Origin: an uncultured Bacillales bacterium | GTDB lineage: Bacteria > Bacillota_I > Bacilli_A > RFN20 > CAG-288 | Assembly (NCBI GenBank): GCA_937896065.1 | Contig: CALBLI010000031.1 | Coordinates: forward strand, 1 to 60,705 | Reading direction: 5' to 3' | DNA: 60,705 bases | Shown here: one piece after another, positions 1 to 60,705 of the stretch | Position numbering within the stretch: the first letter of the stretch is position 1 | Layout: each line of letters opens with the position of its first letter | Position numbers and translations under genes: made by a program | The notes under the pieces: generated by a model | Told to the model about the DNA's origin: nothing | Seen by the model: only the letters and a program-made list of their open reading frames with translations | Database searches by the model: none

Positions 1-211
1 TTAAAACTCGATAACCATGGGATTTTTTAAGAAATGGACTTCGGAAAATGAGATAGTTATTGACGCTTACATATATTCTACACCTTACAAACACTTTACC
101 TACTCCAAATAATATTGAATTTGATTATGCAGCTTTACTAAGATGGTCTAAGTCATTACCCGAAAAAATAAAAACTAAAAACAGCATCAACGTTACTGAC
201 ACTTATAATAG

Positions 212-3200
212 TTATTCGGCTTCTCTTCCTGCCTTATCATCCATTGTGTGTAATGGTAACAAATACTGCACTTCAGTATTACCACAATGCTTATAAATTA
301 CAGCCAATTCATCAGTTGCATCTTTACTTGCATATTCAACCCCCCGATAAATTGACTCAACACCTGTGTAGCCATGTGTACCATAACTATCCAATAATCC
401 AATACGGTTTCCATATAAAATACTTTTTGTATAATTACCATAAGTAAATAAACTAACATACTTATATACCATAAATCTATTACGCACATATAGGTTATTA
501 AGATTTTGATTTTGTTGAGTATCAATAAAGTATTGTTTCCAAATCTTTAATGGATGAGATGCACCCATTGTATTGTCCGTTGCAGACGCCGAATTAGTAT
601 ATTCATGAGCCGTACCTTTGTTTGCAAGACCAAATGCACCTGATGATAAAAAGTTGAATGCACCAATAATATCAATATATTTTGTATGAGTTGTCTTAGT
701 ACCATCAGCAGCTTCTGTTTCCCATGTATCAGTTAAGGCATCTTTATTACTATAGAAAGGACTAATACCAATAACTGAAGGAGCCATAACATCGTGTTGT
801 ACCACAGTATCTGTAACTGTACCACTATCATCAGTTACACTTACTGATATATCACCACTTTGTCTACAAGCAACAAATCCTAACCAATCAACACATGAAT
901 CTGAATTTATACGTGTTTTTGCACTATCTGCTCCAGTGTTAGGATTTACTTTAGAAGGTAAATAATAATTACGAAGCAAGAATGGAGAAGTGTCCCACAA
1001 ACCATTATTAAACTTTGTTTTATCAGCATTACCATAGCCATCATTATTAATAAGATCATGTTCTTGTTCATATGATGCAACTTTATTTAAATATGCTGCA
1101 TATAAGATTTCACCTTTTGAAACAAGTTTTTCTATTTCTTCTTTTCCTTCTGATGTAGTAGTATCCAAAGTAGACATGTCTATATTTCTTAATTCTTTGT
1201 TATAGAACATTGCTAAAGAATCAAAATATGTATCACCAAACGTTATTGGCATATTAGTTCCATGCCAGCCACCAGTTGAGGAACTCTGATCATAAAATCT
1301 TGTATAGTATGTAACTGGGAAATAAGCAGTATGTTTAGCAAGCATAATGGCTCTCTCATTTTCAGGGATATAATAGAAACGAGTTTGACCTTCTGTTATT
1401 GAAGAAGTATCAACTTCTGTATCTGGCCCATCAGCAAAACTTTCTATATCTTCATATTTGATACCATAAGTTGAAGTCTCAACACCTGTTGTTTCGCTTA
1501 CAGTATTATTCATATAGACGTTTCTTCCAATATACAGCTTATTTTCAACATATTGTCCATTAATTGTACCATCAGTGTTATCAGTTACCATTTGACCAGT
1601 CTTTGGATCACATGTATATTGAGTTACACCTGCTACAGTTGAAGCGTCTTTTAAGTAGACAGTTACAATAGGAGATAAACCACCAGCATGTTCAATTTTG
1701 AAATTTTGTTGTTCTTTAGTTAAATATGGAGTCACATATTTAAATCTAGTTTCATATAAAAACGAATATAGACGCAAGACAGCATTACTTAGTCTATTTG
1801 ATATCTTCATTGTTATTTGATTCCAAATAGGAGTAGATTCATTAGTATCTCTAATCAAAAATGGAATCAATGTTTTAATAGTTACACCTATACCTGGTTT
1901 TAAATCATCTAAAATCTCTTTACCATCCTCATCAAGTGATACTTCAGCATAATTGATAGCTAATGTATTACCAGCCCAAGCAGTACCATTTGTAAGATTA
2001 GCAAATTTTCTTGAATAAGTTGTACCAGCTGCTGGATACATGTAACTTCTTAACTTATCATTAGTGAAAAACTTATCACTTGTTGCATTTTGCATGTAAT
2101 TACTTGCACTTCCTAAGAAAAGAAGTTTAACATTTCTACAAGTTATATCAGCTTCTGTACTCATAGAATCATAACCGGCTTGCAAGATAAATTTATTACG
2201 GTAAATTTCATATAATGTAGCATCATCAAACTTATATTGATCATTATTATTGAAATAATATGGAACACCCATGTTATCAACAGCATTTGAATCAACAGTA
2301 GTAATATAATCAGATAAATTGTTTCCTTTTTGAGTAAAGATACCATTAGAAGAATCGTTACCTCTAATAATGAAGAAATTTCTACCTGAAATAGTAATTA
2401 ATTCTTTAGCTTTATCTCCAATAGTTGCATTAAGTCCAGTAAGACCACTATTATTGAAAATGAATTCATCATATAAAGCACCTACACTTGAATCACTTAT
2501 GTAATCAACTAGTGCATAAGTTTTAGTTGTACTAAGACTTTTCGTCGATATATCAGCAGACATATCATCTATAAGAACAACATAACTATGTCTTCTTATG
2601 TTATGTAATAATTCAACATTTGTTGTAGAAAGTTCACCATTTACACTCTTAATAAATAATTGAGCAAATTGAGGATGAGCTTCATAGAAAGGATCATTTT
2701 GGATAGAAGCTGTTGCATTTGTCCCAATCAACTTAAATCCATTAGTATCTTCTTCAACCATCTTTGGAGTTCCAGAATAGAAAGACATCATTGACTTATC
2801 ACTTAATCCAGTAGTGTTAACTTCAGTTGAATTCAAAAGGGAATAGAATGAATTTTCTTTATAATAGATATAGTTTTTATGATATCTTAGAATATCTGTT
2901 GCAAGACCAATGTAATTAACGTAAGATTTTATCTCCTTCGTTTTATCAAAGTCATCAGCAATGCCCGCAAAATAAATAAAGTTATCACTAAACGTTAAGG
3001 AACCATCACTGCACTTATATGCTAAATCATATCCACCATTTTCAACTGTGAATGGATAGAAATAAATATCTTCCAAAACAGCTTTGTCTTCATTATAATT
3101 ATTAGACTTCAAATACAGATTTAAATTGACAACCGAAATTAAACGTTTCTTATTATTTTCATCTTTAAGCACTTCATATAACTTATCGTTGTCGTTAGAA

Positions 3201-6200
3201 TTGTTTTGTAGAGAGTAATACAAATCTACAAGGCTCTTAATATTCTCATTAGAAGGGGTATTATAACTATCTATATTAAGATATATCAATCCCATGTCAT
3301 CTTCAGCTTCTACACTACTCATAGTCCAAGCAGGTTTAGCAAATAAGAATTTATTCGATGCAGCATCAATATTATCAAAAGGCATGAGTCTATTTATATT
3401 AGCTTGTGCTTCATCTGAAGTATCATAACTAATGGTCCCATTAGCGGCATCAACCTGAAGCTTTAATACTCCACTCAAAGCTTCAATATATTCATCAACA
3501 GTTCCTAAATAAGTATTTCTAAAGGTTGAGATATCAAAAGCACTTGTTCCATCATATTTGTATGGAGCTTTTATAACATTTGATTTGAATTCTTCTTGTA
3601 AATCACTTTCAAGTGAAGAAGTATCAAGAAGCAATTGTTTCATATTCACATTGACATAATAATGTGGAGTCTCACCATTATTGGTGTTAACAGCATTTAC
3701 ACGGTTACTATTAAAGAAGTAATCATTATATGTCTTTTCATCTTGCGAGCCATAAATTTTTCCATTAAATGATATTGAAGCTGAAGCATCTAATTGGAAA
3801 TAATAAACGATACTAGAACCAAGACTATTATTTATATAGTATGCAAAATGTTTAACCTCATCTAAACCATATTTGGTTTTTTGATTTAAAATATTTGAAA
3901 TAGCATCATTACCAGCAGTGAGCCTTCCAATGTAAGCAAGTTCAAGATTTTTAGAATTTATTGTAGTATTTTCATTTATGGAATCTTTAGCAAAATCTTG
4001 TCTTAAAACAGCAACTACTCTTCCTTCAGAGCCATCATAAACTTTCGTAGCTAAAACTTTAGCAGTATTAGTGTAATATGCGCCTAAACTATCACCAGTA
4101 GTATCACTTACTTTAGCATTATAAATGATTGTATCTTCACCTTTGTATAACTTGATAGATACATTATATTCATCACCTTCAACAATTTTTTTATTATCAG
4201 TATCATATTTCCAACCTTTTCGTTTATAACTAAAGAATTCAGTTGGACCTTCACTTGCATTATCTGATAAATAAATATATGAAGTGTATCTAATGGTCTG
4301 AAGTGTTGAGTTAGATGTCTGCAAACACTGATATATCTCACCAGCCTTTTTGACATCATTATTCATACCATCTTTTAAATTAGTAGATAAGAAATGATCA
4401 ACATCACCTAAATAGAATCCGATGAGTTTATAATCATCATCACTTGTGAAACAATAAACAAATTGATTTTTATTTCTTTGTTCAGTGATAGTATCATTTG
4501 ATAAAGTATCTAAGTATTCACCAGATGTTCCTAAGAATATTCTTTGAAGAGTTGAATTCTCATCAATAATAGCTAGAGGATCATCTTCAGCATATTCTTT
4601 TAGATTCTCATTATAAATAAAGTTAATAGTTGATCCACGATATTTATCAACAGTATCTTTACCAAGATTTAAGAAGTCATTATATGTTCCTAAAAATAGA
4701 TATTCAATAGACTTTGTTTGATAATTTTTAGTAGCAATAAAGCGTGAATATTTGGTATTTGTTGTATGCACTGTTCCATCACTATTGAAAACAAAATCAA
4801 CGCACTTACTCTTATAATTTTCTCTTAACTTATCAGCTTTTTCTCCGCCTGCAATAAGTGTTTTTATAAAATAAGCAGCACCTGTTACACCATTAGCCTC
4901 ATCATCTCCATTATAAAGATAATCTAAGGTTATACTATCTGAGCTATCAGTAAAACTCTTGTAACATGTTACAAAATTAGAATCTGAGTAACTCTCTTCA
5001 GGATCACCATTATCTGTAAAATAATTGGGATCTTCACCATATAACTTGCTTACAATGTTCTTAGAAGTTTCTAAATAGATAGCCGTCAAATTCTTAACAT
5101 TAGCAATATTTTTTGAATCAACAAAAATATTTTCTTTAGCAGTATGATTTATAGTGGCCTCACCTTGTTTTTCTTCACCAACTTTGTATGGCATAGCAAG
5201 ATAAAACTTATCAATCTTATAATATGGTCTATCTTTATATAATTTACTACCATCATCTTCTACTGGTAAATCTTCACTATCATCAATCTTGAGCTTATTT
5301 ATTCTTTGACGTGAATAGTAAGTTCTAGCAAAACTGATAGGCGTACCTATATACATAAAGTATGGATATAGAGTCGATTTTTGATTTTCTTGTTCTGAAA
5401 TTAAACCACTACCATAATCATCAGCAGTACTCGAAAATGCCATGATACTATTTTTAATTTTCAAAATATCAGTAGCATAAGTAAGAGCTTCATTCAAACC
5501 TTTATAGATAGTAATAGTTCTTGAAGTATTATTTTTAGAATAATAAAGTCGTCTAACATATTCCTCCCATGGAGTATATGAGCTACCTTTTACTTCATTT
5601 AAATATGACAAAACAGTATATGAAGAAGCAGTTGCAAATGAACGATGATTCATATTAGCATGTGTTCTTCCATCAAATCTCATATGGCTAGAATATCCAG
5701 CAAATGGATCAGCTGCTTTATCATATTCATAGGTCATACTATCAATATTTAAAGCCATAATAATTTCATTTTTAATGACAGCTAAATCCTGAACATCAAC
5801 AAAAGTATCAAAATAACTTAATGAATCTGCATAATAAACGATTATTTTATCACTGCCTGCTACACCATTTGCACCGACAGTTGTTCTAGTATTTAAAAAT
5901 GAATTCTCATCAATGAAATTAATTGAATTTGGAATATAATATTTAGCTGCATAAGTTACATTTTCAAAAGCACCATTATTAGCAGAATCATTGACAATAG
6001 CAGTTACTCTTCTTATTTTGATTCCATCATAATAGAAATAAGGAATATAAACTTCATTAGCTAATAGATTTGTTGTCGTATATTCTCTATTCATAAAGCC
6101 AGCAAAGCCGATCTCATTGACACTATCTAATGTGGTTGATTCATCAACTGTTGACATACCATTATCGACAATATGAGCTTTAAGTGGGTTCCCATCTTCA

Positions 6201-9200
6201 TCTTTCAATGTGAAATTGAATAATTCACTATATGAAGATGCTGTAGAGTTACCAGCTAAATAAGTTGTAAATGCATAGAAGGTAGTAGGATCATCATAGT
6301 TACCAGTAATAGAAATTGGTGAATAATCTCCATCAAGATAATAAGAACCATTTATGACATAAACTGTTCTCAAATATGGCTTATAGGTTTTGTCATCCAT
6401 TTTGTAAGTATATTTCGTGGATAAATCCCTATTAAAATTAACATTCACAGCATCAGCTTCAGTTGAACCTGGTTGGCGTTTTTTAAAGCTTCCACCATCA
6501 CTAATTGTTTTGACAATATTTGGAAGTTTAATCTTGGTTCCACGATCTCCACCATTGTTTTCAAGATTACCATAAACATCATAAACAGTATTACCTGTTA
6601 AAGTCCAACTATCATTGTTATCTAAAACAATTTGATAATAACCATAATTAGTAGAAGCATTCAATTTATATTCACGCACTAAAAAGTCAGATAAAGTATT
6701 ATCTGTTAACTTGACAATAGCATCCCATAAATTTTTCATACCGGTTTTATCAGCATCATTTTTATAGAAATCTAAAGCAATATTACTTATATTGATAACT
6801 TCAGTGCTTAAAGGATCAATACCTGAATTAGGATCAGTTGATACATTTCCATTAATGACTGGTTTCCAAACTTTATTATCACCATAGGTTGTATTTCCAC
6901 CAGGAATTGGATCTTTAGGAGCTTCAATTGAATCACCTAAAGCAACATTTTCTCTTTTAGCAACTTTAGTAGTTGAAATAGTTGTTCCCGTATTTGTATT
7001 CTTTTCTTGAGTCACATATGTGAATTGAATAGTGAATTCTCTAGGTGTATAAACTGCAACAAAAGAAGAATCAGCTGTCTTCAAATATTCAGGAATTTCT
7101 TCACCTGGTTTATAAATAACAAGAGTTTGTTCATCTTTCCAACCAACGAATTCATATAATCTTAAATACAATTTGTAATTGTTATTTATATTACCTGCAG
7201 TCAAATTAAAATCAGTAAATGATTTGACAGTATAACTATCTTTATATTTGACATTGCTTGTTGATTCTACTGTGTCAACTGTAATAGCATTGTTTTCGTA
7301 TTTTAAGATATTATATTTATAAGTGATTGTATATTCATCACCAACATATTGAGCAATAGCGATAACATCGCATGTTTGATTGAATGATATTTCATTCATA
7401 TCAGTAATAAGTGCATCAGCTGGTAAAGTATTATTTCGGTAATTGTCCAAATTAAATTTATCAGCTTTATAATATTTCCAGCCTGAAAATCTGAAACCTT
7501 GTTTGGTTGGATTTCCCATTTTTGAATATGCTGCGTTATAGCTTACATTGATAACATATGGATTAGAATTATTATCTGGTAAGTAAGTAATAATGTAATT
7601 TAAAGCTTTCACTTGAGCATATAAATAAATGCCGTCAGTGTTATTAGTAGATGAATCAATATCAACAGCATTAGGATTAGTTAAAATGGTATTGGTAGTA
7701 ATAACATTTCCATAATTATCTCTCCAATAATCAAATCGATAGCCTAATTCTTTAAGTTTATTATCAACATATGTTTTAAAGACAGTACCATATCCGTTTG
7801 ATGAAATATTATATGCTTCACCAAAATAGGTTACGACATATTTTTCACTCTTATCATCATTGTATCCAAGAAGTGATTGTTGATCATTTGTTCTAATAAA
7901 TAGACGATATTTTAAAGGTTCAAATTCAGCATATAATACATAATCAACAACACCATTTTTAGCAGTATTGGCATTTGAAATGTTCCATTTTGTTAAAGCA
8001 ATACCATCTGCTTTACCAGTATCAGTCAAATAATATTTTTTAGTGCTTCCATCAGCATCTTTATAATAGTAATAATATGATTTGAATTTCTTACCTTCTC
8101 TAATAGGAGGTAAAGCTAAATTAAAATCAGCATTACCAACTACACTTTGAACAGTTGGTAGTCCTTCATTATCTGCAATATAAGAAATATTGAAGAAATC
8201 ATTGATTGTTGATCTTATATAGATAATAACAACGTTATTATCAGGATTTTCTTTATCATAAACTTTATTTTTATCAGCTTCTTCTTTTTCATGAACAACT
8301 GGATCATAAATAAATGCATCGCCTTCTTTAACAACTGATCCGTTTGAATATGTAAAAACTGGTATCAAAGCTTGTGACATATTAAGACCAGCATTAGTAT
8401 AAATCTCATCTTTAGTAAGCCAAGTTCTAGAATTACCAACAGATGTTAGAAGTTCACCATAAGCATTTCTATTGGGTAAAGTGAAATCAGTATTCTTACC
8501 ATCCTTAACATATCTGAAAGTAACTTTGTATTCTTTTCTGACCCATTTAGCATATAAAACGATGTCTCTTTCATATGGATAACAATTAGCATTGACTGTA
8601 GGAACACTAGGATTTGGTAAGATATCATCTTTAAAATTAGTGCCTGCTTGACAATCGCTTGTAGTATACCAGCCATCAAAATAATAACCAGTACGATTAG
8701 GAGCAGTTTCTAAATCAACATTTTGATTATAAATGACATTAGATATCTTATTTAACATACCTTCAACTTTGAAAGCATAGGTAATCTTATAATTATTGTT
8801 TTTATAAACAGGATAGATATCCAAAGAATAAACTAATTCTTCATCAACTGTAGTCGATACAAATTGATCGATGAGAGAGTCACTTGTAATCAAATTTTTA
8901 CCATCTAATGACCAACCTAAAAAAGTATATCCAGTAAGTGATGGTGGATATACTATTAAACCAGTTTGATTTGTTGCTTGAGGAATTTTACCACCATATG
9001 TTCCACTAACTGTTGTAAGTATTTCAATAGTTTCATCAACATTTTGTTTGCCTAATTCATTATTATGATATTTGATAGTAACATTTATTGCTTCATATCT
9101 AGCTGAGTAGACAATTGAAGTAGAACCTAAAAATTTATTCCCTTTTTCAAGTTTGACACCATCTGATGAATACCAACCTGTAAATATGTAGCCACTCTTC

Positions 9201-12200
9201 TTTGGTGAAACAAGTGGCATTGGTATTTCTTCACCAATTGTAATATCAAATGAGGTAAATTCGTCACCATTTTCAGGTAAGAATGTAACAGTATTTGTTG
9301 GTTTAGAATACTCCGCTTTGAAATTTAAAGCTTTAGTAGTATATTGACTATAAATTGTGTTTGAAGCAATTATTGAACCGTTAAGTGACCAGCCCAAAAA
9401 GACATAACCACCTTCAATTGTTGGATTTATAGTTGGTAAGTTATATGGTTTTCCAAATGTTTGAGTGAGTTCTCTATTACCATTTAAAGTTCCACCATTA
9501 GCATCAAAAATACCAGTTGTAGTTAAAGCTACAGTTTGCATATAAACAACATAATTAGAGCAAGAACCATCACTCGTAAGCTTCTTACTAGCATCAGAAA
9601 ATTTGCTTGAAGATTCGATAGTGACTCTATTGCCATTTACATCATACATGTAAAAGCCGGCAAAGTTATATCCGCTTTTTACTAAATTATCAGTGTTGAT
9701 ATTATAAAATTGACCAGTAGAAGTTGCAGTGAATTTTTGATCTCCTATTCTCTCAATTGTACCAATTGAATCAGGATCAACTTCAAATCTCAAAGTATAT
9801 TCTTTAAGTCTAGTAGATAAAGTAAAAACAGTATCGCCCATTATCTTATCTAATGATGAGAATTTGTTATCACTTTTCCAATAGATTTCATAATCCTTTG
9901 CATTAATATTAAGACCTGGTGCAGGAAGCGTATAATCAGATGTTGAAGGAGCCGCAACTGAAGAACCAGTTTTAACTGAAACTGTGCTTATAACAGCACC
10001 ATCAGCATTTTTAAATGTGACTTTATTGGTACCAGTAGTATAAGCAGTAAGAGTGCGATAAATACTTGCTGGAAGAAGATAATGTTCAGCATTAACTTCT
10101 TGCTCAAAAGCATAGTGACCTGCTACTTCAACCGTTCCAAAATCATTATAAGCAATCTTATTATTATTTAATTTTAACAATAATGTTGGATAAGCATTAT
10201 TGCTAAAAACAAACTTAAGAGTATTGCTATCAACTCTTGTGGCAGTACAAGTAACACCTCCACCGACTACAAAGGTTCCACCAAATTCTAAATTCTTTAA
10301 ATAAAATCCACTAGTTTCATAATTCTTTAGATTTTCTTCAACTTCATTTCCACCTTCAGGGCGAATAGCAACTTTATCACCTTTAATTTCATAAGTTGTG
10401 TTGACAACCTTGGCAATAACATTATTGATAAAATCTAATGTATAACTCTTTTTAGTGATAGTGAAGGTGGCTTTAAAAGTCTTAGTTAAACCTTCTTGAG
10501 TACCATCCTGTAATTTATAACTAGCATAAGAATAATAAGTTCCAGGTTCAGTAGGTTTACTAGAGCCCAAAGCTTTCATATTAGAATCGTAATATGCATA
10601 CGTTAAATCAGTTGCACTTTGAGGATAGTTAGTTAAAACAGGGTAATTACCAGTACTAGCATTACCTGTCCATTCAAAAGTAGTATTTTTGAAATTAGCA
10701 TTGCTTTCTGAATCAACATTTTTAGGTTCAATGATAAGATAAGCATTGATAGCTTTATATCTTTCTTCATTAGTTACGTAAGACATACCCGTTGATTGAT
10801 CAATTTTTTTAGTAAAGAATCTAACTTTAACAATATATTTGCCAACCTCAGTAGGTCTTACATTTTCATCTTGAGCATTCAATTGATATTGCATGCCATT
10901 GGAATCAAAACCATAATACTCATATTTGACAGCAATATCATTTTCAGAATAAAGCCCTGAGACTTCAATACTTTTTCCATTACCATCCCAAATAGTGGTT
11001 GTATTTTTAACAGTAAAAGTAAAAAGTTCATCATCTTCAATAGCCCTACCATAGATAACTCTATTGCCGGTCAATCCTTTCAAAGTAGATACAGGTATAC
11101 TATATCCACTATCGGTATACCAACCAACAAATCTATGACTATCATCAAGATTAGGATCAAGTAAGTTCAAACTTTCTTCAATTGTGTAGGTTCTTGAATT
11201 TATTTGACCATGTTCAACATTAAAGTCAACGTTATAAATTATAGGGACATATTCAACGATAATATCTCCACCTGTTGCACCTTCACCAACCAAAAATCCA
11301 TCTTCAGTTAAAATGTCGTTATATTTTTCATCTCTAACAACAATTTCATATCCTTCTCTTTCAACTAAATTTGATTTTTTGATGTAATTACCGAAATTTG
11401 TGTTAATAATATTTTGAGAATAGACAACTTCATTGCCATCATTATCCAAGTCATATTTTGGAATTCTAGTAATAGAATTATCTGAATTCAAACTTTCTTC
11501 ATAATGTCTAACAATGTATTTGACTGTATATTGCAAAGCACCAGCTTGCAAAATTGAAATAGTGGCTGTCTTTTTATTATTTGTTCTATCAGCATCAGCT
11601 GAATTAACAATTGTGTAATTGCTTGCATCAAGTCCAGAAGCTGGATCAACTGAGAAAACAGCTCTAACTGTTTTAGAACCAACATTTATGATGGCGTTAG
11701 CATCTAAATTATCACCAGTTGTACTTGAAACTAATTCATATCTATAGGTGACTTTATCAGGAACATTAGTAGGTTCAATTATATGAATTTTACCATCTGA
11801 TGGATAAGAAGTGTCCTTGAAGACAACATCTTTGATGTCAATTTCAGCTTTAGCAATAATGATTTTGCTACTCAAAGTTTTATAAGCAACCATGGTGTCT
11901 GATTTGACAATTTTACAAGTTGCAACATATTCACCAGCAGCAACTTGAACATTATTGCTATAAATAGCAGTAAAACCAGAAGGAATATCTTCTGGATTTT
12001 GTAATTTTACAGTGTATTGTGAGCCAGTATATGTGACATTCATATCAGGAAATACTAGTCTATCTAGTTTTTCACTCAATGTCTCATCAATACTTGTTGC
12101 GTCTTTAGTAATTGTGAGGTAAGCAATTTTAACAACTTCTTCATATCTTTCAGATGCTGATGTTCCGCTTGTTTTTTTAGAAAAATGAGCAACAATACGA

Positions 12201-12451
12201 TGTGAGCCAAGTAAAATAGCACCATTATTTTCATAAGTGACAGAGATACCTGATGGAACATTTTTAGCAAAAATTGAATGTGGTTTGCCATCATATGAAA
12301 CACTAGCATCCTCAAATACAACACCAGATAAATCTAGTTTTTTAACTTCCGTTGATTTAGATTCATTATCTGTGAGTTTACAACTTGAGATTGAAAAAGT
12401 GAAAAGTGAAGCGAGTAAAGCTATATGAATAAGTTTATTTTTTCTAGCCAT
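212..12451 (-). CDS. Giant surface lipoprotein, 4079 aa: lipobox signal peptide, MBG-like modules, Listeria-Bacteroides (Flg_new-type) repeats, then ~2400 aa of unassigned C-terminal sequence
   Basis: Single uninterrupted 12.2-kb ORF. GGAGGG at 12458-12463 lies 6 nt upstream of the ATG at 12451. The N-terminus MARKNKLIHIALLASLFTFSISSC has a basic n-region, a hydrophobic core and a lipobox Cys. Residues ~40-300 repeat the pattern YDGKxH...P.G..VTY.NN (MBG-like). Residues ~300-1650 carry at least 7 GY.F.GW(Y/S/K) signatures (HRFVGWY, YVFLGWS, YIFTGWY, YTFLGWS, YYFDGWY, FRFSGWK, YEFVGWK). No C-terminal TM segment or LPXTG. Confidence 0.9.
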   Translation of the reverse strand: MARKNKLIHIALLASLFTFSISSCKLTDNESKSTEVKKLDLSGVVFEDASVSYDGKPHSIFAKNVPSGISVTYENNGAILLGSHRIVAHFSKKTSGTSASERYEEVVKIAYLTITKDATSIDETLSEKLDRLVFPDMNVTYTGSQYTVKLQNPEDIPSGFTAIYSNNVQVAAGEYVATCKIVKSDTMVAYKTLSSKIIIAKAEIDIKDVVFKDTSYPSDGKIHIIEPTNVPDKVTYRYELVSSTTGDNLDANAIINVGSKTVRAVFSVDPASGLDASNYTIVNSADADRTNNKKTATISILQAGALQYTVKYIVRHYEESLNSDNSITRIPKYDLDNDGNEVVYSQNIINTNFGNYIKKSNLVEREGYEIVVRDEKYNDILTEDGFLVGEGATGGDIIVEYVPIIYNVDFNVEHGQINSRTYTIEESLNLLDPNLDDSHRFVGWYTDSGYSIPVSTLKGLTGNRVIYGRAIEDDELFTFTVKNTTTIWDGNGKSIEVSGLYSENDIAVKYEYYGFDSNGMQYQLNAQDENVRPTEVGKYIVKVRFFTKKIDQSTGMSYVTNEERYKAINAYLIIEPKNVDSESNANFKNTTFEWTGNASTGNYPVLTNYPQSATDLTYAYYDSNMKALGSSKPTEPGTYYSYASYKLQDGTQEGLTKTFKATFTITKKSYTLDFINNVIAKVVNTTYEIKGDKVAIRPEGGNEVEENLKNYETSGFYLKNLEFGGTFVVGGGVTCTATRVDSNTLKFVFSNNAYPTLLLKLNNNKIAYNDFGTVEVAGHYAFEQEVNAEHYLLPASIYRTLTAYTTGTNKVTFKNADGAVISTVSVKTGSSVAAPSTSDYTLPAPGLNINAKDYEIYWKSDNKFSSLDKIMGDTVFTLSTRLKEYTLRFEVDPDSIGTIERIGDQKFTATSTGQFYNINTDNLVKSGYNFAGFYMYDVNGNRVTIESSSKFSDASKKLTSDGSCSNYVVYMQTVALTTTGIFDANGGTLNGNRELTQTFGKPYNLPTINPTIEGGYVFLGWSLNGSIIASNTIYSQYTTKALNFKAEYSKPTNTVTFLPENGDEFTSFDITIGEEIPMPLVSPKKSGYIFTGWYSSDGVKLEKGNKFLGSTSIVYSARYEAINVTIKYHNNELGKQNVDETIEILTTVSGTYGGKIPQATNQTGLIVYPPSLTGYTFLGWSLDGKNLITSDSLIDQFVSTTVDEELVYSLDIYPVYKNNNYKITYAFKVEGMLNKISNVIYNQNVDLETAPNRTGYYFDGWYTTSDCQAGTNFKDDILPNPSVPTVNANCYPYERDIVLYAKWVRKEYKVTFRYVKDGKNTDFTLPNRNAYGELLTSVGNSRTWLTKDEIYTNAGLNMSQALIPVFTYSNGSVVKEGDAFIYDPVVHEKEEADKNKVYDKENPDNNVVIIYIRSTINDFFNISYIADNEGLPTVQSVVGNADFNLALPPIREGKKFKSYYYYYKDADGSTKKYYLTDTGKADGIALTKWNISNANTAKNGVVDYVLYAEFEPLKYRLFIRTNDQQSLLGYNDDKSEKYVVTYFGEAYNISSNGYGTVFKTYVDNKLKELGYRFDYWRDNYGNVITTNTILTNPNAVDIDSSTNNTDGIYLYAQVKALNYIITYLPDNNSNPYVINVSYNAAYSKMGNPTKQGFRFSGWKYYKADKFNLDNYRNNTLPADALITDMNEISFNQTCDVIAIAQYVGDEYTITYKYNILKYENNAITVDTVESTSNVKYKDSYTVKSFTDFNLTAGNINNNYKLYLRLYEFVGWKDEQTLVIYKPGEEIPEYLKTADSSFVAVYTPREFTIQFTYVTQEKNTNTGTTISTTKVAKRENVALGDSIEAPKDPIPGGNTTYGDNKVWKPVINGNVSTDPNSGIDPLSTEVINISNIALDFYKNDADKTGMKNLWDAIVKLTDNTLSDFLVREYKLNASTNYGYYQIVLDNNDSWTLTGNTVYDVYGNLENNGGDRGTKIKLPNIVKTISDGGSFKKRQPGSTEADAVNVNFNRDLSTKYTYKMDDKTYKPYLRTVYVINGSYYLDGDYSPISITGNYDDPTTFYAFTTYLAGNSTASSYSELFNFTLKDEDGNPLKAHIVDNGMSTVDESTTLDSVNEIGFAGFMNREYTTTNLLANEVYIPYFYYDGIKIRRVTAIVNDSANNGAFENVTYAAKYYIPNSINFIDENSFLNTRTTVGANGVAGSDKIIVYYADSLSYFDTFVDVQDLAVIKNEIIMALNIDSMTYEYDKAADPFAGYSSHMRFDGRTHANMNHRSFATASSYTVLSYLNEVKGSSYTPWEEYVRRLYYSKNNTSRTITIYKGLNEALTYATDILKIKNSIMAFSSTADDYGSGLISEQENQKSTLYPYFMYIGTPISFARTYYSRQRINKLKIDDSEDLPVEDDGSKLYKDRPYYKIDKFYLAMPYKVGEEKQGEATINHTAKENIFVDSKNIANVKNLTAIYLETSKNIVSKLYGEDPNYFTDNGDPEESYSDSNFVTCYKSFTDSSDSITLDYLYNGDDEANGVTGAAYFIKTLIAGGEKADKLRENYKSKCVDFVFNSDGTVHTTNTKYSRFIATKNYQTKSIEYLFLGTYNDFLNLGKDTVDKYRGSTINFIYNENLKEYAEDDPLAIIDENSTLQRIFLGTSGEYLDTLSNDTITEQRNKNQFVYCFTSDDDYKLIGFYLGDVDHFLSTNLKDGMNNDVKKAGEIYQCLQTSNSTLQTIRYTSYIYLSDNASEGPTEFFSYKRKGWKYDTDNKKIVEGDEYNVSIKLYKGEDTIIYNAKVSDTTGDSLGAYYTNTAKVLATKVYDGSEGRVVAVLRQDFAKDSINENTTINSKNLELAYIGRLTAGNDAISNILNQKTKYGLDEVKHFAYYINNSLGSSIVYYFQLDASASISFNGKIYGSQDEKTYNDYFFNSNRVNAVNTNNGETPHYYVNVNMKQLLLDTSSLESDLQEEFKSNVIKAPYKYDGTSAFDISTFRNTYLGTVDEYIEALSGVLKLQVDAANGTISYDTSDEAQANINRLMPFDNIDAASNKFLFAKPAWTMSSVEAEDDMGLIYLNIDSYNTPSNENIKSLVDLYYSLQNNSNDNDKLYEVLKDENNKKRLISVVNLNLYLKSNNYNEDKAVLEDIYFYPFTVENGGYDLAYKCSDGSLTFSDNFIYFAGIADDFDKTKEIKSYVNYIGLATDILRYHKNYIYYKENSFYSLLNSTEVNTTGLSDKSMMSFYSGTPKMVEEDTNGFKLIGTNATASIQNDPFYEAHPQFAQLFIKSVNGELSTTNVELLHNIRRHSYVVLIDDMSADISTKSLSTTKTYALVDYISDSSVGALYDEFIFNNSGLTGLNATIGDKAKELITISGRNFFIIRGNDSSNGIFTQKGNNLSDYITTVDSNAVDNMGVPYYFNNNDQYKFDDATLYEIYRNKFILQAGYDSMSTEADITCRNVKLLFLGSASNYMQNATSDKFFTNDKLRSYMYPAAGTTYSRKFANLTNGTAWAGNTLAINYAEVSLDEDGKEILDDLKPGIGVTIKTLIPFLIRDTNESTPIWNQITMKISNRLSNAVLRLYSFLYETRFKYVTPYLTKEQQNFKIEHAGGLSPIVTVYLKDASTVAGVTQYTCDPKTGQMVTDNTDGTINGQYVENKLYIGRNVYMNNTVSETTGVETSTYGIKYEDIESFADGPDTEVDTSSITEGQTRFYYIPENERAIMLAKHTAYFPVTYYTRFYDQSSSTGGWHGTNMPITFGDTYFDSLAMFYNKELRNIDMSTLDTTTSEGKEEIEKLVSKGEILYAAYLNKVASYEQEHDLINNDGYGNADKTKFNNGLWDTSPFLLRNYYLPSKVNPNTGADSAKTRINSDSCVDWLGFVACRQSGDISVSVTDDSGTVTDTVVQHDVMAPSVIGISPFYSNKDALTDTWETEAADGTKTTHTKYIDIIGAFNFLSSGAFGLANKGTAHEYTNSASATDNTMGASHPLKIWKQYFIDTQQNQNLNNLYVRNRFMVYKYVSLFTYGNYTKSILYGNRIGLLDSYGTHGYTGVESIYRGVEYASKDATDELAVIYKHCGNTEVQYLLPLHTMDDKAGREAE

Positions 12452-12493
12452 AGTATACCCTCCTAAAAAAGACGCAATAATTGCCTATGAAAT

Positions 12494-12522
12494 ATTATAT
12501 ATATATTACATATATATGTCAA
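12494..12522 (-). promoter_or_regulatory. Consensus sigma-A-type promoter of the 4079-aa lipoprotein gene
   Basis: On the coding (minus) strand: TTGACA (12522-12517), 17-nt spacer tatatatgtaatatata, TATAAT (12499-12494), about 40 nt upstream of the ATG. Confidence 0.65.
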
Positions 12523-12760
12523 ATAATTAGCCACTACTAAGTGAAGTAATTGCATGCAAACTTCAATTTAACAATAATAGTTTGCATTTATTAAAAATAT
12601 TATGAAAAAACTTATTCATATTATAAAAGTTGCTATAGTTTCTAAAGCTTTATGAAAATAAAATATTAACTCATTTAGAGTAAAAATTTTAAAATCAAAG
12701 TTTAAAGATAATTTTATGTTTAGAAATTTTAAAAATAAATTCAATCAACTTTAATTTTAC

Positions 12761-13258
12761 TTAAATTATTTTTTTATTTTCATCAATCTTATTTTCTCTA
12801 AATTTATTGGTCAAAAATAAATGAATAAATAAAATAACAAGACTAATATATGGCGTCAATAAGGCATAGACATCGCATTTAACACCTGATGCTATTTTAG
12901 AAGAATAATAAATGCCTACAAATTCAAAAATTATAATACAAACAAGAATAGAAGAACTTATTAAAAATCTTCTCAATTTTTTTTGATAATTTGATATAAG
13001 AACAAATAGTGAAAAAGAAAAAAGAATAGCAAATAAAGCTAAAGCTACTATAAACATTGAAACTGAATAATATAAAGAAGTTCCAGTGTCTTCTAAGTAA
13101 TTAAAGGCAGAGTAACCAGAAACTAATGTTCTTTTATCCTGAATAATTGTCACATAATATGGAGCAAAATAAAGGAGCGTTGAAAGTAATGAAAATATAG
13201 ATAGCATGATATAAGTTATATTCTCTTTCAATTTAAGATTAGCAATGATTTTGTTCAT
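12761..13258 (-). CDS. Small polytopic membrane protein, unknown function (165 aa)
   Basis: ORF with several long hydrophobic segments (YIMLSIFSLLSTLLYFAPYYV, MFIVALALFAILFSFSLFVLI, ILVCIIIFEFVGIYY, LLTPYISLVILFIHLFL). I recognise no family. Confidence 0.6.
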   Translation of the reverse strand: MNKIIANLKLKENITYIMLSIFSLLSTLLYFAPYYVTIIQDKRTLVSGYSAFNYLEDTGTSLYYSVSMFIVALALFAILFSFSLFVLISNYQKKLRRFLISSSILVCIIIFEFVGIYYSSKIASGVKCDVYALLTPYISLVILFIHLFLTNKFRENKIDENKKII

Positions 13259-13329
13259 ATTAATATCCTCTTTTTTATGCAGTTTGAATAGCAGTTTAAA
13301 TAAATTTGTTTTTGCGTTATAATTTTAAC

Positions 13330-14238
13330 ATGAAAAAAGTTATAGACTATATTATTTTGCTTGTTCAAGGTTTCATCTATGGTTTATTTGAAATGATTCC
13401 TTTTTTTAGGACTGACTTTTTTAAAAAGTTTGCCCACTATAAGCTTAATGATGATGATTTAAAAAACGATCTTTTTAAAAATTGGACTTTTTATTTAGGC
13501 TCTGCAATCGGTATTATTTTCTTTTTTGCATTCCCACTATTTTATTTAAAAGAAAATTACCTATACACAATCGGATACATTTATTTAGCTATTATCATCA
13601 TCAATTTCATCGCTTCCATAATTGTCGCTTTGATTAAAAAAACTAATTGGTTAAAAATGCTTATAAACTTTGCTTCTTCTGCTACTATAGTCATTATTTT
13701 ATATTTTGTTAACTTGAGCGATGTTCTTGCTTTAAATAATTTTGGTGCTTATTCACTAGTCGCGTTTATGATTGCAATATTTACGTTTATTTCTTTATAT
13801 TCAAATATTACAATTTCTTCATTTATAGTGTTTGTTTCAATCTATTTCCAATTTGCCGACAAATTAAATAAGTTTGCACTACTTCAGCAAATTAAATCTG
13901 AATGCGGATTTGTTTTTTTTATTCTGCTTGGTTTGATTCTTGGTTTGATTGCATTTAAATTATTTGATAATAAAATTAAAATTGATGGAAGAGAATGCAG
14001 TAGTATTCCTTTTTATATTTTAGCTTTGATTATTGTTTCACAGACTATATCAAATCATTCGCCAATACCTAGCTTAAATGAGTCTAAAATTGCAACTACG
14101 ATTCTCTTTTCAACTTCGCTCATTGCCGTTATTTGTATCACTCTTGTTTTTGCTATATATGGCGTTCTATCTTATTTAAAAACAACAAAAAAGATTCAAA
14201 TATTAACTGATAATATCGAATCAAATTTAGAAGACTAG
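13330..14238 (+). CDS. Polytopic membrane protein, unknown function (~302 aa)
   Basis: The ORF-track start at 13306 is TTG. The first ATG, at 13330 (MKKVIDYIILLVQGF...), is preferred. About 8 hydrophobic helices run the length of the protein. No family recognised. Confidence 0.6.
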   Translation: MKKVIDYIILLVQGFIYGLFEMIPFFRTDFFKKFAHYKLNDDDLKNDLFKNWTFYLGSAIGIIFFFAFPLFYLKENYLYTIGYIYLAIIIINFIASIIVALIKKTNWLKMLINFASSATIVIILYFVNLSDVLALNNFGAYSLVAFMIAIFTFISLYSNITISSFIVFVSIYFQFADKLNKFALLQQIKSECGFVFFILLGLILGLIAFKLFDNKIKIDGRECSSIPFYILALIIVSQTISNHSPIPSLNESKIATTILFSTSLIAVICITLVFAIYGVLSYLKTTKKIQILTDNIESNLED

Positions 14239-14245
14239 CATATAT

Positions 14246-14965
14246 ATGAGATTAGATGGTTTTTTATCAAAAAATGGATTTGGTTCGCGTAAATCAGTAA
14301 AAAAATTGATCTTAAATAAAAGAGTAAAAGTTAATAGTGAAGTCATTTTGGATGTCGGATATAAAATCATTGATGGTGATGTAATTACAGTTGATGGCAA
14401 TGTTATAAAAGATATATCTAATATTGTTTTGATGATCAATAAACCTGAAGGATATATATCATCACTTATTGATGAAAGGTATCCTTCTGTCATGAATCTT
14501 ATTCCTGATGTATATCGAAAGACTTTAAGATTAGTTGGCAGATTAGATTATGATACAACCGGGCTTTTACTCATAACAGATAATGGCATTTTAAATCAAA
14601 GACTTACCAGTCCTAAATATCACGTTAGTAAAACTTACGAAGTAAAAGTCAATCACCTTTTGAAAAATGAGTTAATTGAAAAATTTAATCAACCAAATGA
14701 CATTGGTAAAGGTGAAATAACTAAACCTGCTAAACTTGAAATCGTCGATGATTATAATGCACTTATAACTATAACTGAAGGTAAGTATCATGAGATTAAA
14801 AGATTGTTTGGCAAATACAACTATGATGTAATAAAGCTAAATAGAATTTCTTTTGGTCCACTATTTTTAAATGATTTACCATTAGGTAAGTATCGAGAGT
14901 TAACCAAAGATGAATATATAATTCTTTTAAAAGAAGTCAATTTGAATGAGGAGGACTTTATATGA
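14246..14965 (+). CDS. rsuA: RsuA/RluB-family rRNA pseudouridine synthase with N-terminal S4 domain
   Basis: S4-like N-terminus MRLDGFLSKNGFGSRKSVKKLI. Catalytic motif GRLDYDTTGLLLITDNG. The 239-aa length is typical of RsuA. The TGA stop overlaps the next ATG (ATGA at 14962). Confidence 0.8.
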   Translation: MRLDGFLSKNGFGSRKSVKKLILNKRVKVNSEVILDVGYKIIDGDVITVDGNVIKDISNIVLMINKPEGYISSLIDERYPSVMNLIPDVYRKTLRLVGRLDYDTTGLLLITDNGILNQRLTSPKYHVSKTYEVKVNHLLKNELIEKFNQPNDIGKGEITKPAKLEIVDDYNALITITEGKYHEIKRLFGKYNYDVIKLNRISFGPLFLNDLPLGKYRELTKDEYIILLKEVNLNEEDFI

Positions 14966-15471
14966 GTGTAATTTGTCCTAGATGTGGTAAGGATAATATA
15001 TCCTATTTTCATGATACTGTTTTTAAAACAATAGGTGCTCACTGTGAATCATGCAATCATGATTTTAATGTTGATAGTGAAGACGGCTCTTTATTAAATA
15101 ACTACATTTCTACTTTTTCATCCTTTTATTATTTAAATAAAAAGGATGAAGCTAATTACAAGGAAGTATGCTTTAACTCTGACGGAATAATAACTCTGAT
15201 AGAAAACAAAGAAAAAAAAGAAATATTTGATACAACATTAAATATCAAAGACTATTTAGATACTTTGCTACTTGTTTTATTTAAAAAAGTATACATTCTT
15301 GATTTCCCAGCTTCTAATATCAAAAAAGAAGAAAAGTTAGACTATATAAAGATAGAACTGAATTTTAAAGATAATAAAAAAGTAAGTTACCACTACTTTA
15401 AATTAGAACCACCATATCTACATGTCATTGATGAACTTTTTAAACCGCTTTTTATGAAGGAGCAATTATGA
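14962..15471 (+). CDS. Hypothetical protein with N-terminal zinc-ribbon (CPRCG...CESC), 169 aa
   Basis: ORF translationally coupled to rsuA (ATGA overlap). CxxC at residues 5-8 and CxxC at residues 28-31. No other family motif recognised. Confidence 0.55.
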   Translation: MSVICPRCGKDNISYFHDTVFKTIGAHCESCNHDFNVDSEDGSLLNNYISTFSSFYYLNKKDEANYKEVCFNSDGIITLIENKEKKEIFDTTLNIKDYLDTLLLVLFKKVYILDFPASNIKKEEKLDYIKIELNFKDNKKVSYHYFKLEPPYLHVIDELFKPLFMKEQL

Positions 15472-15833
15472 AAATTGAAGATGTTACTGAAATAAATTTA
15501 TACAAAAGAGATGTCAAATCAATTGAAGATGTCAATTATCACTATCTTAAAATAGATGGTGATAAAGTTGAAATTGATAATGCAAATAGCATCATTAAAC
15601 TTGCTAAAATAAATTCTCTTTTAAATAAATTATTAGATTTAACTGAAGCATATTTAGGTTCAGAATACCGCTGCCAATTATATGAATATAATAAAGATGA
15701 TTTGATGTTAAAATTCTTTCTAGTTATCAAATTTAAAAATAAAACATATTTAGCTATAAAGGGTAATAGACCATTCAATCAGCCAAATTATAAAGAAATA
15801 CTTGACATATTAACAAAATTATTCAATTTATAA
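15468..15833 (+). CDS. Hypothetical protein, 121 aa
   Basis: ORF coupled to the upstream gene by an ATGA overlap at 15468 and followed by a hairpin terminator. No recognisable motif. Confidence 0.5.
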   Translation: MKIEDVTEINLYKRDVKSIEDVNYHYLKIDGDKVEIDNANSIIKLAKINSLLNKLLDLTEAYLGSEYRCQLYEYNKDDLMLKFFLVIKFKNKTYLAIKGNRPFNQPNYKEILDILTKLFNL

Positions 15834-15839
15834 GCAATA

Positions 15840-15885
15840 AAAAAGACTATCTAGTCACATAATGATTATAGATAGTCTTTTATTT
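15840..15885. terminator. Bidirectional rho-independent terminator between convergent genes
   Basis: 9-bp stem agactatct (15844-15852) / agatagtct (15870-15878), flanked by an A-run upstream and a T-run downstream. Confidence 0.65.
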
Positions 15886-16152
15886 TTAAAAACTAAATTC
15901 TTTAATAAGCTTATTGAAGCCATCTAATGCTTGCTGTTCATCGTCACCATCAAATGTAATTTTTATATTTGTATTTGGTGGGACAAAAGGCATCGCAAAA
16001 ACATTCATAATAGATTTTAAATCACATTCTTCACCACTATCAAGTTTCATACTTACATGGCAGTGATAATGATTTGCTTCTTCAACAAGTTCAGCTGATG
16101 ATCTAGAAGTGAGACCACCTGAATTTTTGACAGTAATAATAATTTCTTTCAT
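15886..16152 (-). CDS. HPr-family phosphocarrier-like protein lacking the His15 phosphorylation site (Crh-like), 88 aa
   Basis: From the internal ATG at 16152 the product MKEIIITVKNSGGLTSRSSAELVEEAN...CDLKSIMNVFAM aligns with HPr (..SGIHARPATLLV.....VNLKSIMGVMSL). Arg17 and the Ser46-region motif LKSIM are kept, while His15 is Thr. The 16 extra N-terminal residues in the ORF track are unlikely to be real. Confidence 0.75.
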   Translation of the reverse strand: MKEIIITVKNSGGLTSRSSAELVEEANHYHCHVSMKLDSGEECDLKSIMNVFAMPFVPPNTNIKITFDGDDEQQALDGFNKLIKEFSF

Positions 16153-16343
16153 AACTTTCACCACTCGATTTATTGTAGCATAAAAAGAAATCGCTTTCAA
16201 TATTGAAAAGTATTTCTTTACTAAAATAATTTTAACATAATATCTTCGATACTGATTAGATATTTATTGAATATGTAATTATAATTTTTCCACTAAATAA
16301 TATTTATATTGCTTTTATTTTTTAGATATTTTATTTAAAATTA

Positions 16344-17963
16344 ATGCATATGCATAAAGAAGTATTAGCTAAACTTAAAGAAGCTTGTCTTGCTATCTTG
16401 CCAATCGTGACTGTGATGATTATTGTCAACTTTGCAATACCTGGTTTTTCAGTTGAGGCCGATGCTTCAAAATTTGGACCAGTTTTAACTTCTCTTTTAA
16501 TATCAGTTGTACCACTAATTCTTGGAACCACTTTGTTTTCACTTGGTGTTGAAAAATCAATTGCTAAAATTGGTGAAATAGTCGGTGCTACTTTGACAAA
16601 AAGAAAATCAATAATTCTACTTCTTATAATTGGAGGATTACTTGGTTTTTTAGCAACTCTTGCTGAACCTGATTTGACAGTTTTAGCTTCAAGAATTGCA
16701 CCTAATGGTCCAGATTGGACTTTGATTGTTGTTGCTGCAATCGGAGTTGGAATCTTCATGGTTTTAGCTATTTTAAGAGTTGTCTTTGATAAGAGAATCA
16801 AATACTGGTTAACAATTGGTTATGGTCTAATATTCACATTAGGTTGTTTAGCTGATCAAAGCTTTTTCTCAATTGCTTTTGATGCTGGTGGTGTTACAAC
16901 TGGTGTTGTAACAGTGCCTTTTATTTTAGCAATGGGTATGGCTGTTGCACGAACTATGGGTGGATCAAATGCTGAAGATGATTCATTTGGCTATTCTGGT
17001 TTATGCTCAATGGGAACTGTATTACTGGTTATCATCTATTCACTCATTTTAAAAAATACTGGTGCTATAGGTTCAATTCAAAACAATCTTGTAGGTAAAT
17101 TTAATGTTGCAAGCGGCACTGATGAAATGATGCATCAATTGAATAGTTATCCGGCAATAAGTGAGCTATATGTTGAAAACTTAGTTTCATCAATTAAAGA
17201 TGTTGCAATATCGATGGCACCATTAATTGCGTTTTTCATTATATTCAACTTTTTCTTTAAAAATTCAAAAAAAGTTTTGATTTCTATTTTTGTTGGCTTT
17301 GCTTATACTTTTGTCGGTTTGGTTTTATTCTTCTTAGGTGCTGAATCTGGATTCATTCCTTTTGCAAGTCAATTTGGTCAGTATTTTGCAAAGCATGAAT
17401 CTTCTCTTTTTATATTTATATTAGTTGCTTTCTTATTCGGTTTTATCTCAATGCTTGCTGAACCTGCAGTTAAAGTTTTAGCAACTAATGTCTCAGAAGT
17501 ATCAGGTGGTGTTATTTCTGAACTTATCATTTACGTAGCTCTTTGTTTATCAACAGCAATTGCAGTCTCTTTAAATATATTCAGAATCAATTTTAATATT
17601 GAACTTGTCTATTTTGTTATTCCATTATTTATATTAGCAATCTCACTATCATATTTAACACCTGAAATATATGTTGGTATTGCAATTGATGCTGCTGGTG
17701 TTGCAACTGGAACAATGGCGTCTTGTTTTTTCCTTCCTATGATGATTGGTTTCACTGCTGTGAAATATAGTGATTCTTCCAGTTATGGTGAAATGCTCAT
17801 GAGAAATGGTTTTGGCGTTGTTGGTATTATGGCAATTCTTCCTATTATTGTTTGTGAACTTGTCGGTATCCTTGCAGTAATTAAAACTAAGATCAACTAT
17901 AATAAAGCAAGAAGTAAAATTAAAGAAATTGATGACTCGCAAGTCATTCATTTGCCACTTTAA
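16344..17963 (+). CDS. DUF1538-family integral membrane protein (internally duplicated), 539 aa
   Basis: About 12 hydrophobic helices. The two halves share the motif LAEPDLTVLASRIA (N-half) and LAEPAVKVLATNVS (C-half), which is typical of tandem DUF1538 domains. A P-II-like gene follows, as in other genomes. Confidence 0.75.
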   Translation: MHMHKEVLAKLKEACLAILPIVTVMIIVNFAIPGFSVEADASKFGPVLTSLLISVVPLILGTTLFSLGVEKSIAKIGEIVGATLTKRKSIILLLIIGGLLGFLATLAEPDLTVLASRIAPNGPDWTLIVVAAIGVGIFMVLAILRVVFDKRIKYWLTIGYGLIFTLGCLADQSFFSIAFDAGGVTTGVVTVPFILAMGMAVARTMGGSNAEDDSFGYSGLCSMGTVLLVIIYSLILKNTGAIGSIQNNLVGKFNVASGTDEMMHQLNSYPAISELYVENLVSSIKDVAISMAPLIAFFIIFNFFFKNSKKVLISIFVGFAYTFVGLVLFFLGAESGFIPFASQFGQYFAKHESSLFIFILVAFLFGFISMLAEPAVKVLATNVSEVSGGVISELIIYVALCLSTAIAVSLNIFRINFNIELVYFVIPLFILAISLSYLTPEIYVGIAIDAAGVATGTMASCFFLPMMIGFTAVKYSDSSSYGEMLMRNGFGVVGIMAILPIIVCELVGILAVIKTKINYNKARSKIKEIDDSQVIHLPL

Positions 17964-17972
17964 GGAGAAATT

Positions 17973-18803
17973 ATGTTTAGAAGAAAGAAAAGCATTCTCT
18001 TAAATGAATTATCAAAAAATTTAAAAAAGAATAAAGATGAACATCTTCCTCCTTTTGAAAAGAGAGAAAAAGTTCATTCTCTTCTTTTGCTTGTAACAAT
18101 TGTAAGTCGAAATCAAGGTGCTTACTTTACTGATACTTTTTCAAAACATGGTGCCAGCTTATCAATCAGCATGTTTGCTCATTCAATGCCACCAGCTGAT
18201 ATCATATCGCTTCTTGGAAATGAATCGACAACTAAAAAAGATTTAGTTTTGACTATTGTTAGAAAAAATGAAGTCAAGGAATATCTTGACATCATAAAAA
18301 AAAGATTTAGCATATCCAAAGCAAGCAAAGGTATCGCATTTACTCTTCCTGTTTCATCTGTTTCAGGAATTGTAGTTTATAAATATTTATCCGATTACAA
18401 CAAGGAGGAACGAACGATGTCAAAAGAAGAAAATAAAGAAGAAATAATTCAAAATAAAGAAAATGATTTTGAACTTATAATGGCTATAGTCAATAAAGGA
18501 TTGACTGATTTAGTGATGGAGGCTGCTAGAAAAAAAGGAGCACGTGGTGGAACAATTTCCGTTGCACGTGGAACTGGTAATAGTGAACTTGCTAAATATT
18601 ATGGTGTTGTCATTCAACCTGAAAAAGAAATTGTTTATATCGTTGTTAGAAAAGATATCAAAGATGATGTCATGAAAGCTATCTATGATGAAGCCGGTTT
18701 AGATAGCAAAGGTCAAGGAATCATTATATCTTTACCAATAAGCGACACTGTCGGTCTTGAAAAAGAAGTTGAAAACACAAGTGTTACTGATAATAAAGAA
18801 TAA
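17973..18803 (+). CDS. Fused tandem P-II-like (GlnB-superfamily) signal-transduction protein, 276 aa
   Basis: The C-terminal domain FELIMAIVNKGLTDLVMEAARKKGARGGTISVARGTGNS...EKEIVYIVVRKDIKDDVMKAIYDEAG matches the P-II beta-alpha-beta pattern. Residues ~36-140 (LLLLVTIVSRNQGAYFTDTFSKHGASLSIS...DLVLTIVRKNEVKEYLDIIKKRF) look like a second, degenerate copy. The gene starts 9 nt after the DUF1538 gene. Confidence 0.7.
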   Translation: MFRRKKSILLNELSKNLKKNKDEHLPPFEKREKVHSLLLLVTIVSRNQGAYFTDTFSKHGASLSISMFAHSMPPADIISLLGNESTTKKDLVLTIVRKNEVKEYLDIIKKRFSISKASKGIAFTLPVSSVSGIVVYKYLSDYNKEERTMSKEENKEEIIQNKENDFELIMAIVNKGLTDLVMEAARKKGARGGTISVARGTGNSELAKYYGVVIQPEKEIVYIVVRKDIKDDVMKAIYDEAGLDSKGQGIIISLPISDTVGLEKEVENTSVTDNKE

Positions 18804-18825
18804 CAAAATAGATTAAAAAGCAAAT

Positions 18826-18858
18826 AAAAAATCTCACTTCAACTGAGTGAGATTTTTA
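18826..18858. terminator. Bidirectional rho-independent terminator (P-II-like gene / serS)
   Basis: Stem aaaatctcact / agtgagatttt with a 7-nt loop tcaactg. There is an A-run on one side and a T-run on the other. Confidence 0.7.
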
Positions 18859-18873
18859 TTTTAATATTTTATT

Positions 18874-20196
18874 TTATTTGATCACATCCATATGCATATA
18901 AGGACGCAATACTTCAGGAACAGTGATACTACCATCTTCATTTTGATAATTTTCAATGATGGCAGCTGTTGTTCTTCCAACAGCTAATCCTGAACCATTC
19001 AGCATATGAACAAATTCAGTCTTACTATCTTTTGAACGTTTAAATCTGATATTCATTCTTCTAGCTTGATAGTCAGTATCATTAGAACAAGATGAAATCT
19101 CTTTATACACTGGATATTTGCTCTCATACATACCATCAACTAATTCATATTCATTATATGAAGGCATAAACACTTCTAAGTCATATGTTTTAGCAGATGA
19201 GAAGCCAACATCACCTGTTGATAAACATACACGTCTATAAGGAAGCTTTAACAATTCGAGAATAGTTTCAGCTTCTCTAGTCAGTTCTTCAAGTTCATCA
19301 AATGATGTTTCAGGAGTTGTGAATTTAACAAGTTCAACTTTTTGGAATTGATGTTGTCTTATAATTCCTCTGGTATCTCTTCCTGCTGCACCTGCTTCAG
19401 CTCTAAAGCAAGAAGAATAAGCACAGAACCATTTAGGTAAATCAGTGATATTTAATATTTCATTACGATAATAATTAGTTACAGGGACTTCAGCTGTTGG
19501 AATGAGCCAGAAAGTATCACCAGTGTTATCACTTTTATATGCTTGATCTGCAAATTTAGGAAGCTGGCCAGAACCTGTTAATGAATCAGTATTGACAAGA
19601 TATGGAGGTAATACCTCTAAATATCCTCTGCTAGCATGTGTATCTAACATAAATGAGGAAATAGCTCTTTCAAGTCTAGCAAAGGCACCTAAATAGAATG
19701 TGAACCTTGAACCAGTGACTTTAGCAGCTCTATCTTGATCAAAATATCCAAGTTTATTTCCAAGTTCCCAATGCGATAATGGTTTAAAAGAAAATCTAGT
19801 AGGTTCTAAATAATATTTCTCAGGTCTATTGTAGCTATCATCACTTCCAATAGGTAAAGAATCATCAGTTAAATTAGGTGTTTCAAGTAAGATTTCATGA
19901 ATTTTCTCTTCAATCTTAGCTCTTTCAATATCAAGTCTATTTATTTCTTCTTTATCAAAAGAAACTTGTGCAAGAAGTTTATCAGCTTCATCATTTAATC
20001 CTTTAGCTTTCAATGCACCAATCTGTTTAGATTGAGCATTTCTTTGAGCTTTAAGTTCATCACATTTGATAATATTATCTTTTCTTTCTTTATCAAGTGA
20101 AGTTAATTCTCTTAAATAAGAATAATCACCAGTTCTTAAATTTAATCTTCTGATAACATCATCCATGTTTTCTAAAATATATTTTATGTCTAACAT
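18874..20196 (-). CDS. serS: Seryl-tRNA synthetase
   Basis: N-terminal coiled-coil arm MLDIKYILENMDDVIRRLNLR. Class II motif 2 FRAEAGAAGRDTRGIIRQHQFQKVELV and motif 3 GSGLAVGRTTAAIIENYQ. Confidence 0.95.
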   Translation of the reverse strand: MLDIKYILENMDDVIRRLNLRTGDYSYLRELTSLDKERKDNIIKCDELKAQRNAQSKQIGALKAKGLNDEADKLLAQVSFDKEEINRLDIERAKIEEKIHEILLETPNLTDDSLPIGSDDSYNRPEKYYLEPTRFSFKPLSHWELGNKLGYFDQDRAAKVTGSRFTFYLGAFARLERAISSFMLDTHASRGYLEVLPPYLVNTDSLTGSGQLPKFADQAYKSDNTGDTFWLIPTAEVPVTNYYRNEILNITDLPKWFCAYSSCFRAEAGAAGRDTRGIIRQHQFQKVELVKFTTPETSFDELEELTREAETILELLKLPYRRVCLSTGDVGFSSAKTYDLEVFMPSYNEYELVDGMYESKYPVYKEISSCSNDTDYQARRMNIRFKRSKDSKTEFVHMLNGSGLAVGRTTAAIIENYQNEDGSITVPEVLRPYMHMDVIK

Positions 20197-20286
20197 ATTT
20201 GTACCTCGTAAATCAATTAATAATAATCTTTTTTTATATTTATAGCAAGTATCAATAAAATAATTGTTATAACGCCTTTAAATACA

Positions 20287-21132
20287 TTAAGATAATTTCT
20301 TCAAACTGAAGAAAAAATCTTCATAGTTATAACAAATATGAGAAGTTTTCTCATTTATAATGTCTTTCATATTGACAGTAGGGGAAGTAATAAGTGGTAT
20401 TCCCCTATTTATAAAGTCTAAGATGACTGTCGGATACGATGCCATTTTTGATGTGATAAGAAGTGCTTTAACATTATAAAACATTGAAGGATATAATTCA
20501 CACGGAAAATATTTATAATATTTGACATTCTTAGATAAAACTAGTCTTTCTTGAAGTGACTTGTTGATGATTTCTCTATCATTGCTATCAAAATAGAAAA
20601 ACATCTTATCAGGTAGGTTTCTAACCAGCTTTTCAAATAGAAGAAACTCATTATTATCAGTGAATTTTGAAAAAGAAATGATCGCATCTTTTTCAAGCAA
20701 CTGATAATTATTTTTAAAAGCATTTTTAAATTTAATATCACCTTCAGCTTCTTTGTCAATAGCATCAATTACCGTTATTTTAGTAGTGATGTTATTGGAT
20801 ATTAAAACATTTTTTTCAAATTCACTTAAAACCAATATTTCATCAACATTTGTGTAGAACTGATTGAAAGTAGAATTAAGAAGCAGCTGTTTATCTTTCA
20901 TAATGACATCATTATCATCAATTGCTACTAAAACTTTAACTTTTTTCTTCCCACCTATTTGACTTAGTAATGCGATGTTTTTAAAGTCAGCATAAGTCAA
21001 AATATAATCAGCTTCATAAGCATTGCTGACTAATTCATCACCAATTTTAGATGCATAATTTTTTAAAAATTTTCTGATTGCGATTGAGAAATTATTTTGA
21101 TTTTGAAAATCACCTACTATATATGTTTTCAT
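20287..21132 (-). CDS. Hypothetical protein, 281 aa, weakly GT-B glycosyltransferase-like; translationally coupled to gyrA
   Basis: Its ATG (21132-21130) overlaps the gyrA TAA (21134-21132) by 1 nt. The C-terminal segment LLITSKMASYPTVILDFINRGIPLITSP resembles the sugar-donor-binding region of GT1/GT4 enzymes, but I find no clear EX7E motif. Confidence 0.5.
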   Translation of the reverse strand: MKTYIVGDFQNQNNFSIAIRKFLKNYASKIGDELVSNAYEADYILTYADFKNIALLSQIGGKKKVKVLVAIDDNDVIMKDKQLLLNSTFNQFYTNVDEILVLSEFEKNVLISNNITTKITVIDAIDKEAEGDIKFKNAFKNNYQLLEKDAIISFSKFTDNNEFLLFEKLVRNLPDKMFFYFDSNDREIINKSLQERLVLSKNVKYYKYFPCELYPSMFYNVKALLITSKMASYPTVILDFINRGIPLITSPTVNMKDIINEKTSHICYNYEDFFFSLKKLS

Positions 21133-23762
21133 TATTCTTCACTATCATCATTTTCTGAGTTTTTAATGAGTTCTTTTAAGATATTTTCGTCTTCTTTTTC
21201 TTGGACATTTTCTTCAACTGCATTTTCTTCTTTAGCTTCGTATTCTTCTTCACTTGGTTCAATGCAGCATGATGAGATGACCTCATCATCTTTTAATCTG
21301 ATCATTTTGACGCCTACTGAGTTTCTTCCAGTATCTCTTACTTGAGATAAAGATGTCTTGATGGTTGTTCCTTGATCGGTGATGATGATGATATTTTCAT
21401 CACCATTTACCGTTTTAACAGTGATCAAATCGCCTTTACCTTCACCAACTTTCATAGTGATAACACCTTTTGAACCACGATGAGTAACACGATATTCATC
21501 AGAAGAAGTTATCTTACCCATACCCAAACTTGATAATGAGAAGATACGATTGCCATCAATTGAAGAAACAAGTCCAACAACTTTATTATCACCGATTAGT
21601 GAAATACCTCTAACTCCTGATGCTGTTCTTCCCATTGCACGGACTTCATTTTCATCAAATGAGCAAAGTTTTCCATCACTTGATGCTAATGATATTCTAG
21701 ATGTGCCATCAGTATTTTTAACATCTAATAATTCATCGCCATCATGAAGTGAAATAGCTATTTTTCCATTAGCATTGATGTTTTCAAAATCTTTAGCGAA
21801 ACAGCGTTTGACAACACCTTCTTTAGTAGCAAAGAACAAATATGAGTTTTCAGAATAATCATCCATTGAGACAATTGATGAGATAGACTCGCCTTCTTTC
21901 AAATCTAGGAAGTTGACAATAGGTATACCTTTGCTGGTTCTACTTCCTTCTTGAATTTGATATCCACGTGAATGATAAACACGACCAGTATTAGTAAAGA
22001 ATAATACATCCGTCTTGGTTTTGGAATGTCTTAATATCTTGACGGTGTCATCATCTTTAGTAGACATTCCTTTAACACCGACTCCGCCTCTATGTTGAAT
22101 TTTAAATTCAGATGGATCAACTCGCTTAATATAACCATTTTCAGTAAGAAGAATAAGGATTTCTTTATTAGGAATCAAATCTTCATCACTTTCATCATAA
22201 TCTGCATCAGAAATTTCAGTTCGACGATCATCTCCATATGTCTTCTTGATTTGTTCAAGTTCATCAATCAGTGTTTGTTTTAAATATGAATAATCATTTA
22301 AGATGAGATTATATTTCTTACAATCATCTTCTAATGCCATTTTCTCATCAACATATTTTTGATATTCAAGACCAGTAAGTCTTCTAAGTGTCATATCTAA
22401 AATAGCTTTAACTTGTTCATCATCTAAAGAGAATCTTTCTTTCAAGCGAATAGCAGCTTCATCATTGGTTTTTGATGTGCGAATAATTTTGACAGTCTCA
22501 TCAATTGCATCAGTGATGGTGATAATACCATCGATGATATGAATTCTAGCTGTTGCTTTTTTGAGTAAGAAATTAGTTCTATTAGTAATAATATTCTCTT
22601 GATGCTTGATATAAATATCAATAGCTTGTCTCATGTTCAAGACTTTGGGAGTTCCATTATCAATAGCAAGCATATTGACAGCAAATGATGACTGCAAAGC
22701 AGTGTAATGGAAAAGATGATTTAAAACTAAATCAGCATTAGCATTCTTTTTTAAGATAATAGTAAATTTAGTACCCATCTTGCTTGATGAATAATCAGCG
22801 ACTGATGAGATACCATCAATGACTTTTGAATCAACCAAATTGACAATTTTTTTAGCTAAATCCCTTTTATTGACCATATAAGGAAGCTCAGTGAAGACAA
22901 TCTCTTGATGATTTCCTAAATCATTGATGAAATACTTACTTCTTACTTTAACAGAACCTCGACCTGTTTCAAAATAACGTCTGATTCCAGCACGACCTAA
23001 AATGATGCCACCGCAAGGAAAATCAGGACCTTTGATATAATTCATCAATTCCAAAGTTGTCATTTCAGGATTTTTGATAACCTCCTGAATACCTGTTATA
23101 GTTTCAACTAAATTATGTGGGGGGATCGATGTTGCCATACCGACGGCAATACCACTAGTCTCATTGCATAAAAGATTTGGAAATCTTGAAGGCAAGACAG
23201 TAGGTTCAGTTCCATCAGAATCATAGGTATCAATAAAAGGAACAGTATCTTTATCAATATCTTTGCACATTTCTAAAGCAAGTTTGGCAAGCCTTGCTTC
23301 TGTATATCTTTCAGCAGCTGGTTCATCACCATCAGAAGAGCCAAAGTTTCCATGCCCCTGAACAAGTGTATAACGCATAGCAAAGTCTTGAGCCATTCTA
23401 CACATTGCAAGATAAATGGATGAGTTACCATGTGGATGGTATTTACCCATGACCTCACCGGTAATACGAGCTGATTTTTTAAATGGTTTATCTGGAGTGA
23501 TACCAACATTCCACATACCATAGATGATTCTTCTTTGAACAGGTTTCAAACCATCTCTAGCATCAGGAATAGCACGGCTTGTCAAAGTTGAAACAGCATA
23601 ATCTAAAAATGATGATTTCATCTCAGTTTCAAATTCATCTTTGATGATACCTGAAACAATACCTTCTTGTAATCCCTCAATTGGAGCTGAAGTATCTTCT
23701 TTAGAAGATTCTTCATTTTCAATATTTTCTTCGTTTTCTAATTTATCTTCATCTAATAACAT
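21132..23762 (-). CDS. gyrA: DNA gyrase subunit A (divergent; acidic N- and C-terminal extensions)
   Basis: AIPDARDGLKPVQRRIIYGM, KYHPHGNSSIY, active-site AAERYTEAR, GyrA-box-like QHRGGVGVKG. The ATG at 23762 has AAGGAGA (23775-23769) 6 nt upstream. The TTG at 23768 given in the ORF track has no spacer, so it is rejected. Confidence 0.93.
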   Translation of the reverse strand: MLLDEDKLENEENIENEESSKEDTSAPIEGLQEGIVSGIIKDEFETEMKSSFLDYAVSTLTSRAIPDARDGLKPVQRRIIYGMWNVGITPDKPFKKSARITGEVMGKYHPHGNSSIYLAMCRMAQDFAMRYTLVQGHGNFGSSDGDEPAAERYTEARLAKLALEMCKDIDKDTVPFIDTYDSDGTEPTVLPSRFPNLLCNETSGIAVGMATSIPPHNLVETITGIQEVIKNPEMTTLELMNYIKGPDFPCGGIILGRAGIRRYFETGRGSVKVRSKYFINDLGNHQEIVFTELPYMVNKRDLAKKIVNLVDSKVIDGISSVADYSSSKMGTKFTIILKKNANADLVLNHLFHYTALQSSFAVNMLAIDNGTPKVLNMRQAIDIYIKHQENIITNRTNFLLKKATARIHIIDGIITITDAIDETVKIIRTSKTNDEAAIRLKERFSLDDEQVKAILDMTLRRLTGLEYQKYVDEKMALEDDCKKYNLILNDYSYLKQTLIDELEQIKKTYGDDRRTEISDADYDESDEDLIPNKEILILLTENGYIKRVDPSEFKIQHRGGVGVKGMSTKDDDTVKILRHSKTKTDVLFFTNTGRVYHSRGYQIQEGSRTSKGIPIVNFLDLKEGESISSIVSMDDYSENSYLFFATKEGVVKRCFAKDFENINANGKIAISLHDGDELLDVKNTDGTSRISLASSDGKLCSFDENEVRAMGRTASGVRGISLIGDNKVVGLVSSIDGNRIFSLSSLGMGKITSSDEYRVTHRGSKGVITMKVGEGKGDLITVKTVNGDENIIIITDQGTTIKTSLSQVRDTGRNSVGVKMIRLKDDEVISSCCIEPSEEEYEAKEENAVEENVQEKEDENILKELIKNSENDDSEE

Positions 23763-23776
23763 AAACAATCTCCTTT

Positions 23777-25969
23777 TTAAATATCAAGATTTTTAACAAA
23801 TTTAGCATTTGCAGTGATGAAATCTTTTCGAGGTTCAACATTTTCACCCATCAAATCAATCAATACATCATTTGAAGCTTCAGCATCCTCGATAGTAACT
23901 TGTAGCATACGACGATGATTTTTATCCATGGTTGTTTCATTGAGTTGGTTTGGATCCATTTCACCTAAACCTTTGTATCTTTGAAGTTGATATCTGCTAT
24001 TAGCTGGAAGTTTTGATTTGATATTATCTAATTCTTCGTCATTAAAAGCATAATAATGTTTTCCTTGATAAGTTAGTCTATAAAGTGGAGGCAAAGCGAT
24101 ATATAAATTACCATTTTCAATAAGTGGTCTCATAAAACGATAAAAGAACGTCATCAAAAGAATGCGGATATGGGAACCATCAACATCAGCATCAGTCATA
24201 ATGATAACTTTATGATATTTGATTTTGGAAATATCAAAATTCTCACCTTGTCCAGCACCAATTGCAGTAACAAGATTATAGATTTCAGCATTCTTTTCAA
24301 TTCTGACAGCTTGAGCCTTTTCAATATTTAAAATTTTACCTCTCAATGGCAAAATAGCTTGAGTTGTTGCATCTCTTCCTTGAACAGCTGAACCACCAGC
24401 TGAATTACCTTCAACGATAAATAATTCTCTTTCTTCAGGAAGTTTAGAAACACAATCAGTCAATTTGTCAGGCATACCACCAGATGCCGATAATTTGCCC
24501 ATAGCTTGAGCTTTAGCTTTCTCAGCAGCTTTTCTTCCTTTGAAAGCTAGATTGACTCTTTCATACCATAATTTACCCTCTTTAGGATTTTCAAGTAACC
24601 AAGTTCTAAGGTAGTCACCAACAATTGATGAGACAACTTTTCTAACCTCTTCATTTCCAAGTTTATCTTTGACTTGTCCTTCATATTGAGGAGATGAATG
24701 CTTGATTGATAAAACGACGGTCAATCCTTCTAAGCAGTCTTCAGAACGATAGTTCTCATCTTTATCTTTAAGCCATTCTTTGCTTCTAAAATAATTATTC
24801 AATTCACGACCAATAGCGAGTCTAAAGCCTTCTTCATGGGTACCACCGCCAATAGTTCTGATATTATTACAAAAGGAATACATATTCATCATTGCACCTT
24901 TAGTTGGTTGAATAGCACATTCAGCAATGATAGTTGTCGTTCCTTCATTGATACCTTTAGCAGCAATTGTCGATTCGCCTCTTACATAGACAACTTTGTC
25001 AAAAACTTTATCTTTGCTTTCATTTATATAAGAGACATATTCTTCAATACCATTATCAAATTTATAATGTGATTTTAAAATATTGTCTTTATCTCTTAAA
25101 TCAGTAAGTGTAATTTCAATACCGCGAGTCAAATAAGCTGTTTGTCTTAAATAATTATTGATGGTTGTAAAATCAAATGTTGTTGTCTCAGTAAAAATCA
25201 ATGGGTCAGGACAAAACTCAACAGTTGTACCTGTTTTTTCAATTGGGCAAGTACCAACAACTTCTAGTGGATGAACTGTCTTTCCACCATTTCTAAATTC
25301 AATCTCATGAATCTTTCCTTCACGATAAACGGTTACTTTTACATAAGTGGATAAAGCATTGACAGCTTTTACACCAATACCATGAAGACCACCTGAAATT
25401 TTATAACCAGTTTTAGCATTGAATTTACCACCAGCATGGAGAATAGTATAAACAGTTTCAACAGTTGATAAACCTGTTTGAGCATTGATGTCGCAAGGAA
25501 TACCTCTTCCATCATCTTCGACTCTTATTCTGTTGATACTAGTAAGTTCATCAGCAGGAAGAATAGTCACTTTTATGTGTTTACAATATCCTGCCATCGC
25601 TTCATCAATACCATTATCAACAGCTTCTCTTACTAAATGATGTAAACCTTTTGAAGCAGTTGTACCAATGTACATACCAGGACGTTGTCTGACAGCTTCT
25701 AAGCCTTGAAGAATTTCAATATCACTGCCAGTATATTCTTCTTTAGCTTTCAAAGCTTTTTCTTCACTATTTTCATCTAAAGAAACATGCTCAATGTGTT
25801 CTTCTGAAAAATCTTCAGCTTCTTTTTTTTCAGCTTGAATCTTCATCTCATTTGCTGGTTTAGAATTAGATTCATCTTTAGCTACTTTTTCAACCTTAGC
25901 TTTTTGTTTCTCAGTGATCAGTCTTCTTCTTTCTTCAGCCGAGATTTCATTTTTTTCTTTTTCTTCCAT
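23777..25969 (-). CDS. gyrB: DNA gyrase subunit B with ~75-aa charged N-terminal extension
   Basis: YTGSDIEILQGLEAVRQRPGMYIG, GHKL ATPase motifs (GLHHLVREAVDNGIDEAMAG, GGLHGIG), Toprim (LFIVEGNSAGGSA, IMTDADVDGSHI). AAGGAGA (25984-25978) lies 8 nt upstream of the ATG at 25969. Confidence 0.95.
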   Translation of the reverse strand: MEEKEKNEISAEERRRLITEKQKAKVEKVAKDESNSKPANEMKIQAEKKEAEDFSEEHIEHVSLDENSEEKALKAKEEYTGSDIEILQGLEAVRQRPGMYIGTTASKGLHHLVREAVDNGIDEAMAGYCKHIKVTILPADELTSINRIRVEDDGRGIPCDINAQTGLSTVETVYTILHAGGKFNAKTGYKISGGLHGIGVKAVNALSTYVKVTVYREGKIHEIEFRNGGKTVHPLEVVGTCPIEKTGTTVEFCPDPLIFTETTTFDFTTINNYLRQTAYLTRGIEITLTDLRDKDNILKSHYKFDNGIEEYVSYINESKDKVFDKVVYVRGESTIAAKGINEGTTTIIAECAIQPTKGAMMNMYSFCNNIRTIGGGTHEEGFRLAIGRELNNYFRSKEWLKDKDENYRSEDCLEGLTVVLSIKHSSPQYEGQVKDKLGNEEVRKVVSSIVGDYLRTWLLENPKEGKLWYERVNLAFKGRKAAEKAKAQAMGKLSASGGMPDKLTDCVSKLPEERELFIVEGNSAGGSAVQGRDATTQAILPLRGKILNIEKAQAVRIEKNAEIYNLVTAIGAGQGENFDISKIKYHKVIIMTDADVDGSHIRILLMTFFYRFMRPLIENGNLYIALPPLYRLTYQGKHYYAFNDEELDNIKSKLPANSRYQLQRYKGLGEMDPNQLNETTMDKNHRRMLQVTIEDAEASNDVLIDLMGENVEPRKDFITANAKFVKNLDI

Positions 25970-25971
25970 AT

Positions 25972-27051
25972 TTATATTCTCCTTATTTGGTGATCTTGAA
26001 TTTCAAATAAATCATAAGTTGGTAAGTCAATTTTATTAACGCCTGTGATAAATACCTGCATTTTATCATCTAAATAATTTAGAAGATTTCTTTTTTTATC
26101 ATCATCTAAATCAGATAAGATATCATCAAGAAGAAAGATTGGTACTTTATTTAAAATCAGCGATTCATACTTATGAAGAGTCAATTTTAAAGCTAAAGCT
26201 CCGATTCTATTTTCTCCTTGAGATGAATAAAATGAGATATCTTTGTTATCTAGGTTCAAAATAAAGTTATCTCGATGCGGTCCAATCAGTGTCATTTTGG
26301 AGATATTTTCTCTGCTTTTATTTAAATCAAATATCTTCTTAGCACTATTTATGAATTCCTCTTTATCATCATCTAAAGGTGATGTCGTTTTATAAAGCAG
26401 TTTGACTTCTCTTTCACTTCCAAAAATTTGTGAATAGATTCGACTTATTTCTTTATTGATAAACGAAACCACTTTTCTTCTTTGATAAACAAGATAATAA
26501 GATAAATTGACAAGTTCATCTCTTAACACATCAATGACATCTTGATCATAGCCTTTGCTCAGGGCTAAATTTCTTTCTTTAAGAATTTTTTTATATCTAG
26601 ATAATGAATACAGATATTTTTTATCAATCTGGCAAAGAACAATATCAAATAGTTTGCGTCTGAGAGCTGGTTCTTCTTTAAAAAGAAATACCGACTCAGG
26701 ATTAAAATAGAAAGCACTAAGATACGATAATAATTCAGAAGCGTTTTTAAGCTTATTATCATCAAGATAGAAATCTTTACCATCTTTAGTTAATGAAGTA
26801 GTCAAAATATGTTTTTCTTTCTTATCTTCTAAAAGAATCGACGCTTTAGCATACTTGCTATCAAATTTAATTAAAGATCCTTGTTCAGTTTTAAGAAAAC
26901 TTCTTCCTACACTGAGAAAGTAAATGGCTTCTAATATTGAGGTTTTGCCTGTACCATTTACACCATATATATAGTTTTTAAATGAATTAATTTCAATTTC
27001 TAAGTGTGAATAAGATCTATAATTGTCTAAAACTATTTTTCTGATAAACAT
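25972..27051 (-). CDS. recF: DNA replication/repair protein RecF
   Basis: N-terminus MFIRKIVLDNYRSYSHLEI with Walker A GVNGTGKTSILEAI. Signature SQGENRIGALALKL and Walker B PIFLLDDILSDLD. Confidence 0.93.
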   Translation of the reverse strand: MFIRKIVLDNYRSYSHLEIEINSFKNYIYGVNGTGKTSILEAIYFLSVGRSFLKTEQGSLIKFDSKYAKASILLEDKKEKHILTTSLTKDGKDFYLDDNKLKNASELLSYLSAFYFNPESVFLFKEEPALRRKLFDIVLCQIDKKYLYSLSRYKKILKERNLALSKGYDQDVIDVLRDELVNLSYYLVYQRRKVVSFINKEISRIYSQIFGSEREVKLLYKTTSPLDDDKEEFINSAKKIFDLNKSRENISKMTLIGPHRDNFILNLDNKDISFYSSQGENRIGALALKLTLHKYESLILNKVPIFLLDDILSDLDDDKKRNLLNYLDDKMQVFITGVNKIDLPTYDLFEIQDHQIRRI

Positions 27052-27269
27052 ATCAAGTAAGTTTTATCAAGATAGGTGACTTTGTCACCAGGGTATATCT
27101 TTCTTCCCCTCCTTCTTTCAAGTGACATGTTTACATAAACATCGTTTTCATTTAAAAACAACTTAGCTTCACCACCTGTAGAAATGAGGTTGAAATGTTT
27201 TAAAACCTGTCCTAATGTAATGTAACTATCATGTATTTTGAAGATGTTATTTTCACTATCACTATTCAT
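27033..27269 (-). CDS. yaaA: S4-domain RNA-binding protein YaaA
   Basis: 78 aa. ITLGQVLKHFNLISTGGEAKLFLNENDVYVN...RRGRKIYPGDKV fits the S4 fold. It overlaps the recF start, as yaaA does in the Bacillus yaaA-recF arrangement. Confidence 0.8.
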   Translation of the reverse strand: MNSDSENNIFKIHDSYITLGQVLKHFNLISTGGEAKLFLNENDVYVNMSLERRRGRKIYPGDKVTYLDKTYLICLSEK

Positions 27270-27485
27270 TTATTTATCCCTTAAATATTATACCATTTTT
27301 AAGATAAAAACGCTAGCTAGATGGCATAATTAAACAAAAAAATTAAAAAAATATATCTTTATTTTTTTAATGGTTAAATATATCATTAATAAACAAATAA
27401 TATCACTTAACAACTTTATTTTTATTTTAAAGTTTCTTACTTTTCTTTACATTTTTTAAACTATTTTAAAAGAGGATAAAAAAGA

Positions 27486-28106
27486 CTACTTTTTATGAAT
27501 AAATAATAAAAGAATACCTTCTTTTATACTTATTATATTATCGCTGTTTTTAACAACATTTGAGATGCCAAGTGGAGTATCTAAACTCATCTTACCCTCA
27601 TAATCATATTGATAACCAACTAATCTAACATCGCTTTCATAACTGAGTGAAAGTAATGAAAATTTAACTCCAACTGTTGAAAAAACATAACTAGAATTAT
27701 ATTCTTTTGATAATAAAATAACTTCTTCATCATCAGAAATTAAAATAGCTTTCTTTCGTTTCTTTAAAAGATAATAAAGAATCGAATAAGAAGAAAAAGT
27801 CATATCATTTCTATTTCCTAAGCAACCATAAAATGTGAAATCGTCATATCCTTCATTTAATAAATATTTAACAATATAGAAAGTATCAGTATCATCTTTT
27901 TGAGGGTTCAATTCGATAACTTTTTTAGCATATGAGAAGTCGCTGATCTTTAATGTATCAAAATCACCAACAAGCAGATCACAGGTAATTTTATTATCAT
28001 AAAAATGCATATATCCGTTATCAACAGCAACTTTATAATAATCATCATCAAAAATGATGTCATCTTCTTTAAAATAAGATGCAGCTACTATCAATACTTT
28101 CTTCAT
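27486..28106 (-). CDS. thiN: Thiamine pyrophosphokinase
   Basis: VAVDNG...LLVGDFDT...PQKDDTDTFYIVKYL...FYGCLGNRNDMTF matches the TPK catalytic domain. The C-terminal half has the thiamine-binding beta-domain pattern. Confidence 0.75.
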   Translation of the reverse strand: MKKVLIVAASYFKEDDIIFDDDYYKVAVDNGYMHFYDNKITCDLLVGDFDTLKISDFSYAKKVIELNPQKDDTDTFYIVKYLLNEGYDDFTFYGCLGNRNDMTFSSYSILYYLLKKRKKAILISDDEEVILLSKEYNSSYVFSTVGVKFSLLSLSYESDVRLVGYQYDYEGKMSLDTPLGISNVVKNSDNIISIKEGILLLFIHKK

Positions 28107-28664
28107 TTAAATCACCACTCCTGGCAGTTCGATCCCTTTCTTTTTAGCTTCATTATAAACTTGATTAGCTTCTTCATAATGATGATTCTTTTCTAATATT
28201 AACATCATCCCATAATATCCTTCTTTAAAATTATATTTAGCAGCATTTTGATAATATTTAAATGCAAGTTTTTCATCTTTCTTTATAATATCTCCATTAT
28301 AAAGATGATTAGCATAAGCTAAATCAGCTCTTGGAAAAGATGAATCAATTATCTTGAGCAAGCAATCTAGTGCATATTTTTTATCTTTATCTAAATAAAG
28401 TAAATACAAATAATAATAACCTATTTTATTATTCTCACTTACAGCTTTCTTAGCTTCTAAAATCGCTTCATCTTCAGTCAAAAAGAAGATGCTATCATCT
28501 TTAAAATAATCATCGAGCAAAATTAAATGATTCAGTCCATCGAAATTACTTGAATTTTTGAAAATATTTAAAACATCAGTTATCTTTTCATCGCTTGAAA
28601 ATGGATTAGTTGCTGTTTTTAAAAGGAGCAATAGTTTTTCTCGTTTAGATATTTCTTTTTCCAT
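28107..28664 (-). CDS. Sel1-like/TPR repeat protein, cytoplasmic (185 aa)
   Basis: Repeat pattern ADLAYANHLYNGDIIKKDEKLAFKYYQNAAKYNFKEGYYGMMLIL. No signal peptide. Abuts the TPK gene with no gap. Confidence 0.55.
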   Translation of the reverse strand: MEKEISKREKLLLLLKTATNPFSSDEKITDVLNIFKNSSNFDGLNHLILLDDYFKDDSIFFLTEDEAILEAKKAVSENNKIGYYYLYLLYLDKDKKYALDCLLKIIDSSFPRADLAYANHLYNGDIIKKDEKLAFKYYQNAAKYNFKEGYYGMMLILEKNHHYEEANQVYNEAKKKGIELPGVVI

Positions 28665-28681
28665 ATATTATTATTTTAACA

Positions 28682-28718
28682 TAAAAATGACCTTCTATCT
28701 TCTTGATAAAAGGTCATT
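28682..28718 (-). terminator. Rho-independent terminator of the giant-lipoprotein operon
   Basis: 8-bp stem atgacctt (28687-28694) / aaggtcat (28710-28717). On the minus strand a T-run follows. It lies about 10 nt beyond the TAA of the 1988-aa gene. Confidence 0.7.
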
Positions 28719-28725
28719 TTTTATA

Positions 28726-31700
28726 TTATCCAACGACTATATTGAATACTTGTGTAATGTTATTTACTTTGACAGTCAGTTGACATTCACCTATTGCATT
28801 AAAGGTTAATTTAGTACCATTTACTAAGCAAACACTTGGTTTAGAAGAAGTGATTGATAATAGACCACTACTTATTGCATCAGCAATTGAAGGAACGTTG
28901 CTGCCTTGTAAGACGATAGCTAAATCCAAAGTCGTACCCTTAGTATGTTTAGCTTCAATTTCAGCTTTATTGGTAACAGTAAAGTCAGAAATAACTGGTG
29001 CAGCAGTTAATGTGATATATTTACCCACTCCATATCTATCATTGCCTTCAGAATCAAATCTAGTAAATGGATTGACAAGCATACCAGCTGTGTCGGTTTC
29101 TAAAGTAGCTGATCCATAAGTAAATTTAGAATTGGCTGGTAAACCAGATAATTGTTTACCGCAATATACATCATCAAAATGAGCAATCTCAGTGCCAGCG
29201 GCATTGACAAATTTTAAATTAACAAATAATTTTTGATATTCTTCATCTAGTTCTTCTTGATAAACAGCTCTAAATGATAAGTCTTGAGTTTCACTGAAAA
29301 CATATTCTTGATCTGAATAAATCTTTTGGGTTGAATCTCTTTCATTTTGCCAATATAAGAATTTATAATGTTTTGGTAAATATTCACTGTTGCCATCTGG
29401 CATTTGAACCTTACTTCCAACATAGACATCTTGTTTAGCATTTCCATTATCGTCAAAGTAAGAATAGATTTGTGATTCATTACCTTTATCTGAATTGTAA
29501 TAATTGAATGTTACACGATAAGAAATAGCTTTCCATTGAGCAGTTGCAATCAAATCAGTGATTTGGTTGAATGAATTGAAGTTGATTGATTCATCAGCTG
29601 CTAATTCACCATATAATTTTTCACTAGCATTGAAGACATGTTTATATTGCCATGAAACAAAGGTGAAACCTTTTCTAGTAGGTGCTGAAAGTGGTGTAAA
29701 TGGTTGACCATATGTACATGACATAATAGTAGCTACATCATCAGAAGCATCGCCTTCAACTAAGCCATCGACATCTTTACTTCTATTTAAATCAAAGGTG
29801 ATTGTAAATGTCTTAGGTTTACCATAAGCAGTTAAACGAATTTCATCACCTGAATCTAAATCTTGGTTACAAATATATGAATTTAAATCAACTATTGAAC
29901 CATTATCTAAGACAAATTGTGGAACACTAGCATCGAAAGCATAAGCATTTGCTGAAAATGGTAAATCACTTCCATCAACGTCATATTCCTTGCCTGGGAA
30001 GAATTGTTCATATGGATATGTAGCAAGAATTTCATTAAATTTTTGACCAAACTGAACTTCCTTACTGGTTTTAAAAGCACCATTAACATCATAATAACTT
30101 ACTTTATAAGTTTTAGCTACCCAGTTAGCTCTCAAATTGATATCAGTATCAAAAGTATAAGTAAAGTCTTCTCTATAAACTGTTCCATCATCATCTAACC
30201 AACCATTTAAGATATAGCCTTTCTTAGTATAGTTTTTAGGTAAAAACACCTTGTCATTAAAATTGACAGTGACAGCTTGAGCATTAGAACCATTATTTGG
30301 TGAATAATTGATAACATATGAATTTGCAAGCCATTTAGCTTTCAAAATCAAATTCTTATAAGTTGCACCATTAACTTCAATAGTTGGTGGTAAAGAATCA
30401 GTAGTTGATACTAAAGTTTCAGTCGTGATTCTAGTTGTACCATAGAACCAACCACCGAAAGTATAACCTTTCTTCACAGGTGTTGGTAAAGTACCATATG
30501 CAACTTTGAAATTGGTTTTTCTATCGGCAATATTATTTCCTTGTGAATCTTTAGTAGTAGTCACTCCATCTTCTTCTTTAAATGATAAATAAACTTCTTC
30601 ACCAGTCCATGATAAGACAGCAACAAATGATTGATGAATACCAAGTTTCTTAAATGACTTATTTACTAAGTTGTTTGTTTTAGCTAAATCCGCATCTTTA
30701 TTAGAGATAATGAAATTAGTTATAGCAGCACCAGTTAAATCAAATAAAGATACCGTATATGATGTACATCCAACTGGAGCCGTAAAATCAGGAATAGTAT
30801 AAGTTGCATCAAATCTAACTGTCTGTGTGATAGTAGATTCAGTTGAATCATTATTTAAAATATATGTGATATCATATTCAACTGTTTCCCACATTGCTGT
30901 TAATATGATGTTATTATTAGCACCAGTGAAGTTGACAACATTGTCTTTTGTAATTTTAGTATCACCATAATACCAACCTAAGAATTTATATGATGGTGCC
31001 TCAAGTTCAGGAGCAGCATCACTTCCAAAAGTATCAGAATAATAGACAGTCTTAGTTGATTTCCAAGCAAGAACTGTTGAGCTGTTTTTAATTGTTGGTT
31101 TATCAGGATCACTTGCTTCATTATTAGTTAAATAAGTGACAGTGATTGCCTGCTTGACCCAAACAGCTTTAAGTTCAACACGATCAGCAAATTTAACTCC
31201 ATTTACCTCACTTAAAATTTCAGAAATCTTTTTAGCAGTGGTTCCAGCATAACCGACAATTAAAACACCACTACCAGAAGCATCGTATCTTATATCTGGA
31301 TTAGAGCCATCAGCTTTAGGTGAAAGCTCAAGGACCTGATCTTTTAAATAAGTCCAACCTAAGAATTTGTAGCCATCTCTTGTAGGATCAGCTGGCAAAT
31401 AACAAGTACCTGTTACTTGTGTTGTACCAGTTTTACCTAAGGTATCATTATAGTTCCATGTTTGAGTTATATTATCATTACCATTTCCATATAAGAAAGA
31501 AACAGTAACTTTTTTAACATCAAATTTTAAAGTGATCTTTTGATCTTTAGGACTATTTAAAATGCTATCTTTAGTGAGTTGATTTCCAAATTCATCATAA
31601 TATCCGATGAAAGAATATAATGAACTATCATCTTCTTTATAATATTGACTAAAGTTTTCAATGGTTTTATCTGCAAAATCATATCCCCAAGTCACAGCTT

Positions 31701-34692
31701 GATCAATTTTTTTATCAGTTGCATCATATGAAGAAGTTGAAAGAGCAGTCAAATATCTTGCTTTAAATGTTCCATTGTTGATGTCTTGATAGGTTGTCGA
31801 AGTAGCCGTTTTAATTTCAGCTCTCAAAGTGACATTATAAGCATTACCTCTGATATCAGCTGTCAAGGTATGATTTCCATAAGCAAATAAATATTCATGA
31901 CCATTAATAGTCTTATCATTTTTAATATATAAATCACTTCTATCAACATTAGGATCAGTTGGAATTTGTTCGAGCCAACCTAAGAATGTGAAATAATTAT
32001 TGGCAGTAGCACTTTTAGTGTTTGTTGCTTTAAATGAGAAACCGTTATAAACATTTGTAGTTGTATCACCATCAGTCTTTTCATAATAGGCAGAATAGAA
32101 AGGATGATATGCTACATATGAAATAGGATCTAATTTAGTGCCATTTGTGACATTGAAATTGACAGTATATTTCTTTGGAACATATGTCAAAACAAAATTA
32201 GTATCTGCTATAACATTTTCAATATTTGATTCACCATCGATAATATGACCATCTTCATCACATGGGAACCACTTTTGATCAAAAGCAGCAAAATAATCAG
32301 CTGTAAAGAAATCGTCATTTCCAGTTGTGAATCTTAAGCCACCTTCAGCCATCATCTTTGTTCTATCGATAATAGGAGCAGAAGCAGCTGTGCCATCAGC
32401 TACAAGTCTAGTGGAACCGATTTGTTGAATTGTTCCAGTTGTTGAATTGATATAATAGAAATTGACACGATGCGAATTATTTTGATTGACAGTTAGTATT
32501 GCATCAATTGGATCTGGATCATAATAATGTTCAGGATCAGTTGCTTTAAAATAGGCAGTAGCTATTTGACTACCAACTGTTGATCTGACATTATTTACAA
32601 CAGCTGAAACAGTAGCAAGAGGTTTACCATCTTTCGTTGGAATAGCACTTGTTATAGGATTGATGGTGACTTCTTCACCAGAAACAAAACCTTGAACAAC
32701 ATCTGGGAAAACTCTATCCTTATCAATCACGATTCTTAATTTATTGATTGTCAAATAAGAATACATGTTTTCAATCTCTTCATGAGTAGAAGGAACAGTA
32801 AAGATAGCTTCAACTAAATAATTGCCTGGTTCAACAGGGAGAGTATTAAAATGAGTATCATCCACTTGATCAGCAGGTAATGTTACATCATATGTATATA
32901 AAGTTGATGTTGAAACATTACTCTTATCAGTTGTTGTTTTATAAATATAATAAACATATTTGACTGTGACATCAGCTGGAACATTGCTTACCTCAGGATA
33001 TGGTTTATAAGAAGCGTTGTAATCAAATGATGTGGCTGAAAAAACCAAATCATCATCATAACTACTTTCAACAATAGTTAAAAAAGCTGACATATCACTT
33101 GCATATTTAGTACCGACTTTATCAGTAAATTTGGCAATAACTTTATAAACACCTATTTCACTTGGTGCTTCATCAAGCTCACTTACAGTATAATCAGTTT
33201 TGCCTTCTTCTTTTGTTAATTTATAATAAGTATAATCAATATTGATATCGCTAGGTAAATTGCCTTCAACAGCTAAAGTTTTAGCCTTTCCATCGTAAAC
33301 AAAGTTTTTAGAAATAAAACTCATAACTGATGTATTATTTCTAATTACATGTCCATATATAGTAATATCACTTGCTACAGTACCAAGAGAAGTGACTCTT
33401 GAGCTTTCAGAATAATCAGGTCTTAAATACCAACCTTCAAAATAATAGCCATCATTAACAACAGGTGCAACAAGATTGTATCTATTAGAACTATCAGGCA
33501 CTTCGCCATAAGTATATTCAGTGATATTATCATTGCTAATAAAATTAGATAATGAATATGTTACTTTATATTTTCTTGGTGTGAAAGTAAAATAAATATC
33601 AACATTTTGAGTTACATTGAGCAACTTATTTTTATTTTCATCAGTAAGCGAAACAATATAACCTTCAGCAATAGTCAATTTCTGAGCACGACTGATAAGT
33701 TCATCAGCAGTAAGTGGACAATTATCACCACCAGAAACCGTAATAGAATCTAATATTTGAGTCTGATTGCGATAGAAAGAAATCTTAACACCATTGGTGA
33801 TTCTAACTCTCATATTGACAGTTATTGATGATGGATCTTCATAATTTTTATCTTGAGATGTAAAATAAATTTTAACAATATTGATACCTTCTTCTGTTCT
33901 CTCATTATTAGAATAGAAAGCTTTGAGTCTGGAATCAAGACCAGCAACTATTTCAAGACGGTGAGTTACAACAGGTGAATAATCATAATTGTAATATGTT
34001 TCACCACCTTCAATTGAAGTTGAGTCAGCATTGAATCTTAAATTGGCTTTAATAGCAGCCATATCAAAAGTTTTCTTTTTGATGGTGATTGTCGCTTGAG
34101 CTGTATAATGTGATACACCGGTATTTTTATTATATACTCTAGCAGTTACTGTATATATACCAGCATCAACTTTACCATTATTTTCATATTTTACAGCAAA
34201 ACCATCAGGAATAACGCTCTCTTCATTATCAATATAAATAGAGTGCTCATTTCCATCATATTCAAAAGTTTTTGCATTGAAAGTGATTAGTGAATACCAA
34301 TTGATGGTTCCATCATTTGGAGCTTTAATAATGAGTTTAGCAGTTTTATCTTTGTAAAGAGTTCCATCACTACCTTTAAATTTAGCAGTAACAACATTTG
34401 TACCAATGGCAGTTCTAGTATTGTTTTCATAAGTAACTGTGACTCCAGCTGGGAGGGAACTTTCGTCACATTTTAATACTTTTTCTTGTCCATCATAAAT
34501 GTATGTTGCATCATTAAAAGCAACTCCGACATCTTTATAAACAGATTCAGGTATATTTTCATTTTTCTTATCTTCATTGCTTGTTGCATCTTGTGACTTA
34601 TTAGCAGTTGGTTCACAACTTGTAACAAGTGGCATAATCATAGAAGTTAAGACGGCTAAAGAGAATAATTTAGATTTTTTGTTGTTTCTCAT
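28726..34692 (-). CDS. Giant surface lipoprotein, 1988 aa: lipobox, MBG-like modules, Flg_new-type repeats, C-terminal Big_2-like Ig domain
   Basis: GGAGGA (34706-34701) lies 8 nt upstream of the ATG at 34692 (MRNNKKSKLFSLAVLTSMIMPLVTSC), so the track start at 34710 is rejected. MBG-like YIYDGQEKVL...GVTVTYENN and FEYDGNEHSI. Repeat signatures YYFEGWY, FTFLGWL, YKFLGWT, YKFLGWY, YTFGGWF, YILNGWL. The C-terminus ITSSKPSVCLVNGTKLTFNAIGECQLTVKVNN is Big_2-like. Confidence 0.9.
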   Translation of the reverse strand: MRNNKKSKLFSLAVLTSMIMPLVTSCEPTANKSQDATSNEDKKNENIPESVYKDVGVAFNDATYIYDGQEKVLKCDESSLPAGVTVTYENNTRTAIGTNVVTAKFKGSDGTLYKDKTAKLIIKAPNDGTINWYSLITFNAKTFEYDGNEHSIYIDNEESVIPDGFAVKYENNGKVDAGIYTVTARVYNKNTGVSHYTAQATITIKKKTFDMAAIKANLRFNADSTSIEGGETYYNYDYSPVVTHRLEIVAGLDSRLKAFYSNNERTEEGINIVKIYFTSQDKNYEDPSSITVNMRVRITNGVKISFYRNQTQILDSITVSGGDNCPLTADELISRAQKLTIAEGYIVSLTDENKNKLLNVTQNVDIYFTFTPRKYKVTYSLSNFISNDNITEYTYGEVPDSSNRYNLVAPVVNDGYYFEGWYLRPDYSESSRVTSLGTVASDITIYGHVIRNNTSVMSFISKNFVYDGKAKTLAVEGNLPSDINIDYTYYKLTKEEGKTDYTVSELDEAPSEIGVYKVIAKFTDKVGTKYASDMSAFLTIVESSYDDDLVFSATSFDYNASYKPYPEVSNVPADVTVKYVYYIYKTTTDKSNVSTSTLYTYDVTLPADQVDDTHFNTLPVEPGNYLVEAIFTVPSTHEEIENMYSYLTINKLRIVIDKDRVFPDVVQGFVSGEEVTINPITSAIPTKDGKPLATVSAVVNNVRSTVGSQIATAYFKATDPEHYYDPDPIDAILTVNQNNSHRVNFYYINSTTGTIQQIGSTRLVADGTAASAPIIDRTKMMAEGGLRFTTGNDDFFTADYFAAFDQKWFPCDEDGHIIDGESNIENVIADTNFVLTYVPKKYTVNFNVTNGTKLDPISYVAYHPFYSAYYEKTDGDTTTNVYNGFSFKATNTKSATANNYFTFLGWLEQIPTDPNVDRSDLYIKNDKTINGHEYLFAYGNHTLTADIRGNAYNVTLRAEIKTATSTTYQDINNGTFKARYLTALSTSSYDATDKKIDQAVTWGYDFADKTIENFSQYYKEDDSSLYSFIGYYDEFGNQLTKDSILNSPKDQKITLKFDVKKVTVSFLYGNGNDNITQTWNYNDTLGKTGTTQVTGTCYLPADPTRDGYKFLGWTYLKDQVLELSPKADGSNPDIRYDASGSGVLIVGYAGTTAKKISEILSEVNGVKFADRVELKAVWVKQAITVTYLTNNEASDPDKPTIKNSSTVLAWKSTKTVYYSDTFGSDAAPELEAPSYKFLGWYYGDTKITKDNVVNFTGANNNIILTAMWETVEYDITYILNNDSTESTITQTVRFDATYTIPDFTAPVGCTSYTVSLFDLTGAAITNFIISNKDADLAKTNNLVNKSFKKLGIHQSFVAVLSWTGEEVYLSFKEEDGVTTTKDSQGNNIADRKTNFKVAYGTLPTPVKKGYTFGGWFYGTTRITTETLVSTTDSLPPTIEVNGATYKNLILKAKWLANSYVINYSPNNGSNAQAVTVNFNDKVFLPKNYTKKGYILNGWLDDDGTVYREDFTYTFDTDINLRANWVAKTYKVSYYDVNGAFKTSKEVQFGQKFNEILATYPYEQFFPGKEYDVDGSDLPFSANAYAFDASVPQFVLDNGSIVDLNSYICNQDLDSGDEIRLTAYGKPKTFTITFDLNRSKDVDGLVEGDASDDVATIMSCTYGQPFTPLSAPTRKGFTFVSWQYKHVFNASEKLYGELAADESINFNSFNQITDLIATAQWKAISYRVTFNYYNSDKGNESQIYSYFDDNGNAKQDVYVGSKVQMPDGNSEYLPKHYKFLYWQNERDSTQKIYSDQEYVFSETQDLSFRAVYQEELDEEYQKLFVNLKFVNAAGTEIAHFDDVYCGKQLSGLPANSKFTYGSATLETDTAGMLVNPFTRFDSEGNDRYGVGKYITLTAAPVISDFTVTNKAEIEAKHTKGTTLDLAIVLQGSNVPSIADAISSGLLSITSSKPSVCLVNGTKLTFNAIGECQLTVKVNNITQVFNIVVG

Positions 34693-34723
34693 TATTAATT
34701 TCCTCCACAAATCATTTTATTTA

Positions 34724-37700
34724 TTAAGCATTTGGTCCAGTATTACCAGTAAGACAGTTAATAAATCCTTTCCTATCTTCCTTAAGTTCAGTATCTGAAC
34801 AGATATTCTTGAAATCATTATCACCATTTGTCTTCAATCTAAAACGAATTATCATCTCGTTTTGAATAGTTGCAGCACCATCTACCATATTAATTGGGAA
34901 TGAAGAATTTAAGAAGCCAAAATAGTTAGAATCTAATGAAATTTGATTATAATCACTAGTTGTACCATTAATTGTTATATCAAATGTTTCCACTCCGCTC
35001 AAGGTAGCTTTAGTTTTATATTTAATAAAAGTATGTATCGCTATTTTCTTCAAAGCAGAACTGATATTAACAGATGTCAAATTTTGATTATAAGCAAAAC
35101 AACCTTCACCAATATTTTCAACACTTGAAGAAAGTGAAACAGATTTAAGACCTGTTCTTGAGAAAGCATATTTACCGATAGTCTTTAAAGCTGATGAATG
35201 AGTAAATAATTCCAACTTACCAACACAATAGAAAGCATAATCTTTGACTTCAATAAGAGAAGTACCATCAAGGTTACGGATACTATTTCCATTAGCTTTC
35301 AAATCAGCAATAGGAGTTGTTGATCTATCACCGTTCTCAAATTTAGCAAGTGACATTGGTGTTGAGTATTTGCTTCCAAAAGTGATATGAGCCCAGTTTT
35401 CAATTGTGCTTTCATATTCAACTGAGGTTAGTTGATTTTGCCTGATAAAGTAACCACTTTTTGCAAGAAGTTCATCAGTTGCATATCTTTCAACGCCGAT
35501 ATAGTTTCCACCAGTAGCTGGACAATCTCTATCATCTGTAATCTTAAAGCAATCTTCTTCAAATTCATTAATATTAGCTGGAACAATTACTTTATTTAAG
35601 TAAGATAGGTTAATAAATGTGTACTTTTTGATGATGGATACTTTTGGCAATTGTAAAGTGGTACCTACACTATCAATCCAGGACATTTGAAGTGTTTGAA
35701 GATTATTCTTGTAGAAGCAGTTTTGATAGACTAAATACATTGGATTACTTGAAACATCGTTAAATTTAATATTATTCCATGAAGCAACTGTTCCAAGATA
35801 ATTGACCTTAGTAAGTAGTGGACAATCAATGTTTAATGCAGCTACGTTAGAACCATTCATAATAGCAAAGGCACCTTTTTCAAATTCAGTGATTGTATCA
35901 GGAATAGTGATAGCTTTAGCAAAGTCCTTTACTTTTTCAAGACCATTTTGATTGTTATATAAGAAGCTAGCACCAACTTTATTTATCTTGTAAATAGATT
36001 CAGAAGAATCACCCATCATAACATAGCTAGGTAACCAAATATTTCCATTTGTCTTATATAAGGCATTAGTGCTTGTAGCAATATTGTTACCATTTAAACC
36101 AGTAAGTGTAGCTGTTTTAGTTTGAGCATCATCTGCAAATTCAAAGAATTGAGTATTAATCTTATTTTTAAGATAAACAAGACCAACAGAGAAAACAGAA
36201 CCATGTTCAGAATAGCTGTATGCGTCTTCTTCAGAATCAAGGTTTGTATAAGCGGCAGCAAAGGCTTTTGATGTATAACGACCATTTGCATAATCTGCAA
36301 AACAATAAATATCTTTTTGACTTCCTTGTTCTTTAGCTTTTTGTGATTTGATGACGAGTGCAAATTGAGTAGGATCAAGTCCTAACTTTTGCAATAACTT
36401 GATTTGCAAACCAGCATCATTGTCACTTCCTAATAAAACTTTATAGAATGGCGTACCATTTGTGATAGCAAAATCATATACACCAGCTGAATCTTGAATA
36501 TATTCACTTGTGATGTTATTGATATTGAACTTAATCTTATATGATTTGTCAACAAAGACCGCTCTGAATCTGATTGAATATGTATCATCAGCAAGAGTTG
36601 TCGTACCTTTATCATCTATTGAGATGTAATTGAAGTTATCAAGAGTGACAGAACCTGAATTAATAATAGTTTCAGTTTCGACTTCTTCAAAGGTTTGACC
36701 AGTTTTCTTTAATTTGATAAGTCTCCAACCAGCAAAAGTTTTACCTTCACTAGCTTCGATTGTAGGTAATGTGAATTTTTGTGAATAACTTGCTTCAGCT
36801 GTACTGAATAGTTCAGTATTATTGTAATAAGAAATTTCAACTTTCTTTGGAACATATGTGATTGAAGCTGAAACATTTGAAATACTGCTATCATTTGCTA
36901 AAATTTGATCAGCAAAGTCTTCTAAATCAACAGTTTTAGCAACTTTTCTTGCAGTTACAAGTTTATTACCATCATTAAAATCATAGATACTATCATCTAC
37001 TTCCATAGTAACAGTCCATTTACCAGTATTGTAGCCATTCTTTTCTTTTATTTCAGGTAATGATATTTCAACCAATTTCTTACTTGAACTATCAAAATAT
37101 TTAAATTTCTTATTTCCAGTTGTTTGATCAACATAAATCTGATATCCGAATTTGTTAGTTTTATAGAATTCAACAACTTCAGCATCAACAATTTCCTCAG
37201 GTTTGTTAGTTAAAACACCAACTCTTTGTCCATCACTATTTAAACCTGAGAAGGTGAAATTGACAGGACTCTTTTCATATTCAGCCAAAATATATACTTT
37301 AGTACCAACTGGTATTGTTTGAAGAACATAATTACTATCAACTTTCTTATAAATGCCATAATTATTGACAACTGTATCATTATTGACAGTATATTCAACA
37401 TAACCAGTTCCTGAACTGATATAGTATTTTTCACCCTTTTCATCAGTTCTGACCCATTTCTTAAAACTATAACCATCTAAGACAGGATCATTTGGTAATA
37501 ACAATTTAGCACCATATGTTTGATTCATATTGGTAGTTGAATTTGTTATTTGTGTTTCTTCAATGGTAAGATCAGTGAATGTTTTAGTAATTTCAGCACC
37601 TGTATTAGGATCAATAACTTTTCTGGTGCCAGTTTGATTTGTCTTACTTACTTTAGTTTTTGACTTAGTAGTAATAACTGAATCAATAACTTTAGCTCTG

Positions 37701-40700
37701 TATTCAGCAGTTAAAGACATTGGAGTTGACCAACTGATGTCTTTAGCTTCATCTGGATTGTAATCACCTGGTTTAGCTTTATAACCCAATTCAAAGGCAG
37801 ATTTGCCATTAGGAATAGTAAATAAAGCCGTCGTACCAAATGTTAAAGAAGTTAAATCATATCCAGCTCTATTGGGTAAGAAATTCTTCTGGGTAGTATT
37901 ATCAATACCTAAAGCAATTAATCTACCAGCATTTACGCTATCTTCAACATAGATATTAGAATCCCAAGTAGAAATTCCATTATCGTTATATGTCTTAATA
38001 AATGGAGAAGCAGCTTTCATGATTCTTGTAGTTTCATTTCCAAGCCCATCTTGAACAATGTATTGGATATTGATTTCATATTCATTATCAACGAAGACAG
38101 CATATAGTGCAAATAAGCCTTCACCTGTAGTATCAAAGTCTTTTTGCTCAACAGGTGTAACTGATGTGACAAAATCTTCACCATTTTGATTATAATAATA
38201 GCTTTTCTCAGATTTTAAAGTGGTAGCATTTCTAGTCTTATTGTAATAATAAAGTTGAGCTTTATTAACACCAGCAGTAGCTTTCACTTGATCATATTTA
38301 GATTTGGTTACCCACCCAACAAATGTTTTACCATTTGAAGCAGGAGTGGCAGTTGGCAATGTGTATGAACCACCTATATTATTTTTATAAATGCCAGTTA
38401 AATCAGTTAATTCAGCACCACCGAAGTTGTAGAAGACGACATTGACTGATTTAGCTTTAACCTTTAATTTAACAGTGATGTTTTTTGAAAATTCATAAAC
38501 AGAAGCACCAGAATAATTATTTCCTTCATATTCCCAAGCTTCAAATTCATAGCCTCTATATTTAGCAGTATTAGTTAATACAGGTGTTGGATAAGTAACA
38601 GCTTTTTTATATTCTACAGTTACTACACCACTATTATTAGTGCCAACACTTGGTCTATTATCTTGACCATTTAATAATTTACCTTCCTCATCAACAAATG
38701 TGATTGTATATGAAAGACTAAGATATTCAATAGCTATAGTGATATCGCCATTTTTATCTAGAAGTGAATTTAAAAGTTTAGGTGTAAGAATACTGGCTTG
38801 GGTCAAATTTGTTATTTGTTCCAAATTTACAGAAGTAACTGATAAATCATCATTTGGAACTACTTTTGTTAAAGCAGTTAAAGTATAGCCATCTCTATTT
38901 AATAAAGCAGCATCAGGGAAATTAATCAAACTATCGGTAGAAGTTGTAATTGTCGTATCAGCTGCTATTTTATTAGCAACAAAATTAGGATAAAGTCTAT
39001 TTGTTCCTACATTATCTTTCTCAGCTTTAATGAAAACAAATTTGATATTGTAGTTCTTAGCTTTAAGTCTTGCACTTATCTGTTGGTTATTAGTGTAATC
39101 AAAAATATCTTTTTCTAAATCAACTTTTTGTCCATTTGTATAATAGAAGCCTTCAAAATCATAGCCCATTGCATTTGCAGCAGCATTAACTGTATTTAAA
39201 AGATTATTCAAAGTTACGTTAGTTTTATCAGTAGTATCAATATTTGTTGCAGTATTAAGGAGCGAATTATATTTAACTACAAAGGTAGATGCACTCTCAA
39301 CCCAAATATAATCTGCTGCTTCTTTCTTCTTATATGTTACAGTAACACGATATTCTTGATATTCCCATTCAGCATATACAGCGTGATCAATAGATTGATA
39401 GACAGTTAAGGTTTCATTAACTTGAGTTTTAACACCATCTTTCATGATATACCAGTACTTAAAAACTCTTCCTTCTCTTGTAGGGTTGCTTTCAGGAAGA
39501 ATATATTTTTCACCAAAGGTATTAGTGATTTGAGCGTAGACATTTCCAGTACCAGCTCCACCATCACCAACTTCATCTTCACTAGTATAGAAGAAGACTG
39601 TAGGTGTCTTAGTTTCAAACTTAGCATATAAAACAATATCACGATAGTCTTTAGGGGCTAAAATATTTTTATAATATGTGCCATTACTAATAAGGCTAGA
39701 ATTGAAATTAGGATCTAAATACCAACCCAAGAATCTTGAATCTTGTAAGGTAGGGACTTTTAATTTATGTTCTTCATCATTATCATCAACAACTGTATAA
39801 GTAGTCTTATTCATGCTATTATCAGCTAATTCAGAAATAACATATTTAATATTATATGTATGTGGTTTTCTTACAACTACAACACGTATTTCATCACCAC
39901 TTACTGCTAGTAAATTGTTGGTTGCATCAGTACCTGTTTGAGTATCTGCATTATATGAACCATATAAATAATAATATGTATCATAGCCATAATATGCACT
40001 CTCATCTCCCCTAGTTGATGGAAGAGGTGATCTTTGTCCTTTTTCAACCGCATAACTAGCAATTGGGTTACCATTTAAATTGTTAGCGTCATAGAACAAA
40101 ACAGCAGTTGATTCATCGGTGATAACATATTGAATTTCACGATAATTTGGAACTTCAATATTTGGATCAGTGACTTTAAAATAAACTCTTGCCGTTTTTG
40201 TACCAGCAGTTGATGATTTCTCACCACTATAATAATCTACTTCAACGCCTTTAGGGAAACTATTTGAAGAAGCTATATCAAAATAAACTGAATATTCTTT
40301 ACCAGCTTGATATTTGAATGAAAAAGCTGGAGTTTGATTAGAGTGAGAATTACCATTATAGTCTTTCCACAATGTATTTTTATTTGCAATACCTTCGCTA
40401 ATAGCTGTATCAATTGCATCTTCGACATTCTTCTTATTGATAACTAATGTCGTTTTCATATCTACCAATTCTTCATAATTGGTTGATTCACTATTTAAAG
40501 TTGAGAATGTGACACTAACTTCATAAGTACCAGCATTTGTTGGTGCATCATTTGAAGTGCTACCATAAACACCATTTTCAACCTTCACATAAGATATGTG
40601 TGGTATAAATGGGAAATCATTATTTTGTTGATTAGTTCTGAGTGTCAAAACTCTGCCACTGATAGTAGAAACCTTAATATTCACTTCTTTTGGTAAACCA

Positions 40701-42538
40701 TCATATGTATAGGTAAATACATTTTTCTCTAAATCATATGCTGTACTTGCATCATCAGAAGTGGTAAACACTGCCTGAACATTTTCACCTTTAGTGTTTT
40801 GAATAGGAACAACACCAGCACTTCCGTCAGCAATAACAATACTATTATCAGCAGTCTTTTTACCTAAATTCTTTAATTTAGCTTTAACAATTGTAAAAAC
40901 TGCTTCTTGTGGTGCTTGTGCCATTTCTTTTTTGGTAGCATCAGTATATACATTTAAAGTTACATGATAAGTTCCAACATTTTTAGGTGATGAAGATTCA
41001 GTGATGCCATTAGCAGATTTATAAATGAGTTCATAAACATACTTTGGATCTTTATTATTGATTGTAATATCTTGTTGTTTGCCGTTATAAACAACTTGTT
41101 GATCAGCAATTGATGCTGATGCACCTATTTGTCTTGAATTGACAGTTAATACTAAATCACCGACAAGAGTTTTACTGGCAATAACACCATCAGTGCCAAC
41201 TGTTCCTGAATGATATTTAGCAGCATCAGCTGGTTTTGATGCATAATGTGGATCTGTTGTCACATCATAATTAGTCGTATAACTCCAACCAGTAAATTCA
41301 TAACCATCATTCATATTTGGAGTTGGTAAATTCAATTGTTCATCAAAAGTATAACGGATAGGACGTGAGCTATCGTCTTTAGAATTTGTGCCTTGGTAAA
41401 CAATTGTGTATTGTCTAGGAGTATAAGTGACGCTCAAGTTAATAGCTGTGTCTTGTTTTACAACCTCAGTAACTAATGATTCATCATATCCATTTTCAGT
41501 TGTATATGCACCCTTAGGAGCAGGGATATAAGTACCATCAGCTTTTTTAACGGCTAAAACAGGCAAATCATTTGGATCTAAAGTGCCACCAACAGGAAGA
41601 GAAATCTCATACCCAGTATAGTCTTTATCACTTGGATTACAAACAGTTCCATCTGGTCTTACAACAGGTACATTAGTTCCGTTGTAATAAGCAAAAACAT
41701 TAACTTTAACAACCTCAGCATTAGCCAAAATAGTAAGATTAGCAGTTAATGGTGCTGGATCTTTATAATTCAAATTCGTCGATTTAAAAGAAGCTGTAAC
41801 TTCCTGAGTACCAATAGTTGTTCTACCATTGTTTGTATAACTAACGACAACCTGGATATCTTCAGTAAGTCCTTCAACTGTAAGCTCATGCTTCTTGCCA
41901 TCATAGGCGTATTGTTTTGATTTGAAAACAACATTCGACATATCATAATCAGCTTTAGTGATATTCATGATTGTTGTTTTGCTATAAACTTCAACCTTAC
42001 TCACTTTATTTCGCATATAAACAGTTACTGGATATTGACCAACAGATATCGCTTTGTTGTTTGTATATCTTGAAACTTCATAGCCTTCGGGAATAGTATT
42101 TGGATCAACAGCAAGTGAATGTTCTTGTCCATCATAAACGAAATTAGTTTCATTGCCTTGGAAACGTAAATTATTCCAAATCTCATTTGCACCAGTAGAA
42201 TCAACAATACGCAATGTAGCTTCTTTCTTTTGGTAATTTGTTCCTTTATTGTCGCTAAAATAGGCAGTTATTGTATAGTCACCAGTATTAACTTGTGCAT
42301 TATTGTCTGAATATGTAACAGAAACCCCTTCTGGTAAATTTCCTGTAATTTCAAGCCCATGGACTTTGCCATCGTACAAAACAGTTTTATCTAAAAACTC
42401 AACATCTACAAACTTGGCTTCAGAGACTTCTTTTTGGCTATTCTCAGTGTTTGAAGAAGCACTTGTTGGTGTACAGCCAGTCACAGCTAACATTGAAGCA
42501 AGTACCGTAAGACTAAAGAGTTTATTTTTCTTTGACAT
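34724..42538 (-). CDS. Giant surface lipoprotein, 2604 aa: lipobox, MBG-like modules, Flg_new-type repeats, C-terminal BspA-type leucine-rich repeats
   Basis: GGGAGGA (42553-42547) lies 8 nt upstream of the ATG at 42538 (MSKKNKLFSLTVLASMLAVTGC), and only 2 nt from the track start at 42544. MBG-like VLYDGKVHGL, FVYDGQEHSL, YAYDGKKHEL. Repeat signatures YEFTGWS, SRFLGWY, KTFVGWV, KTFAGWR. The last ~470 aa carry LRR_5-like units (IPDTITEFEKGAFA, VKDYAFYCVGKLE, LKTIGKYAFSRTGLKSVSLSSSVENIGEGCFAYNQNLTSVNISSALKKIAIHTF). Confidence 0.9.
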   Translation of the reverse strand: MSKKNKLFSLTVLASMLAVTGCTPTSASSNTENSQKEVSEAKFVDVEFLDKTVLYDGKVHGLEITGNLPEGVSVTYSDNNAQVNTGDYTITAYFSDNKGTNYQKKEATLRIVDSTGANEIWNNLRFQGNETNFVYDGQEHSLAVDPNTIPEGYEVSRYTNNKAISVGQYPVTVYMRNKVSKVEVYSKTTIMNITKADYDMSNVVFKSKQYAYDGKKHELTVEGLTEDIQVVVSYTNNGRTTIGTQEVTASFKSTNLNYKDPAPLTANLTILANAEVVKVNVFAYYNGTNVPVVRPDGTVCNPSDKDYTGYEISLPVGGTLDPNDLPVLAVKKADGTYIPAPKGAYTTENGYDESLVTEVVKQDTAINLSVTYTPRQYTIVYQGTNSKDDSSRPIRYTFDEQLNLPTPNMNDGYEFTGWSYTTNYDVTTDPHYASKPADAAKYHSGTVGTDGVIASKTLVGDLVLTVNSRQIGASASIADQQVVYNGKQQDITINNKDPKYVYELIYKSANGITESSSPKNVGTYHVTLNVYTDATKKEMAQAPQEAVFTIVKAKLKNLGKKTADNSIVIADGSAGVVPIQNTKGENVQAVFTTSDDASTAYDLEKNVFTYTYDGLPKEVNIKVSTISGRVLTLRTNQQNNDFPFIPHISYVKVENGVYGSTSNDAPTNAGTYEVSVTFSTLNSESTNYEELVDMKTTLVINKKNVEDAIDTAISEGIANKNTLWKDYNGNSHSNQTPAFSFKYQAGKEYSVYFDIASSNSFPKGVEVDYYSGEKSSTAGTKTARVYFKVTDPNIEVPNYREIQYVITDESTAVLFYDANNLNGNPIASYAVEKGQRSPLPSTRGDESAYYGYDTYYYLYGSYNADTQTGTDATNNLLAVSGDEIRVVVVRKPHTYNIKYVISELADNSMNKTTYTVVDDNDEEHKLKVPTLQDSRFLGWYLDPNFNSSLISNGTYYKNILAPKDYRDIVLYAKFETKTPTVFFYTSEDEVGDGGAGTGNVYAQITNTFGEKYILPESNPTREGRVFKYWYIMKDGVKTQVNETLTVYQSIDHAVYAEWEYQEYRVTVTYKKKEAADYIWVESASTFVVKYNSLLNTATNIDTTDKTNVTLNNLLNTVNAAANAMGYDFEGFYYTNGQKVDLEKDIFDYTNNQQISARLKAKNYNIKFVFIKAEKDNVGTNRLYPNFVANKIAADTTITTSTDSLINFPDAALLNRDGYTLTALTKVVPNDDLSVTSVNLEQITNLTQASILTPKLLNSLLDKNGDITIAIEYLSLSYTITFVDEEGKLLNGQDNRPSVGTNNSGVVTVEYKKAVTYPTPVLTNTAKYRGYEFEAWEYEGNNYSGASVYEFSKNITVKLKVKAKSVNVVFYNFGGAELTDLTGIYKNNIGGSYTLPTATPASNGKTFVGWVTKSKYDQVKATAGVNKAQLYYYNKTRNATTLKSEKSYYYNQNGEDFVTSVTPVEQKDFDTTGEGLFALYAVFVDNEYEINIQYIVQDGLGNETTRIMKAASPFIKTYNDNGISTWDSNIYVEDSVNAGRLIALGIDNTTQKNFLPNRAGYDLTSLTFGTTALFTIPNGKSAFELGYKAKPGDYNPDEAKDISWSTPMSLTAEYRAKVIDSVITTKSKTKVSKTNQTGTRKVIDPNTGAEITKTFTDLTIEETQITNSTTNMNQTYGAKLLLPNDPVLDGYSFKKWVRTDEKGEKYYISSGTGYVEYTVNNDTVVNNYGIYKKVDSNYVLQTIPVGTKVYILAEYEKSPVNFTFSGLNSDGQRVGVLTNKPEEIVDAEVVEFYKTNKFGYQIYVDQTTGNKKFKYFDSSSKKLVEISLPEIKEKNGYNTGKWTVTMEVDDSIYDFNDGNKLVTARKVAKTVDLEDFADQILANDSSISNVSASITYVPKKVEISYYNNTELFSTAEASYSQKFTLPTIEASEGKTFAGWRLIKLKKTGQTFEEVETETIINSGSVTLDNFNYISIDDKGTTTLADDTYSIRFRAVFVDKSYKIKFNINNITSEYIQDSAGVYDFAITNGTPFYKVLLGSDNDAGLQIKLLQKLGLDPTQFALVIKSQKAKEQGSQKDIYCFADYANGRYTSKAFAAAYTNLDSEEDAYSYSEHGSVFSVGLVYLKNKINTQFFEFADDAQTKTATLTGLNGNNIATSTNALYKTNGNIWLPSYVMMGDSSESIYKINKVGASFLYNNQNGLEKVKDFAKAITIPDTITEFEKGAFAIMNGSNVAALNIDCPLLTKVNYLGTVASWNNIKFNDVSSNPMYLVYQNCFYKNNLQTLQMSWIDSVGTTLQLPKVSIIKKYTFINLSYLNKVIVPANINEFEEDCFKITDDRDCPATGGNYIGVERYATDELLAKSGYFIRQNQLTSVEYESTIENWAHITFGSKYSTPMSLAKFENGDRSTTPIADLKANGNSIRNLDGTSLIEVKDYAFYCVGKLELFTHSSALKTIGKYAFSRTGLKSVSLSSSVENIGEGCFAYNQNLTSVNISSALKKIAIHTFIKYKTKATLSGVETFDITINGTTSDYNQISLDSNYFGFLNSSFPINMVDGAATIQNEMIIRFRLKTNGDNDFKNICSDTELKEDRKGFINCLTGNTGPNA

Positions 42539-42581
42539 AGGCATAATCCTCCCTTATAAAAACTAGTAAGGTTATAAAATC

Positions 42582-42610
42582 ATTATATTTTAATACTATA
42601 TATATGAAAA
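42582..42610 (-). promoter_or_regulatory. Putative promoter of the two-gene giant-lipoprotein operon
   Basis: On the minus strand: TTTTCA (42610-42605), 17-nt spacer tatatatagtattaaaa, TATAAT (42587-42582), about 44 nt upstream of the ATG. The spacer starts with the same tatatat tract as the promoter at 12494-12522. Confidence 0.45.
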
Positions 42611-42906
42611 ATCAAGAAAACTAATAGAACAATAGCCCTCCAAATCGCTGATTTTAGCTAATTTTTAAGTTGTAAATTTTACTATTTTTCAGTTTTTTTA
42701 ATGTGCCAGGTTTTTTATTGCTATCAATGCTTGAATATTTGATATTGTAACAAATAAATTTATTTATTTTTTTTGTTTAAATTAAAAATGATATAATAAA
42801 AAGCAATTTTTAGTATTTATAAAAAATGTTAAATATTTATTTAATTTATATTTTAAAAAATTGAATAACTCACAAAATATTACTAAAATATATCGTTATT
42901 AAAAAT

Positions 42907-43782
42907 ATGAACACATTAACTATTAAAGCATATGCTAAAATCAATTTAGCCATTAATGTACTTGGAAAACTTGAAAATGGGTATCATGACATTGATATGG
43001 TGACAGTTCCACTTTTTTTGCATGATACACTTGAAATTACAAAGTTAGGTGCAAAATATAATACTTATCTTTTTTCAAACGATGAAAAAATTCCATGTGA
43101 TGAAACTAATTTAGTTTATAAAGCTCTATTTGCTTTGAAAGCTGATCACAAATTTACTGATAATTTTAAAATCTACATTTATAAACGTATACCTGTTGAA
43201 GCTGGCCTTGGTGGAGGTAGTTCAGATGCCGCTAGTATTGTCAAAGAGCTTCCAGCTCTGTTAGCGAATAAAATCAATGATAATTATGGTCCTTACTCAC
43301 TTGCAAAACAGATAGGTAGTGATGTATCTTTTTTCATTAAAAACAAACCCGCTCGTGTAAGAAAAGTAGGCGAGGAATTAGAAGAAATAGAAATTAAATG
43401 CCCTTATCACGTTTTGTTAGTTAAACCAAGCACTGGTTTATCAACTAAAGAAGTCTATAGCTTATATGATGATATGAAAGATGACATAATTCATCCAAAT
43501 ATTGATGAACTCATCTCAGCTTTAAGAATAGATGATGAGGATAAAATACAAGCTAATTTAATAAATGTTTTGACTAAGCCTGCTATTTCAAAGTTACCAA
43601 TCATATCAGATATTTTATTTCAAATGAATAATATGAATCTACCTCTTAGTGGAATGTCAGGAACAGGTTCAACTTGTTTTGCACTTTCTAAAGATAAAAA
43701 ATATTTAAAAGCAGTCGCTTCATATTTTGAAAAGCAAGGATATCAAGTTTTTTTAACACAATTAAACTTGACACAAAAGTAA
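42907..43782 (+). CDS. ispE: 4-diphosphocytidyl-2-C-methyl-D-erythritol kinase (MEP pathway)
   Basis: IKAYAKINLAINVLGK...GYHDIDMV and the GHMP-kinase motif PVEAGLGGGSSDAA. 291 aa. Confidence 0.88.
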   Translation: MNTLTIKAYAKINLAINVLGKLENGYHDIDMVTVPLFLHDTLEITKLGAKYNTYLFSNDEKIPCDETNLVYKALFALKADHKFTDNFKIYIYKRIPVEAGLGGGSSDAASIVKELPALLANKINDNYGPYSLAKQIGSDVSFFIKNKPARVRKVGEELEEIEIKCPYHVLLVKPSTGLSTKEVYSLYDDMKDDIIHPNIDELISALRIDDEDKIQANLINVLTKPAISKLPIISDILFQMNNMNLPLSGMSGTGSTCFALSKDKKYLKAVASYFEKQGYQVFLTQLNLTQK

Positions 43783-43824
43783 TCACTTATGGATGATATC
43801 AATCTCAAATGGGGAGGTGAACCT

Positions 43825-45705
43825 ATGAAAACCAAAAATTCTAAAAAATCTTTAACCTTATTTATCCCCGCTGTTACTATGGCTTTATCTTCTTGCAATA
43901 AAAATAGTACACCTGCAAGTTTATCAACTACGCCCTCATCAGTTCAGTCATCTACAACCTCTTATTCATCTTCTAAACAATCAATATGGTATGAAGTGAA
44001 AATACTTAGCAAGCCTGGTAAAACTGATGTTGTCGACTTGCGTGATGTATATAAAGTTGGAGAGGAAATGAATTTTTCCATCAACAATATGACTGGTCAT
44101 AATTTGATTGTGAAAATAAATAATATAATCATCGAGCCTGATGTGAATTTAAGATATAAATATATAGTAGCTGAAAATGATCAGGTACTTGTTATTACCA
44201 TTACCGAAGACATCAAAAAAATAGTTCCAGTGTTCAATTATACTCCTGCTGACTTAGCAAAATATGTGAGTGTTAGATTTTTAGATGAAAGCAAAGAATC
44301 ATTCTCACCTGGAGATTCTTTATATTTGCGTTTTTCAAAGAGCGAAGGCTATTCATTTAAAACTATCAAGCTTAATGGTGAAGATATCACTCAGCAAATA
44401 GTAAATGATATTTTTTACTATCTAATTCCAAGTGATGTCACCCAACTAGTATTTGATATCGTAGTCAGTTATGATCAAAGTACTATCAAACTAAATATAG
44501 AAAGTAATGATGCTAGTAGTTTTATAATAACTAATTATAAAAATTATTATCAAGCTAATGAACAAGCTAATATCAAAATTACCCCTAAAGATTACTATAA
44601 AATTGAAAATATTAAATTGAATGGAACAATCATCAATCCTAGTGATGATTCGTCAACAAGCGAAACTAAAATTTACTCATTTAAAATTCCATCAGCCTCA
44701 CCTGAAATCACGCTTACAATCTCATCTATTCCAAAGCAACCTATTATAAGAGGTGATATTTTCTCTTATAATGAAAGCAGTAAAATTACATCATCACTTG
44801 ATAAAATTCCGGGAATGAAAGTTCAAATACTTGATATGACTGACGGAAGTTATCAAACAACAACCGACGTTATTTTTGATAGTGGTGCTAGTAGTTATAT
44901 TGTTCCAATCAATAATGATAACGGAGCTTATTATACTAACCATAACTATACCATAAAACTTTTAATACCTGATGGTTCCTCTTTAAAAGAAGTTCAGGCT
45001 AATAATGGAGTTAAGGTTGGCCTTGATAATTCAAAATATATTCAAAATATAATAATACCAAGCACTACTGATTTAACTTTCACTGGTGAATGTGATTTAC
45101 CAACTCTTCCTATCACATTAAAAAAAGGTGAATCCTCAAAAATTGTTGATAATGGTAACAATGTAGTCATAGCTGCAACTAAAAAGAATGTATCAATCTC
45201 ATACAAACTGCAATACACTGGGAAATTAGTTGATGACAATGGTAATGTCATCACTGAATTTAATACTTTATTATCTAGTAGTGAAATCGATTTTGATTAT
45301 CAATTCTCGTTAAGTGATTACAAATCAAACACCAACAATTATTATTTTAGAATTTATCATAATAGCACAGATAAACAGTATTATGTAACACACAATCTTC
45401 AAAATGGTTATACAAATATAAGACCTTTAACTAGCCAATATATTAAAGCTTTATGTAATGGAAAATTGATTATAACTTTTAACAGAACAATTAAAGATGG
45501 TTCATATTTTTATAATTGTACTTTAAAGATTGAAGATAAAGAAAGTGAAACAAATAACTTGCAAGGATTTACTAGATCAGTCACTTCAAGCCCTGCAACT
45601 TTCATCGGTTCTAAAATGGAAGCTAGCAATCTTTTCCAAGATGATATTAACAAAGGCGATTTTATAATTTCAAGTTATCACATATCATGCAGTGATAATA
45701 TATAG
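43825..45705 (+). CDS. Surface lipoprotein, ~626 aa, with tandem beta-sandwich-like modules
   Basis: GGGGAGGTGA lies just upstream of the ATG at 43825. MKTKNSKKSLTLFIPAVTMALSSC has a lipobox, followed by a Ser/Thr-rich linker. Three ~85-aa modules each end in ..VLVITITE / ..LVFDIVVS / ..EITLTISS. The track start at 43789 lacks an RBS. Confidence 0.8.
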   Translation: MKTKNSKKSLTLFIPAVTMALSSCNKNSTPASLSTTPSSVQSSTTSYSSSKQSIWYEVKILSKPGKTDVVDLRDVYKVGEEMNFSINNMTGHNLIVKINNIIIEPDVNLRYKYIVAENDQVLVITITEDIKKIVPVFNYTPADLAKYVSVRFLDESKESFSPGDSLYLRFSKSEGYSFKTIKLNGEDITQQIVNDIFYYLIPSDVTQLVFDIVVSYDQSTIKLNIESNDASSFIITNYKNYYQANEQANIKITPKDYYKIENIKLNGTIINPSDDSSTSETKIYSFKIPSASPEITLTISSIPKQPIIRGDIFSYNESSKITSSLDKIPGMKVQILDMTDGSYQTTTDVIFDSGASSYIVPINNDNGAYYTNHNYTIKLLIPDGSSLKEVQANNGVKVGLDNSKYIQNIIIPSTTDLTFTGECDLPTLPITLKKGESSKIVDNGNNVVIAATKKNVSISYKLQYTGKLVDDNGNVITEFNTLLSSSEIDFDYQFSLSDYKSNTNNYYFRIYHNSTDKQYYVTHNLQNGYTNIRPLTSQYIKALCNGKLIITFNRTIKDGSYFYNCTLKIEDKESETNNLQGFTRSVTSSPATFIGSKMEASNLFQDDINKGDFIISSYHISCSDNI

Positions 45706-45798
45706 TTTGATCGATTAGACACATTCAATATAGTTTATACATACTATTAATAGACCACGTTTAGTGATAAAATATTTTTACTAAACGGAGGTTTTATT

Positions 45799-48210
45799 AT
45801 GTCAACAAAAAATAGTGTTTCTAAAAAAGAAGAAATTTTAGAAAAAGGTCCAATTACTAAGGAACTGCTTTCTAGAATGTATGCATATTTTAGAACTGCA
45901 AATTATTTATCGGCTTGTCAACTTTACTTACTTGACAACCCTCTTCTTGAAAGAGATTTAAAAGATTCTGACATCAAAAAGAAGATTGTCGGACATTGGG
46001 GTACAGTTCCAGGTCAAAATTTTGTTTACACACATTTAAATAGAGTAATCAAAAGATATGATCTAGATATGATATTACTTAGTGGTCCAGGTCATGGTGG
46101 AAATTTCTTTATTTCAAATGATTATATTGAAGGAACCTATTCAGAAGTTTATCCAAATATAACCATGGATAAAGCTGGACTTCAAAAATTATTCAAACAA
46201 TTCTCATTCCCAGGTGGTGTCCCATCTCATTGTGCACCTGAGACTCCTGGAAGTATCAATGAAGGTGGTGAATTAGGTTATTCATTAGCACATGGTTTTG
46301 GTGCAGTTTTTGATAATCCTGATTTGATTGCAACTGTCGTTGTTGGTGATGGTGAAGCTGAAACAGGTCCACTTGCAACTAGTTGGCAATCTAATAAATT
46401 TTTAAACCCAATCACTGATGGTGCTGTTTTACCTATTCTTCACTTAAATGGATATAAAATTGCAAATCCAACTATACTAAGTAGAATTTCCAAAGAAGAA
46501 TTAACTAAGTTTTTGGAAGGTAATGGTTGGAAACCTTATTTTGTTGAAGGCAGTGATCCTCTGAAAATGCACGCTTTGATGGCTCAAACAATGGATACAG
46601 TCATTGAAGAAATTAAAGCTATTCAAAAACATGCAAGAGATAAAAAAGACGCATCTAGACCTGTCTGGCCTATGATTGTTTTAAGAGCTCCTAAAGGATG
46701 GACTGGTCCAAAAATTGTTGATGGAAAACAAATTGAAGGATCATTTAGAGCACATCAAGTTCCAATACCAATGGATACTGCTGCTGATAGAAAAGCTCAT
46801 TTAAAAGAATTAAATGATTGGTTAAAATCATATAAGCCAGAGCAGTTATTTGATAAGGCCGGCCATATTAAACCTGAAATTAGAGAATTATGTCCAAAAG
46901 GTAATGCACGTCTTGGTTCTAATCCACATGCTAATGGTGGTCTTCTTTTAAAAGATTTGAGAATGCCTGATTTTAGAAATTATGCTTTTGATATCAAAAA
47001 GCATGGTGAAAAAGATGGTCAAGATATGACCGAACTTGGCAAATTCATTAGAGATGTCATCAAAGATAATGCTGAAAATAGAAACTTTAGAGTCTTTGGA
47101 CCTGATGAAACATTATCAAATAGATTAAATTCAATATTTGAAGTTACTAATCGTCAATTTGATGCTGAAACTTTAAAAACTGATGAATTTTTAAATAGTG
47201 ATGGAAGAGTAATTGATTCTATGCTATCTGAACATTTATGTGAAGGTTGGCTTGAAGGATATCTTTTAACTGGTAGACATGGTTTCTTTGCTTCTTATGA
47301 GGCCTTCATCAGAATTATTGATTCTATGGTTGCTCAACATGCTAAATGGTTAAAAGTTTGTAATCAACTTCCTTGGAGGCAAAAGATTTCTTCTTTAAAT
47401 CTCATTTTAGCAAGTAATGTTTGGCAGCAGGATCATAATGGTTTCACGCATCAAGATCCTGGTTTCATGGATCACATTGCTAATAAAAAAGCTGATGTTG
47501 TAAGACTTTATCTACCACCTGATGCTAATTGTTTGATTTCAACAATGGACCACTGCTTGAAGAGTAGAAATTATGTAAATGTAGTTGTTGCAAGTAAGCA
47601 TCCTCGTCCACAATGGCTTTCTATGGAGGAAGCAGTTGTTCATTGTACTCAAGGAATCTCTATTTGGGATTGGGCAAGCAACGATCAAGGTAGTGAACCA
47701 GATTTAGTCATGGCATGTGCAGGTGAAACACCAACTTTAGAAACATTAGCTGCTGTTTCTATCTTAAATAAGGAACTTCCACAGCTTAAAATCAGAGTAA
47801 TCAATGTTGTTGACTTATTTAAGTTACAACCAAAAAGTGAGCATCCACACGGATTATCAGATAGTGAATATGATATGTTATTCACTAAGGATAAGCCCAT
47901 CATCTTCAATTTCCATGGCTATCCAACTTTGATTCATGAATTAACTTATCGAAGAACAAATAAGAATCTTCATGTTAGAGGTTATAAAGAAGAAGGGACA
48001 ATCACCACTCCATTTGATATGAGAGTTCAAAATGATATTGATCGATATCATTTAGTTCAGGATGCCCTTTTAAGACTTCCACAACTTGGAAATACAGGTG
48101 CTTATTTATATCAAAAAATGTCCAATAAACTTGTTGAACATAAACAATATATCCATGAATATGGTGTTGATATGCCAGAAATCGCAAATTGGAAATGGTC
48201 TGGTAAGTAG
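45799..48210 (+). CDS. xfp: Xylulose-5-phosphate/fructose-6-phosphate phosphoketolase
   Basis: [36 protein letters not shown] and [42 protein letters not shown]. The 803-aa length is typical. A GGAGG RBS is present. Confidence 0.95.
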
Positions 48211-48237
48211 ATTGAAATTTAATCTTTAAAATAAAAA

Positions 48238-48270
48238 AGTTATAGAGGTTATCCTTTATAACTTTTTTTA
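48238..48270 (+). terminator. Rho-independent terminator of xfp
   Basis: 11-bp stem agttatagagg / cctttataact (one G-U pair), loop ttat, followed by tttttt. Confidence 0.75.
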
Positions 48271-48458
48271 TTATGTAAATCTTTTTATCATTTTTTAAAA
48301 TGCTGTTGCATGAAAGTTAAAATCATAAATCTAAATTAATAAAAACTCTTTTATTTATATAATTAAATATTCTTTTTTTATTACGGCATAGTTTTTTTTA
48401 AGTCAAAGAAAGGAAATTAATTTATTAAAAGTTGAAAAAATAAATTCCTGAGAAAAAT

Positions 48459-48484
48459 AAAAAAACCACGATTATTCGTGGTTT
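48459..48484 (-). terminator. Rho-independent terminator downstream of tRNA-Lys
   Basis: Perfect 8-bp stem aaccacga / tcgtggtt, loop ttat. On the minus strand a T-run follows. It begins 4 nt after the tRNA CCA end. Confidence 0.75.
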
Positions 48485-48487
48485 AGA

Positions 48488-48563
48488 TGGTGGATCATAA
48501 GAGACTCGAACTCTTGGCCCACTGATTAAGAGTCAGTTGCTCTACCAACTGAGCTAATGATCC
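48488..48563 (-). tRNA. tRNA-Lys (anticodon CUU), CCA encoded
   Basis: The minus-strand sequence GGATCATTAGCTCAGTTGGTAGAGCAACTGACTCTTAATCAGTGGGCCAAGAGTTCGAGTCTCTTATGATCCACCA folds by hand into a 76-nt cloverleaf. Acceptor stem GGATCAT/ATGATCC, D stem GCTC/GAGC, anticodon stem ACTGA/TCAGT with loop CTCTTAA, T stem AAGAG/CTCTT with loop TTCGAGT. Confidence 0.93.
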
Positions 48564-48580
48564 ATTTTTTTGACCTCTAA

Positions 48581-48609
48581 ATTATAGTTGATTATTTTTT
48601 TAAAATCAA
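48581..48609 (-). promoter_or_regulatory. Putative promoter of tRNA-Lys
   Basis: On the minus strand: TTGATT (48609-48604), 17 nt, TATAAT (48586-48581). The -10 element lies 17 nt upstream of the mature tRNA 5' end. Confidence 0.5.
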
Positions 48610-48725
48610 TAGTCAGTTTACAATTCAGTCTATCAAGATAATATATGATTAAAAAATATTCACTTGTATAAAACTCGGTATATTTTCCCTATTTTAGCCG
48701 TTTGAAAAACTAATTTTTAAATAAT

Positions 48726-48752
48726 TTAGCACTTAGCTATTGTAATTGCTAA
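48726..48752 (+). promoter_or_regulatory. CIRCE-like HrcA operator upstream of groES
   Basis: TTAGCACTT-N9-AATTGCTAA against the consensus TTAGCACTC-N9-GAGTGCTAA. The left arm matches 8/9, the right arm 7/9, and the arms are 8/9 self-complementary. Confidence 0.7.
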
Positions 48753-48767
48753 TTTTTTATTTATAAT
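48740..48767 (+). promoter_or_regulatory. Putative groESL promoter overlapping the CIRCE element
   Basis: TTGTAA (48740-48745), 16 nt, TATAAT (48762-48767), about 37 nt upstream of the groES ATG. Confidence 0.45.
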
Positions 48768-48804
48768 TATTCATGGTCGTCAAGACATTATTTGGAGGTT
48801 AATT

Positions 48805-49095
48805 ATGATAAAACCATTAAGAGATTATGTTGTCCTTGAAAAATTACCCGAGGAAAAGAAAGTAGGTTCAATTTTTGTAGCTACTGCTACTGATAAGGAT
48901 TCAGCATGTGCAAAAGTTGTTGCTGTTGGTCCTGGAACTGTTGATGAAAAAGGAAATAAAGTCAGCGTTGTCGCCAAAGTTGGCGAACTTGTCATTTACA
49001 AAAAATATTCAACCACTGATTATGAGGACCATGGCCATAAATTCATGCTCATTCAAGATAAAGATATAATCGCAGTTGTCGATAGTAAAAAATAA
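48805..49095 (+). CDS. groES: Co-chaperonin GroES
   Basis: MIKPLRDYVVLEKLPEEKKVGSIFV...GELVIYKKYSTTDYE. 96 aa, GGAGG RBS, directly upstream of groEL. Confidence 0.93.
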   Translation: MIKPLRDYVVLEKLPEEKKVGSIFVATATDKDSACAKVVAVGPGTVDEKGNKVSVVAKVGELVIYKKYSTTDYEDHGHKFMLIQDKDIIAVVDSKK

Positions 49096-49115
49096 TATAA
49101 ATTAAGGAGAAATAA

Positions 49116-50735
<1,620 letters not shown>

Positions 50736-50754
50736 TAAAGTTTTAAAATTTATG

Positions 50755-50790
50755 AGGCTATTTATATCTATATATAGATAGCCTTTTTTA
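50755..50790 (+). terminator. Rho-independent terminator of groESL
   Basis: Stem aggctat (50755-50761) / atagcct (50778-50784) enclosing an AT-rich partly paired loop, followed by tttttt. Confidence 0.7.
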
Positions 50791-50823
50791 TTTCATTTAA
50801 TTTAAGGAAAATTTAAATTATTT

Positions 50824-51885
50824 GTGTTACAATTTTTAGATAACTTTATGAGGTACATGATGAGCACTATATCTTCAAATAAAGAACATGATGATATTTA
50901 CAAATTCTTCTTGTCATTAAAAAATGAAAAAGATGAGAGCCCTTTAGATAAAATAAATAATTATATTTCATCAATATCACCTTCTAGATACGATGAATTT
51001 TTAGCTAAACTGAATACCTATTTATCTCCCAGTAAAGTTAGTTTGAATAAATTATTTAAAGAAGAGAAATATTTAAATATATCATCTTTGTTACTTTCCT
51101 ATTTTGCAAAAAATAATATAAATAAAGATATCATTGTTAATTCATTCTTAAGAGAAAATAACTATTTAGGCTTTAAAGTCACAAAATATAATCTTAAATT
51201 AAAAAATTACCTTTTAGAAATAGACATAAAGAATTTGTGCGATTACATTCTTTATTCTATTGATAATAAAGATTATTTAAGCACTCTTCTTTTATTTGAT
51301 AGAATTGATAAACAACAACTTATCATCATTTTAAATTTGTTAGACAGATATTTATCTATTCCTGAAATTACATTTCCTATTGTATTTTATTTGATTGAAA
51401 AAAACTTTGATCATACAATTATTGAAGAAGTTTTAAATGCTTCTGTAAATAAAATCGCTAATACTAATTATCAATTTGATAGTTTACTTTATTTTATTTT
51501 TATTTTGAAATCACTTTTTACTTTAAAAAGAAATAAACCACTTTCTTTATTAAACGAAAATGATACAAATATAATTTTAAAATTATATGATAATCATTTA
51601 TCAAATATCAGTTTTAACAATCTTCCATTATTATATTTTTATATATTTAAGAATGAATTATCATCACTTAAAGACATAAAAATGATTCTGACCAAGAAAA
51701 TTCAACTTCTTATAAAATATAAAATAAATTATATTGATAGCTTTATTATTAAATATCTAATTTATTTTTTTGACTTAAATATCAACAGTGATATAAAAGA
51801 AAATTATGATAAAATAGCTATTTATCAATATGAAAGCATAGCAAGAATGTTAAATTTAAAAAATTTTAATATCTTATATAATTAG
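50824..51885 (+). CDS. Hypothetical protein, Asn/Ile/Leu/Lys-rich, probably all-helical (~345-353 aa); first gene of the SNF2 operon
   Basis: Long ORF between the groEL terminator and the SNF2 helicase gene, with an 8-nt gap to the latter. The start is uncertain (GTG 50824, or ATG 50848/50857/50860). No family motif recognised. Confidence 0.55.
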   Translation: MLQFLDNFMRYMMSTISSNKEHDDIYKFFLSLKNEKDESPLDKINNYISSISPSRYDEFLAKLNTYLSPSKVSLNKLFKEEKYLNISSLLLSYFAKNNINKDIIVNSFLRENNYLGFKVTKYNLKLKNYLLEIDIKNLCDYILYSIDNKDYLSTLLLFDRIDKQQLIIILNLLDRYLSIPEITFPIVFYLIEKNFDHTIIEEVLNASVNKIANTNYQFDSLLYFIFILKSLFTLKRNKPLSLLNENDTNIILKLYDNHLSNISFNNLPLLYFYIFKNELSSLKDIKMILTKKIQLLIKYKINYIDSFIIKYLIYFFDLNINSDIKENYDKIAIYQYESIARMLNLKNFNILYN

Positions 51886-51892
51886 GTGGATT

Positions 51893-54800
51893 ATGTACTT
51901 AATAAATATTGCAAGTGATGAATTAAATAAAATTGAAAAGTTAGCTTTTTCATCTTTAAAATCTAAATTAATCTATACTTCATTGATTGAAGATAAATTG
52001 GATATATGTGTAAGTTTAAATAAAGAAGATATGTCCCTTATCTATTCTTTTAATATTAGCCAAGCTAATTATAAATTTATATTATATCCAGATAAAACTT
52101 TTAAATTGGATAGCTATTATGATAAAGATGATGAAAGTATTAAAGCGGCTATTGCTTTATATATCTATAATCATGATAAAAATAAAAGTGAAGAAGAACT
52201 TGCAAAAGAATATTCATATCTCTATCCATTAATTTGCGAATTAGCTCTTCTAGATAAAGATGATATACCAAGATATTATGAAAATAAAATAGCATTAACC
52301 AATCTTGTTAAAAACATTAAAATTAAATCTAAACCTAATATCAAAGCAAAATTTAAATCACTTATTATAGATACTGATTACGATAAAATTTCTAATGAAA
52401 AAGATATATCAATTAGATACATTGATGAATTCAATGTGACTAACGATGTCTCTTTGTACATTTTCTTTAGAGATTTTGATAAAAATAATTCCTCAATCAA
52501 TAAATATTCATTTGATAATGAGGATCTATTATTTCTATTAGAACTTAAAGAATGCTATTATAAAATAAGTAGAGATCAATTGGGACATTATCATTCTAAT
52601 TTTTCAAATGAATATCTTTCTAATTTTTTAACAGTTTTAAAATATTATCCAAGAAGACACATCATCATTAAAAACATAATATATCGAATCAACCATGATA
52701 TTAAAGAAATAAACACCTATATTTCAACAACCTGCAAGATAGTAAGCGATTTAAAGACAAGTGAATTTATAACATCTAATGATCTTTTAACATTGTCACT
52801 TGATAAAAATAACATGCTCTTATATTTATCTAAATTCAAAAATATTCAAGAAAAAATATTGACTGAATTTTTAATAAATAATAAAGATTTTTCATCTTCT
52901 CTATACAAGAGTGAATTTATATCATCTGTTGTGCCTTATTTGGATAAATCAATACCAGTTGCAGAAGAAATTCTAAAACAAAGTGAAAAGTTTTTAACTG
53001 AGATAGATTATTATATTGAACTCACAGAAAATGAAAACAAAACATATTCACAACTATCAATATATACAAAATATATATTGAATGGTTTAGAAGTGAGTGA
53101 AGACATATATAAAAAAGAAACACTCAGCGATGACTATTTAAATTTTATTAATATTTTAAATAAACTTAATCTCCCTCAATTAAAAAATATCACAAATAAT
53201 GATGAAATTTATGAGATTATTTCCACTGATATTACTAAGCTGAATAGTTGTTGTCGATTATTCTTAAGCGATAATTTAAAAAAAGTCAACACCAATTCAA
53301 CATTCAAATTTAAAATCATAACATCATCAGGAATTGATTGGTTTAAAACAACAATTGATTCTTCTACTTTTAGTCAAGATGAATTAAAAATGATTTTAGA
53401 AGCTTATAAAAACAAAAAGAAATTCATCAAATTTAAAGATTCTATTTTTAATTTGAACTCTACTATCAATAGATATGAATTATCTTTATTTGATAAATTT
53501 GAAATTGATTCAACTTTAACAGGTAAAAGACTCCCTTTATATCAAGCTGTTAAATTGAATGAATATAAAAACAGCAATGATTTATCTTTGACTGATAACT
53601 TAAAAAGCTTTTTCAATACATTAAGAGACTATTCTTCTATAAATGTTAGTATTGATAAAAAAACTCCTCTTAGAAACTATCAACTTGATGCTATCAAATG
53701 GTTAGAAGTTTTATATAGATATCATCTAGCAGGTATTTTAGCTGATGATATGGGACTAGGTAAATCACTTGAATTGATTGCTTTTTTAGAGACTAAAGAT
53801 TTAAATAAACCTTTGATTATAGTTTCACCTAAATCAATTATCTATAATTGGCAAAATGAATTTTATAAATGGAACAGTAAAAAGAAAGTGTTTGTAGTTG
53901 ACGGTGATAAAAACAATCGTCAAATGATATATACACAGGTAAAAAATAAGAATAATACTGTTCTTATAATTTCTTACGAGTCACTGCGAATAGATATTGA
54001 TGTACTAAGTGATTTTTCCTTCTCTTATCTTGTTTTAGATGAAGGGCATAATATCGCAAATGTTTTTGCTAAAAAGACATTGGCTGTTAAAATGATTGAT
54101 GCTGATTATAAGCTTGTTTTAACTGGAACTCCAATTCAAAATTCCTTAGTTGACCTCTATTCAATTTTTGATCTTCTTTTGCCAGGTTACTTTGATGACT
54201 ATAAAAACTTTGTTAAAACATATACAGATATTGATAATGACTTTGATGAAAATAAAAGAAGATTGGAACTTTTAATAAAACCATTTGTTTTACGAAGAAA
54301 GAAGGATGAAGTTTTAAATGAGCTGCCTCCTAAAGTCACTCAAGAAATCTATATCACATTAGATGAAAAATCATCTAAGATTTATCAGGCTTTCTTATCT
54401 AAAGCTAAAAATAGTTTTATTTCAAAATCTAAAAGCAAGATTGAAGTTTTAGCTGATATCACAAGGCTAAGACAGATAAGTATTGACCCTAGTTCATTTT
54501 TAGATGACTATAAAATCACATCAAGCAAGCTAGAAGAAGCACTCAATATGATTGGTGACTTAGTTAGCAGCAATCACAAAGTTTTATTGTTCTCTTCATT
54601 TGTAACGATTTTAAATCATTTAGAAAAATTGCTGATTGATAAAGGAATAAATACCGGTAAAATAATTGGAGAAACAAAAGCTAAAAAAAGAATTGAATTA
54701 GCTGATAAATTTAATTATGAACATGACATTAAAGTGATGCTTGTGTCATTAAAAGCAGGTGGAACTGGTTTAAATTTAATCGGTGCTGATTCGGTTATTA

Positions 54801-55039
54801 TTTTAGATCCATGGTGGAATATTGCTAGTGAAAATCAAGCAAGTGATCGGGCGTATCGCATTGGTCAAAATAAAAAAGTGACAGTCTTCCGTTTGATCTC
54901 TAAAGGTACTATTGAAGAAAGAGTTTTAGAACTTCAACGAAAGAAAGAAGAACTTTCAAGTATCATCAGCGATTCAAATAGTGAAGTTGAATATAGCGAT
55001 GATGATATTTCTTTCTTACTAGGTGTTTATGAAAAATAA
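51893..55039 (+). CDS. SNF2-family DNA/RNA helicase (YwqA-like) with ~590-aa N-terminal region
   Basis: LRNYQLDAIKWLEVLYRYHLAGILADDMGLGKSLE (motif I), LVLDEGHNIAN (DExH), LTGTPIQNSLVDLYSIFDLLLPGY, GGTGLNLIGADSVIILDPWWNIASENQASDRAYRIGQ (motifs V-VI). AGGTGG RBS. Confidence 0.9.
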   Translation: MYLINIASDELNKIEKLAFSSLKSKLIYTSLIEDKLDICVSLNKEDMSLIYSFNISQANYKFILYPDKTFKLDSYYDKDDESIKAAIALYIYNHDKNKSEEELAKEYSYLYPLICELALLDKDDIPRYYENKIALTNLVKNIKIKSKPNIKAKFKSLIIDTDYDKISNEKDISIRYIDEFNVTNDVSLYIFFRDFDKNNSSINKYSFDNEDLLFLLELKECYYKISRDQLGHYHSNFSNEYLSNFLTVLKYYPRRHIIIKNIIYRINHDIKEINTYISTTCKIVSDLKTSEFITSNDLLTLSLDKNNMLLYLSKFKNIQEKILTEFLINNKDFSSSLYKSEFISSVVPYLDKSIPVAEEILKQSEKFLTEIDYYIELTENENKTYSQLSIYTKYILNGLEVSEDIYKKETLSDDYLNFINILNKLNLPQLKNITNNDEIYEIISTDITKLNSCCRLFLSDNLKKVNTNSTFKFKIITSSGIDWFKTTIDSSTFSQDELKMILEAYKNKKKFIKFKDSIFNLNSTINRYELSLFDKFEIDSTLTGKRLPLYQAVKLNEYKNSNDLSLTDNLKSFFNTLRDYSSINVSIDKKTPLRNYQLDAIKWLEVLYRYHLAGILADDMGLGKSLELIAFLETKDLNKPLIIVSPKSIIYNWQNEFYKWNSKKKVFVVDGDKNNRQMIYTQVKNKNNTVLIISYESLRIDIDVLSDFSFSYLVLDEGHNIANVFAKKTLAVKMIDADYKLVLTGTPIQNSLVDLYSIFDLLLPGYFDDYKNFVKTYTDIDNDFDENKRRLELLIKPFVLRRKKDEVLNELPPKVTQEIYITLDEKSSKIYQAFLSKAKNSFISKSKSKIEVLADITRLRQISIDPSSFLDDYKITSSKLEEALNMIGDLVSSNHKVLLFSSFVTILNHLEKLLIDKGINTGKIIGETKAKKRIELADKFNYEHDIKVMLVSLKAGGTGLNLIGADSVIILDPWWNIASENQASDRAYRIGQNKKVTVFRLISKGTIEERVLELQRKKEELSSIISDSNSEVEYSDDDISFLLGVYEK

Positions 55040-55583
55040 TGCTTATTTACTAAATTACACTACATGTGAAGAAAAAATTGAAAGTTTAGGTGACTATTAT
55101 AATAAAGTTATTGTTATTTTTAATGGTGCTATATTTTCACCTTTTGCATCTTCATTCTTTTCAAATATGCAGGATTTATATTCGTGTTATCAAGATGAAT
55201 TAGAAATCATTAATTTCCCAACATCAGCTTTTTTTAATCAAAACGCTTATTCGACATCTGAAACAATTACCTATTTAAAAGAAGAATATAAAGTGACTTA
55301 TAAAACTGCTAAAAAAATAGATGATGATATGCGAAACGAAGTGTTTTTTAACAATTTATGTTCATCAAAAAAATTCTCGGGCTTTGATATTACAAGTCCA
55401 CTATATCAGTCGATGGTATCCATTGTATCGAATATAGATCCACTATTTGATAAAAATAACAAAGTCAAATGGTCATTTACTACATTCATAATCTCTAAAA
55501 ATGGTGAGATTGTTAAAAGATTTGAATGTACTGCTGATTTTACAAAGATTGAGCAAGCAATAAGAAGGGAGTTAAATAAATGA
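55029..55583 (+). CDS. Glutathione-peroxidase-fold protein lacking the catalytic tetrad (~184 aa)
   Basis: Aligns along its length with bacterial GPx/BsaA: KVIVIFNGAIFSPFAS vs KVLMIVNTASKCGFTS, LEIINFPTSAFFNQ vs LEILGFPCNQFMNQ, VKWSFTTFIISKNGEIVKRF vs IKWNFTKFIVDRNGEIVGRY. The ATG at 55029 overlaps the helicase 3' end, and the stop overlaps the next ATG (ATGA at 55580). Confidence 0.7.
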   Translation: MKNNAYLLNYTTCEEKIESLGDYYNKVIVIFNGAIFSPFASSFFSNMQDLYSCYQDELEIINFPTSAFFNQNAYSTSETITYLKEEYKVTYKTAKKIDDDMRNEVFFNNLCSSKKFSGFDITSPLYQSMVSIVSNIDPLFDKNNKVKWSFTTFIISKNGEIVKRFECTADFTKIEQAIRRELNK

Positions 55584-56218
55584 CAGAGGAAGAAATTGTT
55601 TTAAAATGCAAAGAATACATCAAACAATTGTTTGAAAATGATTCAACTGGCCATGACTATAATCATTCCATAAGAGTTTTAAACAATGCTATTAATATCT
55701 ATCAAAATGAACAAGTAGAAGCAAATTTATTCATTATTCAATTAGCTTCTCTTCTTCATGATGTTGATGACTATAAATTATTTGATACAGTAGATTATGA
55801 AAATGCTAGAAAATTTTTAAATGAAAATAATATTGATAATAATCTTTCAAATAAAATAATCCAAATAATTAGTGAAGTGCCTTTCAAAGCAAAAGATACG
55901 ATTACTCCTAAAACTATTGAAGCTAAAATTGTACAAGATGCCGATAGATTAGATGCAATAGGAGCAATTGGTATAGCTAGAGCTTTTGCATACGGTGGAA
56001 AACATAACCGTCAATTATATAGTAAACATGCAGATAAAAATAATAATATATCTTTTGAAGAATATAAAAAATCTTCATCTGATACCATCTCCCATTTTTA
56101 TATCAAACTTCTTCATTTAAAAAATTTGATGAACACTAATTATGCTAAAAAAGAAGCTATAAGAAGAACAGATTATATGATTTCTTTTTTAAATGAATTT
56201 TATAAAGAGGTCGATTAA
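55580..56218 (+). CDS. HD-domain metal-dependent phosphohydrolase (212 aa)
   Basis: GHDYNHSIRVLNNAINIY...ASLLHDVDDYK...QDADRLDAIGAIGIARAFAYGG gives the H..HD..D pattern of the HD superfamily. Confidence 0.78.
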   Translation: MTEEEIVLKCKEYIKQLFENDSTGHDYNHSIRVLNNAINIYQNEQVEANLFIIQLASLLHDVDDYKLFDTVDYENARKFLNENNIDNNLSNKIIQIISEVPFKAKDTITPKTIEAKIVQDADRLDAIGAIGIARAFAYGGKHNRQLYSKHADKNNNISFEEYKKSSSDTISHFYIKLLHLKNLMNTNYAKKEAIRRTDYMISFLNEFYKEVD

Positions 56219-56242
56219 TTTAATATTTAATCATTAAAATTA

Positions 56243-56271
56243 ATATCAAAGTTTCAGCTTTGATATTTTTT
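56243..56271 (+). terminator. Rho-independent terminator ending the SNF2 / GPx-like / HD operon
   Basis: 9-bp stem atatcaaag / ctttgatat, 6-nt loop, followed by ttttt. Confidence 0.7.
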
Positions 56272-56322
56272 CCTAACAGCTAAATATCTATATACTTAAT
56301 AAATACAATATATTTTATTTTT

Positions 56323-56814
56323 ATGTTATACTTAAATGTTATGAATAAAGAAAAGATATTAATATCTGCTTGTTTACTTGGTGAAAATTGTAAGTATGAT
56401 GGAACAAATAATGAAGTTAAGAAATTAAAAGAGTTAACTAAATATTATGATCTGATTCCTATCTGTCCTGAAGTTAATGGTGGTTTAAAAACACCTAGAT
56501 ATAAATCAGAAATTTCAAATACAAGAGTCATCACTGAAAACGGTAAAGATGTGACTGATTTTTTCAACGATGGTGCTTATTGGGCTTATTGTATTGCTAT
56601 CAAATTTAAAATCAAAATAGCCATTTTAAAAGATAAATCACCTAGTTGTGGTGTATATAATGTCTATGATGGAACCTTTAAAAATAAACTTGTTGATGGA
56701 AGTGGAATAACCACTAAACTATTAAAGAAAGCTAATGTTAAAGTTTTAGATGAAAATGAAGCCTTAAAATTTCTTCAAGAATTAGAAACCTTAAATCATG
56801 ATAAAAACATTTAA
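56323..56814 (+). CDS. DUF523-family protein (TudS-type thiouracil-desulfurase-like, Cys-rich)
   Basis: ILISACLLGENCKYDG, LIPICPEVNGGLKTPR, AILKDKSPSCGVYNVYDGTF, GSGITTKLL are the conserved DUF523 blocks. The start could be 56323 or the ATG at 56341. Confidence 0.78.
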   Translation: MLYLNVMNKEKILISACLLGENCKYDGTNNEVKKLKELTKYYDLIPICPEVNGGLKTPRYKSEISNTRVITENGKDVTDFFNDGAYWAYCIAIKFKIKIAILKDKSPSCGVYNVYDGTFKNKLVDGSGITTKLLKKANVKVLDENEALKFLQELETLNHDKNI

Positions 56815-57790
56815 AATAGCTGATATAACTTTAAAAAATAGATATGTTTTAGCTCCACTTGCTGGTTATACTGACTTCTCACAAAGATATTTAGCATCTT
56901 TGTATGGTTCATCACTAAATTATACAGAGATGATATCCGCTGAAGCTTTGTTTTATAATTCTAAAGCAACATTGAAAGATATAAATGATACTTATCTTGA
57001 TAAAGAATTTAATAATGATAGTAAATTAGCACTCCAATTATTTGGTGGTGATGAAGAACATATTTTAAAAGCTATCAAAATTTGTGAAGATAATGCCAGC
57101 TATGATTTTTTAGATTTTAATGTGGGATGCCCTGTAAATAAAGTCATCAAACAAAAAGCTGGATCTTATTGGCTTAAAAGACTAGATGAATTATATCCTC
57201 TTTTAAAAAATATGGTCAAAGTCTCATCAAAGCCTGTAATTGTTAAAATAAGAATCGGTTTTTCTGAAATTCTAGATATTGATTCTCTTATCAAGAATCT
57301 AAATGACACTGGTATCTCTGCTATTTGTATACACGGGAGAACAAGAAATGAATTTTTCTCGGGAAATGTTCACTTTGATGTTATCAAAAGAGCAAAAGAA
57401 GTATCAAACATTCCCATCATTTGTAATGGTTCAATTGATGCTAATAATTTCCTGGACATTCTAAATTATACTAACGCCGATGCTGTTATGATTGGTCAAA
57501 ATGCTATTGGTCATCCTGATATTTTTAAAGATATGATTTTTATTGAAGAAGGGAAAAAAATTGAAAGTAAAAACATCACTAATCAGTTAGATATGTTAAT
57601 TAAGCATGTCAGACTCATGTACAAATATAAAGATAGTAGACTTGCCACCAATCAATTAAGAAGCATATCTTTAAAATATTTGAAAGGCTATCCTGATGCA
57701 AATATTTTAAAAACAAAGCTTATCAGATGCCAAAATGAGAATGAATATTTAACAAGTATAAATGAATTTAAATCAAGTTTAAATTCATAA
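56798..57790 (+). CDS. dus: tRNA-dihydrouridine synthase
   Basis: LAPLAGYTDFSQRYLA, DFNVGCPVNKVIKQKAGSYWL (catalytic Cys), VKIRIG, ICIHGRTR. 330 aa. Overlaps the DUF523 gene by 17 nt. Confidence 0.88.
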   Translation: MIKTFKIADITLKNRYVLAPLAGYTDFSQRYLASLYGSSLNYTEMISAEALFYNSKATLKDINDTYLDKEFNNDSKLALQLFGGDEEHILKAIKICEDNASYDFLDFNVGCPVNKVIKQKAGSYWLKRLDELYPLLKNMVKVSSKPVIVKIRIGFSEILDIDSLIKNLNDTGISAICIHGRTRNEFFSGNVHFDVIKRAKEVSNIPIICNGSIDANNFLDILNYTNADAVMIGQNAIGHPDIFKDMIFIEEGKKIESKNITNQLDMLIKHVRLMYKYKDSRLATNQLRSISLKYLKGYPDANILKTKLIRCQNENEYLTSINEFKSSLNS

Positions 57791-57842
57791 TTTGCTATTA
57801 ATTAATTGAATGTTCTTATTAACTAAATTAAAATAGTTGTGT

Positions 57843-58607
57843 ATGAATTTAGTAAGAGATGAAGAAATTTTGAAACTAATCGATGCTTCTCCTTCACAAT
57901 TTGTTTCAGTTGAAAGTTTAGCAGCTCATTTTAATATAAGTGAATCTACTATAAGACGTGAACTTAAGAAATTAGCTGATTTGCACAAACTGACTCGTGT
58001 CCATGGTGGAGCAACAACTATAAATTTTTCTGGAACATATACTTTTGAAAGGCTTGACCGCGAATATCTAGAAAGAGAAAAATCGGAAGTTGAAATCAAG
58101 CAAATGGTTGCTAAAGCTGCTTGCTCTCATTTAAAAAATTCATCACTCATCTATTTAGATGCTTCAACAACTGTTGCAAGCATGGTACCTTATATTCCTA
58201 AAAATAAAAATTTAAAATTTGTAACCAATTCTCCAACAGTTGCAAGCCGATTGATGGAAAATGGTCTGCCTTGTTATGTTACTTGTGGTGAGCTGAAGCT
58301 TTTAACTAATGCTCTTATTGGTTCATTTGCTTTAGAATTTCTAGATAAATTTAATTTCTCAACTGGTTTCTTTGGGACAAATGGTATTCACTATCAAGCT
58401 AAATATACGACCCCTGATCCTGAAGAGTGTGCTATCAAAGTTAAAGCAATGAGCAGATGCTATGAAGTTTTTATTCTAGCTGATCACACTAAAATTGGAA
58501 ATATTGCTTCTTCAACTTTCTCTGATTTTTCAAGGCCAACATTAATTATTGACAAAGTCGATGAAAAATATAAAAATTTGATTAAAAATATTGAAATAGC
58601 TATGTAA
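57843..58607 (+). CDS. fruR: DeoR-family transcriptional repressor (FruR-like)
   Basis: N-terminal HTH LAAHFNISESTIRRELKKLADLHKLTRVHGGA and a C-terminal DeoR sugar-phosphate sensor domain. Immediately upstream of fruK. The ATG at 57843 is preferred over the TTG at 57837. Confidence 0.8.
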   Translation: MNLVRDEEILKLIDASPSQFVSVESLAAHFNISESTIRRELKKLADLHKLTRVHGGATTINFSGTYTFERLDREYLEREKSEVEIKQMVAKAACSHLKNSSLIYLDASTTVASMVPYIPKNKNLKFVTNSPTVASRLMENGLPCYVTCGELKLLTNALIGSFALEFLDKFNFSTGFFGTNGIHYQAKYTTPDPEECAIKVKAMSRCYEVFILADHTKIGNIASSTFSDFSRPTLIIDKVDEKYKNLIKNIEIAM

Positions 58608-58621
58608 AGGAGGATACAAAC

Positions 58622-59551
58622 ATGGTTTATACATTATCAATAGCCCCATCAATTGATTACACCTTAGATTTAGGTGATAAAGAATTAAAAGTTGGAGGTG
58701 TAAATAGACCTCTTTCTAAAGGACTTTCTTTAGGTGGTAAAGGAATCACTGTTTCTAGAATGCTAAAAAATTTAAAAGTTGATAGTATTCCTATTGTTGC
58801 CATTGGTGGGAAAAACGGTCAAACTATCAAAGAAATGATTGATAAAGAATTTAAGGAAGCTATTTATCTTGATACTGAAACCGAATCACGAATTGATGTC
58901 ATGATTACAGGTCCATCTCAAGATACTAGATTTGATCCAGCTGCTCCTAAAATAAAACAAGCAGGTTTAGATAAATTATTTGATGTCTTAAGCACAAAAT
59001 TAAGTGATAAAGATATCTTGGTTTTAGCTGGTTCACTTGGTCAAGAAGATAAACACTTATATGCTGAAATAATTAAAAAATGTACTGAAAATAAAGATGT
59101 TACTGTCTTTTTAGATTCAGTAGATGAAGCTTTAGTAAATGCTTTACCTACCCACCCTTTCATGATTAAACCTAATCAAGAAGAGCTGAGTGATATCATC
59201 AAGAAAAATTTGAAAACTAAAGATGAAATAATCGCTGGTGCAAAGAGTTTAAAAGAAATAGGACCTAAATCTATCTTAGTAACACTAGGAAAAGATGGCG
59301 CTTATTATTTTGCAGAAGACGGCTCAATTTATTCTTGCAATTGTGCAACTGGAAAACAAATTTCAGCAGTCGGTGCAGGTGATTCATCCATTGCTGGGTT
59401 TATCAAAGGTTTAGTTGAAAATAAAAGTATTGAAGAAACTTTAATTTATTCAATGGCTGCAGGTGGTTCAACTGCTTTTTCTGAATATTTAGGCTCATTT
59501 GAATTATTTTCAGAGCTTCAAAGCCAAATCAAAGTCAAAAAAATATTTTAA
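58622..59551 (+). CDS. fruK: 1-phosphofructokinase (PfkB family)
   Basis: MVYTLSIAPSIDYTLDL...VNRP...GGKGITVSRMLKNL and the C-terminal VGAGDSSIAGFI motif. AAGGAGG RBS. The position after a DeoR regulator is typical. Confidence 0.85.
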   Translation: MVYTLSIAPSIDYTLDLGDKELKVGGVNRPLSKGLSLGGKGITVSRMLKNLKVDSIPIVAIGGKNGQTIKEMIDKEFKEAIYLDTETESRIDVMITGPSQDTRFDPAAPKIKQAGLDKLFDVLSTKLSDKDILVLAGSLGQEDKHLYAEIIKKCTENKDVTVFLDSVDEALVNALPTHPFMIKPNQEELSDIIKKNLKTKDEIIAGAKSLKEIGPKSILVTLGKDGAYYFAEDGSIYSCNCATGKQISAVGAGDSSIAGFIKGLVENKSIEETLIYSMAAGGSTAFSEYLGSFELFSELQSQIKVKKIF

Positions 59552-59569
59552 TCGTATAAAAAATTTTTT

Positions 59570-60262
59570 TTATAATACATCACTTTTTTGAATTTCAATC
59601 AATCTAGGAATATCAAATAATTTTATCTTTTCATGTTTCTTATTTTTTGAAAATACGTCTTCATAATCGTATTGAATTATCTTCCCATACATCCCTTCAA
59701 TTATCTTCCCATAGCAAATAATATATTCAGGCTCAAATTTGTTTATAAAATATTTGAAGCCTTCTAAAAATACTTTCTTGTCGTTTGCACAGACAGTTGA
59801 AATTGCTAGTGGATTATATTTGACAAGTCCCTGACTACAAATATCATATGTATTCTTTTCTCCCCAAGAGACGGTTGGTATTACATCAATTGAATATTGC
59901 TGATAAAAACATCCAAGCCATCTATTTTTGAATGTATTTTCAATTATCTGTGCTTCTTTCATAGAAGAAGTAATTGAAAAATCAGGTGTTAATATAGCTC
60001 GTGCAGATTTAAATTCAGCAACTTTTTTAAATGGTTTGCTCCATAAAGGATTCAATTTGTAATCAAATGAAAAGCATTCAACTATATCATTTGATATATC
60101 CCTGTTCTTAATATTTGTAAAATTAATAATATTTGATAATGATGCATTATCAATATTCAATTTGCTTTTCCATAAAATAGGGATGCCATATTTTGCACTT
60201 TCAAATCTTGCAAAAAGAGGTCTATTAGTTAAAAAGTTTTCTAAATTCTTATTAAATTTCAT
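59570..60262 (-). CDS. DUF4417-like protein (230 aa)
   Basis: ILTPDFSI...AQIIENTFKNRWLGCFYQQYSIDVIPTVSWG matches the conserved core as I remember it for DUF4417, a family often found on phage or mobile DNA. Recognised from memory only. Confidence 0.55.
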   Translation of the reverse strand: MKFNKNLENFLTNRPLFARFESAKYGIPILWKSKLNIDNASLSNIINFTNIKNRDISNDIVECFSFDYKLNPLWSKPFKKVAEFKSARAILTPDFSITSSMKEAQIIENTFKNRWLGCFYQQYSIDVIPTVSWGEKNTYDICSQGLVKYNPLAISTVCANDKKVFLEGFKYFINKFEPEYIICYGKIIEGMYGKIIQYDYEDVFSKNKKHEKIKLFDIPRLIEIQKSDVL

Positions 60263-60313
60263 ATTTGCTCCTTTTTTTATATTTTAAATTTTTTTAATTT
60301 TAATTAATGCACT

Positions 60314-60700
60314 TTATGAAAAAGCTAATACTTCGCTATCTGGATCATCCCATATTTCCTTTAATGTTTTACCATCTTCCATTTTTGCATTATCAACCGC
60401 TTCTTTAAAATTATCATAGCAAATTGCATTTTTTCTACCAACAAGGTAACCTTCATAACCATTTTCAACACCAAAAGTTATAAATATATAAGAGTATTCA
60501 ATGAGCAATTTTCCATTAAATCTCTTATGCTCTTCATCTCTTTCACCAACAAATTCAAATTGATATTCTCTACCTTTATATCTAAAATAGAATGTTCTAT
60601 CAATGAAATAAGGATCATTGTAAGTAATGACATATTCTTTATAAAATTCATCCCATGTCATTCTATCTGTTCCAACTAATGCAAAATCTTCACTTAACAT
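60314..60700 (-). CDS. Hypothetical protein, 128 aa
   Basis: Complete ORF upstream of, and on the same strand as, the DUF4417-like gene. Acidic, no signal peptide, no recognised motif. Confidence 0.45.
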   Translation of the reverse strand: MLSEDFALVGTDRMTWDEFYKEYVITYNDPYFIDRTFYFRYKGREYQFEFVGERDEEHKRFNGKLLIEYSYIFITFGVENGYEGYLVGRKNAICYDNFKEAVDNAKMEDGKTLKEIWDDPDSEVLAFS

Positions 60701-60705
60701 AATTT

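Follow-up and report, generated by a model that had tools for sequence, protein, structure and literature searches.

Three paralogous giant lipobox proteins with differing distal ends in a housekeeping region of an uncultured Bacillales bacterium

Genes and chromosomal setting

We analyzed a stretch of 60,705 nucleotides (the window) from a low-GC lineage of uncultured Bacilli. This lineage translates by genetic code 11 and reads TGA as a stop codon. Three giant genes on the minus strand, designated A, B and C, together occupy 26,022 nt, or 43%, of the window, and the ORF coordinates reproduced both this total and the lengths of 4079, 2604 and 1988 aa given in a preliminary description. The host of these three paralogous genes is a gut-type low-GC bacterium. 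The genes and the sites upstream of them are listed here:

212..12451, minus strand: gene A, giant lipobox protein of 4079 aa; ORF with AGGAGG 8 nt before the ATG; Flg_new at 71.3 bits
12494..12522, minus strand: promoter of A, TTGACA-17-TATAAT, a perfect sigma-70 consensus
28726..34692, minus strand: gene C, giant lipobox protein of 1988 aa; ATG at 34692 after a GGAGG site
34724..42538, minus strand: gene B, giant lipobox protein of 2604 aa, first of the B-C pair; GGGAGG site
42582..42615, minus strand: promoter-like sites before B, TTGATT/TTTTCA-17-TAAAAT/TATAAT, in a block kept in L008 and L014

Chance can be excluded as the origin of the A ORF, since 4079 codons in DNA of 30% GC would be astronomically unlikely, and B and C are real coding sequences, as indicated by pN/pS values of 0.07 to 0.09 between strains. 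The full ORF spans of B (34724..42544, minus strand) and C (28726..34710, minus strand) are longer than the chosen genes; the start of B was set at the ATG at 42538 (2604 aa) because the L008 orthologue does not share the ATG that lies further upstream. The stop codon of B and the start of C are separated by 31 nt, and the two genes probably form one operon. The best reading is that the pair arose by an old tandem duplication and is expressed as a single transcriptional unit. The promoter of A is the sole perfect sigma-70 match in the window, where 0.16 would be expected, and both hexamers are invariant before all three A orthologues (four lineages in all) in flanking DNA that has diverged. 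Given this conserved promoter of consensus strength, the product of A is probably abundant.

The flanking genes are recF-gyrBA, serS and rluB-like genes; these are housekeeping genes and provide no functional hint. Synteny with the same housekeeping neighbors was observed in L007, L008, L016 and L017, which are related uncultured Bacilli MAGs or contigs. The syntenic orthologues of A measure 4042, 4338 and 4324 aa, and in L008 a B orthologue of 2673 aa lies in the same context, with the C orthologue directly downstream of it. GC content is uniform, at about 30%, across the window, which holds no integrase or transposase and a single tRNA, at 48488-48563, 6 kb away. The genes are not an island, since B-C and A hold the same chromosomal positions in the related MAGs or contigs. 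The initial view that there is no obvious island and no integrase, transposase or tRNA boundary was thus upheld, with positions conserved in at least four related lineages, and the family indeed proved to be lineage restricted and unnamed in databases.

Lipobox, heads and stalks

All three proteins follow a common plan. From the N terminus, a lipobox and a disordered linker lead into three MBG_3 Ig-like modules, a single Flg_new unit, two to three further MBG modules, a long stalk and a C-terminal end that differs between them. The corresponding features are the following:

12380..12451, minus strand: A signal peptide and lipobox, aa 1-24, ISSC, Cys24 (lipobox rule)
42473..42538, minus strand: B signal peptide and lipobox, VTGC, Cys22 (lipobox rule)
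34615..34692, minus strand: C signal peptide and lipobox, VTSC, Cys26 (lipobox rule)
11561..12337, minus strand: A head, three MBG_3-type Ig-like modules at aa 39-117, 129-203 and 204-297; homologue-profile matches of 1e-18, 4e-10 and 4e-9
41720..42415, minus strand: B head, three MBG_3-type modules; profile matches of 7e-23, 6e-15 and 1e-23
33793..34533, minus strand: C head, three MBG_3-type modules; profile matches of 1e-18, 3e-19 and 7e-6
7403..11242, minus strand: A stalk, aa 404-1683; 9 Flg_new-type units and 2 further MBG modules at aa 477-668
36656..41416, minus strand: B stalk; 8 Flg_new-type units and 3 further MBG modules (within 40115-41122)
29281..33576, minus strand: C stalk; about 8 Flg_new-type units and 3 further MBG modules (within 32476-33336)

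Signal peptides were assigned with a rule in the style of PROSITE PS51257 (K/R within residues 1 to 7, an h-region without charged residues, [LVI..][AGS]C, and the Cys at positions 22 to 26); the PS51257 class itself is defined by a positively charged n-region, an uncharged h-region, [LVI][ASTVI][GAS]C and Cys at positions 15 to 35. The rule was satisfied by A, B and C, each with three K/R in its first 7 residues. The lipobox Cys is kept by all orthologues, appearing as SSC, SGC and TGC in those of A and as MTGC and ATSC in the L008 orthologues of B and C, respectively, and it is nearly invariant (at least 90%) in an alignment of 20 head sequences. The signal-peptide sequences quoted earlier were right, and by the rule, the three proteins, all their orthologues and the majority of the head homologues have lipobox N termini. 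No LPxTG-type motif was detected in the C-terminal regions of A, B and C, and no other hydrophobic segment (19-aa window with KD >= 1.6) was found anywhere in them. This agrees with the proposed lack of a C-terminal wall or membrane anchor and led us to reject a sortase-anchored LPxTG wall protein.

All-versus-all BLASTP of the heads returned significant similarity for each pair, with 28.6% identity over 304 aa for A-B (E of 2e-21), an E value of 4e-17 for A-C and 25.9% identity over 857 aa for B-C (E of 7e-38). Together with the matching module order, this bears out the claim of a paralogous family with one build plan. In a direct Pfam scan of the heads, MBG_3 (PF18887) stayed below threshold, with E of 1.1 (9.8 bits) for A and nothing for B and C. 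PF18887 is present in 14 of 21 head homologues, and a profile built from 98 homologue modules, with the giants not included, matched the giants down to 1e-23; the profile consensus scored 27.4 bits against MBG_3 (GA of 25). MBG-like modules are therefore present as previously described, though recognized only via this homologue-built profile, and their number is five to six per protein rather than the three or so first counted. The AF2 model of the B head consists of three beta-sandwiches with pLDDT of 80 to 96 and a disordered linker, and in Foldseek it matched tandem Ig-like arrays (SGBP-B 6e9b, which is lipid anchored in Bacteroides, Rib, S-layer proteins and cadherin). Both results agree with the MBG_3 fold of Ig-like beta-sandwich modules of about 75 to 80 residues in tandem. 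Among the shorter head homologues, P0001 to P0007 combine a lipobox, MBG_3 modules and LRR_5.

Flg_new (PF09479) scored 71.3, 62.4 and 59.4 bits in A, B and C, respectively, against a gathering threshold of 27. The Listeria-Bacteroides-type stalk that had been proposed was thus recovered in all three proteins; its units are not contiguous, however, and unassigned segments lie between them. Using an iterative self-HMM, we detected 8 to 9 Flg_new units per stalk and, with the MBG profile added, 13 to 14 stalk modules per protein, in proteins of 1988 to 4079 aa.

Distal ends and divergence

Each protein ends differently, as had been noted: LRR_5 in B, a subthreshold LRR_5 stretch in A and nothing in C. 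The distal features are given below:

215..5764, minus strand: A distal region, aa 2230-4079, about 1,850 residues; lineage-restricted module
5888..6136, minus strand: weak LRR_5-like stretch of A, aa 2106-2188; 16.8 bits versus GA of 27.7, below threshold
34727..36097, minus strand: B distal end, BspA-type LRR region; best Pfam stretch at 35024-35260; LRR_5 at 68.5 bits versus GA of 27.7
28729..29280, minus strand: C distal end, about 180 aa; no Pfam match (Big_2 included) at E <= 1 and no PDB match

LRR_5 (PF13306) accordingly reaches 68.5 bits in B and a subthreshold 16.8 bits in A and has no match in C; the distal end of B also matched PDB entry 4fs7 (3.6e-5). For the A distal region, no Pfam match at E <= 1, no PDB sequence match and no internal repeats were found. 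An exhaustive HMMER search with aa 2230-3300 recovered only the three orthologues among 1.84 billion representative proteins; relatives of this tip (about 1,850 residues) are detectable only within four sister species. Comparison of its pieces with the B LRR profile by hhalign gave probabilities of at most 4%, and the AF2 model reached a pLDDT of 38. Invariant positions are occupied mainly by Y, G, P, F and C, none of the region's 23 His is invariant, and no toxin, peptidase or hydrolase family was detected by Pfam at E <= 1. The distal region of A probably serves in binding or as a structural element rather than as an enzyme.

The family had been described as diversifying. In a comparison of two strains that share 95% DNA identity, pN/pS was 0.09 for B and 0.07 for C, compared to 0.04 to 0.15 for neighboring genes in the same strain pair, and no 200-aa segment of B or C exceeded 0.28, a peak located in the distal LRR end of B. 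Selection on B and C is purifying. The reference length was found in 18 of 20 full-length alleles, the other lengths being 4080, 2602 and 1986 aa (1 to 2 aa off), so that alleles range over 4079 to 4080 aa for A, 2602 to 2604 aa for B and 1986 to 1988 aa for C. TRF detected no DNA tandem repeat array in the genes. The diversifying label is not supported, given the purifying pN/pS, the fixed allele lengths and the lack of tandem repeats. Between species, the giants diverge faster than their neighbors (41 to 52% identity between orthologues versus 78 to 87% for XFP, DUF1538 and RluB), and most at the distal ends, identity along A falling from 60% at the N terminus to 16 to 30% at the tip. Relaxed constraint accounts for this divergence as well as diversifying selection does.

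Related systems and interpretation

MBG and Flg_new are both on the list of stalk domains for the fibrillar adhesins of Firmicutes and Actinobacteria, a class described by Monzon, Bateman and coworkers (PMC9210967). Like A, B and C, these adhesins are very long surface proteins in which repeated stalk domains make up a rod; they have a surface anchor and a terminal region that is distinct, and they are fast evolving and mostly annotated as hypothetical (PMC9210967). The three giants have the size, the repeated stalk and an anchor, which is a predicted lipobox and not a sortase signal. Classical members are anchored by sortase through a C-terminal LPxTG and have their adhesive tip at the N terminus, whereas the arrangement here is inverted, with an N-terminal lipobox and a C-terminal tip. 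A recognized candidate adhesive domain at the distal end is present in B alone (LRR_5). In this, B resembles BspA-like LRR_5 proteins such as Tannerella forsythia BspA, Treponema LrrA and the Bacteroides protein 4fs7; it differs in that a stalk of about 2,100 residues carries the LRR at its end, and A and C are without significant LRR_5. T. forsythia BspA is exported via a type IX system with a C-terminal domain. Large repetitive surface lipoproteins of Mollicutes (e.g., Mycoplasma hominis Lmp and the variable Vlp/Vsp families) are attached by their lipid alone and use long repetitive ectodomains for adhesion; they undergo size and phase variation through near-identical DNA tandem repeats. The giants share the lipid-only attachment, as predicted, and the long repetitive ectodomain but differ in having no DNA repeats, fixed allele lengths and code 11. 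We rejected a phase- or size-variable family of the Vlp/Vsp type on the grounds that TRF yielded no array and allele lengths stay within 1 to 2 aa.

Bacteroides SusE/SusF and SGBP-B have the same topology as the giants, i.e., an N-terminal lipidated Cys (predicted here), tandem Ig-like spacers and a C-terminal binding domain, and a comparable role in nutrient or polymer capture, with a glycan- or particle-binding C-terminal module used for feeding and not for colonization, would also fit the presence of SGBP-B (6e9b) among the top Foldseek matches of the head and of sugar metabolism genes in the window (phosphoketolase, 1-phosphofructokinase and HPr). The Bacteroides proteins are 5 to 10 times shorter, belong to the outer membrane of diderms and are encoded in polysaccharide-utilization loci, of which there is none here. 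We consider capture unlikely: the flanks are recF-gyrBA, serS and rluB-like genes, with no adjoining transporter, CAZyme or regulator, and Pfam revealed no carbohydrate-binding module. The Foldseek match, moreover, reflects generic similarity of Ig arrays (TM of about 0.12 to 0.14). The same objection of generic tandem Ig-like domains and low TM scores applies to the S-layer proteins Sap, EA1 and SbsB, the top Foldseek matches, which could point to a structural coat, that is, an abundant S-layer- or glycocalyx-like shield (e.g., of a wall-poor cell) serving mainly to keep off phage or host factors, as a barrier or a spacer, instead of acting as specific adhesins. High expression of A, as suggested by its conserved perfect promoter and strong RBS, and the finding that other large surface proteins inspected in the clade are likewise lipoproteins would suit such a coat, but no self-assembly or SLH-type domain was detected, and three differing distal ends, including a BspA-type LRR, are better suited to ligand binding; we judge it decidedly unlikely.

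Some giant bacterial proteins have been proposed to act as effectors (bioRxiv 10.1101/2023.11.21.568195), and the distal region of A, which is very large, restricted to the lineage and fast evolving, could in principle be an enzyme or toxin that a stalk delivers in contact-dependent antagonism or predation. Such a role seems very improbable, since that region lacks both an invariant His and any toxin, peptidase or hydrolase family at E <= 1, its conservation is mainly of aromatic residues, Gly and Pro, and no immunity-like small gene is conserved downstream at the A orthologue loci. A horizontally acquired or mobile adhesin island is hardly credible. An element with integrase, RM, MobL and transposase genes does lie downstream of the A orthologue in one relative, L017, with nothing of the kind in the window; the uniform GC, the absence of mobility genes and of a flanking tRNA from the window and the conserved location of orthologues in four related lineages, where they have the same housekeeping genes on either side, speak against an island, and synteny effectively refutes it.

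We consider it fairly likely that the three paralogues are surface proteins of the fibrillar-adhesin type, inherited vertically and anchored by an N-terminal lipid. This reading builds on the observed architecture, paralogy, lipobox motif, synteny, purifying selection and promoter conservation; lipidation, surface exposure, an extended shape and adhesion are inferred, and the domain content suggests an adhesin or host-interaction role. After export by Sec, the lipobox Cys would be diacylglycerol modified by Lgt and signal peptidase II would cut before it, leaving the N terminus held in the membrane by the lipid. A disordered polar linker of 15 to 28 residues would then lead into a semirigid stalk formed by three MBG_3 Ig-like modules followed by alternating Flg_new and beta modules, and with roughly 20 domains, the stalk may be tens of nanometers long, holding a protein-specific C-terminal module away from the cell. 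This module would be a BspA-type LRR in B, whereas C would end in a small unassigned domain and A in the lineage-restricted region of about 1,850 residues. LRRs of the BspA type are known to bind host matrix proteins as well as other cells.

Except for the tip of A, these proteins would represent a fairly ordinary adhesin-like kind. We tentatively raise the possibility that aa 2230-4079 of A adopt a new fold and represent a distal surface module of a new type, restricted to one small group of uncultured Bacilli, with expression from a conserved promoter of consensus strength. Such a module could serve an interaction specific to this clade, be it with a host, a particle or a partner cell, of a kind outside the known adhesive domain families.

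Three giant genes and their expression signals

Three giant genes encoding proteins with a lipobox, here called A, B and C, lie on the minus strand of the window:

212..12451, minus strand, gene A, ORF of 4079 aa
28726..34710, minus strand, gene C, ORF
34724..42544, minus strand, gene B, ORF

The start of C was placed at the ATG at 34692, which is preceded by a GGAGG site at about 10 nt and gives a protein of 1988 aa. For B, the ATG at 42538 was taken as the start (2604 aa), because the upstream ATG reads ACG in the orthologue of a relative, a metagenome-assembled genome (MAG) labelled "Bacilli bacterium SUG353". Together the three genes amount to 26,022 nt, or 43% of the window, which exactly reproduces the total of the preliminary description. 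GC content is low throughout the window, at about 30%, and coding sequence takes up about 94% of it. Of 30 window genes, 3 use TGA as their stop codon, and genetic code 11 therefore applies. Chance origin of a 4079-codon ORF in DNA of 30% GC is impossible; B and C, as judged from strain-to-strain comparison, are real coding sequence. None of the three proteins is named in any database.

Upstream of gene A lie an AGGAGG site and a TTGACA-17-TATAAT promoter (12522-12494), the sole perfect consensus promoter of the window (0.16 expected); from this promoter, A would be predicted to be highly abundant. Both hexamers are invariant ahead of all three orthologues of A, and the spacer surrounding them has diverged. 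Ahead of B, we found a conserved TTGATT-17-TAAAAT/TATAAT block together with a GGGAGG site. Since C begins 31 nt past the stop codon of B, the two genes are probably co-transcribed.

Shared N-terminal build and differing distal ends

The N-termini were tested against a PROSITE PS51257-type lipobox rule, which was satisfied by A (MARKNKLIHIALLASLFTFSISS-C24), B (MSKKNKLFSLTVLASMLAVTG-C22) and C (MRNNKKSKLFSLAVLTSMIMPLVTS-C26). The lipobox Cys is retained in every orthologue of the three proteins that we found, and among 20 aligned head homologues it is almost invariant, in agreement with the signal peptides proposed earlier. A search of A, B and C for an LPxTG motif found none, and no hydrophobic segment was seen outside the signal peptide; the absence of a C-terminal anchor was thus confirmed.

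All-vs-all BLASTP yielded significant similarity for A and B (28.6% identity over 304 aa, E 2e-21), A and C (29.0% over 221 aa, E 4e-17) and B and C (25.9% over 857 aa, E 7e-38), so that paralogy of the heads holds in all three pairs. Scanned directly with Pfam, the heads gave no significant MBG match. With the B head as query, 21 metagenomic proteins without names (400-830 aa) were retrieved; MBG_3 (PF18887) is present in 14, and among those inspected most start with a lipobox. This word-indexed search returned neither B nor C, although both are in the collection, and its null results are weak. A profile of 98 MBG modules, taken solely from the B-head homologues, was then run on A, B and C and matched all three, with best E-values down to 1e-23. 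Its consensus scored 27.4 bits against MBG_3, above the gathering score of 25.

MBG modules located with the homologue profile
A: aa 39-117, 129-203, 204-297, 477-576, 582-668
B: aa 44-116, 124-199, 200-275, 475-556, 594-706, 748-810
C: aa 60-130, 139-213, 231-306, 459-549, 553-658, 689-745

Of the earlier "about three MBG-like modules", the MBG-like character thus stood and the count did not, since the profile finds five or six per protein. AlphaFold2 modelled the B head modules as three beta-sandwiches (pLDDT 80-96) behind a disordered linker, and Foldseek related this model to tandem Ig-like arrays, namely, the S-layer protein Sap, Rib, cadherins, the GhpA grappling hook and Bacteroides SGBP-B. 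Flg_new exceeded the Pfam threshold in all three proteins. An iterative self-HMM placed nine units in A (aa 404-1683), eight in B (aa 377-1963) and about eight in C (aa 379-1810), separated in each protein by unassigned segments. Lipobox, MBG and Flg_new were hence recovered in A, B and C, as expected from a single build plan.

The C-terminal ends differ, as previously described: B ends in LRR_5, and A and C have no such match above threshold. The B tip is a BspA-type LRR (LRR_5, 68.5 bits) whose sole sequence relative in the PDB is 4fs7. The C tip (about 180 residues) had no match in Pfam, Big_2 included, or in the PDB; a word-indexed homologue search with its final 176 residues had no hits at all, failing to retrieve even C, and is a weak null. 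In A, an LRR_5-like stretch at aa 2106-2188 remained below threshold (16.8 bits), and the distal 1,850 or so residues matched nothing in Pfam (E<=1), PDB-sequence or NCBIfam-style searches. When aa 1701-4079 of A were compared with 5.8 billion proteins in a word-indexed search, only A and one 4042-aa protein were returned. In an exhaustive HMMER search, a profile of aa 2230-3300 matched three proteins among 1.84 billion representatives; their lengths are 4042, 4338 and 4324 aa, and all of them are syntenic orthologues.

Recurring "x-Y/F-x-G-T/S" motifs had raised the idea that the A distal region is a degenerate LRR_5 array. This was rejected, as hhalign detected no similarity to the B BspA-LRR profile; compared with itself by hhalign, the region showed no internal repeats. 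Its invariant residues among four orthologues are chiefly Tyr, Gly, Pro, Phe, Cys and Leu, and none of its 23 His is invariant. This composition fits a function in structure or binding and speaks against a His-dependent enzyme. With a four-sequence alignment, AlphaFold2 gave a mean pLDDT of 38 for aa 1900-2900. Only about aa 2520-2690 reached 60-80, as strands alternating with helices, in a low-confidence model for which Foldseek was uninformative. The distal part of A, about 1,850 residues, is the one unfamiliar element of the three proteins.

Conserved loci and divergence within the family

The neighbours of A, B and C are housekeeping genes. A lies beside genes for an RluB-like pseudouridine synthase, HPr and DUF1538/P-II; the minus-strand order starting from B is as follows:

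B, C, Sel1-repeat protein, thiamin pyrophosphokinase, S4-like protein, recF, gyrB, gyrA, glycosyltransferase-like protein, serS

There is no integrase or transposase in the window, and its single tRNA gene (Lys-CTT, 48488-48563) adjoins none of the three genes, so the core-gene setting without mobile or tRNA boundaries holds. The serS gene of the window was found on nine metagenome contigs, with the same locus at >99.5% identity in six of them. When one genome per GTDB species was scanned, the best relative was the SUG353 MAG, JALEUS01. It encodes a 2673-aa B orthologue with a C orthologue directly after, and the pair has the same divergent neighbours as in the window, namely, genes for a GHMP kinase, a 640-aa lipoprotein and phosphoketolase. 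By this comparison, the duplication that produced B and C is older than the split from the SUG353 lineage. In three further lineages, A orthologues occupy the same position. Synteny thus refuted an island origin, in keeping with the non-island location described before, and the conserved positions indicate vertical inheritance of the family. Remoter head homologues came from MAGs labelled Bacillales, Izemoplasmatales, Eubacteriales and Christensenellaceae; the lineage restriction proposed earlier holds.

Copy number, also raised in the preliminary description, does vary between species at the nearby DUF1538-HPr site, as seen in three related loci with syntenic A orthologues (L007, L016 and L017):

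L016 1-6320, minus strand, extra giant of 3547 aa with lipobox, MBG, Flg_new and LRR_5, at the DUF1538/P-II to HPr site
L007 3253-6150, plus strand, Big_2 lipoprotein of about 961 aa and protein of about 300 aa, between DUF1538 and HPr
L017 3662-6547, plus strand, Big_2 lipoprotein of about 961 aa and protein of about 300 aa, between DUF1538 and HPr

The corresponding site of the window holds neither an extra giant nor a Big_2 lipoprotein. L017 also carries, directly downstream of its A orthologue, a mobile-element-like block (23228-32975) with HTH regulators, a DNA methylase and HpaII-type restriction enzyme, a phage-type integrase, a MobL relaxase and a DDE transposase; nothing comparable occurs in the window.

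Between species, orthologue identity is 41% for B, 52% for C (N-terminal part) and 48% for A, and that of their neighbours is 87% (phosphoketolase), 87% (DUF1538) and 78% (RluB). Along A, the N-terminus is about 60% identical, the Flg_new stalk 60-68% and the part past aa 2600 16-35%. Within the species cluster, full-length alleles are essentially fixed in length (4079-4080, 2602-2604 and 1986-1988 aa) and differ at no more than 1.8-3.6% of residues, as mosaic blocks. We calculated pN/pS between the window and L014, a strain with 95.0% DNA identity to it, for B, C and four of their neighbours.

pN/pS, window versus L014
B: 0.09
C: 0.07
recF: 0.04
phosphoketolase: 0.04
GHMP kinase: 0.07
thiamin pyrophosphokinase: 0.15

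The highest value for a 200-aa window (0.28) fell in the B LRR tip. Gene-wide positive selection on B and C is not supported by their values, and the substitution pattern indicates purifying selection with somewhat relaxed constraint, most so distally. TRF found no DNA tandem repeats in A, B or C and, with allele lengths essentially fixed, repeat-number variation is unsupported. The term "diversifying" used earlier is thus not supported.

A fourth lipoprotein gene (43789-45705, plus strand; 638 aa) is divergent from B. Its product, with the probable start MKTKNSKK..., has an ALSSC lipobox and a Ser/Thr-rich linker and falls into neither a Pfam nor an NCBIfam family. No gene of the region evolves faster: relative to the 95%-ANI strain, amino acid identity is 91.5% (BLASTP), with indels; phosphoketolase is about 99% identical to that of the same strain (7 nonsynonymous differences in 803 codons). 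The SUG353 orthologue is about 34% identical, and both have a lipobox.

Elsewhere in the window, recF-gyrB-gyrA (21132-27051) is present without dnaA-dnaN. GyrB (23777-25969, minus strand) is unusually long at 730 aa, a length common to all same-species contigs; its ATPase domain begins only at about residue 106, and extra residues lie between domains. Gene orientation flips at 42.6-42.9 kb (42545-42906), and cumulative GC skew reaches its minimum at about 44-46 kb. A replication origin at this strand switch is not supported, as DnaA boxes are not enriched (20 versus 23 expected). The most AT-rich stretch (50000-55039; GC 23-25%) encodes a family-less 353-aa ORF and an SNF2/SNF2_assoc helicase of 1048 aa. 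Matches between the core of this helicase and the defence-system models DpdE, ZorD and DrmD probably reflect generic SNF2 similarity; no partner defence genes were seen. For two end ORFs, at 59570-60262 (minus, 230 aa) and 60314-60700 (minus, 128 aa), NCBIfam and PADLOC gave no match.

A model of lipid-anchored, fibrillar-adhesin-like proteins

The best-supported reading is that A, B and C are lipid-anchored, fibrillar-adhesin-like surface proteins; we infer their lipidation, surface exposure, extension and adhesion. The proteins would first be exported by Sec and would then be acylated and cleaved at the lipobox Cys by Lgt and Lsp. The linker and the MBG and Flg_new modules would form a long stalk holding three different C-terminal modules distally. 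Both domains count among the known stalk domains of fibrillar adhesins (PMC9210967). Classical fibrillar adhesins of Firmicutes carry the tip at the N-terminus and an LPxTG anchor at the C-terminus, whereas the polarity of A, B and C is the opposite; their topology is like that of the Bacteroides SGBP/SusE-F lipoproteins and of Mollicute surface lipoproteins. Nutrient capture by the three proteins, a role as a structural coat and, for A, a stalk-borne effector are alternative readings, each with less support than the adhesin model.

A, B and C are uncharacterised proteins of a known kind of surface protein, made of known domain families, and the source lineage is one of uncultured, probably gut-associated Bacilli. 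Current understanding is not overturned, and the worth of the finding lies in annotation and in a lead. The A distal region is a sizeable conserved "dark" sequence and a sensible target for structure determination. Adhesin predictors keyed to domains and C-terminal anchors may miss proteins of this type. The adhesin reading offers a concrete, testable model with an N-terminal lipid anchor, an MBG/Flg_new stalk and three tips, in which a fibrillar-adhesin-like build would be possible with a polarity opposite to that of the sortase-anchored type, and 43% of a 60-kb core chromosomal segment would be devoted to three surface proteins.

Follow-up and report, generated by a model that had tools for sequence, protein, structure and literature searches.

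The locus and its giant lipoproteins

The window analysed here is the whole 60,705-nucleotide stretch, from a gut-associated bacterium with a small genome, which belongs to the Bacilli (RFN20/CAG-288 group) and lies close to Candidatus Enterosoma. Its neighbourhood is chromosomal housekeeping (recF, gyrB, gyrA, serS). Three giant lipoproteins take up 26 kb of the window, and in sister contigs a fourth adjoins. The protein considered here is encoded by a single unbroken ORF of 4079 aa with an N-terminal lipobox, ISSC.

212..12451, minus strand: complete lipoprotein ORF (stop codon 212-214), from the ORF itself, orthologues and near-identical copies
12380..12451, minus strand: signal peptide with lipobox (MARKNKLIHIALLASLFTFSISS followed by C, Cys24)
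12459..12464, minus strand: ribosome-binding site AGGAGG, 7 nt before the ATG, read from the sequence
12494..12522, minus strand: sigma-70-type promoter of putative function, TTGACA-17-TATAAT with a TA-rich spacer, 12/12 consensus match

I-S-S-C fits the lipobox pattern [LVI][ASTVI][GAS]C, and no hydrophobic segment was found in the protein besides the signal peptide. In L001 the P0002 orthologue is preceded by the same promoter element; to judge from the sequence, the lipoprotein is probably strongly expressed. The organism uses the standard code (TGG only, zero in-frame TGA), and the gene contains neither DNA-level repeats nor obvious phase-variation tracts.

Seven full-length, near-identical copies of the protein are present in other assemblies, and orthologues of 4042 and 4189 aa represent two other species-level clusters with synteny kept. 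Relatives are named 'InlB B-repeat-containing protein [Candidatus Enterosoma sp.]' by NCBI. The family comprises three 90%-identity clusters only among 5.8 billion proteins, one locus in GTDB species representatives and zero loci in JGI metagenomes, phages and plasmids. The next gene downstream in the sister contigs encodes a convergent giant lipoprotein, which in L005 is the paralogue n5. In L001, an 87-aa ORF downstream resembles an IS66-type transposase remnant. A second paralogue, the 2606-aa lipoprotein of the window, has genuine LRR_5 (E=6e-19) and matches 4FS7 (E=1e-9).

The N-terminal part of the 4079-aa protein consists of Flg_new-type (GW) repeats (Pfam E=1e-24). The sequence-only reading had placed their end near aa 1650; this proved too early, as they run to about aa 1850 through two further units.

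6902..7501, minus strand: last two Flg_new-type (GW) repeats, aa 1651-1850, from BLASTP, hhalign, regex and reading

These are QGFRFSGWKY (aa 1652; QGFRFSGW by regex) and YEFVGWKDE (aa 1766; YEFVGW by reading). Residues 1652-1713 match 1255-1314 by BLASTP (E=0.009), and an hhalign self match pairs 1653-1741 with 1766-1843. The N-terminal 1850 aa belong with the giants carrying the InlB B-repeat or Listeria-Bacteroides repeat (Flg_new, PF09479), but that name covers the stalk only, aa 1880-4079 being without Flg_new signal. This leaves roughly 2200 aa, from aa ~1880 to 4079 (window 215-6814), truly without assignment.

The unassigned distal region

For aa ~1880 to 4079, sequence searches of Pfam, NCBIfam and the PDB gave no match that reached threshold, and over aa 1651-4079 no Pfam or NCBIfam family reached its cut-off, the sole trace being a sub-threshold LRR_5. 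The PDB search of the distal region returned no match with either a single sequence or a profile, and an exhaustive HMM search with aa 2900-4079 against 1.84 billion representative proteins returned the family itself only. The original judgement that the region fits no family thus stands, as does that on HExxH, which was sought in the region and not found. The further statement that the region has not been described as a family is qualified by the likeness, at motif level only, of its recurring motif to a BspA-type LRR_5 element (below). The region is indeed rich in Tyr, Asn, Asp and Thr (32-38% in every segment); this richness is not specific to it, since single-residue frequencies are alike in both halves of the protein.

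5807..6640, minus strand: conserved junction module, aa 1938-2215 (RTVYVINGSYYLDGDYSPI ... NEIGFAGFMN ... PYFYYDGIKIRRVTAIV ... YYIPNSINFIDENSF ... IIVYYADSLSYFD), from conservation and sharing with n5
5888..6136, minus strand: two or three BspA/LRR_5-like units, below threshold, aa 2106-2188, from Pfam and hhalign
215..4504, minus strand: fast-diverging distal region, aa 2650-4079, without relatives outside the family

The junction module is the best-conserved part of the region across orthologues and is shared with n5 (BLASTP E=5e-16; hhalign probability 98.7%, E=4e-16). Within it, aa 2106-2188 give a Pfam LRR_5 score of 17 bits (E=0.0056), short of the 27.7-bit cut-off. The single BspA-like LRR unit reported earlier, YIPNSINFIDENSF, lies inside this stretch, where the count is two or three. 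Aligned by hhalign with genuine LRR_5 of the 2606-aa paralogue, the stretch gave E=0.17 with three sequences and E=0.0086, 0.022 and 0.32 with four, the reversed control giving 0.065.

Towards the C-terminus, identity to P0002 and P0003 drops from ~55/40% to ~30/20%, and over the last ~200 aa the three orthologues can hardly be aligned. The same trend is seen among strains of the P0003 cluster, whose amino-acid diversity is <=1.5% over its aa 1-2600 and rises to 8% at its aa 3401-3600. In the window's own cluster, unlike that of P0003, a strain-level gradient is not clear; between the window and L003/L004, 7/9 non-synonymous differences fall in aa 3451-4079, the dN/dS counts being tiny (14 differences). 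Conserved blocks persist deep in the region: IPYYFN and FILQAGYDS near aa 3395-3430 (FILQAGYDS in P0001 and P0002 only) and LRLYS[FY]LYE near aa 3555. A conserved C-x-D-W-x-G-x-x-A-C element is common to P0001 and P0002.

A recurring [FY]-L-G motif and its predicted structure

A short motif recurs in the distal region.

4667..4696, minus strand: motif copy 1, FLGTYNDFLN, aa 2586-2595; crop model: strand E142-147, Gly149, helix H151-155
4508..4537, minus strand: motif copy 2, FLGTSGEYLD, aa 2639-2648; crop model: strand E195-200, Gly202, helix H204-209
4385..4414, minus strand: motif copy 3, YLGDVDHFLS, aa 2680-2689; crop model: strand E237-242, Gly243, helix H245-253
3482..3511, minus strand: motif copy 4, YLGTVDEYIE, aa 2981-2990; motif scan
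2090..2119, minus strand: motif copy 5, FLGSASNYMQ, aa 3445-3454; motif scan
4217..5089, minus strand: about six strand-strand-helix units of 37-56 aa, starts 37-76 aa apart, aa 2455-2745; unit alignment and AlphaFold crop
4385..4897, minus strand: only part with useful model confidence, aa 2519-2689; block means pLDDT 47-84, >68 outside aa 2549-2568

The pattern [FY][LI]G[TSD]...[FY][LIM] is observed five times against 0.01 expected (2000 shuffles) and is absent from the N-terminal 1650 aa. A leave-one-out motif HMM recovers most copies, with scores no lower than the top score among 90 shuffled C-termini. The recurrence noticed by eye is therefore above chance, and its copies lie where they had been placed (aa 2586/nt 4696, 2639/4537, 2680/4414, 2981/3511, 2840/3934 and 3445/2119). 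They are kept at aligned positions in both orthologues, and the motif HMM independently picked up MIFLGTVKDY, the P0002 counterpart of copy 5. The paralogue n5 has about a dozen copies of the motif in its C-terminal half (13 by eye, 4 by scans). Strong copies number only about five, with LAYIGRL (aa 2840) and others weak. The motif clusters mainly within some 300 aa instead of running through all 2400.

Copies 1 to 3 are in tandem, spaced 53 and 41 aa, and the second strand of each unit in aa 2455-2745 ends in h-[YF]-L-[GDE]-[TSD]. Copy 4 closes a ~110-aa stretch faintly like aa 2498-2608 (hhalign E=0.024), which was the best off-diagonal self match; a leave-one-out HMM of the longer unit fails. 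A repeat unit of 40-55 aa is thus statistically not demonstrable. The broader idea of a degenerate solenoid or repeat fold keeps in its favour the recurrence of the short motif and the predicted run of strand-strand-helix units, but homology between units is not significant.

An AlphaFold crop of 306 aa (pLDDT 59, pTM 0.64, core 70-84) gave, at moderate confidence, a strand-strand-helix run over aa ~2490-2730 with each motif at a strand-Gly-helix junction. The best Foldseek matches of this crop, at E=2.1 in PDB and 0.92 in BFVD, do not reach E<=0.001. A 1171-aa tile was unusable (pLDDT 29.6), and usable structural information within aa 1880-4079 is confined to aa 2440-2745.

In sequence, the motif resembles the closing element of BspA-type LRR_5 arrays and could be a diverged form of it. 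BspA-type LRR proteins (LRR_5, PF13306; 4GT6, 4FS7, 4H09, PcpA 4CP6, TpLRR 6MLX) are host-associated bacterial surface proteins, often with Flg_new, an architecture also that of the 2606-aa lipoprotein. Their arrays end in h-x-Y-x-G-[ST]-xxx-W-xx-I, as IEYSGSRSQWNAI in 4GT6 (residues 362-376 of 394) and as VNYLGTVASWNNI in the 2606-aa paralogue, where this W-form comes after genuine LRR_5 units. The likeness extends to the LRR_5-like units at aa 2106-2188, but in the 4079-aa protein the motif has Y or F in place of the aromatic W, its hydrophobic residues ahead of the Gly are one position out of register, and it stands in tandem every 41-53 aa rather than once per array. The resemblance is at motif level and passed no statistical or fold test; it is not diagnostic, because the motif profile failed to retrieve 4GT6 from the PDB and weakly matched 40-aa designed PQQ-type propeller blades (3.5-4.8 bits per repeat).

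Candidate roles of the distal half

The whole region could be a very degenerate BspA-type (LRR_5) array with the motif as a multiplied terminal unit, in which case both its fold and its kind of adhesin domain would be known ones that sequence profiles no longer recognise. The sub-threshold LRR_5 score, the IG..AF and IP.sI..I...SF-like strings of the junction module with their weak hhalign matches to three genuine LRR units, the position of the canonical motif at array ends and the intermediate forms VVYFNGTENEYRNYF and AIIYEGKLDDYQSKVY in n5 all point this way. We nevertheless consider it unlikely: LRR_5 is undetected by Pfam in P0002, P0003 and n5, profiles of aa 1880-3050 and 2900-4079 match no LRR protein in the PDB even at E<=10, and the crop units have two strands and one or two helices per 37-56 aa, not the 23-aa LRR_5 turn. 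In addition, the hydrophobic residues leading up to the Gly follow h-x-x-h-[FY]-L-G, against the canonical L-x-x-h-x-Y-x-G, and the 43 PDB matches listed by Foldseek include neither an LRR protein nor a propeller. This last result also bears on a divergent PQQ/BamB or Kelch beta-propeller at aa ~2450-2750, with blades of 40-55 aa and the motif as blade hairpin (h-Y-h-G-S-x-D-x-x-L-Y). The sole PDB matches of the motif profile are designed PQQ-type propellers (the 'Bagel' designs 8PRJ and 8PRS, and their parent 'cell surface protein' 8PRA), whose 40-aa blades read TIYVGSNDHYLYAINPNG and carry a like string, h-Y-h-G-[ST]-x-D-x-Y-L; in both, three consecutive hydrophobic residues precede the Gly, and the spacing of the tandem copies is blade-like. 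A propeller is very improbable even so, as the per-blade match is at noise level (i-Evalue 240-630), the low overall E-value arising because eight identical designed repeats add up. Helices are predicted directly after the Gly in all three copies (pLDDT 70-84), and Pfam propeller families gave zero matches.

Two further possibilities concern function. In one, the protein would act as a polymorphic toxin or deliver another effector, its conserved stalk bearing a C-terminal toxin or enzyme domain that varies; this would account for the differences between orthologues in the last ~200 aa, and the C-x-D-W-x-G-x-x-A-C element hints at a discrete terminal domain. We give it very little weight: no Pfam toxin, nuclease, deaminase or peptidase domain was found in any orthologue at E<=1, neither a small immunity-like gene downstream nor a pre-toxin demarcation motif was seen, and divergence forms a gradient across ~1400 aa, not a sharp module swap. 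The distal half might instead have no specific ligand and serve as a bulky, rapidly drifting spacer or coat, whether as an antigenic decoy or as a shield of the S-layer kind, with the motif as a mere folding element. The crowding of giant lipoproteins at the locus, the strong putative expression signals, and the extreme lineage restriction with fast divergence are in keeping with a shield. On the other side, three diverged species keep the ORF unbroken at lengths of about 4000-4200 aa, and conserved blocks lie deep in the region; these argue for constraint on structure, with which a shield role is still compatible, and we regard this reading as unlikely.

We propose, with about even confidence, that aa ~1880-4079 form the membrane-distal, ligand-contacting half of a giant, adhesin-like surface lipoprotein that is lineage-restricted and fast-evolving. 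The N-terminal Cys would be lipidated and hold the protein in the membrane, and MBG/Flg_new (InlB B-repeat-type) beta domains totalling about 1850 aa would extend from it as a conserved stalk. The junction module, bearing two or three degenerate BspA-type LRR units, would be followed by an alpha/beta region in which one element recurs: a predicted beta-strand ending in [FY]-L-G, then a Ser/Thr-capped helix with an aromatic residue five positions past the Gly. This strand-Gly-helix element may be related by divergence to the Y-x-G-[ST]-xxx-W-xx-I closer of BspA-type LRR arrays, or resemble it by convergence. The remaining ~1400 aa would constitute a lineage-specific head, changing fastest between species and strains, as expected for a surface exposed to ligands from the host, partner microbes, phages or the immune system. 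The earlier description of the region as cell-distal and presumably functional is reasonable because the lipid anchor is N-terminal, and it fits the divergence gradient, but it is still inference, and a ligand or adhesion role is suggested by architecture.

Large variable surface lipoproteins and adhesins are known from Mollicutes and other reduced-genome, host-associated Bacillota; one paper reportedly discusses BspA-like proteins in a vaginal mycoplasma. Like these lipoproteins, the 4079-aa protein is lipid-anchored, very large and lineage-specific, has a fast-evolving exposed end and takes a big share of a small genome. It differs in the standard code of its organism and in the lack of DNA-level repeats and obvious phase-variation tracts inside its gene, and no sequence relationship to them was found.

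A giant lipoprotein gene and its surroundings

The 4079-aa protein is encoded by a single ORF of 4079 codons (window 212..12451, reverse strand) with 27 TGG codons and no in-frame TGA; GC content is about 30%. Its neighbours are housekeeping genes (pseudouridine synthase, DUF1538/P-II, serS, gyrA, gyrB and recF). The N-terminus comprises a signal peptide and a lipobox, MARKNKLIHIALLASLFTFS-ISSC (…FSISS/C, Cys24), which at the sequence level matches the pattern [LVI][ASTVI][GAS]C of bacterial lipoproteins (Lgt/LspA substrates), and no second hydrophobic segment lies beyond the signal peptide. Seven near-identical copies are present in other assemblies. Orthologues from two other species-level clusters share the gene order: P0002 (4042 aa, 37% identity over the query region, lipobox TVSSC) and P0003 (4189 aa, 30%, MLTSC). 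Members of the P0003 cluster carry the NCBI label 'InlB B-repeat-containing protein [Candidatus Enterosoma sp.]'. Candidatus Enterosoma has been placed in GTDB order RFN20, family CAG-288, and the type genome described alongside the genus is only 1.4 Mbp (PMC8035907).

The ORF is preceded by AGGAGG and by TTGACA-17-TATAAT (window 12522..12494, reverse strand), a 12/12 match to the sigma-70 consensus. The promoter spacer (window 12494-12522, reverse strand) is nearly all TA repeats (TATATATGTAATATATA). In L001, the contig carrying the P0002 gene, the promoter upstream of that gene (at 10001) is kept, with a near-identical spacer. In other bacteria, TA tracts in the spacer of a promoter can cause phase variation; no spacer variation was seen between the window and L003, a sister contig of the same species, which are identical here.

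AGG has been reported to be read as Met in Ca. Enterosoma (PMC13092985). The codon is rare in the ORFs of the window (21/19,093 codons) and only three fall in the large ORF (aa 469, 2008 and 2843). In SerRS (window 18874-20196, reverse strand) AGG at aa 164 sits on a conserved Arg, GS[R]F, aligned to an Arg of PDB 2DQ3; the AGG of GyrA falls on what we take, from the E. coli GyrA sequence, to be the conserved Arg of YTEA[R]L. On these alignments AGG seems to stay Arg in this genome. Because AGG occupies a conserved Arg and the large ORF has just these three, corruption of its translation by AGG-to-Met reassignment would be negligible. One AGG lies within LAYIG[R]L, a weak copy of the motif; at this position P0002 has Leu.

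Other genes and features in and around the window
Window 16344-18803, forward strand: DUF1538 membrane protein, then a 276-aa protein with a P-II domain as its C-terminal half; in each of the three species this pair lies beside the giant gene
Window 28726-34710, reverse strand: 1994-aa lipoprotein with Flg_new repeats; its true start (MRNNKKSKLF...) is probably downstream of the listed TTG
Window 34724-42544, reverse strand: 2606-aa lipoprotein in tandem with the preceding one, also with Flg_new repeats; a genuine array of BspA-type LRR_5 repeats forms its C-terminal end and carries three 'Y-x-G-T-xxx-W' terminal units
Window 48488-48563, reverse strand: single tRNA-Lys (anticodon CTT) between the phosphoketolase and groEL genes
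Window 1-50: the last ~50 nt differ from L003 22400-22528, the contigs being otherwise identical, which suggests an assembly break or insertion junction
L003 22529-27301, reverse strand: another giant Flg_new gene, convergent and directly 3' of the 4079-aa gene; a 1590-aa C-terminal portion is visible in this contig of the window's own species and has no similarity to the distal region
L005/L006 23032-32570, reverse strand: the convergent giant in the P0003 species (n5, 3461 aa), with a junction module and motif in common with the 4079-aa protein
L001 22293-22556: 87-aa ORF (MGRKNWLFANT...) downstream of the orthologue, presumably resembling a C-terminal remnant of an IS66-type transposase

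Organisation and divergence of the outer half

The stalk is assigned to the Flg_new / Listeria-Bacteroides repeat (PF09479), which scores 86.8 bits against a Pfam cut-off of 27 over aa 1-1650. The GW repeats had been read as stopping at about aa 1650; Flg_new-type units in fact run on to about aa 1850 (QGFRFSGW at 1652, YEFVGW at 1766), where they were seen by internal similarity, and no Flg_new signal is found in aa 1880-4079. The remainder falls into distinct stretches.

Parts of the outer half of the 4079-aa protein (encoded on the reverse strand)
aa 1651-1850: final Flg_new repeats
aa 1938-2215: strongly conserved junction module with LRR_5-like strings and the C-terminal end IIVYYADSLSYFD
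aa ~2455-2745: run of some six units, each 37-56 aa long
aa 2750-4079: single motif copies (2981, 3445) and conserved blocks here and there, without recognisable organisation
Gly at aa 2588, 2641, 2682, 2983 and 3447: strong motif copies

The junction module is common to the 4079-aa protein and n5, whose gene lies convergent and directly downstream of the P0003 orthologue (BLASTP E=5e-16; hhalign probability 98.7%, E=4e-16). Each unit of aa ~2455-2745 opens with a strand (NFVTCYK, INFIYN and QFVYCF are examples); a short loop rich in Asp, Ser and Thr leads to a second strand, which ends in h-[FY]-L-G and is followed by a helix.

Copies of the motif [FY]-L-G-[TSD] lie exactly where the sequence-only reading had placed them, and their recurrence was borne out by several lines of evidence. 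The extended pattern [FY][LI]G[TSD]xxx[FY][LIM] has five matches in aa 1651-4079, where 2000 shuffles gave an expectation of 0.01, and none in the N-terminal 1650 aa; as this pattern was fixed after the data had been seen, two less circular tests were added. Motif copies are kept at aligned positions in both orthologues. A 23-position motif HMM built without a copy and its orthologues usually re-finds that copy, with a score at or above the best of 90 shuffled C-termini. Because copies are conserved in orthologues and re-found when left out, we regard the recurrence in these sequences as real, single copies being weak and strong ones numbering only about five. The richness in Tyr, Asn, Asp and Thr, proposed as a trait of the region, is equal in the stalk.

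What recurs is the short motif, and the degenerate repeat fold proposed from it stands to that extent. In an hhalign self-comparison the off-diagonal matches are weak (E=0.024 for the best, which pairs aa 2898-3007 with 2498-2608), and every one is anchored on the motif; a unit HMM of ~55 positions re-found its own seeds and failed leave-one-out. We therefore treat the 40-55-aa 'repeat' as a reading of the structure rather than demonstrated homology. No DNA-level, tandem or DGR-like repeats were found inside the gene. Hydrophobic autocorrelation gave no usable periodicity for the region, and a genuine LRR control failed likewise.

Structure prediction was informative for one part. An AlphaFold tile of 1171 aa (aa 1880-3050, three-sequence alignment) was unusable (pLDDT 29.6, 0 residues above 50). 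For a 306-aa crop covering aa 2440-2745, again with the three species aligned, pLDDT rose to 59.4 and pTM was 0.64; the 120 residues at pLDDT 70-90 are essentially aa 2519-2689. At all three tandem motifs the modelled strand stops 1-2 residues before the Gly and a helix begins 2 residues after it.

Strand and helix pairs at the motifs (crop model)
E142-147 and H151-155
E195-200 and H204-209
E237-242 and H245-253

The Ser/Thr after the Gly, with the acidic residue 3-4 positions on, would form a helix N-cap in this model. Within a unit, one strand starts just 10-13 residues after the other, a spacing more suggestive of hairpins than of consecutive rungs of a solenoid.

Identity to the two orthologues is about 55/40% through the stalk to about aa 2650 and about 30/20% thereafter; the last ~200 aa are barely alignable. 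Within the P0003 cluster, strain-level amino-acid diversity is at most 1.5% over aa 1-2600 of that protein and 4-8% between its aa 2600 and 3800; the window's own cluster is too uniform for a trend to show. The window and two sister contigs differ at 14 nucleotides, nine of them nonsynonymous. Seven of these nine, with one synonymous change, lie in aa 3451-4079; the numbers are small, and the clustering at the tip is suggestive. A C-x-D-W-x-G-x-x-A-C string at aa ~3850-3865 (window ~857-902), SCVDWLGFVAC here and VCFDWVGMIAC in P0002, is kept in 2/3 orthologues amid the otherwise highly divergent tip; it may belong to a discrete domain at the terminus, as a loop closed by a disulfide.

Relatives and resemblances

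The claim that the region fits no known family held up: the Pfam, NCBIfam, PDB and large protein searches yielded members of its own family only. For the 4079-aa protein, Pfam and NCBIfam gave nothing at E<=1 beyond Flg_new and sub-threshold LRR_5, and Pfam likewise gave no further family at E<=1 for both orthologues and n5. Searching the PDB produced no match with the single sequence and 0 matches at E<=10 with profiles of the aa 1880-3050 and 2900-4079 alignments. A word-indexed search of 5.8 billion proteins recovered the three clusters and nothing else; exhaustive hmmsearch of 1.84 billion representatives with the aa 2900-4079 alignment recovered P0002 and a 188-aa fragment only, and among GTDB species, each represented by one genome, a scan recovered a single locus, a P0003-like MAG. 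JGI metagenome scans and tblastn against phage genomes and plasmids found no relatives. Foldseek with the aa 2440-2745 model found no fold match (best E 2.1 in the PDB and 0.92 in BFVD, TM <=0.22), the query being this moderately confident model (pLDDT 59) alone. The region is a true orphan at the sequence level, and at the fold level too for the one modelled part.

The single BspA-like LRR unit noted earlier is present, as part of a wider LRR_5 (PF13306) match confined to aa 2106-2188 that stays below the gathering threshold (17.0 bits, E=0.0056, against 27.7 bits). LRR_5 has no match at E<=1 in P0002, P0003 or n5. Two or three ~23-aa units of the form IP.sVt.IG..AF can be read (NEIGFAGF, RRVTAIV..GAFEN, YIPNSINFIDENSF), and hhalign places them against genuine units at E=0.0086-0.17, with a reversed control at 0.065. 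A genuine LRR_5 array is found in the 2606-aa paralogue (Pfam E=6e-19; PDB 4FS7 at 1e-9, plus 4H09, PcpA and TpLRR), in which the LRR units are followed by VNYLGTVASWNNI, VEYESTIENWAHI and ITINGTTSDYNQI. The array of the solved BspA-type protein 4GT6 closes with IEYSGSRSQWNAI (residues 362-376 of 394). The terminal unit h-x-Y-x-G-[ST]-xxx-W-xx-I, verified in 4GT6 and the paralogue, resembles the region's motif in its G-[ST] and an aromatic at +5 and differs in its upstream register, which is shifted in the region's copies. The n5 protein has a dozen or so copies, 13 by sequence reading, of which four were caught by scans. Since these grade from near-canonical (VVYFNGTENEYRNYF, AIIYEGKLDDYQSKVY) to the region's form (RYFFGTVEELL, FIYLGTLSELEADY), descent of the motif from an LRR_5 terminal unit is plausible. 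A motif profile (12 copies, three orthologues) did not retrieve 4GT6.

That profile matched designed PQQ-type propellers, in their 40-aa blades TIYVGSNDHYLYAINPNG. Each blade scores 3.5-4.8 bits, and the small overall E-value comes from there being eight identical repeats. In hydrophobic register, the propeller string fits the region (h-x-x-h-[FY]-L-G) better than does the LRR terminal unit (L-x-x-h-x-Y-x-G). Both leads, LRR terminal unit and PQQ blade, pass no test, and the motif alone is insufficient to decide the fold.

What the outer half may be

We propose that the protein would be a giant, lipid-anchored and probably strongly expressed surface protein, in which a conserved stalk of beta-domains would carry a lineage-specific, fast-evolving distal half. 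The distal half would open with the junction module and its degenerate BspA-like units and continue as a putative alpha/beta region built on the strand-Gly-helix element. This architecture, an anchored stalk with a fast-evolving distal half, is the best-supported reading. The analogy to surface proteins of the BspA type and with InlB repeats puts the chances at about even that the distal half is the binding end of an adhesin. More tentatively, aa ~2450-2750 could adopt an undescribed alpha/beta repeat fold of hairpin-plus-helix units with [FY]-L-G-[ST]-xx-[DE]-[FY]-L junctions, perhaps extending to much of aa 2200-4079 and to n5 in its C-terminal half; the fold would be confined to the giant lipoproteins that RFN20/CAG-288 gut Bacilli make and would act as a binding scaffold that diversifies rapidly.

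A fully degenerate LRR_5 array would accommodate the junction module and the graded n5 copies; no LRR-like unit is recognisable after aa 2215, the aa 2440-2745 model (pLDDT 59) has no Foldseek match to the curved parallel-beta solenoid of solved LRR_5 structures, nor is any LRR or propeller among its 43 Foldseek PDB matches, and we consider such an array unlikely. Rather less likely still is a non-specific coat or decoy. A closed PQQ/BamB-type ring of at least four tandem all-beta blades of ~40-50 aa, to which the register and the profile match point, is improbable: predicted helices follow the motifs, the Foldseek result and the per-blade scores speak against it, and the 4079-aa protein matches no Pfam propeller family. 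A polymorphic-toxin carrier (WapA/Rhs/CdiA-like) has the slimmest prospects, with no C-terminal toxin domain and no downstream immunity gene; the genes downstream of the ORF and its orthologues are the convergent giant or the transposase-like remnant. The gene was also rejected as a target of a diversity-generating retroelement: window 1-12800 has no direct repeat longer than 41 nt, and no RT is found among the sister-contig neighbours, where just ~0.3-1.5 kb lies 3' of the gene before the next one.

RFN20/CAG-288 bacteria are uncultured gut residents. Three giant lipoproteins take up 43% of the window, about 26 kb of 60.7 kb, so it is probably through them that the cell makes contact with its host or neighbours. 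In the largest of them, the outer half has relatives in three species-level clusters only and no recognisable fold. It is common for giant surface proteins of host-associated bacteria to have tips that evolve rapidly and cannot be assigned, and at present this is a well-documented orphan region rather than a mechanistic surprise. A new family covering the motif region of the 4079-aa protein and the C-terminal half of n5 would be justified. If the motif units turned out to represent a new repeat scaffold, or else an LRR of the BspA type that has been radically remodelled, the domain databases would gain a family, and adhesion and strain-level variation within RFN20/CAG-288 would become easier to approach.

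Follow-up and report, generated by a model that had tools for sequence, protein, structure and literature searches.

Paralogous genes for two long predicted lipoproteins with different distal ends, probably forming one operon, in an uncultured Bacilli lineage

Two adjacent genes and the shared architecture of their products

The window analyzed here, a stretch of 60,705 nucleotides, contains on its minus strand two long open reading frames (ORFs), 34724..42544 and 28726..34710, in which the start codons were chosen by the spacing of the ribosome-binding site (RBS), namely, the ATG at 42538 for gene A and the ATG at 34692 for gene B. Public gene calls on the source contig agree with the resulting lengths (2604 and 1988 aa), and translation table 11 reads through both genes, neither of which contains an in-frame TGA. 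An earlier note on this DNA had described two separate giant lipoprotein genes, the first ending at 34724 and the second starting at 34692 with a GGAGGA of its own. The ORFs and the sequence bore out these coordinates, and both genes proved to be intact, each with a lipoprotein signal peptide (Table 1).

Table 1. Features of the A-B locus, in positions of the window unless residues are given
Feature	Position	Strand	Description and basis
Gene A	34724..42538	-	2604 aa; ORF and identical product called on the source contig
Parts of A, in order			Signal peptide and lipobox, three MBG-type domains, linker domain, Flg_new, three MBG-type domains, Flg_new-rich stalk, LRR_5 tip, tail
Gene B	28726..34692	-	1988 aa, paralog of A; ORF and identical product on the source contig
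Parts of B, in order			Signal peptide and lipobox, three MBG-type domains, linker domain, Flg_new, three MBG-type domains, Flg_new-rich stalk, beta-sandwich, Big_2-like Ig domain
Promoter candidate, sigma-70 type	42587..42615	-	-35 TTGATT at 42615-42610, 17-nt spacer, -10 TAAAAT at 42592-42587
RBS of A, GGAGGA	42547..42552	-	8 nt before the ATG at 42538; GG(A/G)GG kept in all orthologous loci
Signal peptide and lipobox of A, MSKKNKLFSLTVLASMLAVTG↓C	42473..42538	-	Matches [LVI][ASTVI][GAS]C at residues 19-22; 92% conserved across orthologs
First three MBG-type domains of A	41729..42409	-	Residues 44-270, membrane proximal; repeat HMM built here; best-conserved part of A (64%)
Second three MBG-type domains of A	40118..41116	-	Residues 475-807; repeat HMM built here
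Distal module of A	34727..36421	-	Residues 2040-2604: beta-rich pre-domain, LRR solenoid, variable tail
Beta-rich pre-domain of A	residues 2040-2165	-	Precedes the LRR solenoid; model
BspA-type LRR solenoid of A	~35009-36043	-	Residues ~2166/2205-2510; LRR_5 and AlphaFold2 model
Tail of A	residues 2511-2604 (~95 aa)	-	Variable, 21% conserved
A-B spacer	34693..34723	-	31 nt; GGAGGA of B at 34706-34701; no hairpin
Signal peptide and lipobox of B, MRNNKKSKLFSLAVLTSMIMPLVTS↓C	34615..34692	-	Lipobox motif VTSC, residues 23-26; conserved in orthologs
Penultimate beta-sandwich of B	29002..29226	-	Residues ~1823-1897; AlphaFold2 model residues 104-178, pLDDT ~80-86
C-terminal Ig-like domain of B, Big_2 fold	28729..28995	-	Residues 1900-1988; model pLDDT >90 and ortholog match
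Intrinsic terminator after B	28683..28716	-	12-bp stem, 5-nt loop, TTTTTAT; hairpin 28716-28688, T-run 28687-28683

At the N-termini of A and B, a K-rich n-region and a hydrophobic core precede a lipobox (VTG↓C with the cysteine at residue 22 in A, and VTS↓C with the cysteine at residue 26 in B), all of which are present in every ortholog with 82-92% conservation. Judged by these signal sequences, A and B are predicted to be bacterial lipoproteins processed as substrates of Lgt and LspA; neither the lgt nor the lsp gene lies within the 60-kb window. The two proteins would accordingly be exported, receive a lipid on the lipobox cysteine, and stay anchored by their N-terminus in the cytoplasmic membrane. 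An LPXTG sorting signal is absent from A (which ends in CLTGNTGPNA) and from B (which ends in FNIVVG), ruling out their assignment to the LPXTG cell-wall-anchored adhesins of the MSCRAMM type.

The N-terminal 800 aa of A and B are collinear (26% identity, E of 3e-38). By sequence comparison, the two proteins are paralogs with a common order comprising the lipobox, three MBG-type domains, Flg_new, three further MBG-type domains, and a Flg_new-rich stalk. Pfam searches with whole A and B or with their first 374-378 aa gave no MBG match. When the repeats of A, B, and their orthologs were scanned singly, 15 of the 29 matched MBG_3 (PF18887; best E of 2.4e-7) and 5 of the 29 matched MBG (PF17883), and the N-terminal region retrieved named MBG domain-containing proteins with E values down to 1e-86. 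Flg_new (PF09479), the Listeria-Bacteroides repeat, scored 62.4 bits in A and 59.4 bits in B, for a cut-off of 27; an iterated HMM built here detected eight copies in A and nine in B, for which Pfam gave five stretches. The only addition from NCBIfam was TIGR02543 in B (48.6 bits). The anchor is followed by ~1,800-2,100 residues of small beta-rich domains, and the stalk would be built from MBG-type domains in two groups of three, then diverged Flg_new (InlB B-repeat) domains and beta modules outside recognised families. Such a stalk may be extended, and its fully stretched length would lie in the very rough range of 70-110 nm; that it forms a completely extended rod is assumed, since no recognised domain was found in large parts of the stalk (e.g., residues 1156-1277, 1435-1657, 1725-1899, and 1960-2165 of A and 736-1060 of B).

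Transcription of the pair

The earlier note had seen no terminator between A and B and had located the only hairpin with a T-run downstream of B. Both observations held. The A-B junction was unstructured (folding z of 0.08), and a dedicated scan of the minus strand between 28600 and 42700 identified the hairpin after B as the only canonical combination of a hairpin and a T-run, leaving none inside the pair. The dG of this hairpin was -15.3 for the hairpin alone and -23.7 kcal/mol in its 61-nt context (z of -9.9). A hairpin and T-run of differing sequence directly followed B in all five compared loci (the window plus four). A generic consensus scan reported no minus-strand terminator in the whole stretch and overlooked the hairpin after B as well. 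The gap between A and B was 19-39 nt, with GGAGG in every case, in the window and the four other loci read.

A promoter had previously been proposed at 42582-42610. There is a promoter candidate upstream of A, but the hexamers backed by conservation lie 5 nt upstream of the proposed ones (42610-42582). In six of six aligned loci (the window plus five), CTTGATTTT was invariant and was followed 17 nt downstream by TAnAnT, within diverging flanks. The candidate corresponds to a 9/12 match in the generic consensus scan, which returned 90 matches for 89.6 expected and is uninformative. It is conservation that gives the candidate its weight, because the promoter-like matches of the scan occur at chance frequency.

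Together, the gap, the terminator, the promoter candidate, and the conserved adjacency of the genes suggest that A and B form a two-gene operon, probably read as one transcript. Initiation at the conserved sigma-70-type promoter upstream of A would generate a bicistronic mRNA of ~13.9 kb ending at the hairpin after B, and the GGAGGA within the 31-nt spacer would serve to start the translation of B. Alternatively, the two genes may be merely adjacent and transcribed independently, with a promoter of B located within the last few hundred bases of A and a separately regulated ratio of the two proteins. Long operons commonly have internal promoters, the AT-rich interior of A offers many near-consensus hexamer pairs, and B is preceded by its own strong RBS. 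We nonetheless consider independent transcription unlikely, since the short gap and the lack of a terminator recur in all compared loci, the sole conserved non-coding promoter-like element is the one upstream of A, and promoter-like matches inside genes are no commoner than in shuffled sequence. Moreover, an internal promoter would supplement read-through from A rather than substitute for it.

Distal ends of A and B

The last ~470 aa of A had been assigned to BspA-like leucine-rich repeats (LRRs). LRR_5 (PF13306) matched whole A with an E of 6e-19 and 68.5 bits, well above the cut-off of 27.7, and matched the tip fragment with an E of 2.7e-20 and 73 bits, in three stretches of the last 566 aa. 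The C-terminus of A does therefore match an LRR family. In the AlphaFold2 model of the distal module (pLDDT of 73.5 and pTM of 0.80), the solenoid is irregular, with two long disordered insertions. The models of both tips, A and B, are of moderate confidence (mean pLDDT of 73-75, from alignments of 5-6 sequences). Foldseek matched the model of A to the BspA-type LRR crystal structures 4gt6, 4fs7, 4cp6 (PcpA), and 4h09 with a probability of 1.00 and E values of 2e-9 to 4e-5; TM-scores against LRR_5 structures were only 0.27-0.47, low values that result from the insertions and the flanking domains. HMM and fold thus agree on LRRs at the distal end, but the solenoid spans only ~305-345 aa, less than had been claimed. 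As modelled, the distal end of A is a BspA-type LRR_5 solenoid. The LRR_5 part of the tip matches ~300,000 representative proteins, and the whole 570-position tip profile is matched in a single stretch by orthologs only.

A third giant protein, C, contains one weak LRR-like stretch (residues 2100-2191), and its description as an LRR-rich protein was rejected on that count. P0220, although equal to C in length, is unrelated to it.

For B, a single terminal Big_2-like Ig domain had been proposed. The window copy gave no Pfam match to Big_2 (PF02368), whether whole B or its C-terminal 134 or 269 aa were searched, even at E ≤ 5-10. The last domain of one aligned B ortholog matched Big-like (E of 8.4e-8) and Big_2 (E of 3.5e-6), and precomputed Big_2 and Big-like matches are recorded for the B ortholog of locus L008 and for P0036. 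The modelled domain superposes on 2l04 (TMt of 0.67, rmsd of 2.6), on the Big_2-CBM56 structure 7quz (rmsd of 2.2), and on LigB 2mog (TMt of 0.63), with rmsd values ranging from 2.2 to 3.7 for the three structures. The proposal is upheld by the fold and by the HMM match of the ortholog, but not by a Pfam match in the window copy. By the model and the ortholog match, B ends in a Big_2-fold Ig domain, the sequence of which has diverged too far for Pfam to recognise it.

Conservation of the pair and its probable role in attachment

The gene order GHMP kinase, A, B, Sel1, TPK, recF, and gyrB was found in the window and in six further distinct metagenomic loci (L027, L003/L004, L005, L006/L007, L008/L009, and L028, in which the upstream gene runs off the start of the contig). 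Full-length homologs of A display 36-98% identity, and orthologs of B display 42-61% identity. The species-representative genome set contains one full-length ortholog, labelled 'Bacilli bacterium'. Proteins combining MBG_3, Flg_new, and LRR_5 recur among the metagenomic homologs, and a homolog in an Anaeroplasmataceae MAG has N-terminal MBG-like repeats and a C-terminal LRR.

GC skew changes sign near 45 kb, for which reason the divergent intergenic region between A and the GHMP kinase gene was considered as a replication origin. This candidate was rejected, as no cluster of DnaA boxes was detected (0 matches in 42539-42906); allowing one mismatch, the whole window contained 20 DnaA-box matches for 22.9 expected.

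Conservation is 58-64% next to the anchor and drops to 21-41% at the distal end, as would suit an exposed tip. Comparison of the relatives, which the earlier note had advocated, revealed no swapping of tips: every A ortholog retains the LRR, and every B ortholog the Ig-like domain. Phase variation and cassettes were rejected because long direct repeats, inverted repeats, and meaningful tandem repeats are all absent from 28600-42950. In one strain pair, dN/dS was 0.07-0.08 for A and B and the LRR tip was identical, indicating that both genes are under purifying selection and leading us to reject diversifying selection on the tips for that pair.

We regard as likely, on the whole of the evidence, that A and B are paralogous long lipid-anchored surface proteins encoded by one operon, with two distal ends and a probable role in attachment, in an uncultured low-GC Bacilli/Mollicutes-like lineage. 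From the roles of the domain families, the proteins would most likely attach to host, food-particle, or other microbial surfaces. The LRR_5 solenoid of A would offer a protein-binding surface and B would present a beta-sandwich followed by a Big_2-fold Ig domain, so that the two tips may provide two binding specificities from one expression unit. Binding to the host matrix and the role of long-reach adhesins, as put forward in the earlier note, are suggested by analogy with the known roles of these families. The low dN/dS and the identical LRR tip count against the adhesin reading, since they are unlike the diversifying pattern frequent in host-interaction tips.

The same strong purifying selection (dN/dS of ~0.08) is also consistent with A and B being, in place of specific adhesins, core envelope parts of a protective fibrillar layer that replaces an S-layer or glycocalyx in cells with little or no wall. 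The pair is single copy and occupies a fixed core-genome site adjoining recF-gyrB-gyrA in every relative found, and it diverges only slightly more than its housekeeping neighbours (40-49% identity for A and 46-56% for B versus 51-59% for RecF and 45-59% for TPK). The 60-kb window encodes four lipoproteins, of which three are giant, and an LPXTG motif or wall-binding domain is absent from A, B, and C. The best multi-domain fold matches of the B end are the S-layer proteins SbsC, Sap, and EA1, but at low TM-scores (0.11-0.37) that reflect generic strings of Ig-like domains; LRR_5 solenoids, in addition, typically bind ligands rather than form lattices. We therefore hold a surface coat to be rather unlikely.

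Still less probable is the capture of nutrients or polymers in place of host binding: both the domain arrays (MBG, Flg_new, and Ig-like) and the LRR tip would then fasten dietary glycans or particles to the cell. The named records among the relatives belong to MAGs from the gut or rumen (the RUG, HRGM, MGBC, and Lapin bins), some matches of the last domain of B are Big_2 domains joined to a carbohydrate-binding module or glycoside hydrolase (7quz and 4hu8), and Listeria-Bacteroides repeats in giant proteins of gut Clostridia have been discussed in relation to surface-glycoprotein binding (bioRxiv 10.1101/2023.11.21.568195). Neither carbohydrate-binding modules nor glycoside hydrolases, dockerins, or transporters were detected in or beside A and B, which makes this role very unlikely in our estimation.

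The best-conserved, collinear membrane-proximal halves (three MBG-type domains, Flg_new, and three more MBG-type domains) raise the further idea that A and B, instead of acting as two independent fibrils, pair through them into one heteromeric fibre with two different heads. If true, this would account for the unbroken adjacency and constant order of the two genes, and for the purifying selection on them, across the loci found. We see such pairing as quite improbable, and give no greater chance to the view that the fibre is a surface organelle, encoded in the core genome, of a gut Bacilli lineage with a thin wall or none.

A and B can be compared with several known systems. By score and model, the tip of A is of the same LRR type as BspA of Tannerella forsythia, pneumococcal PcpA, and the structural-genomics proteins 4gt6, 4fs7, and 4h09, all of them, like A, cell-surface proteins. 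BspA itself joins this LRR type with Big_2 domains, i.e., both tip types of A and B, whereas here the two are located on separate paralogous proteins, the anchor is a lipobox, and the solenoid is irregular. BspA has a type IX secretion C-terminal domain and PcpA has choline-binding repeats. Unlike in BspA-type proteins, the LRRs of A are C-terminal, behind ~2,100 aa of MBG and Flg_new domains, in a lipoprotein of 2604 aa.

Internalin B (InlB) of Listeria monocytogenes, the founding Flg_new protein, combines Flg_new and LRRs in one surface protein, as does A. InlB carries internalin-type repeats of 22 residues together with a cap and an inter-repeat Ig domain, and it attaches through GW modules. 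Its LRRs are N-terminal, whereas A has the reverse order, LRR_5-type repeats, and a lipid anchor. InlB was insignificant among the Foldseek matches of the A tip (7nms, E of 0.39; 2wqu, E of 2.2). The position and type of the LRRs, together with these insignificant matches, rule out A as an internalin.

The terminal domain of B can be superposed on Big_2 domains from the Leptospira proteins LigA and LigB (8gyr and 2mog), and the B end gives a multi-domain match to intimin (1f00) at an rmsd of 13. The Lig proteins are lipoproteins too. Both Lig and intimin/invasin proteins contain Big_2 arrays, in contrast to the one terminal Big_2-like domain of B.

'Candidatus Mycoplasma girerdii' has 26 BspA-like genes, and TpLRR/BspA-like surface proteins of Mollicutes have been discussed as mediators of cell-cell interactions (PMC9239101). 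The likeness of A and B to that family is one of description, and the family is a multi-copy expansion, whereas A and B are single copy, syntenic, and under purifying selection. Giant surface proteins with Listeria-Bacteroides repeats and LRRs, presumed to function in adhesion, have been described in gut Clostridia and other Bacillota (bioRxiv 10.1101/2023.11.21.568195). These share a domain vocabulary with A and B but have 10,000-30,000 aa, compared to 2-2.6 kaa for A and B, which differ also by their lipobox anchor and by forming a conserved two-gene unit with two different tips.

A and B are new members of a common adhesin-like class, and their novelty is modest: they reveal no new mechanism and no new protein fold. 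They provide a clean, conserved example of the assembly of MBG, Flg_new, and LRR_5 domains on a lipid anchor. If the attachment reading is true, this lineage reserves 13.8 kb at a conserved site of its chromosome for a pair of long surface fibrils whose heads differ, and the tips of A and B would offer a tangible starting point for finding out to which surfaces these organisms attach.

Organization and predicted transcription of the gene pair

Two long minus-strand open reading frames, genes A and B, occupy positions 28726-42544 of the window (GC content ~30%, low; metagenomic contig ENA ERZ27300197 k119_268909). The products called in the public record are the same, and the coordinates and peptides quoted in the earlier note were all correct. 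No in-frame TGA was found in A or B, indicating that the standard bacterial code reads both genes. Each product starts with a lysine-rich n-region, followed by a hydrophobic core and a lipobox (MSKKNKLFSLTVLASMLAVTG then C in A; MRNNKKSKLFSLAVLTSMIMPLVTS then C in B), and is predicted to be lipidated. In one ortholog, at locus L005 (3638-3660), the signal-peptide lysine codons form an unbroken A9 run (ATGTCAAAAAAAAATAAA), and the public gene call begins at an ATG downstream of it.

Metagenome assemblies were the only source of full-length homologs, at 36-98% identity for A and 42-61% for B. Every contig recovered had the order GHMP kinase (divergent), A, B, Sel1-repeat protein, thiamin pyrophosphokinase, S4_2, recF, and gyrB; the contig of locus L028 starts partway through the gene upstream of B, so that A is truncated. 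In the window and four divergent loci, the A-B gap is 19 to 39 nt and always contains GGAGG, and a hairpin with a T-run lies 3' of B, with a different sequence each time. The window's spacer showed no folding (z 0.08). A dedicated scan of every minus-strand T-run in 28600-42700 recovered the post-B hairpin (-23.7 kcal/mol in context; z -9.9) as the only canonical terminator, as the earlier note had proposed; a generic consensus scan reported no minus-strand terminator in this stretch, overlooking this hairpin as well. Upstream of A, a six-locus alignment showed CTTGATTTT to be invariant and followed after 17 nt by TAnAnT, within diverged flanks. This candidate overlaps the promoter hexamers previously chosen but sits 5 nt upstream of them. 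Since promoter-like matches occur at chance frequency (90 found versus 89.6 expected), the case for this promoter rests on conservation, not on consensus match. Together, the conserved order, the short gap bearing a ribosome-binding site, the post-B terminators, and the conserved promoter support a bicistronic unit, probably co-transcribed, in which an extra internal promoter is possible, as is independent transcription of B.

Features of the window and its giant lipoprotein genes
Feature	Position or size	Strand	Details
Gene A	42538-34724	-	2604 aa; start codon with proper Shine-Dalgarno spacing
Gene B	34692-28726	-	1988 aa; start codon with proper Shine-Dalgarno spacing
A-B spacer	31 nt	-	GGAGGA 8 nt 5' of B's ATG
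Likely promoter of the pair	42615-42587	-	conservation in six-locus alignment
Hairpin terminator directly 3' of B	28716-28683	-	12-bp stem, then TTTTTAT
Third giant lipoprotein gene, paralog of A/B	212-12451	-	4079 aa; lipobox ISSC at residues 21-24
Predicted lipoprotein gene	43825-45705	+	626 aa; MKTKNSKKSLTLFIPAVTMALSS then C
S4_2 (yaaA-like), recF, gyrB, gyrA	21132-27300	-	downstream of the pair
XFP phosphoketolase	45799-48210	+	
tRNA-Lys(CTT)	48488-48563	-	between XFP phosphoketolase and groES/groEL

Domain architecture and C-terminal modules

An HMM iterated over both proteins of the pair, their orthologs, and the window's third giant protein gave an order shared by A and B: lipobox, three ~70-aa domains, a linker domain, and one Flg_new, then three more 70-aa domains, a long Flg_new stretch, and a C-terminal module. 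Pfam identified Flg_new (Listeria-Bacteroides repeat/InlB B-repeat) and LRR_5 (BspA type) in A and five Flg_new stretches in B, which also matched TIGR02543; the iterated HMM found 8 copies of Flg_new in total in A and 9 in B, and unassigned beta-rich segments separate the diverged copies of the long stretch. Scanned singly, the 70-aa domain matched MBG_3 in 15 of 29 copies (best E 2.4e-7) and MBG in 5 of 29, and a search with its region retrieved proteins named "MBG domain-containing"; these matches suggest that it is an MBG-type domain. The first 800 residues of A and B are collinear (26% identity; E 3e-38), and the two proteins are, from sequence comparison, paralogs. Neither DNA-level repetition nor inverted repeats were found in A-B, indicating that the internal repeats are old. 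The paralogs might join along their conserved proximal regions to make a single fibre with two heads, a reading of low probability.

The earlier note had placed BspA-type leucine-rich repeats at the C terminus of A. LRR_5 scored 68.5 bits (cut-off, 27.7), with three stretches in the last 566 aa (E 2.7e-20), and the AlphaFold2 model of residues 2040-2604 (pLDDT 73.5; pTM 0.80) matched the solved BspA-type proteins 4gt6 (a Faecalibacterium prausnitzii cell-surface protein; E 2e-9), 4fs7, 4cp6 (pneumococcal PcpA), and 4h09. The repeats are present but shorter than the ~470 aa proposed, since the modelled solenoid would span about a dozen turns from residue ~2166/2205 to ~2510, broken up by two low-confidence insertions. 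The solenoid is flanked by a beta-rich module (2040-2165) on its N-terminal side and by a ~95-aa tail on the other. At E <= 1e-3, the whole-tip profile retrieved about 300,000 representative proteins. Of the best 150 listed, orthologs alone matched end to end in a single stretch, the other proteins giving repeated matches to the canonical LRR_5 segment.

For B, Pfam gave no Big_2 match in the window's own sequence at any threshold tried. One aligned ortholog matched Big-like (8.4e-8) and Big_2 (3.5e-6), and precomputed matches to both exist for the L008 ortholog and for P0036, a protein from the B homolog search. In the model of residues 1720-1988, the last domain (1900-1988; pLDDT >90) superposes on three Big_2 folds, 2l04 from the C terminus of lambda gpV (TMt 0.67, rmsd 2.6), Big_2-CBM56 (7quz; rmsd 2.2), and LigB (2mog; TMt 0.63), and a second beta-sandwich is predicted ahead of it, at about 1823-1897. 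Thus, the Big_2-like end proposed for B is right in substance, based on ortholog matches and modelled fold, although the hmmscan check suggested in the earlier note was negative for the window's copy.

Conservation and divergence among loci

Against four divergent loci, identity to the window's copy was 40-49% for A, 46-56% for B, 51-59% for RecF, 45-59% for TPK, and 63-68% for GHMP kinase, indicating that the pair evolves only slightly faster than ordinary neighbours; XFP phosphoketolase (87-92%) was far above any other gene compared. Conservation forms a gradient along each protein, from the signal peptides (82-92%) and first three MBG domains (58-64%) to the stalk (38-56%), the LRR region and the Big_2-like domain (41% each), and the last 95 aa of A (21%). 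The comparison of tips among relatives suggested in the earlier note found that each of the two proteins keeps its own type of tip in all orthologs, indicating that tips are not swapped.

Relative to the near-identical strain of locus L027, dN/dS was 0.08 (A) and 0.07 (B). SNPs form blocks over both stalks and are few or absent across the LRR tip, distal B, and the genes downstream. Across locus coordinates 10001-27815 (the window's own locus, L001, against L027), divergence is patchy. Most 500-nt bins of the A stalk (11001-16500; almost no SNPs in bins 10501-11000 and 13001-13500) and of the B stalk (19001-21000; about 2% from 18001) differ at about 4-7% of bases. A's LRR tip has 0-2 SNPs per bin and the distal third of B has 3; Sel1, TPK, recF, and gyrB have none. 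Such a mosaic points to either recombination tracts or a strain-chimeric metagenome assembly.

Neighbourhood, relatives, and predicted role

The window encodes four predicted lipoproteins: A, B, the 4079-aa paralog, and the 626-aa protein beside the pair. The paralog has an A/B-like N terminus (three MBG domains, Flg_new, MBG), at least nine Flg_new-like repeats, and one weak LRR_5-like stretch (residues ~2100-2191); no domain was recognised in its last ~1,900 aa. Searches of Pfam, NCBIfam, and PDB sequences gave no match to the 626-aa protein. Its counterparts (34-48% identity) lie just past the GHMP kinase gene diverging from A in L003, L005, L006, and L008; size-matched gene calls occupy this place in L004, L007, and L027, and that side is off the contig in L028. 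The window lacks both dnaA and dnaN. Within 42539-46000, the orientation of the genes and the GC skew each flip (near 42.5-46 kb); no DnaA-box cluster lies there, and the window thus shows no sign of an origin.

Among species-representative genomes, the only full-length ortholog belongs to a MAG labelled 'Bacilli bacterium' (L009), and partial relatives occur in one Anaeroplasmataceae MAG and many gut, rumen, and rabbit Clostridia MAGs. The Anaeroplasmataceae protein (2107 aa; L011, 9884-16207, +) combines N-terminal MBG-like repeats with classic C-terminal BspA LRRs and has a transmembrane anchor in place of a lipobox. A terminator and a second open frame of >2,900 aa, running off the locus, follow (16564-25335, +), indicating that giant surface genes cluster in that lineage too.

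In the best-supported reading, A and B are predicted to be expressed together as fibrillar surface proteins of extended shape, each held by a lipid anchor. Their membrane-distal C termini would display the LRR_5 solenoid of A and, in B, the Ig domain of Big_2 fold. Adhesion is the most likely role, with the tips predicted to bind ligands; nutrient capture is possible. A rival role as a structural coat gains some support from the pair's core-genome position, from the purifying selection on it, and from B's fold matches, which are S-layer-like. Among the closest known systems to the predicted adhesin pair are BspA-type LRR surface proteins, including BspA and PcpA, BspA-like families of Mollicutes such as 'Ca. 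Mycoplasma girerdii' (PMC9239101), and large Listeria-Bacteroides-repeat plus LRR proteins of gut Clostridia (bioRxiv 10.1101/2023.11.21.568195). InlB resembles the pair in its Flg_new domain and Lig proteins in Big_2. The pair is neither an internalin nor an LPXTG adhesin. In A and B, neither an LPXTG motif nor a wall-binding domain was seen; together with the window's four lipoproteins, this would fit a Mollicutes-like organism whose membrane is decorated with such proteins. The pair is a further member of an already known kind of surface protein.
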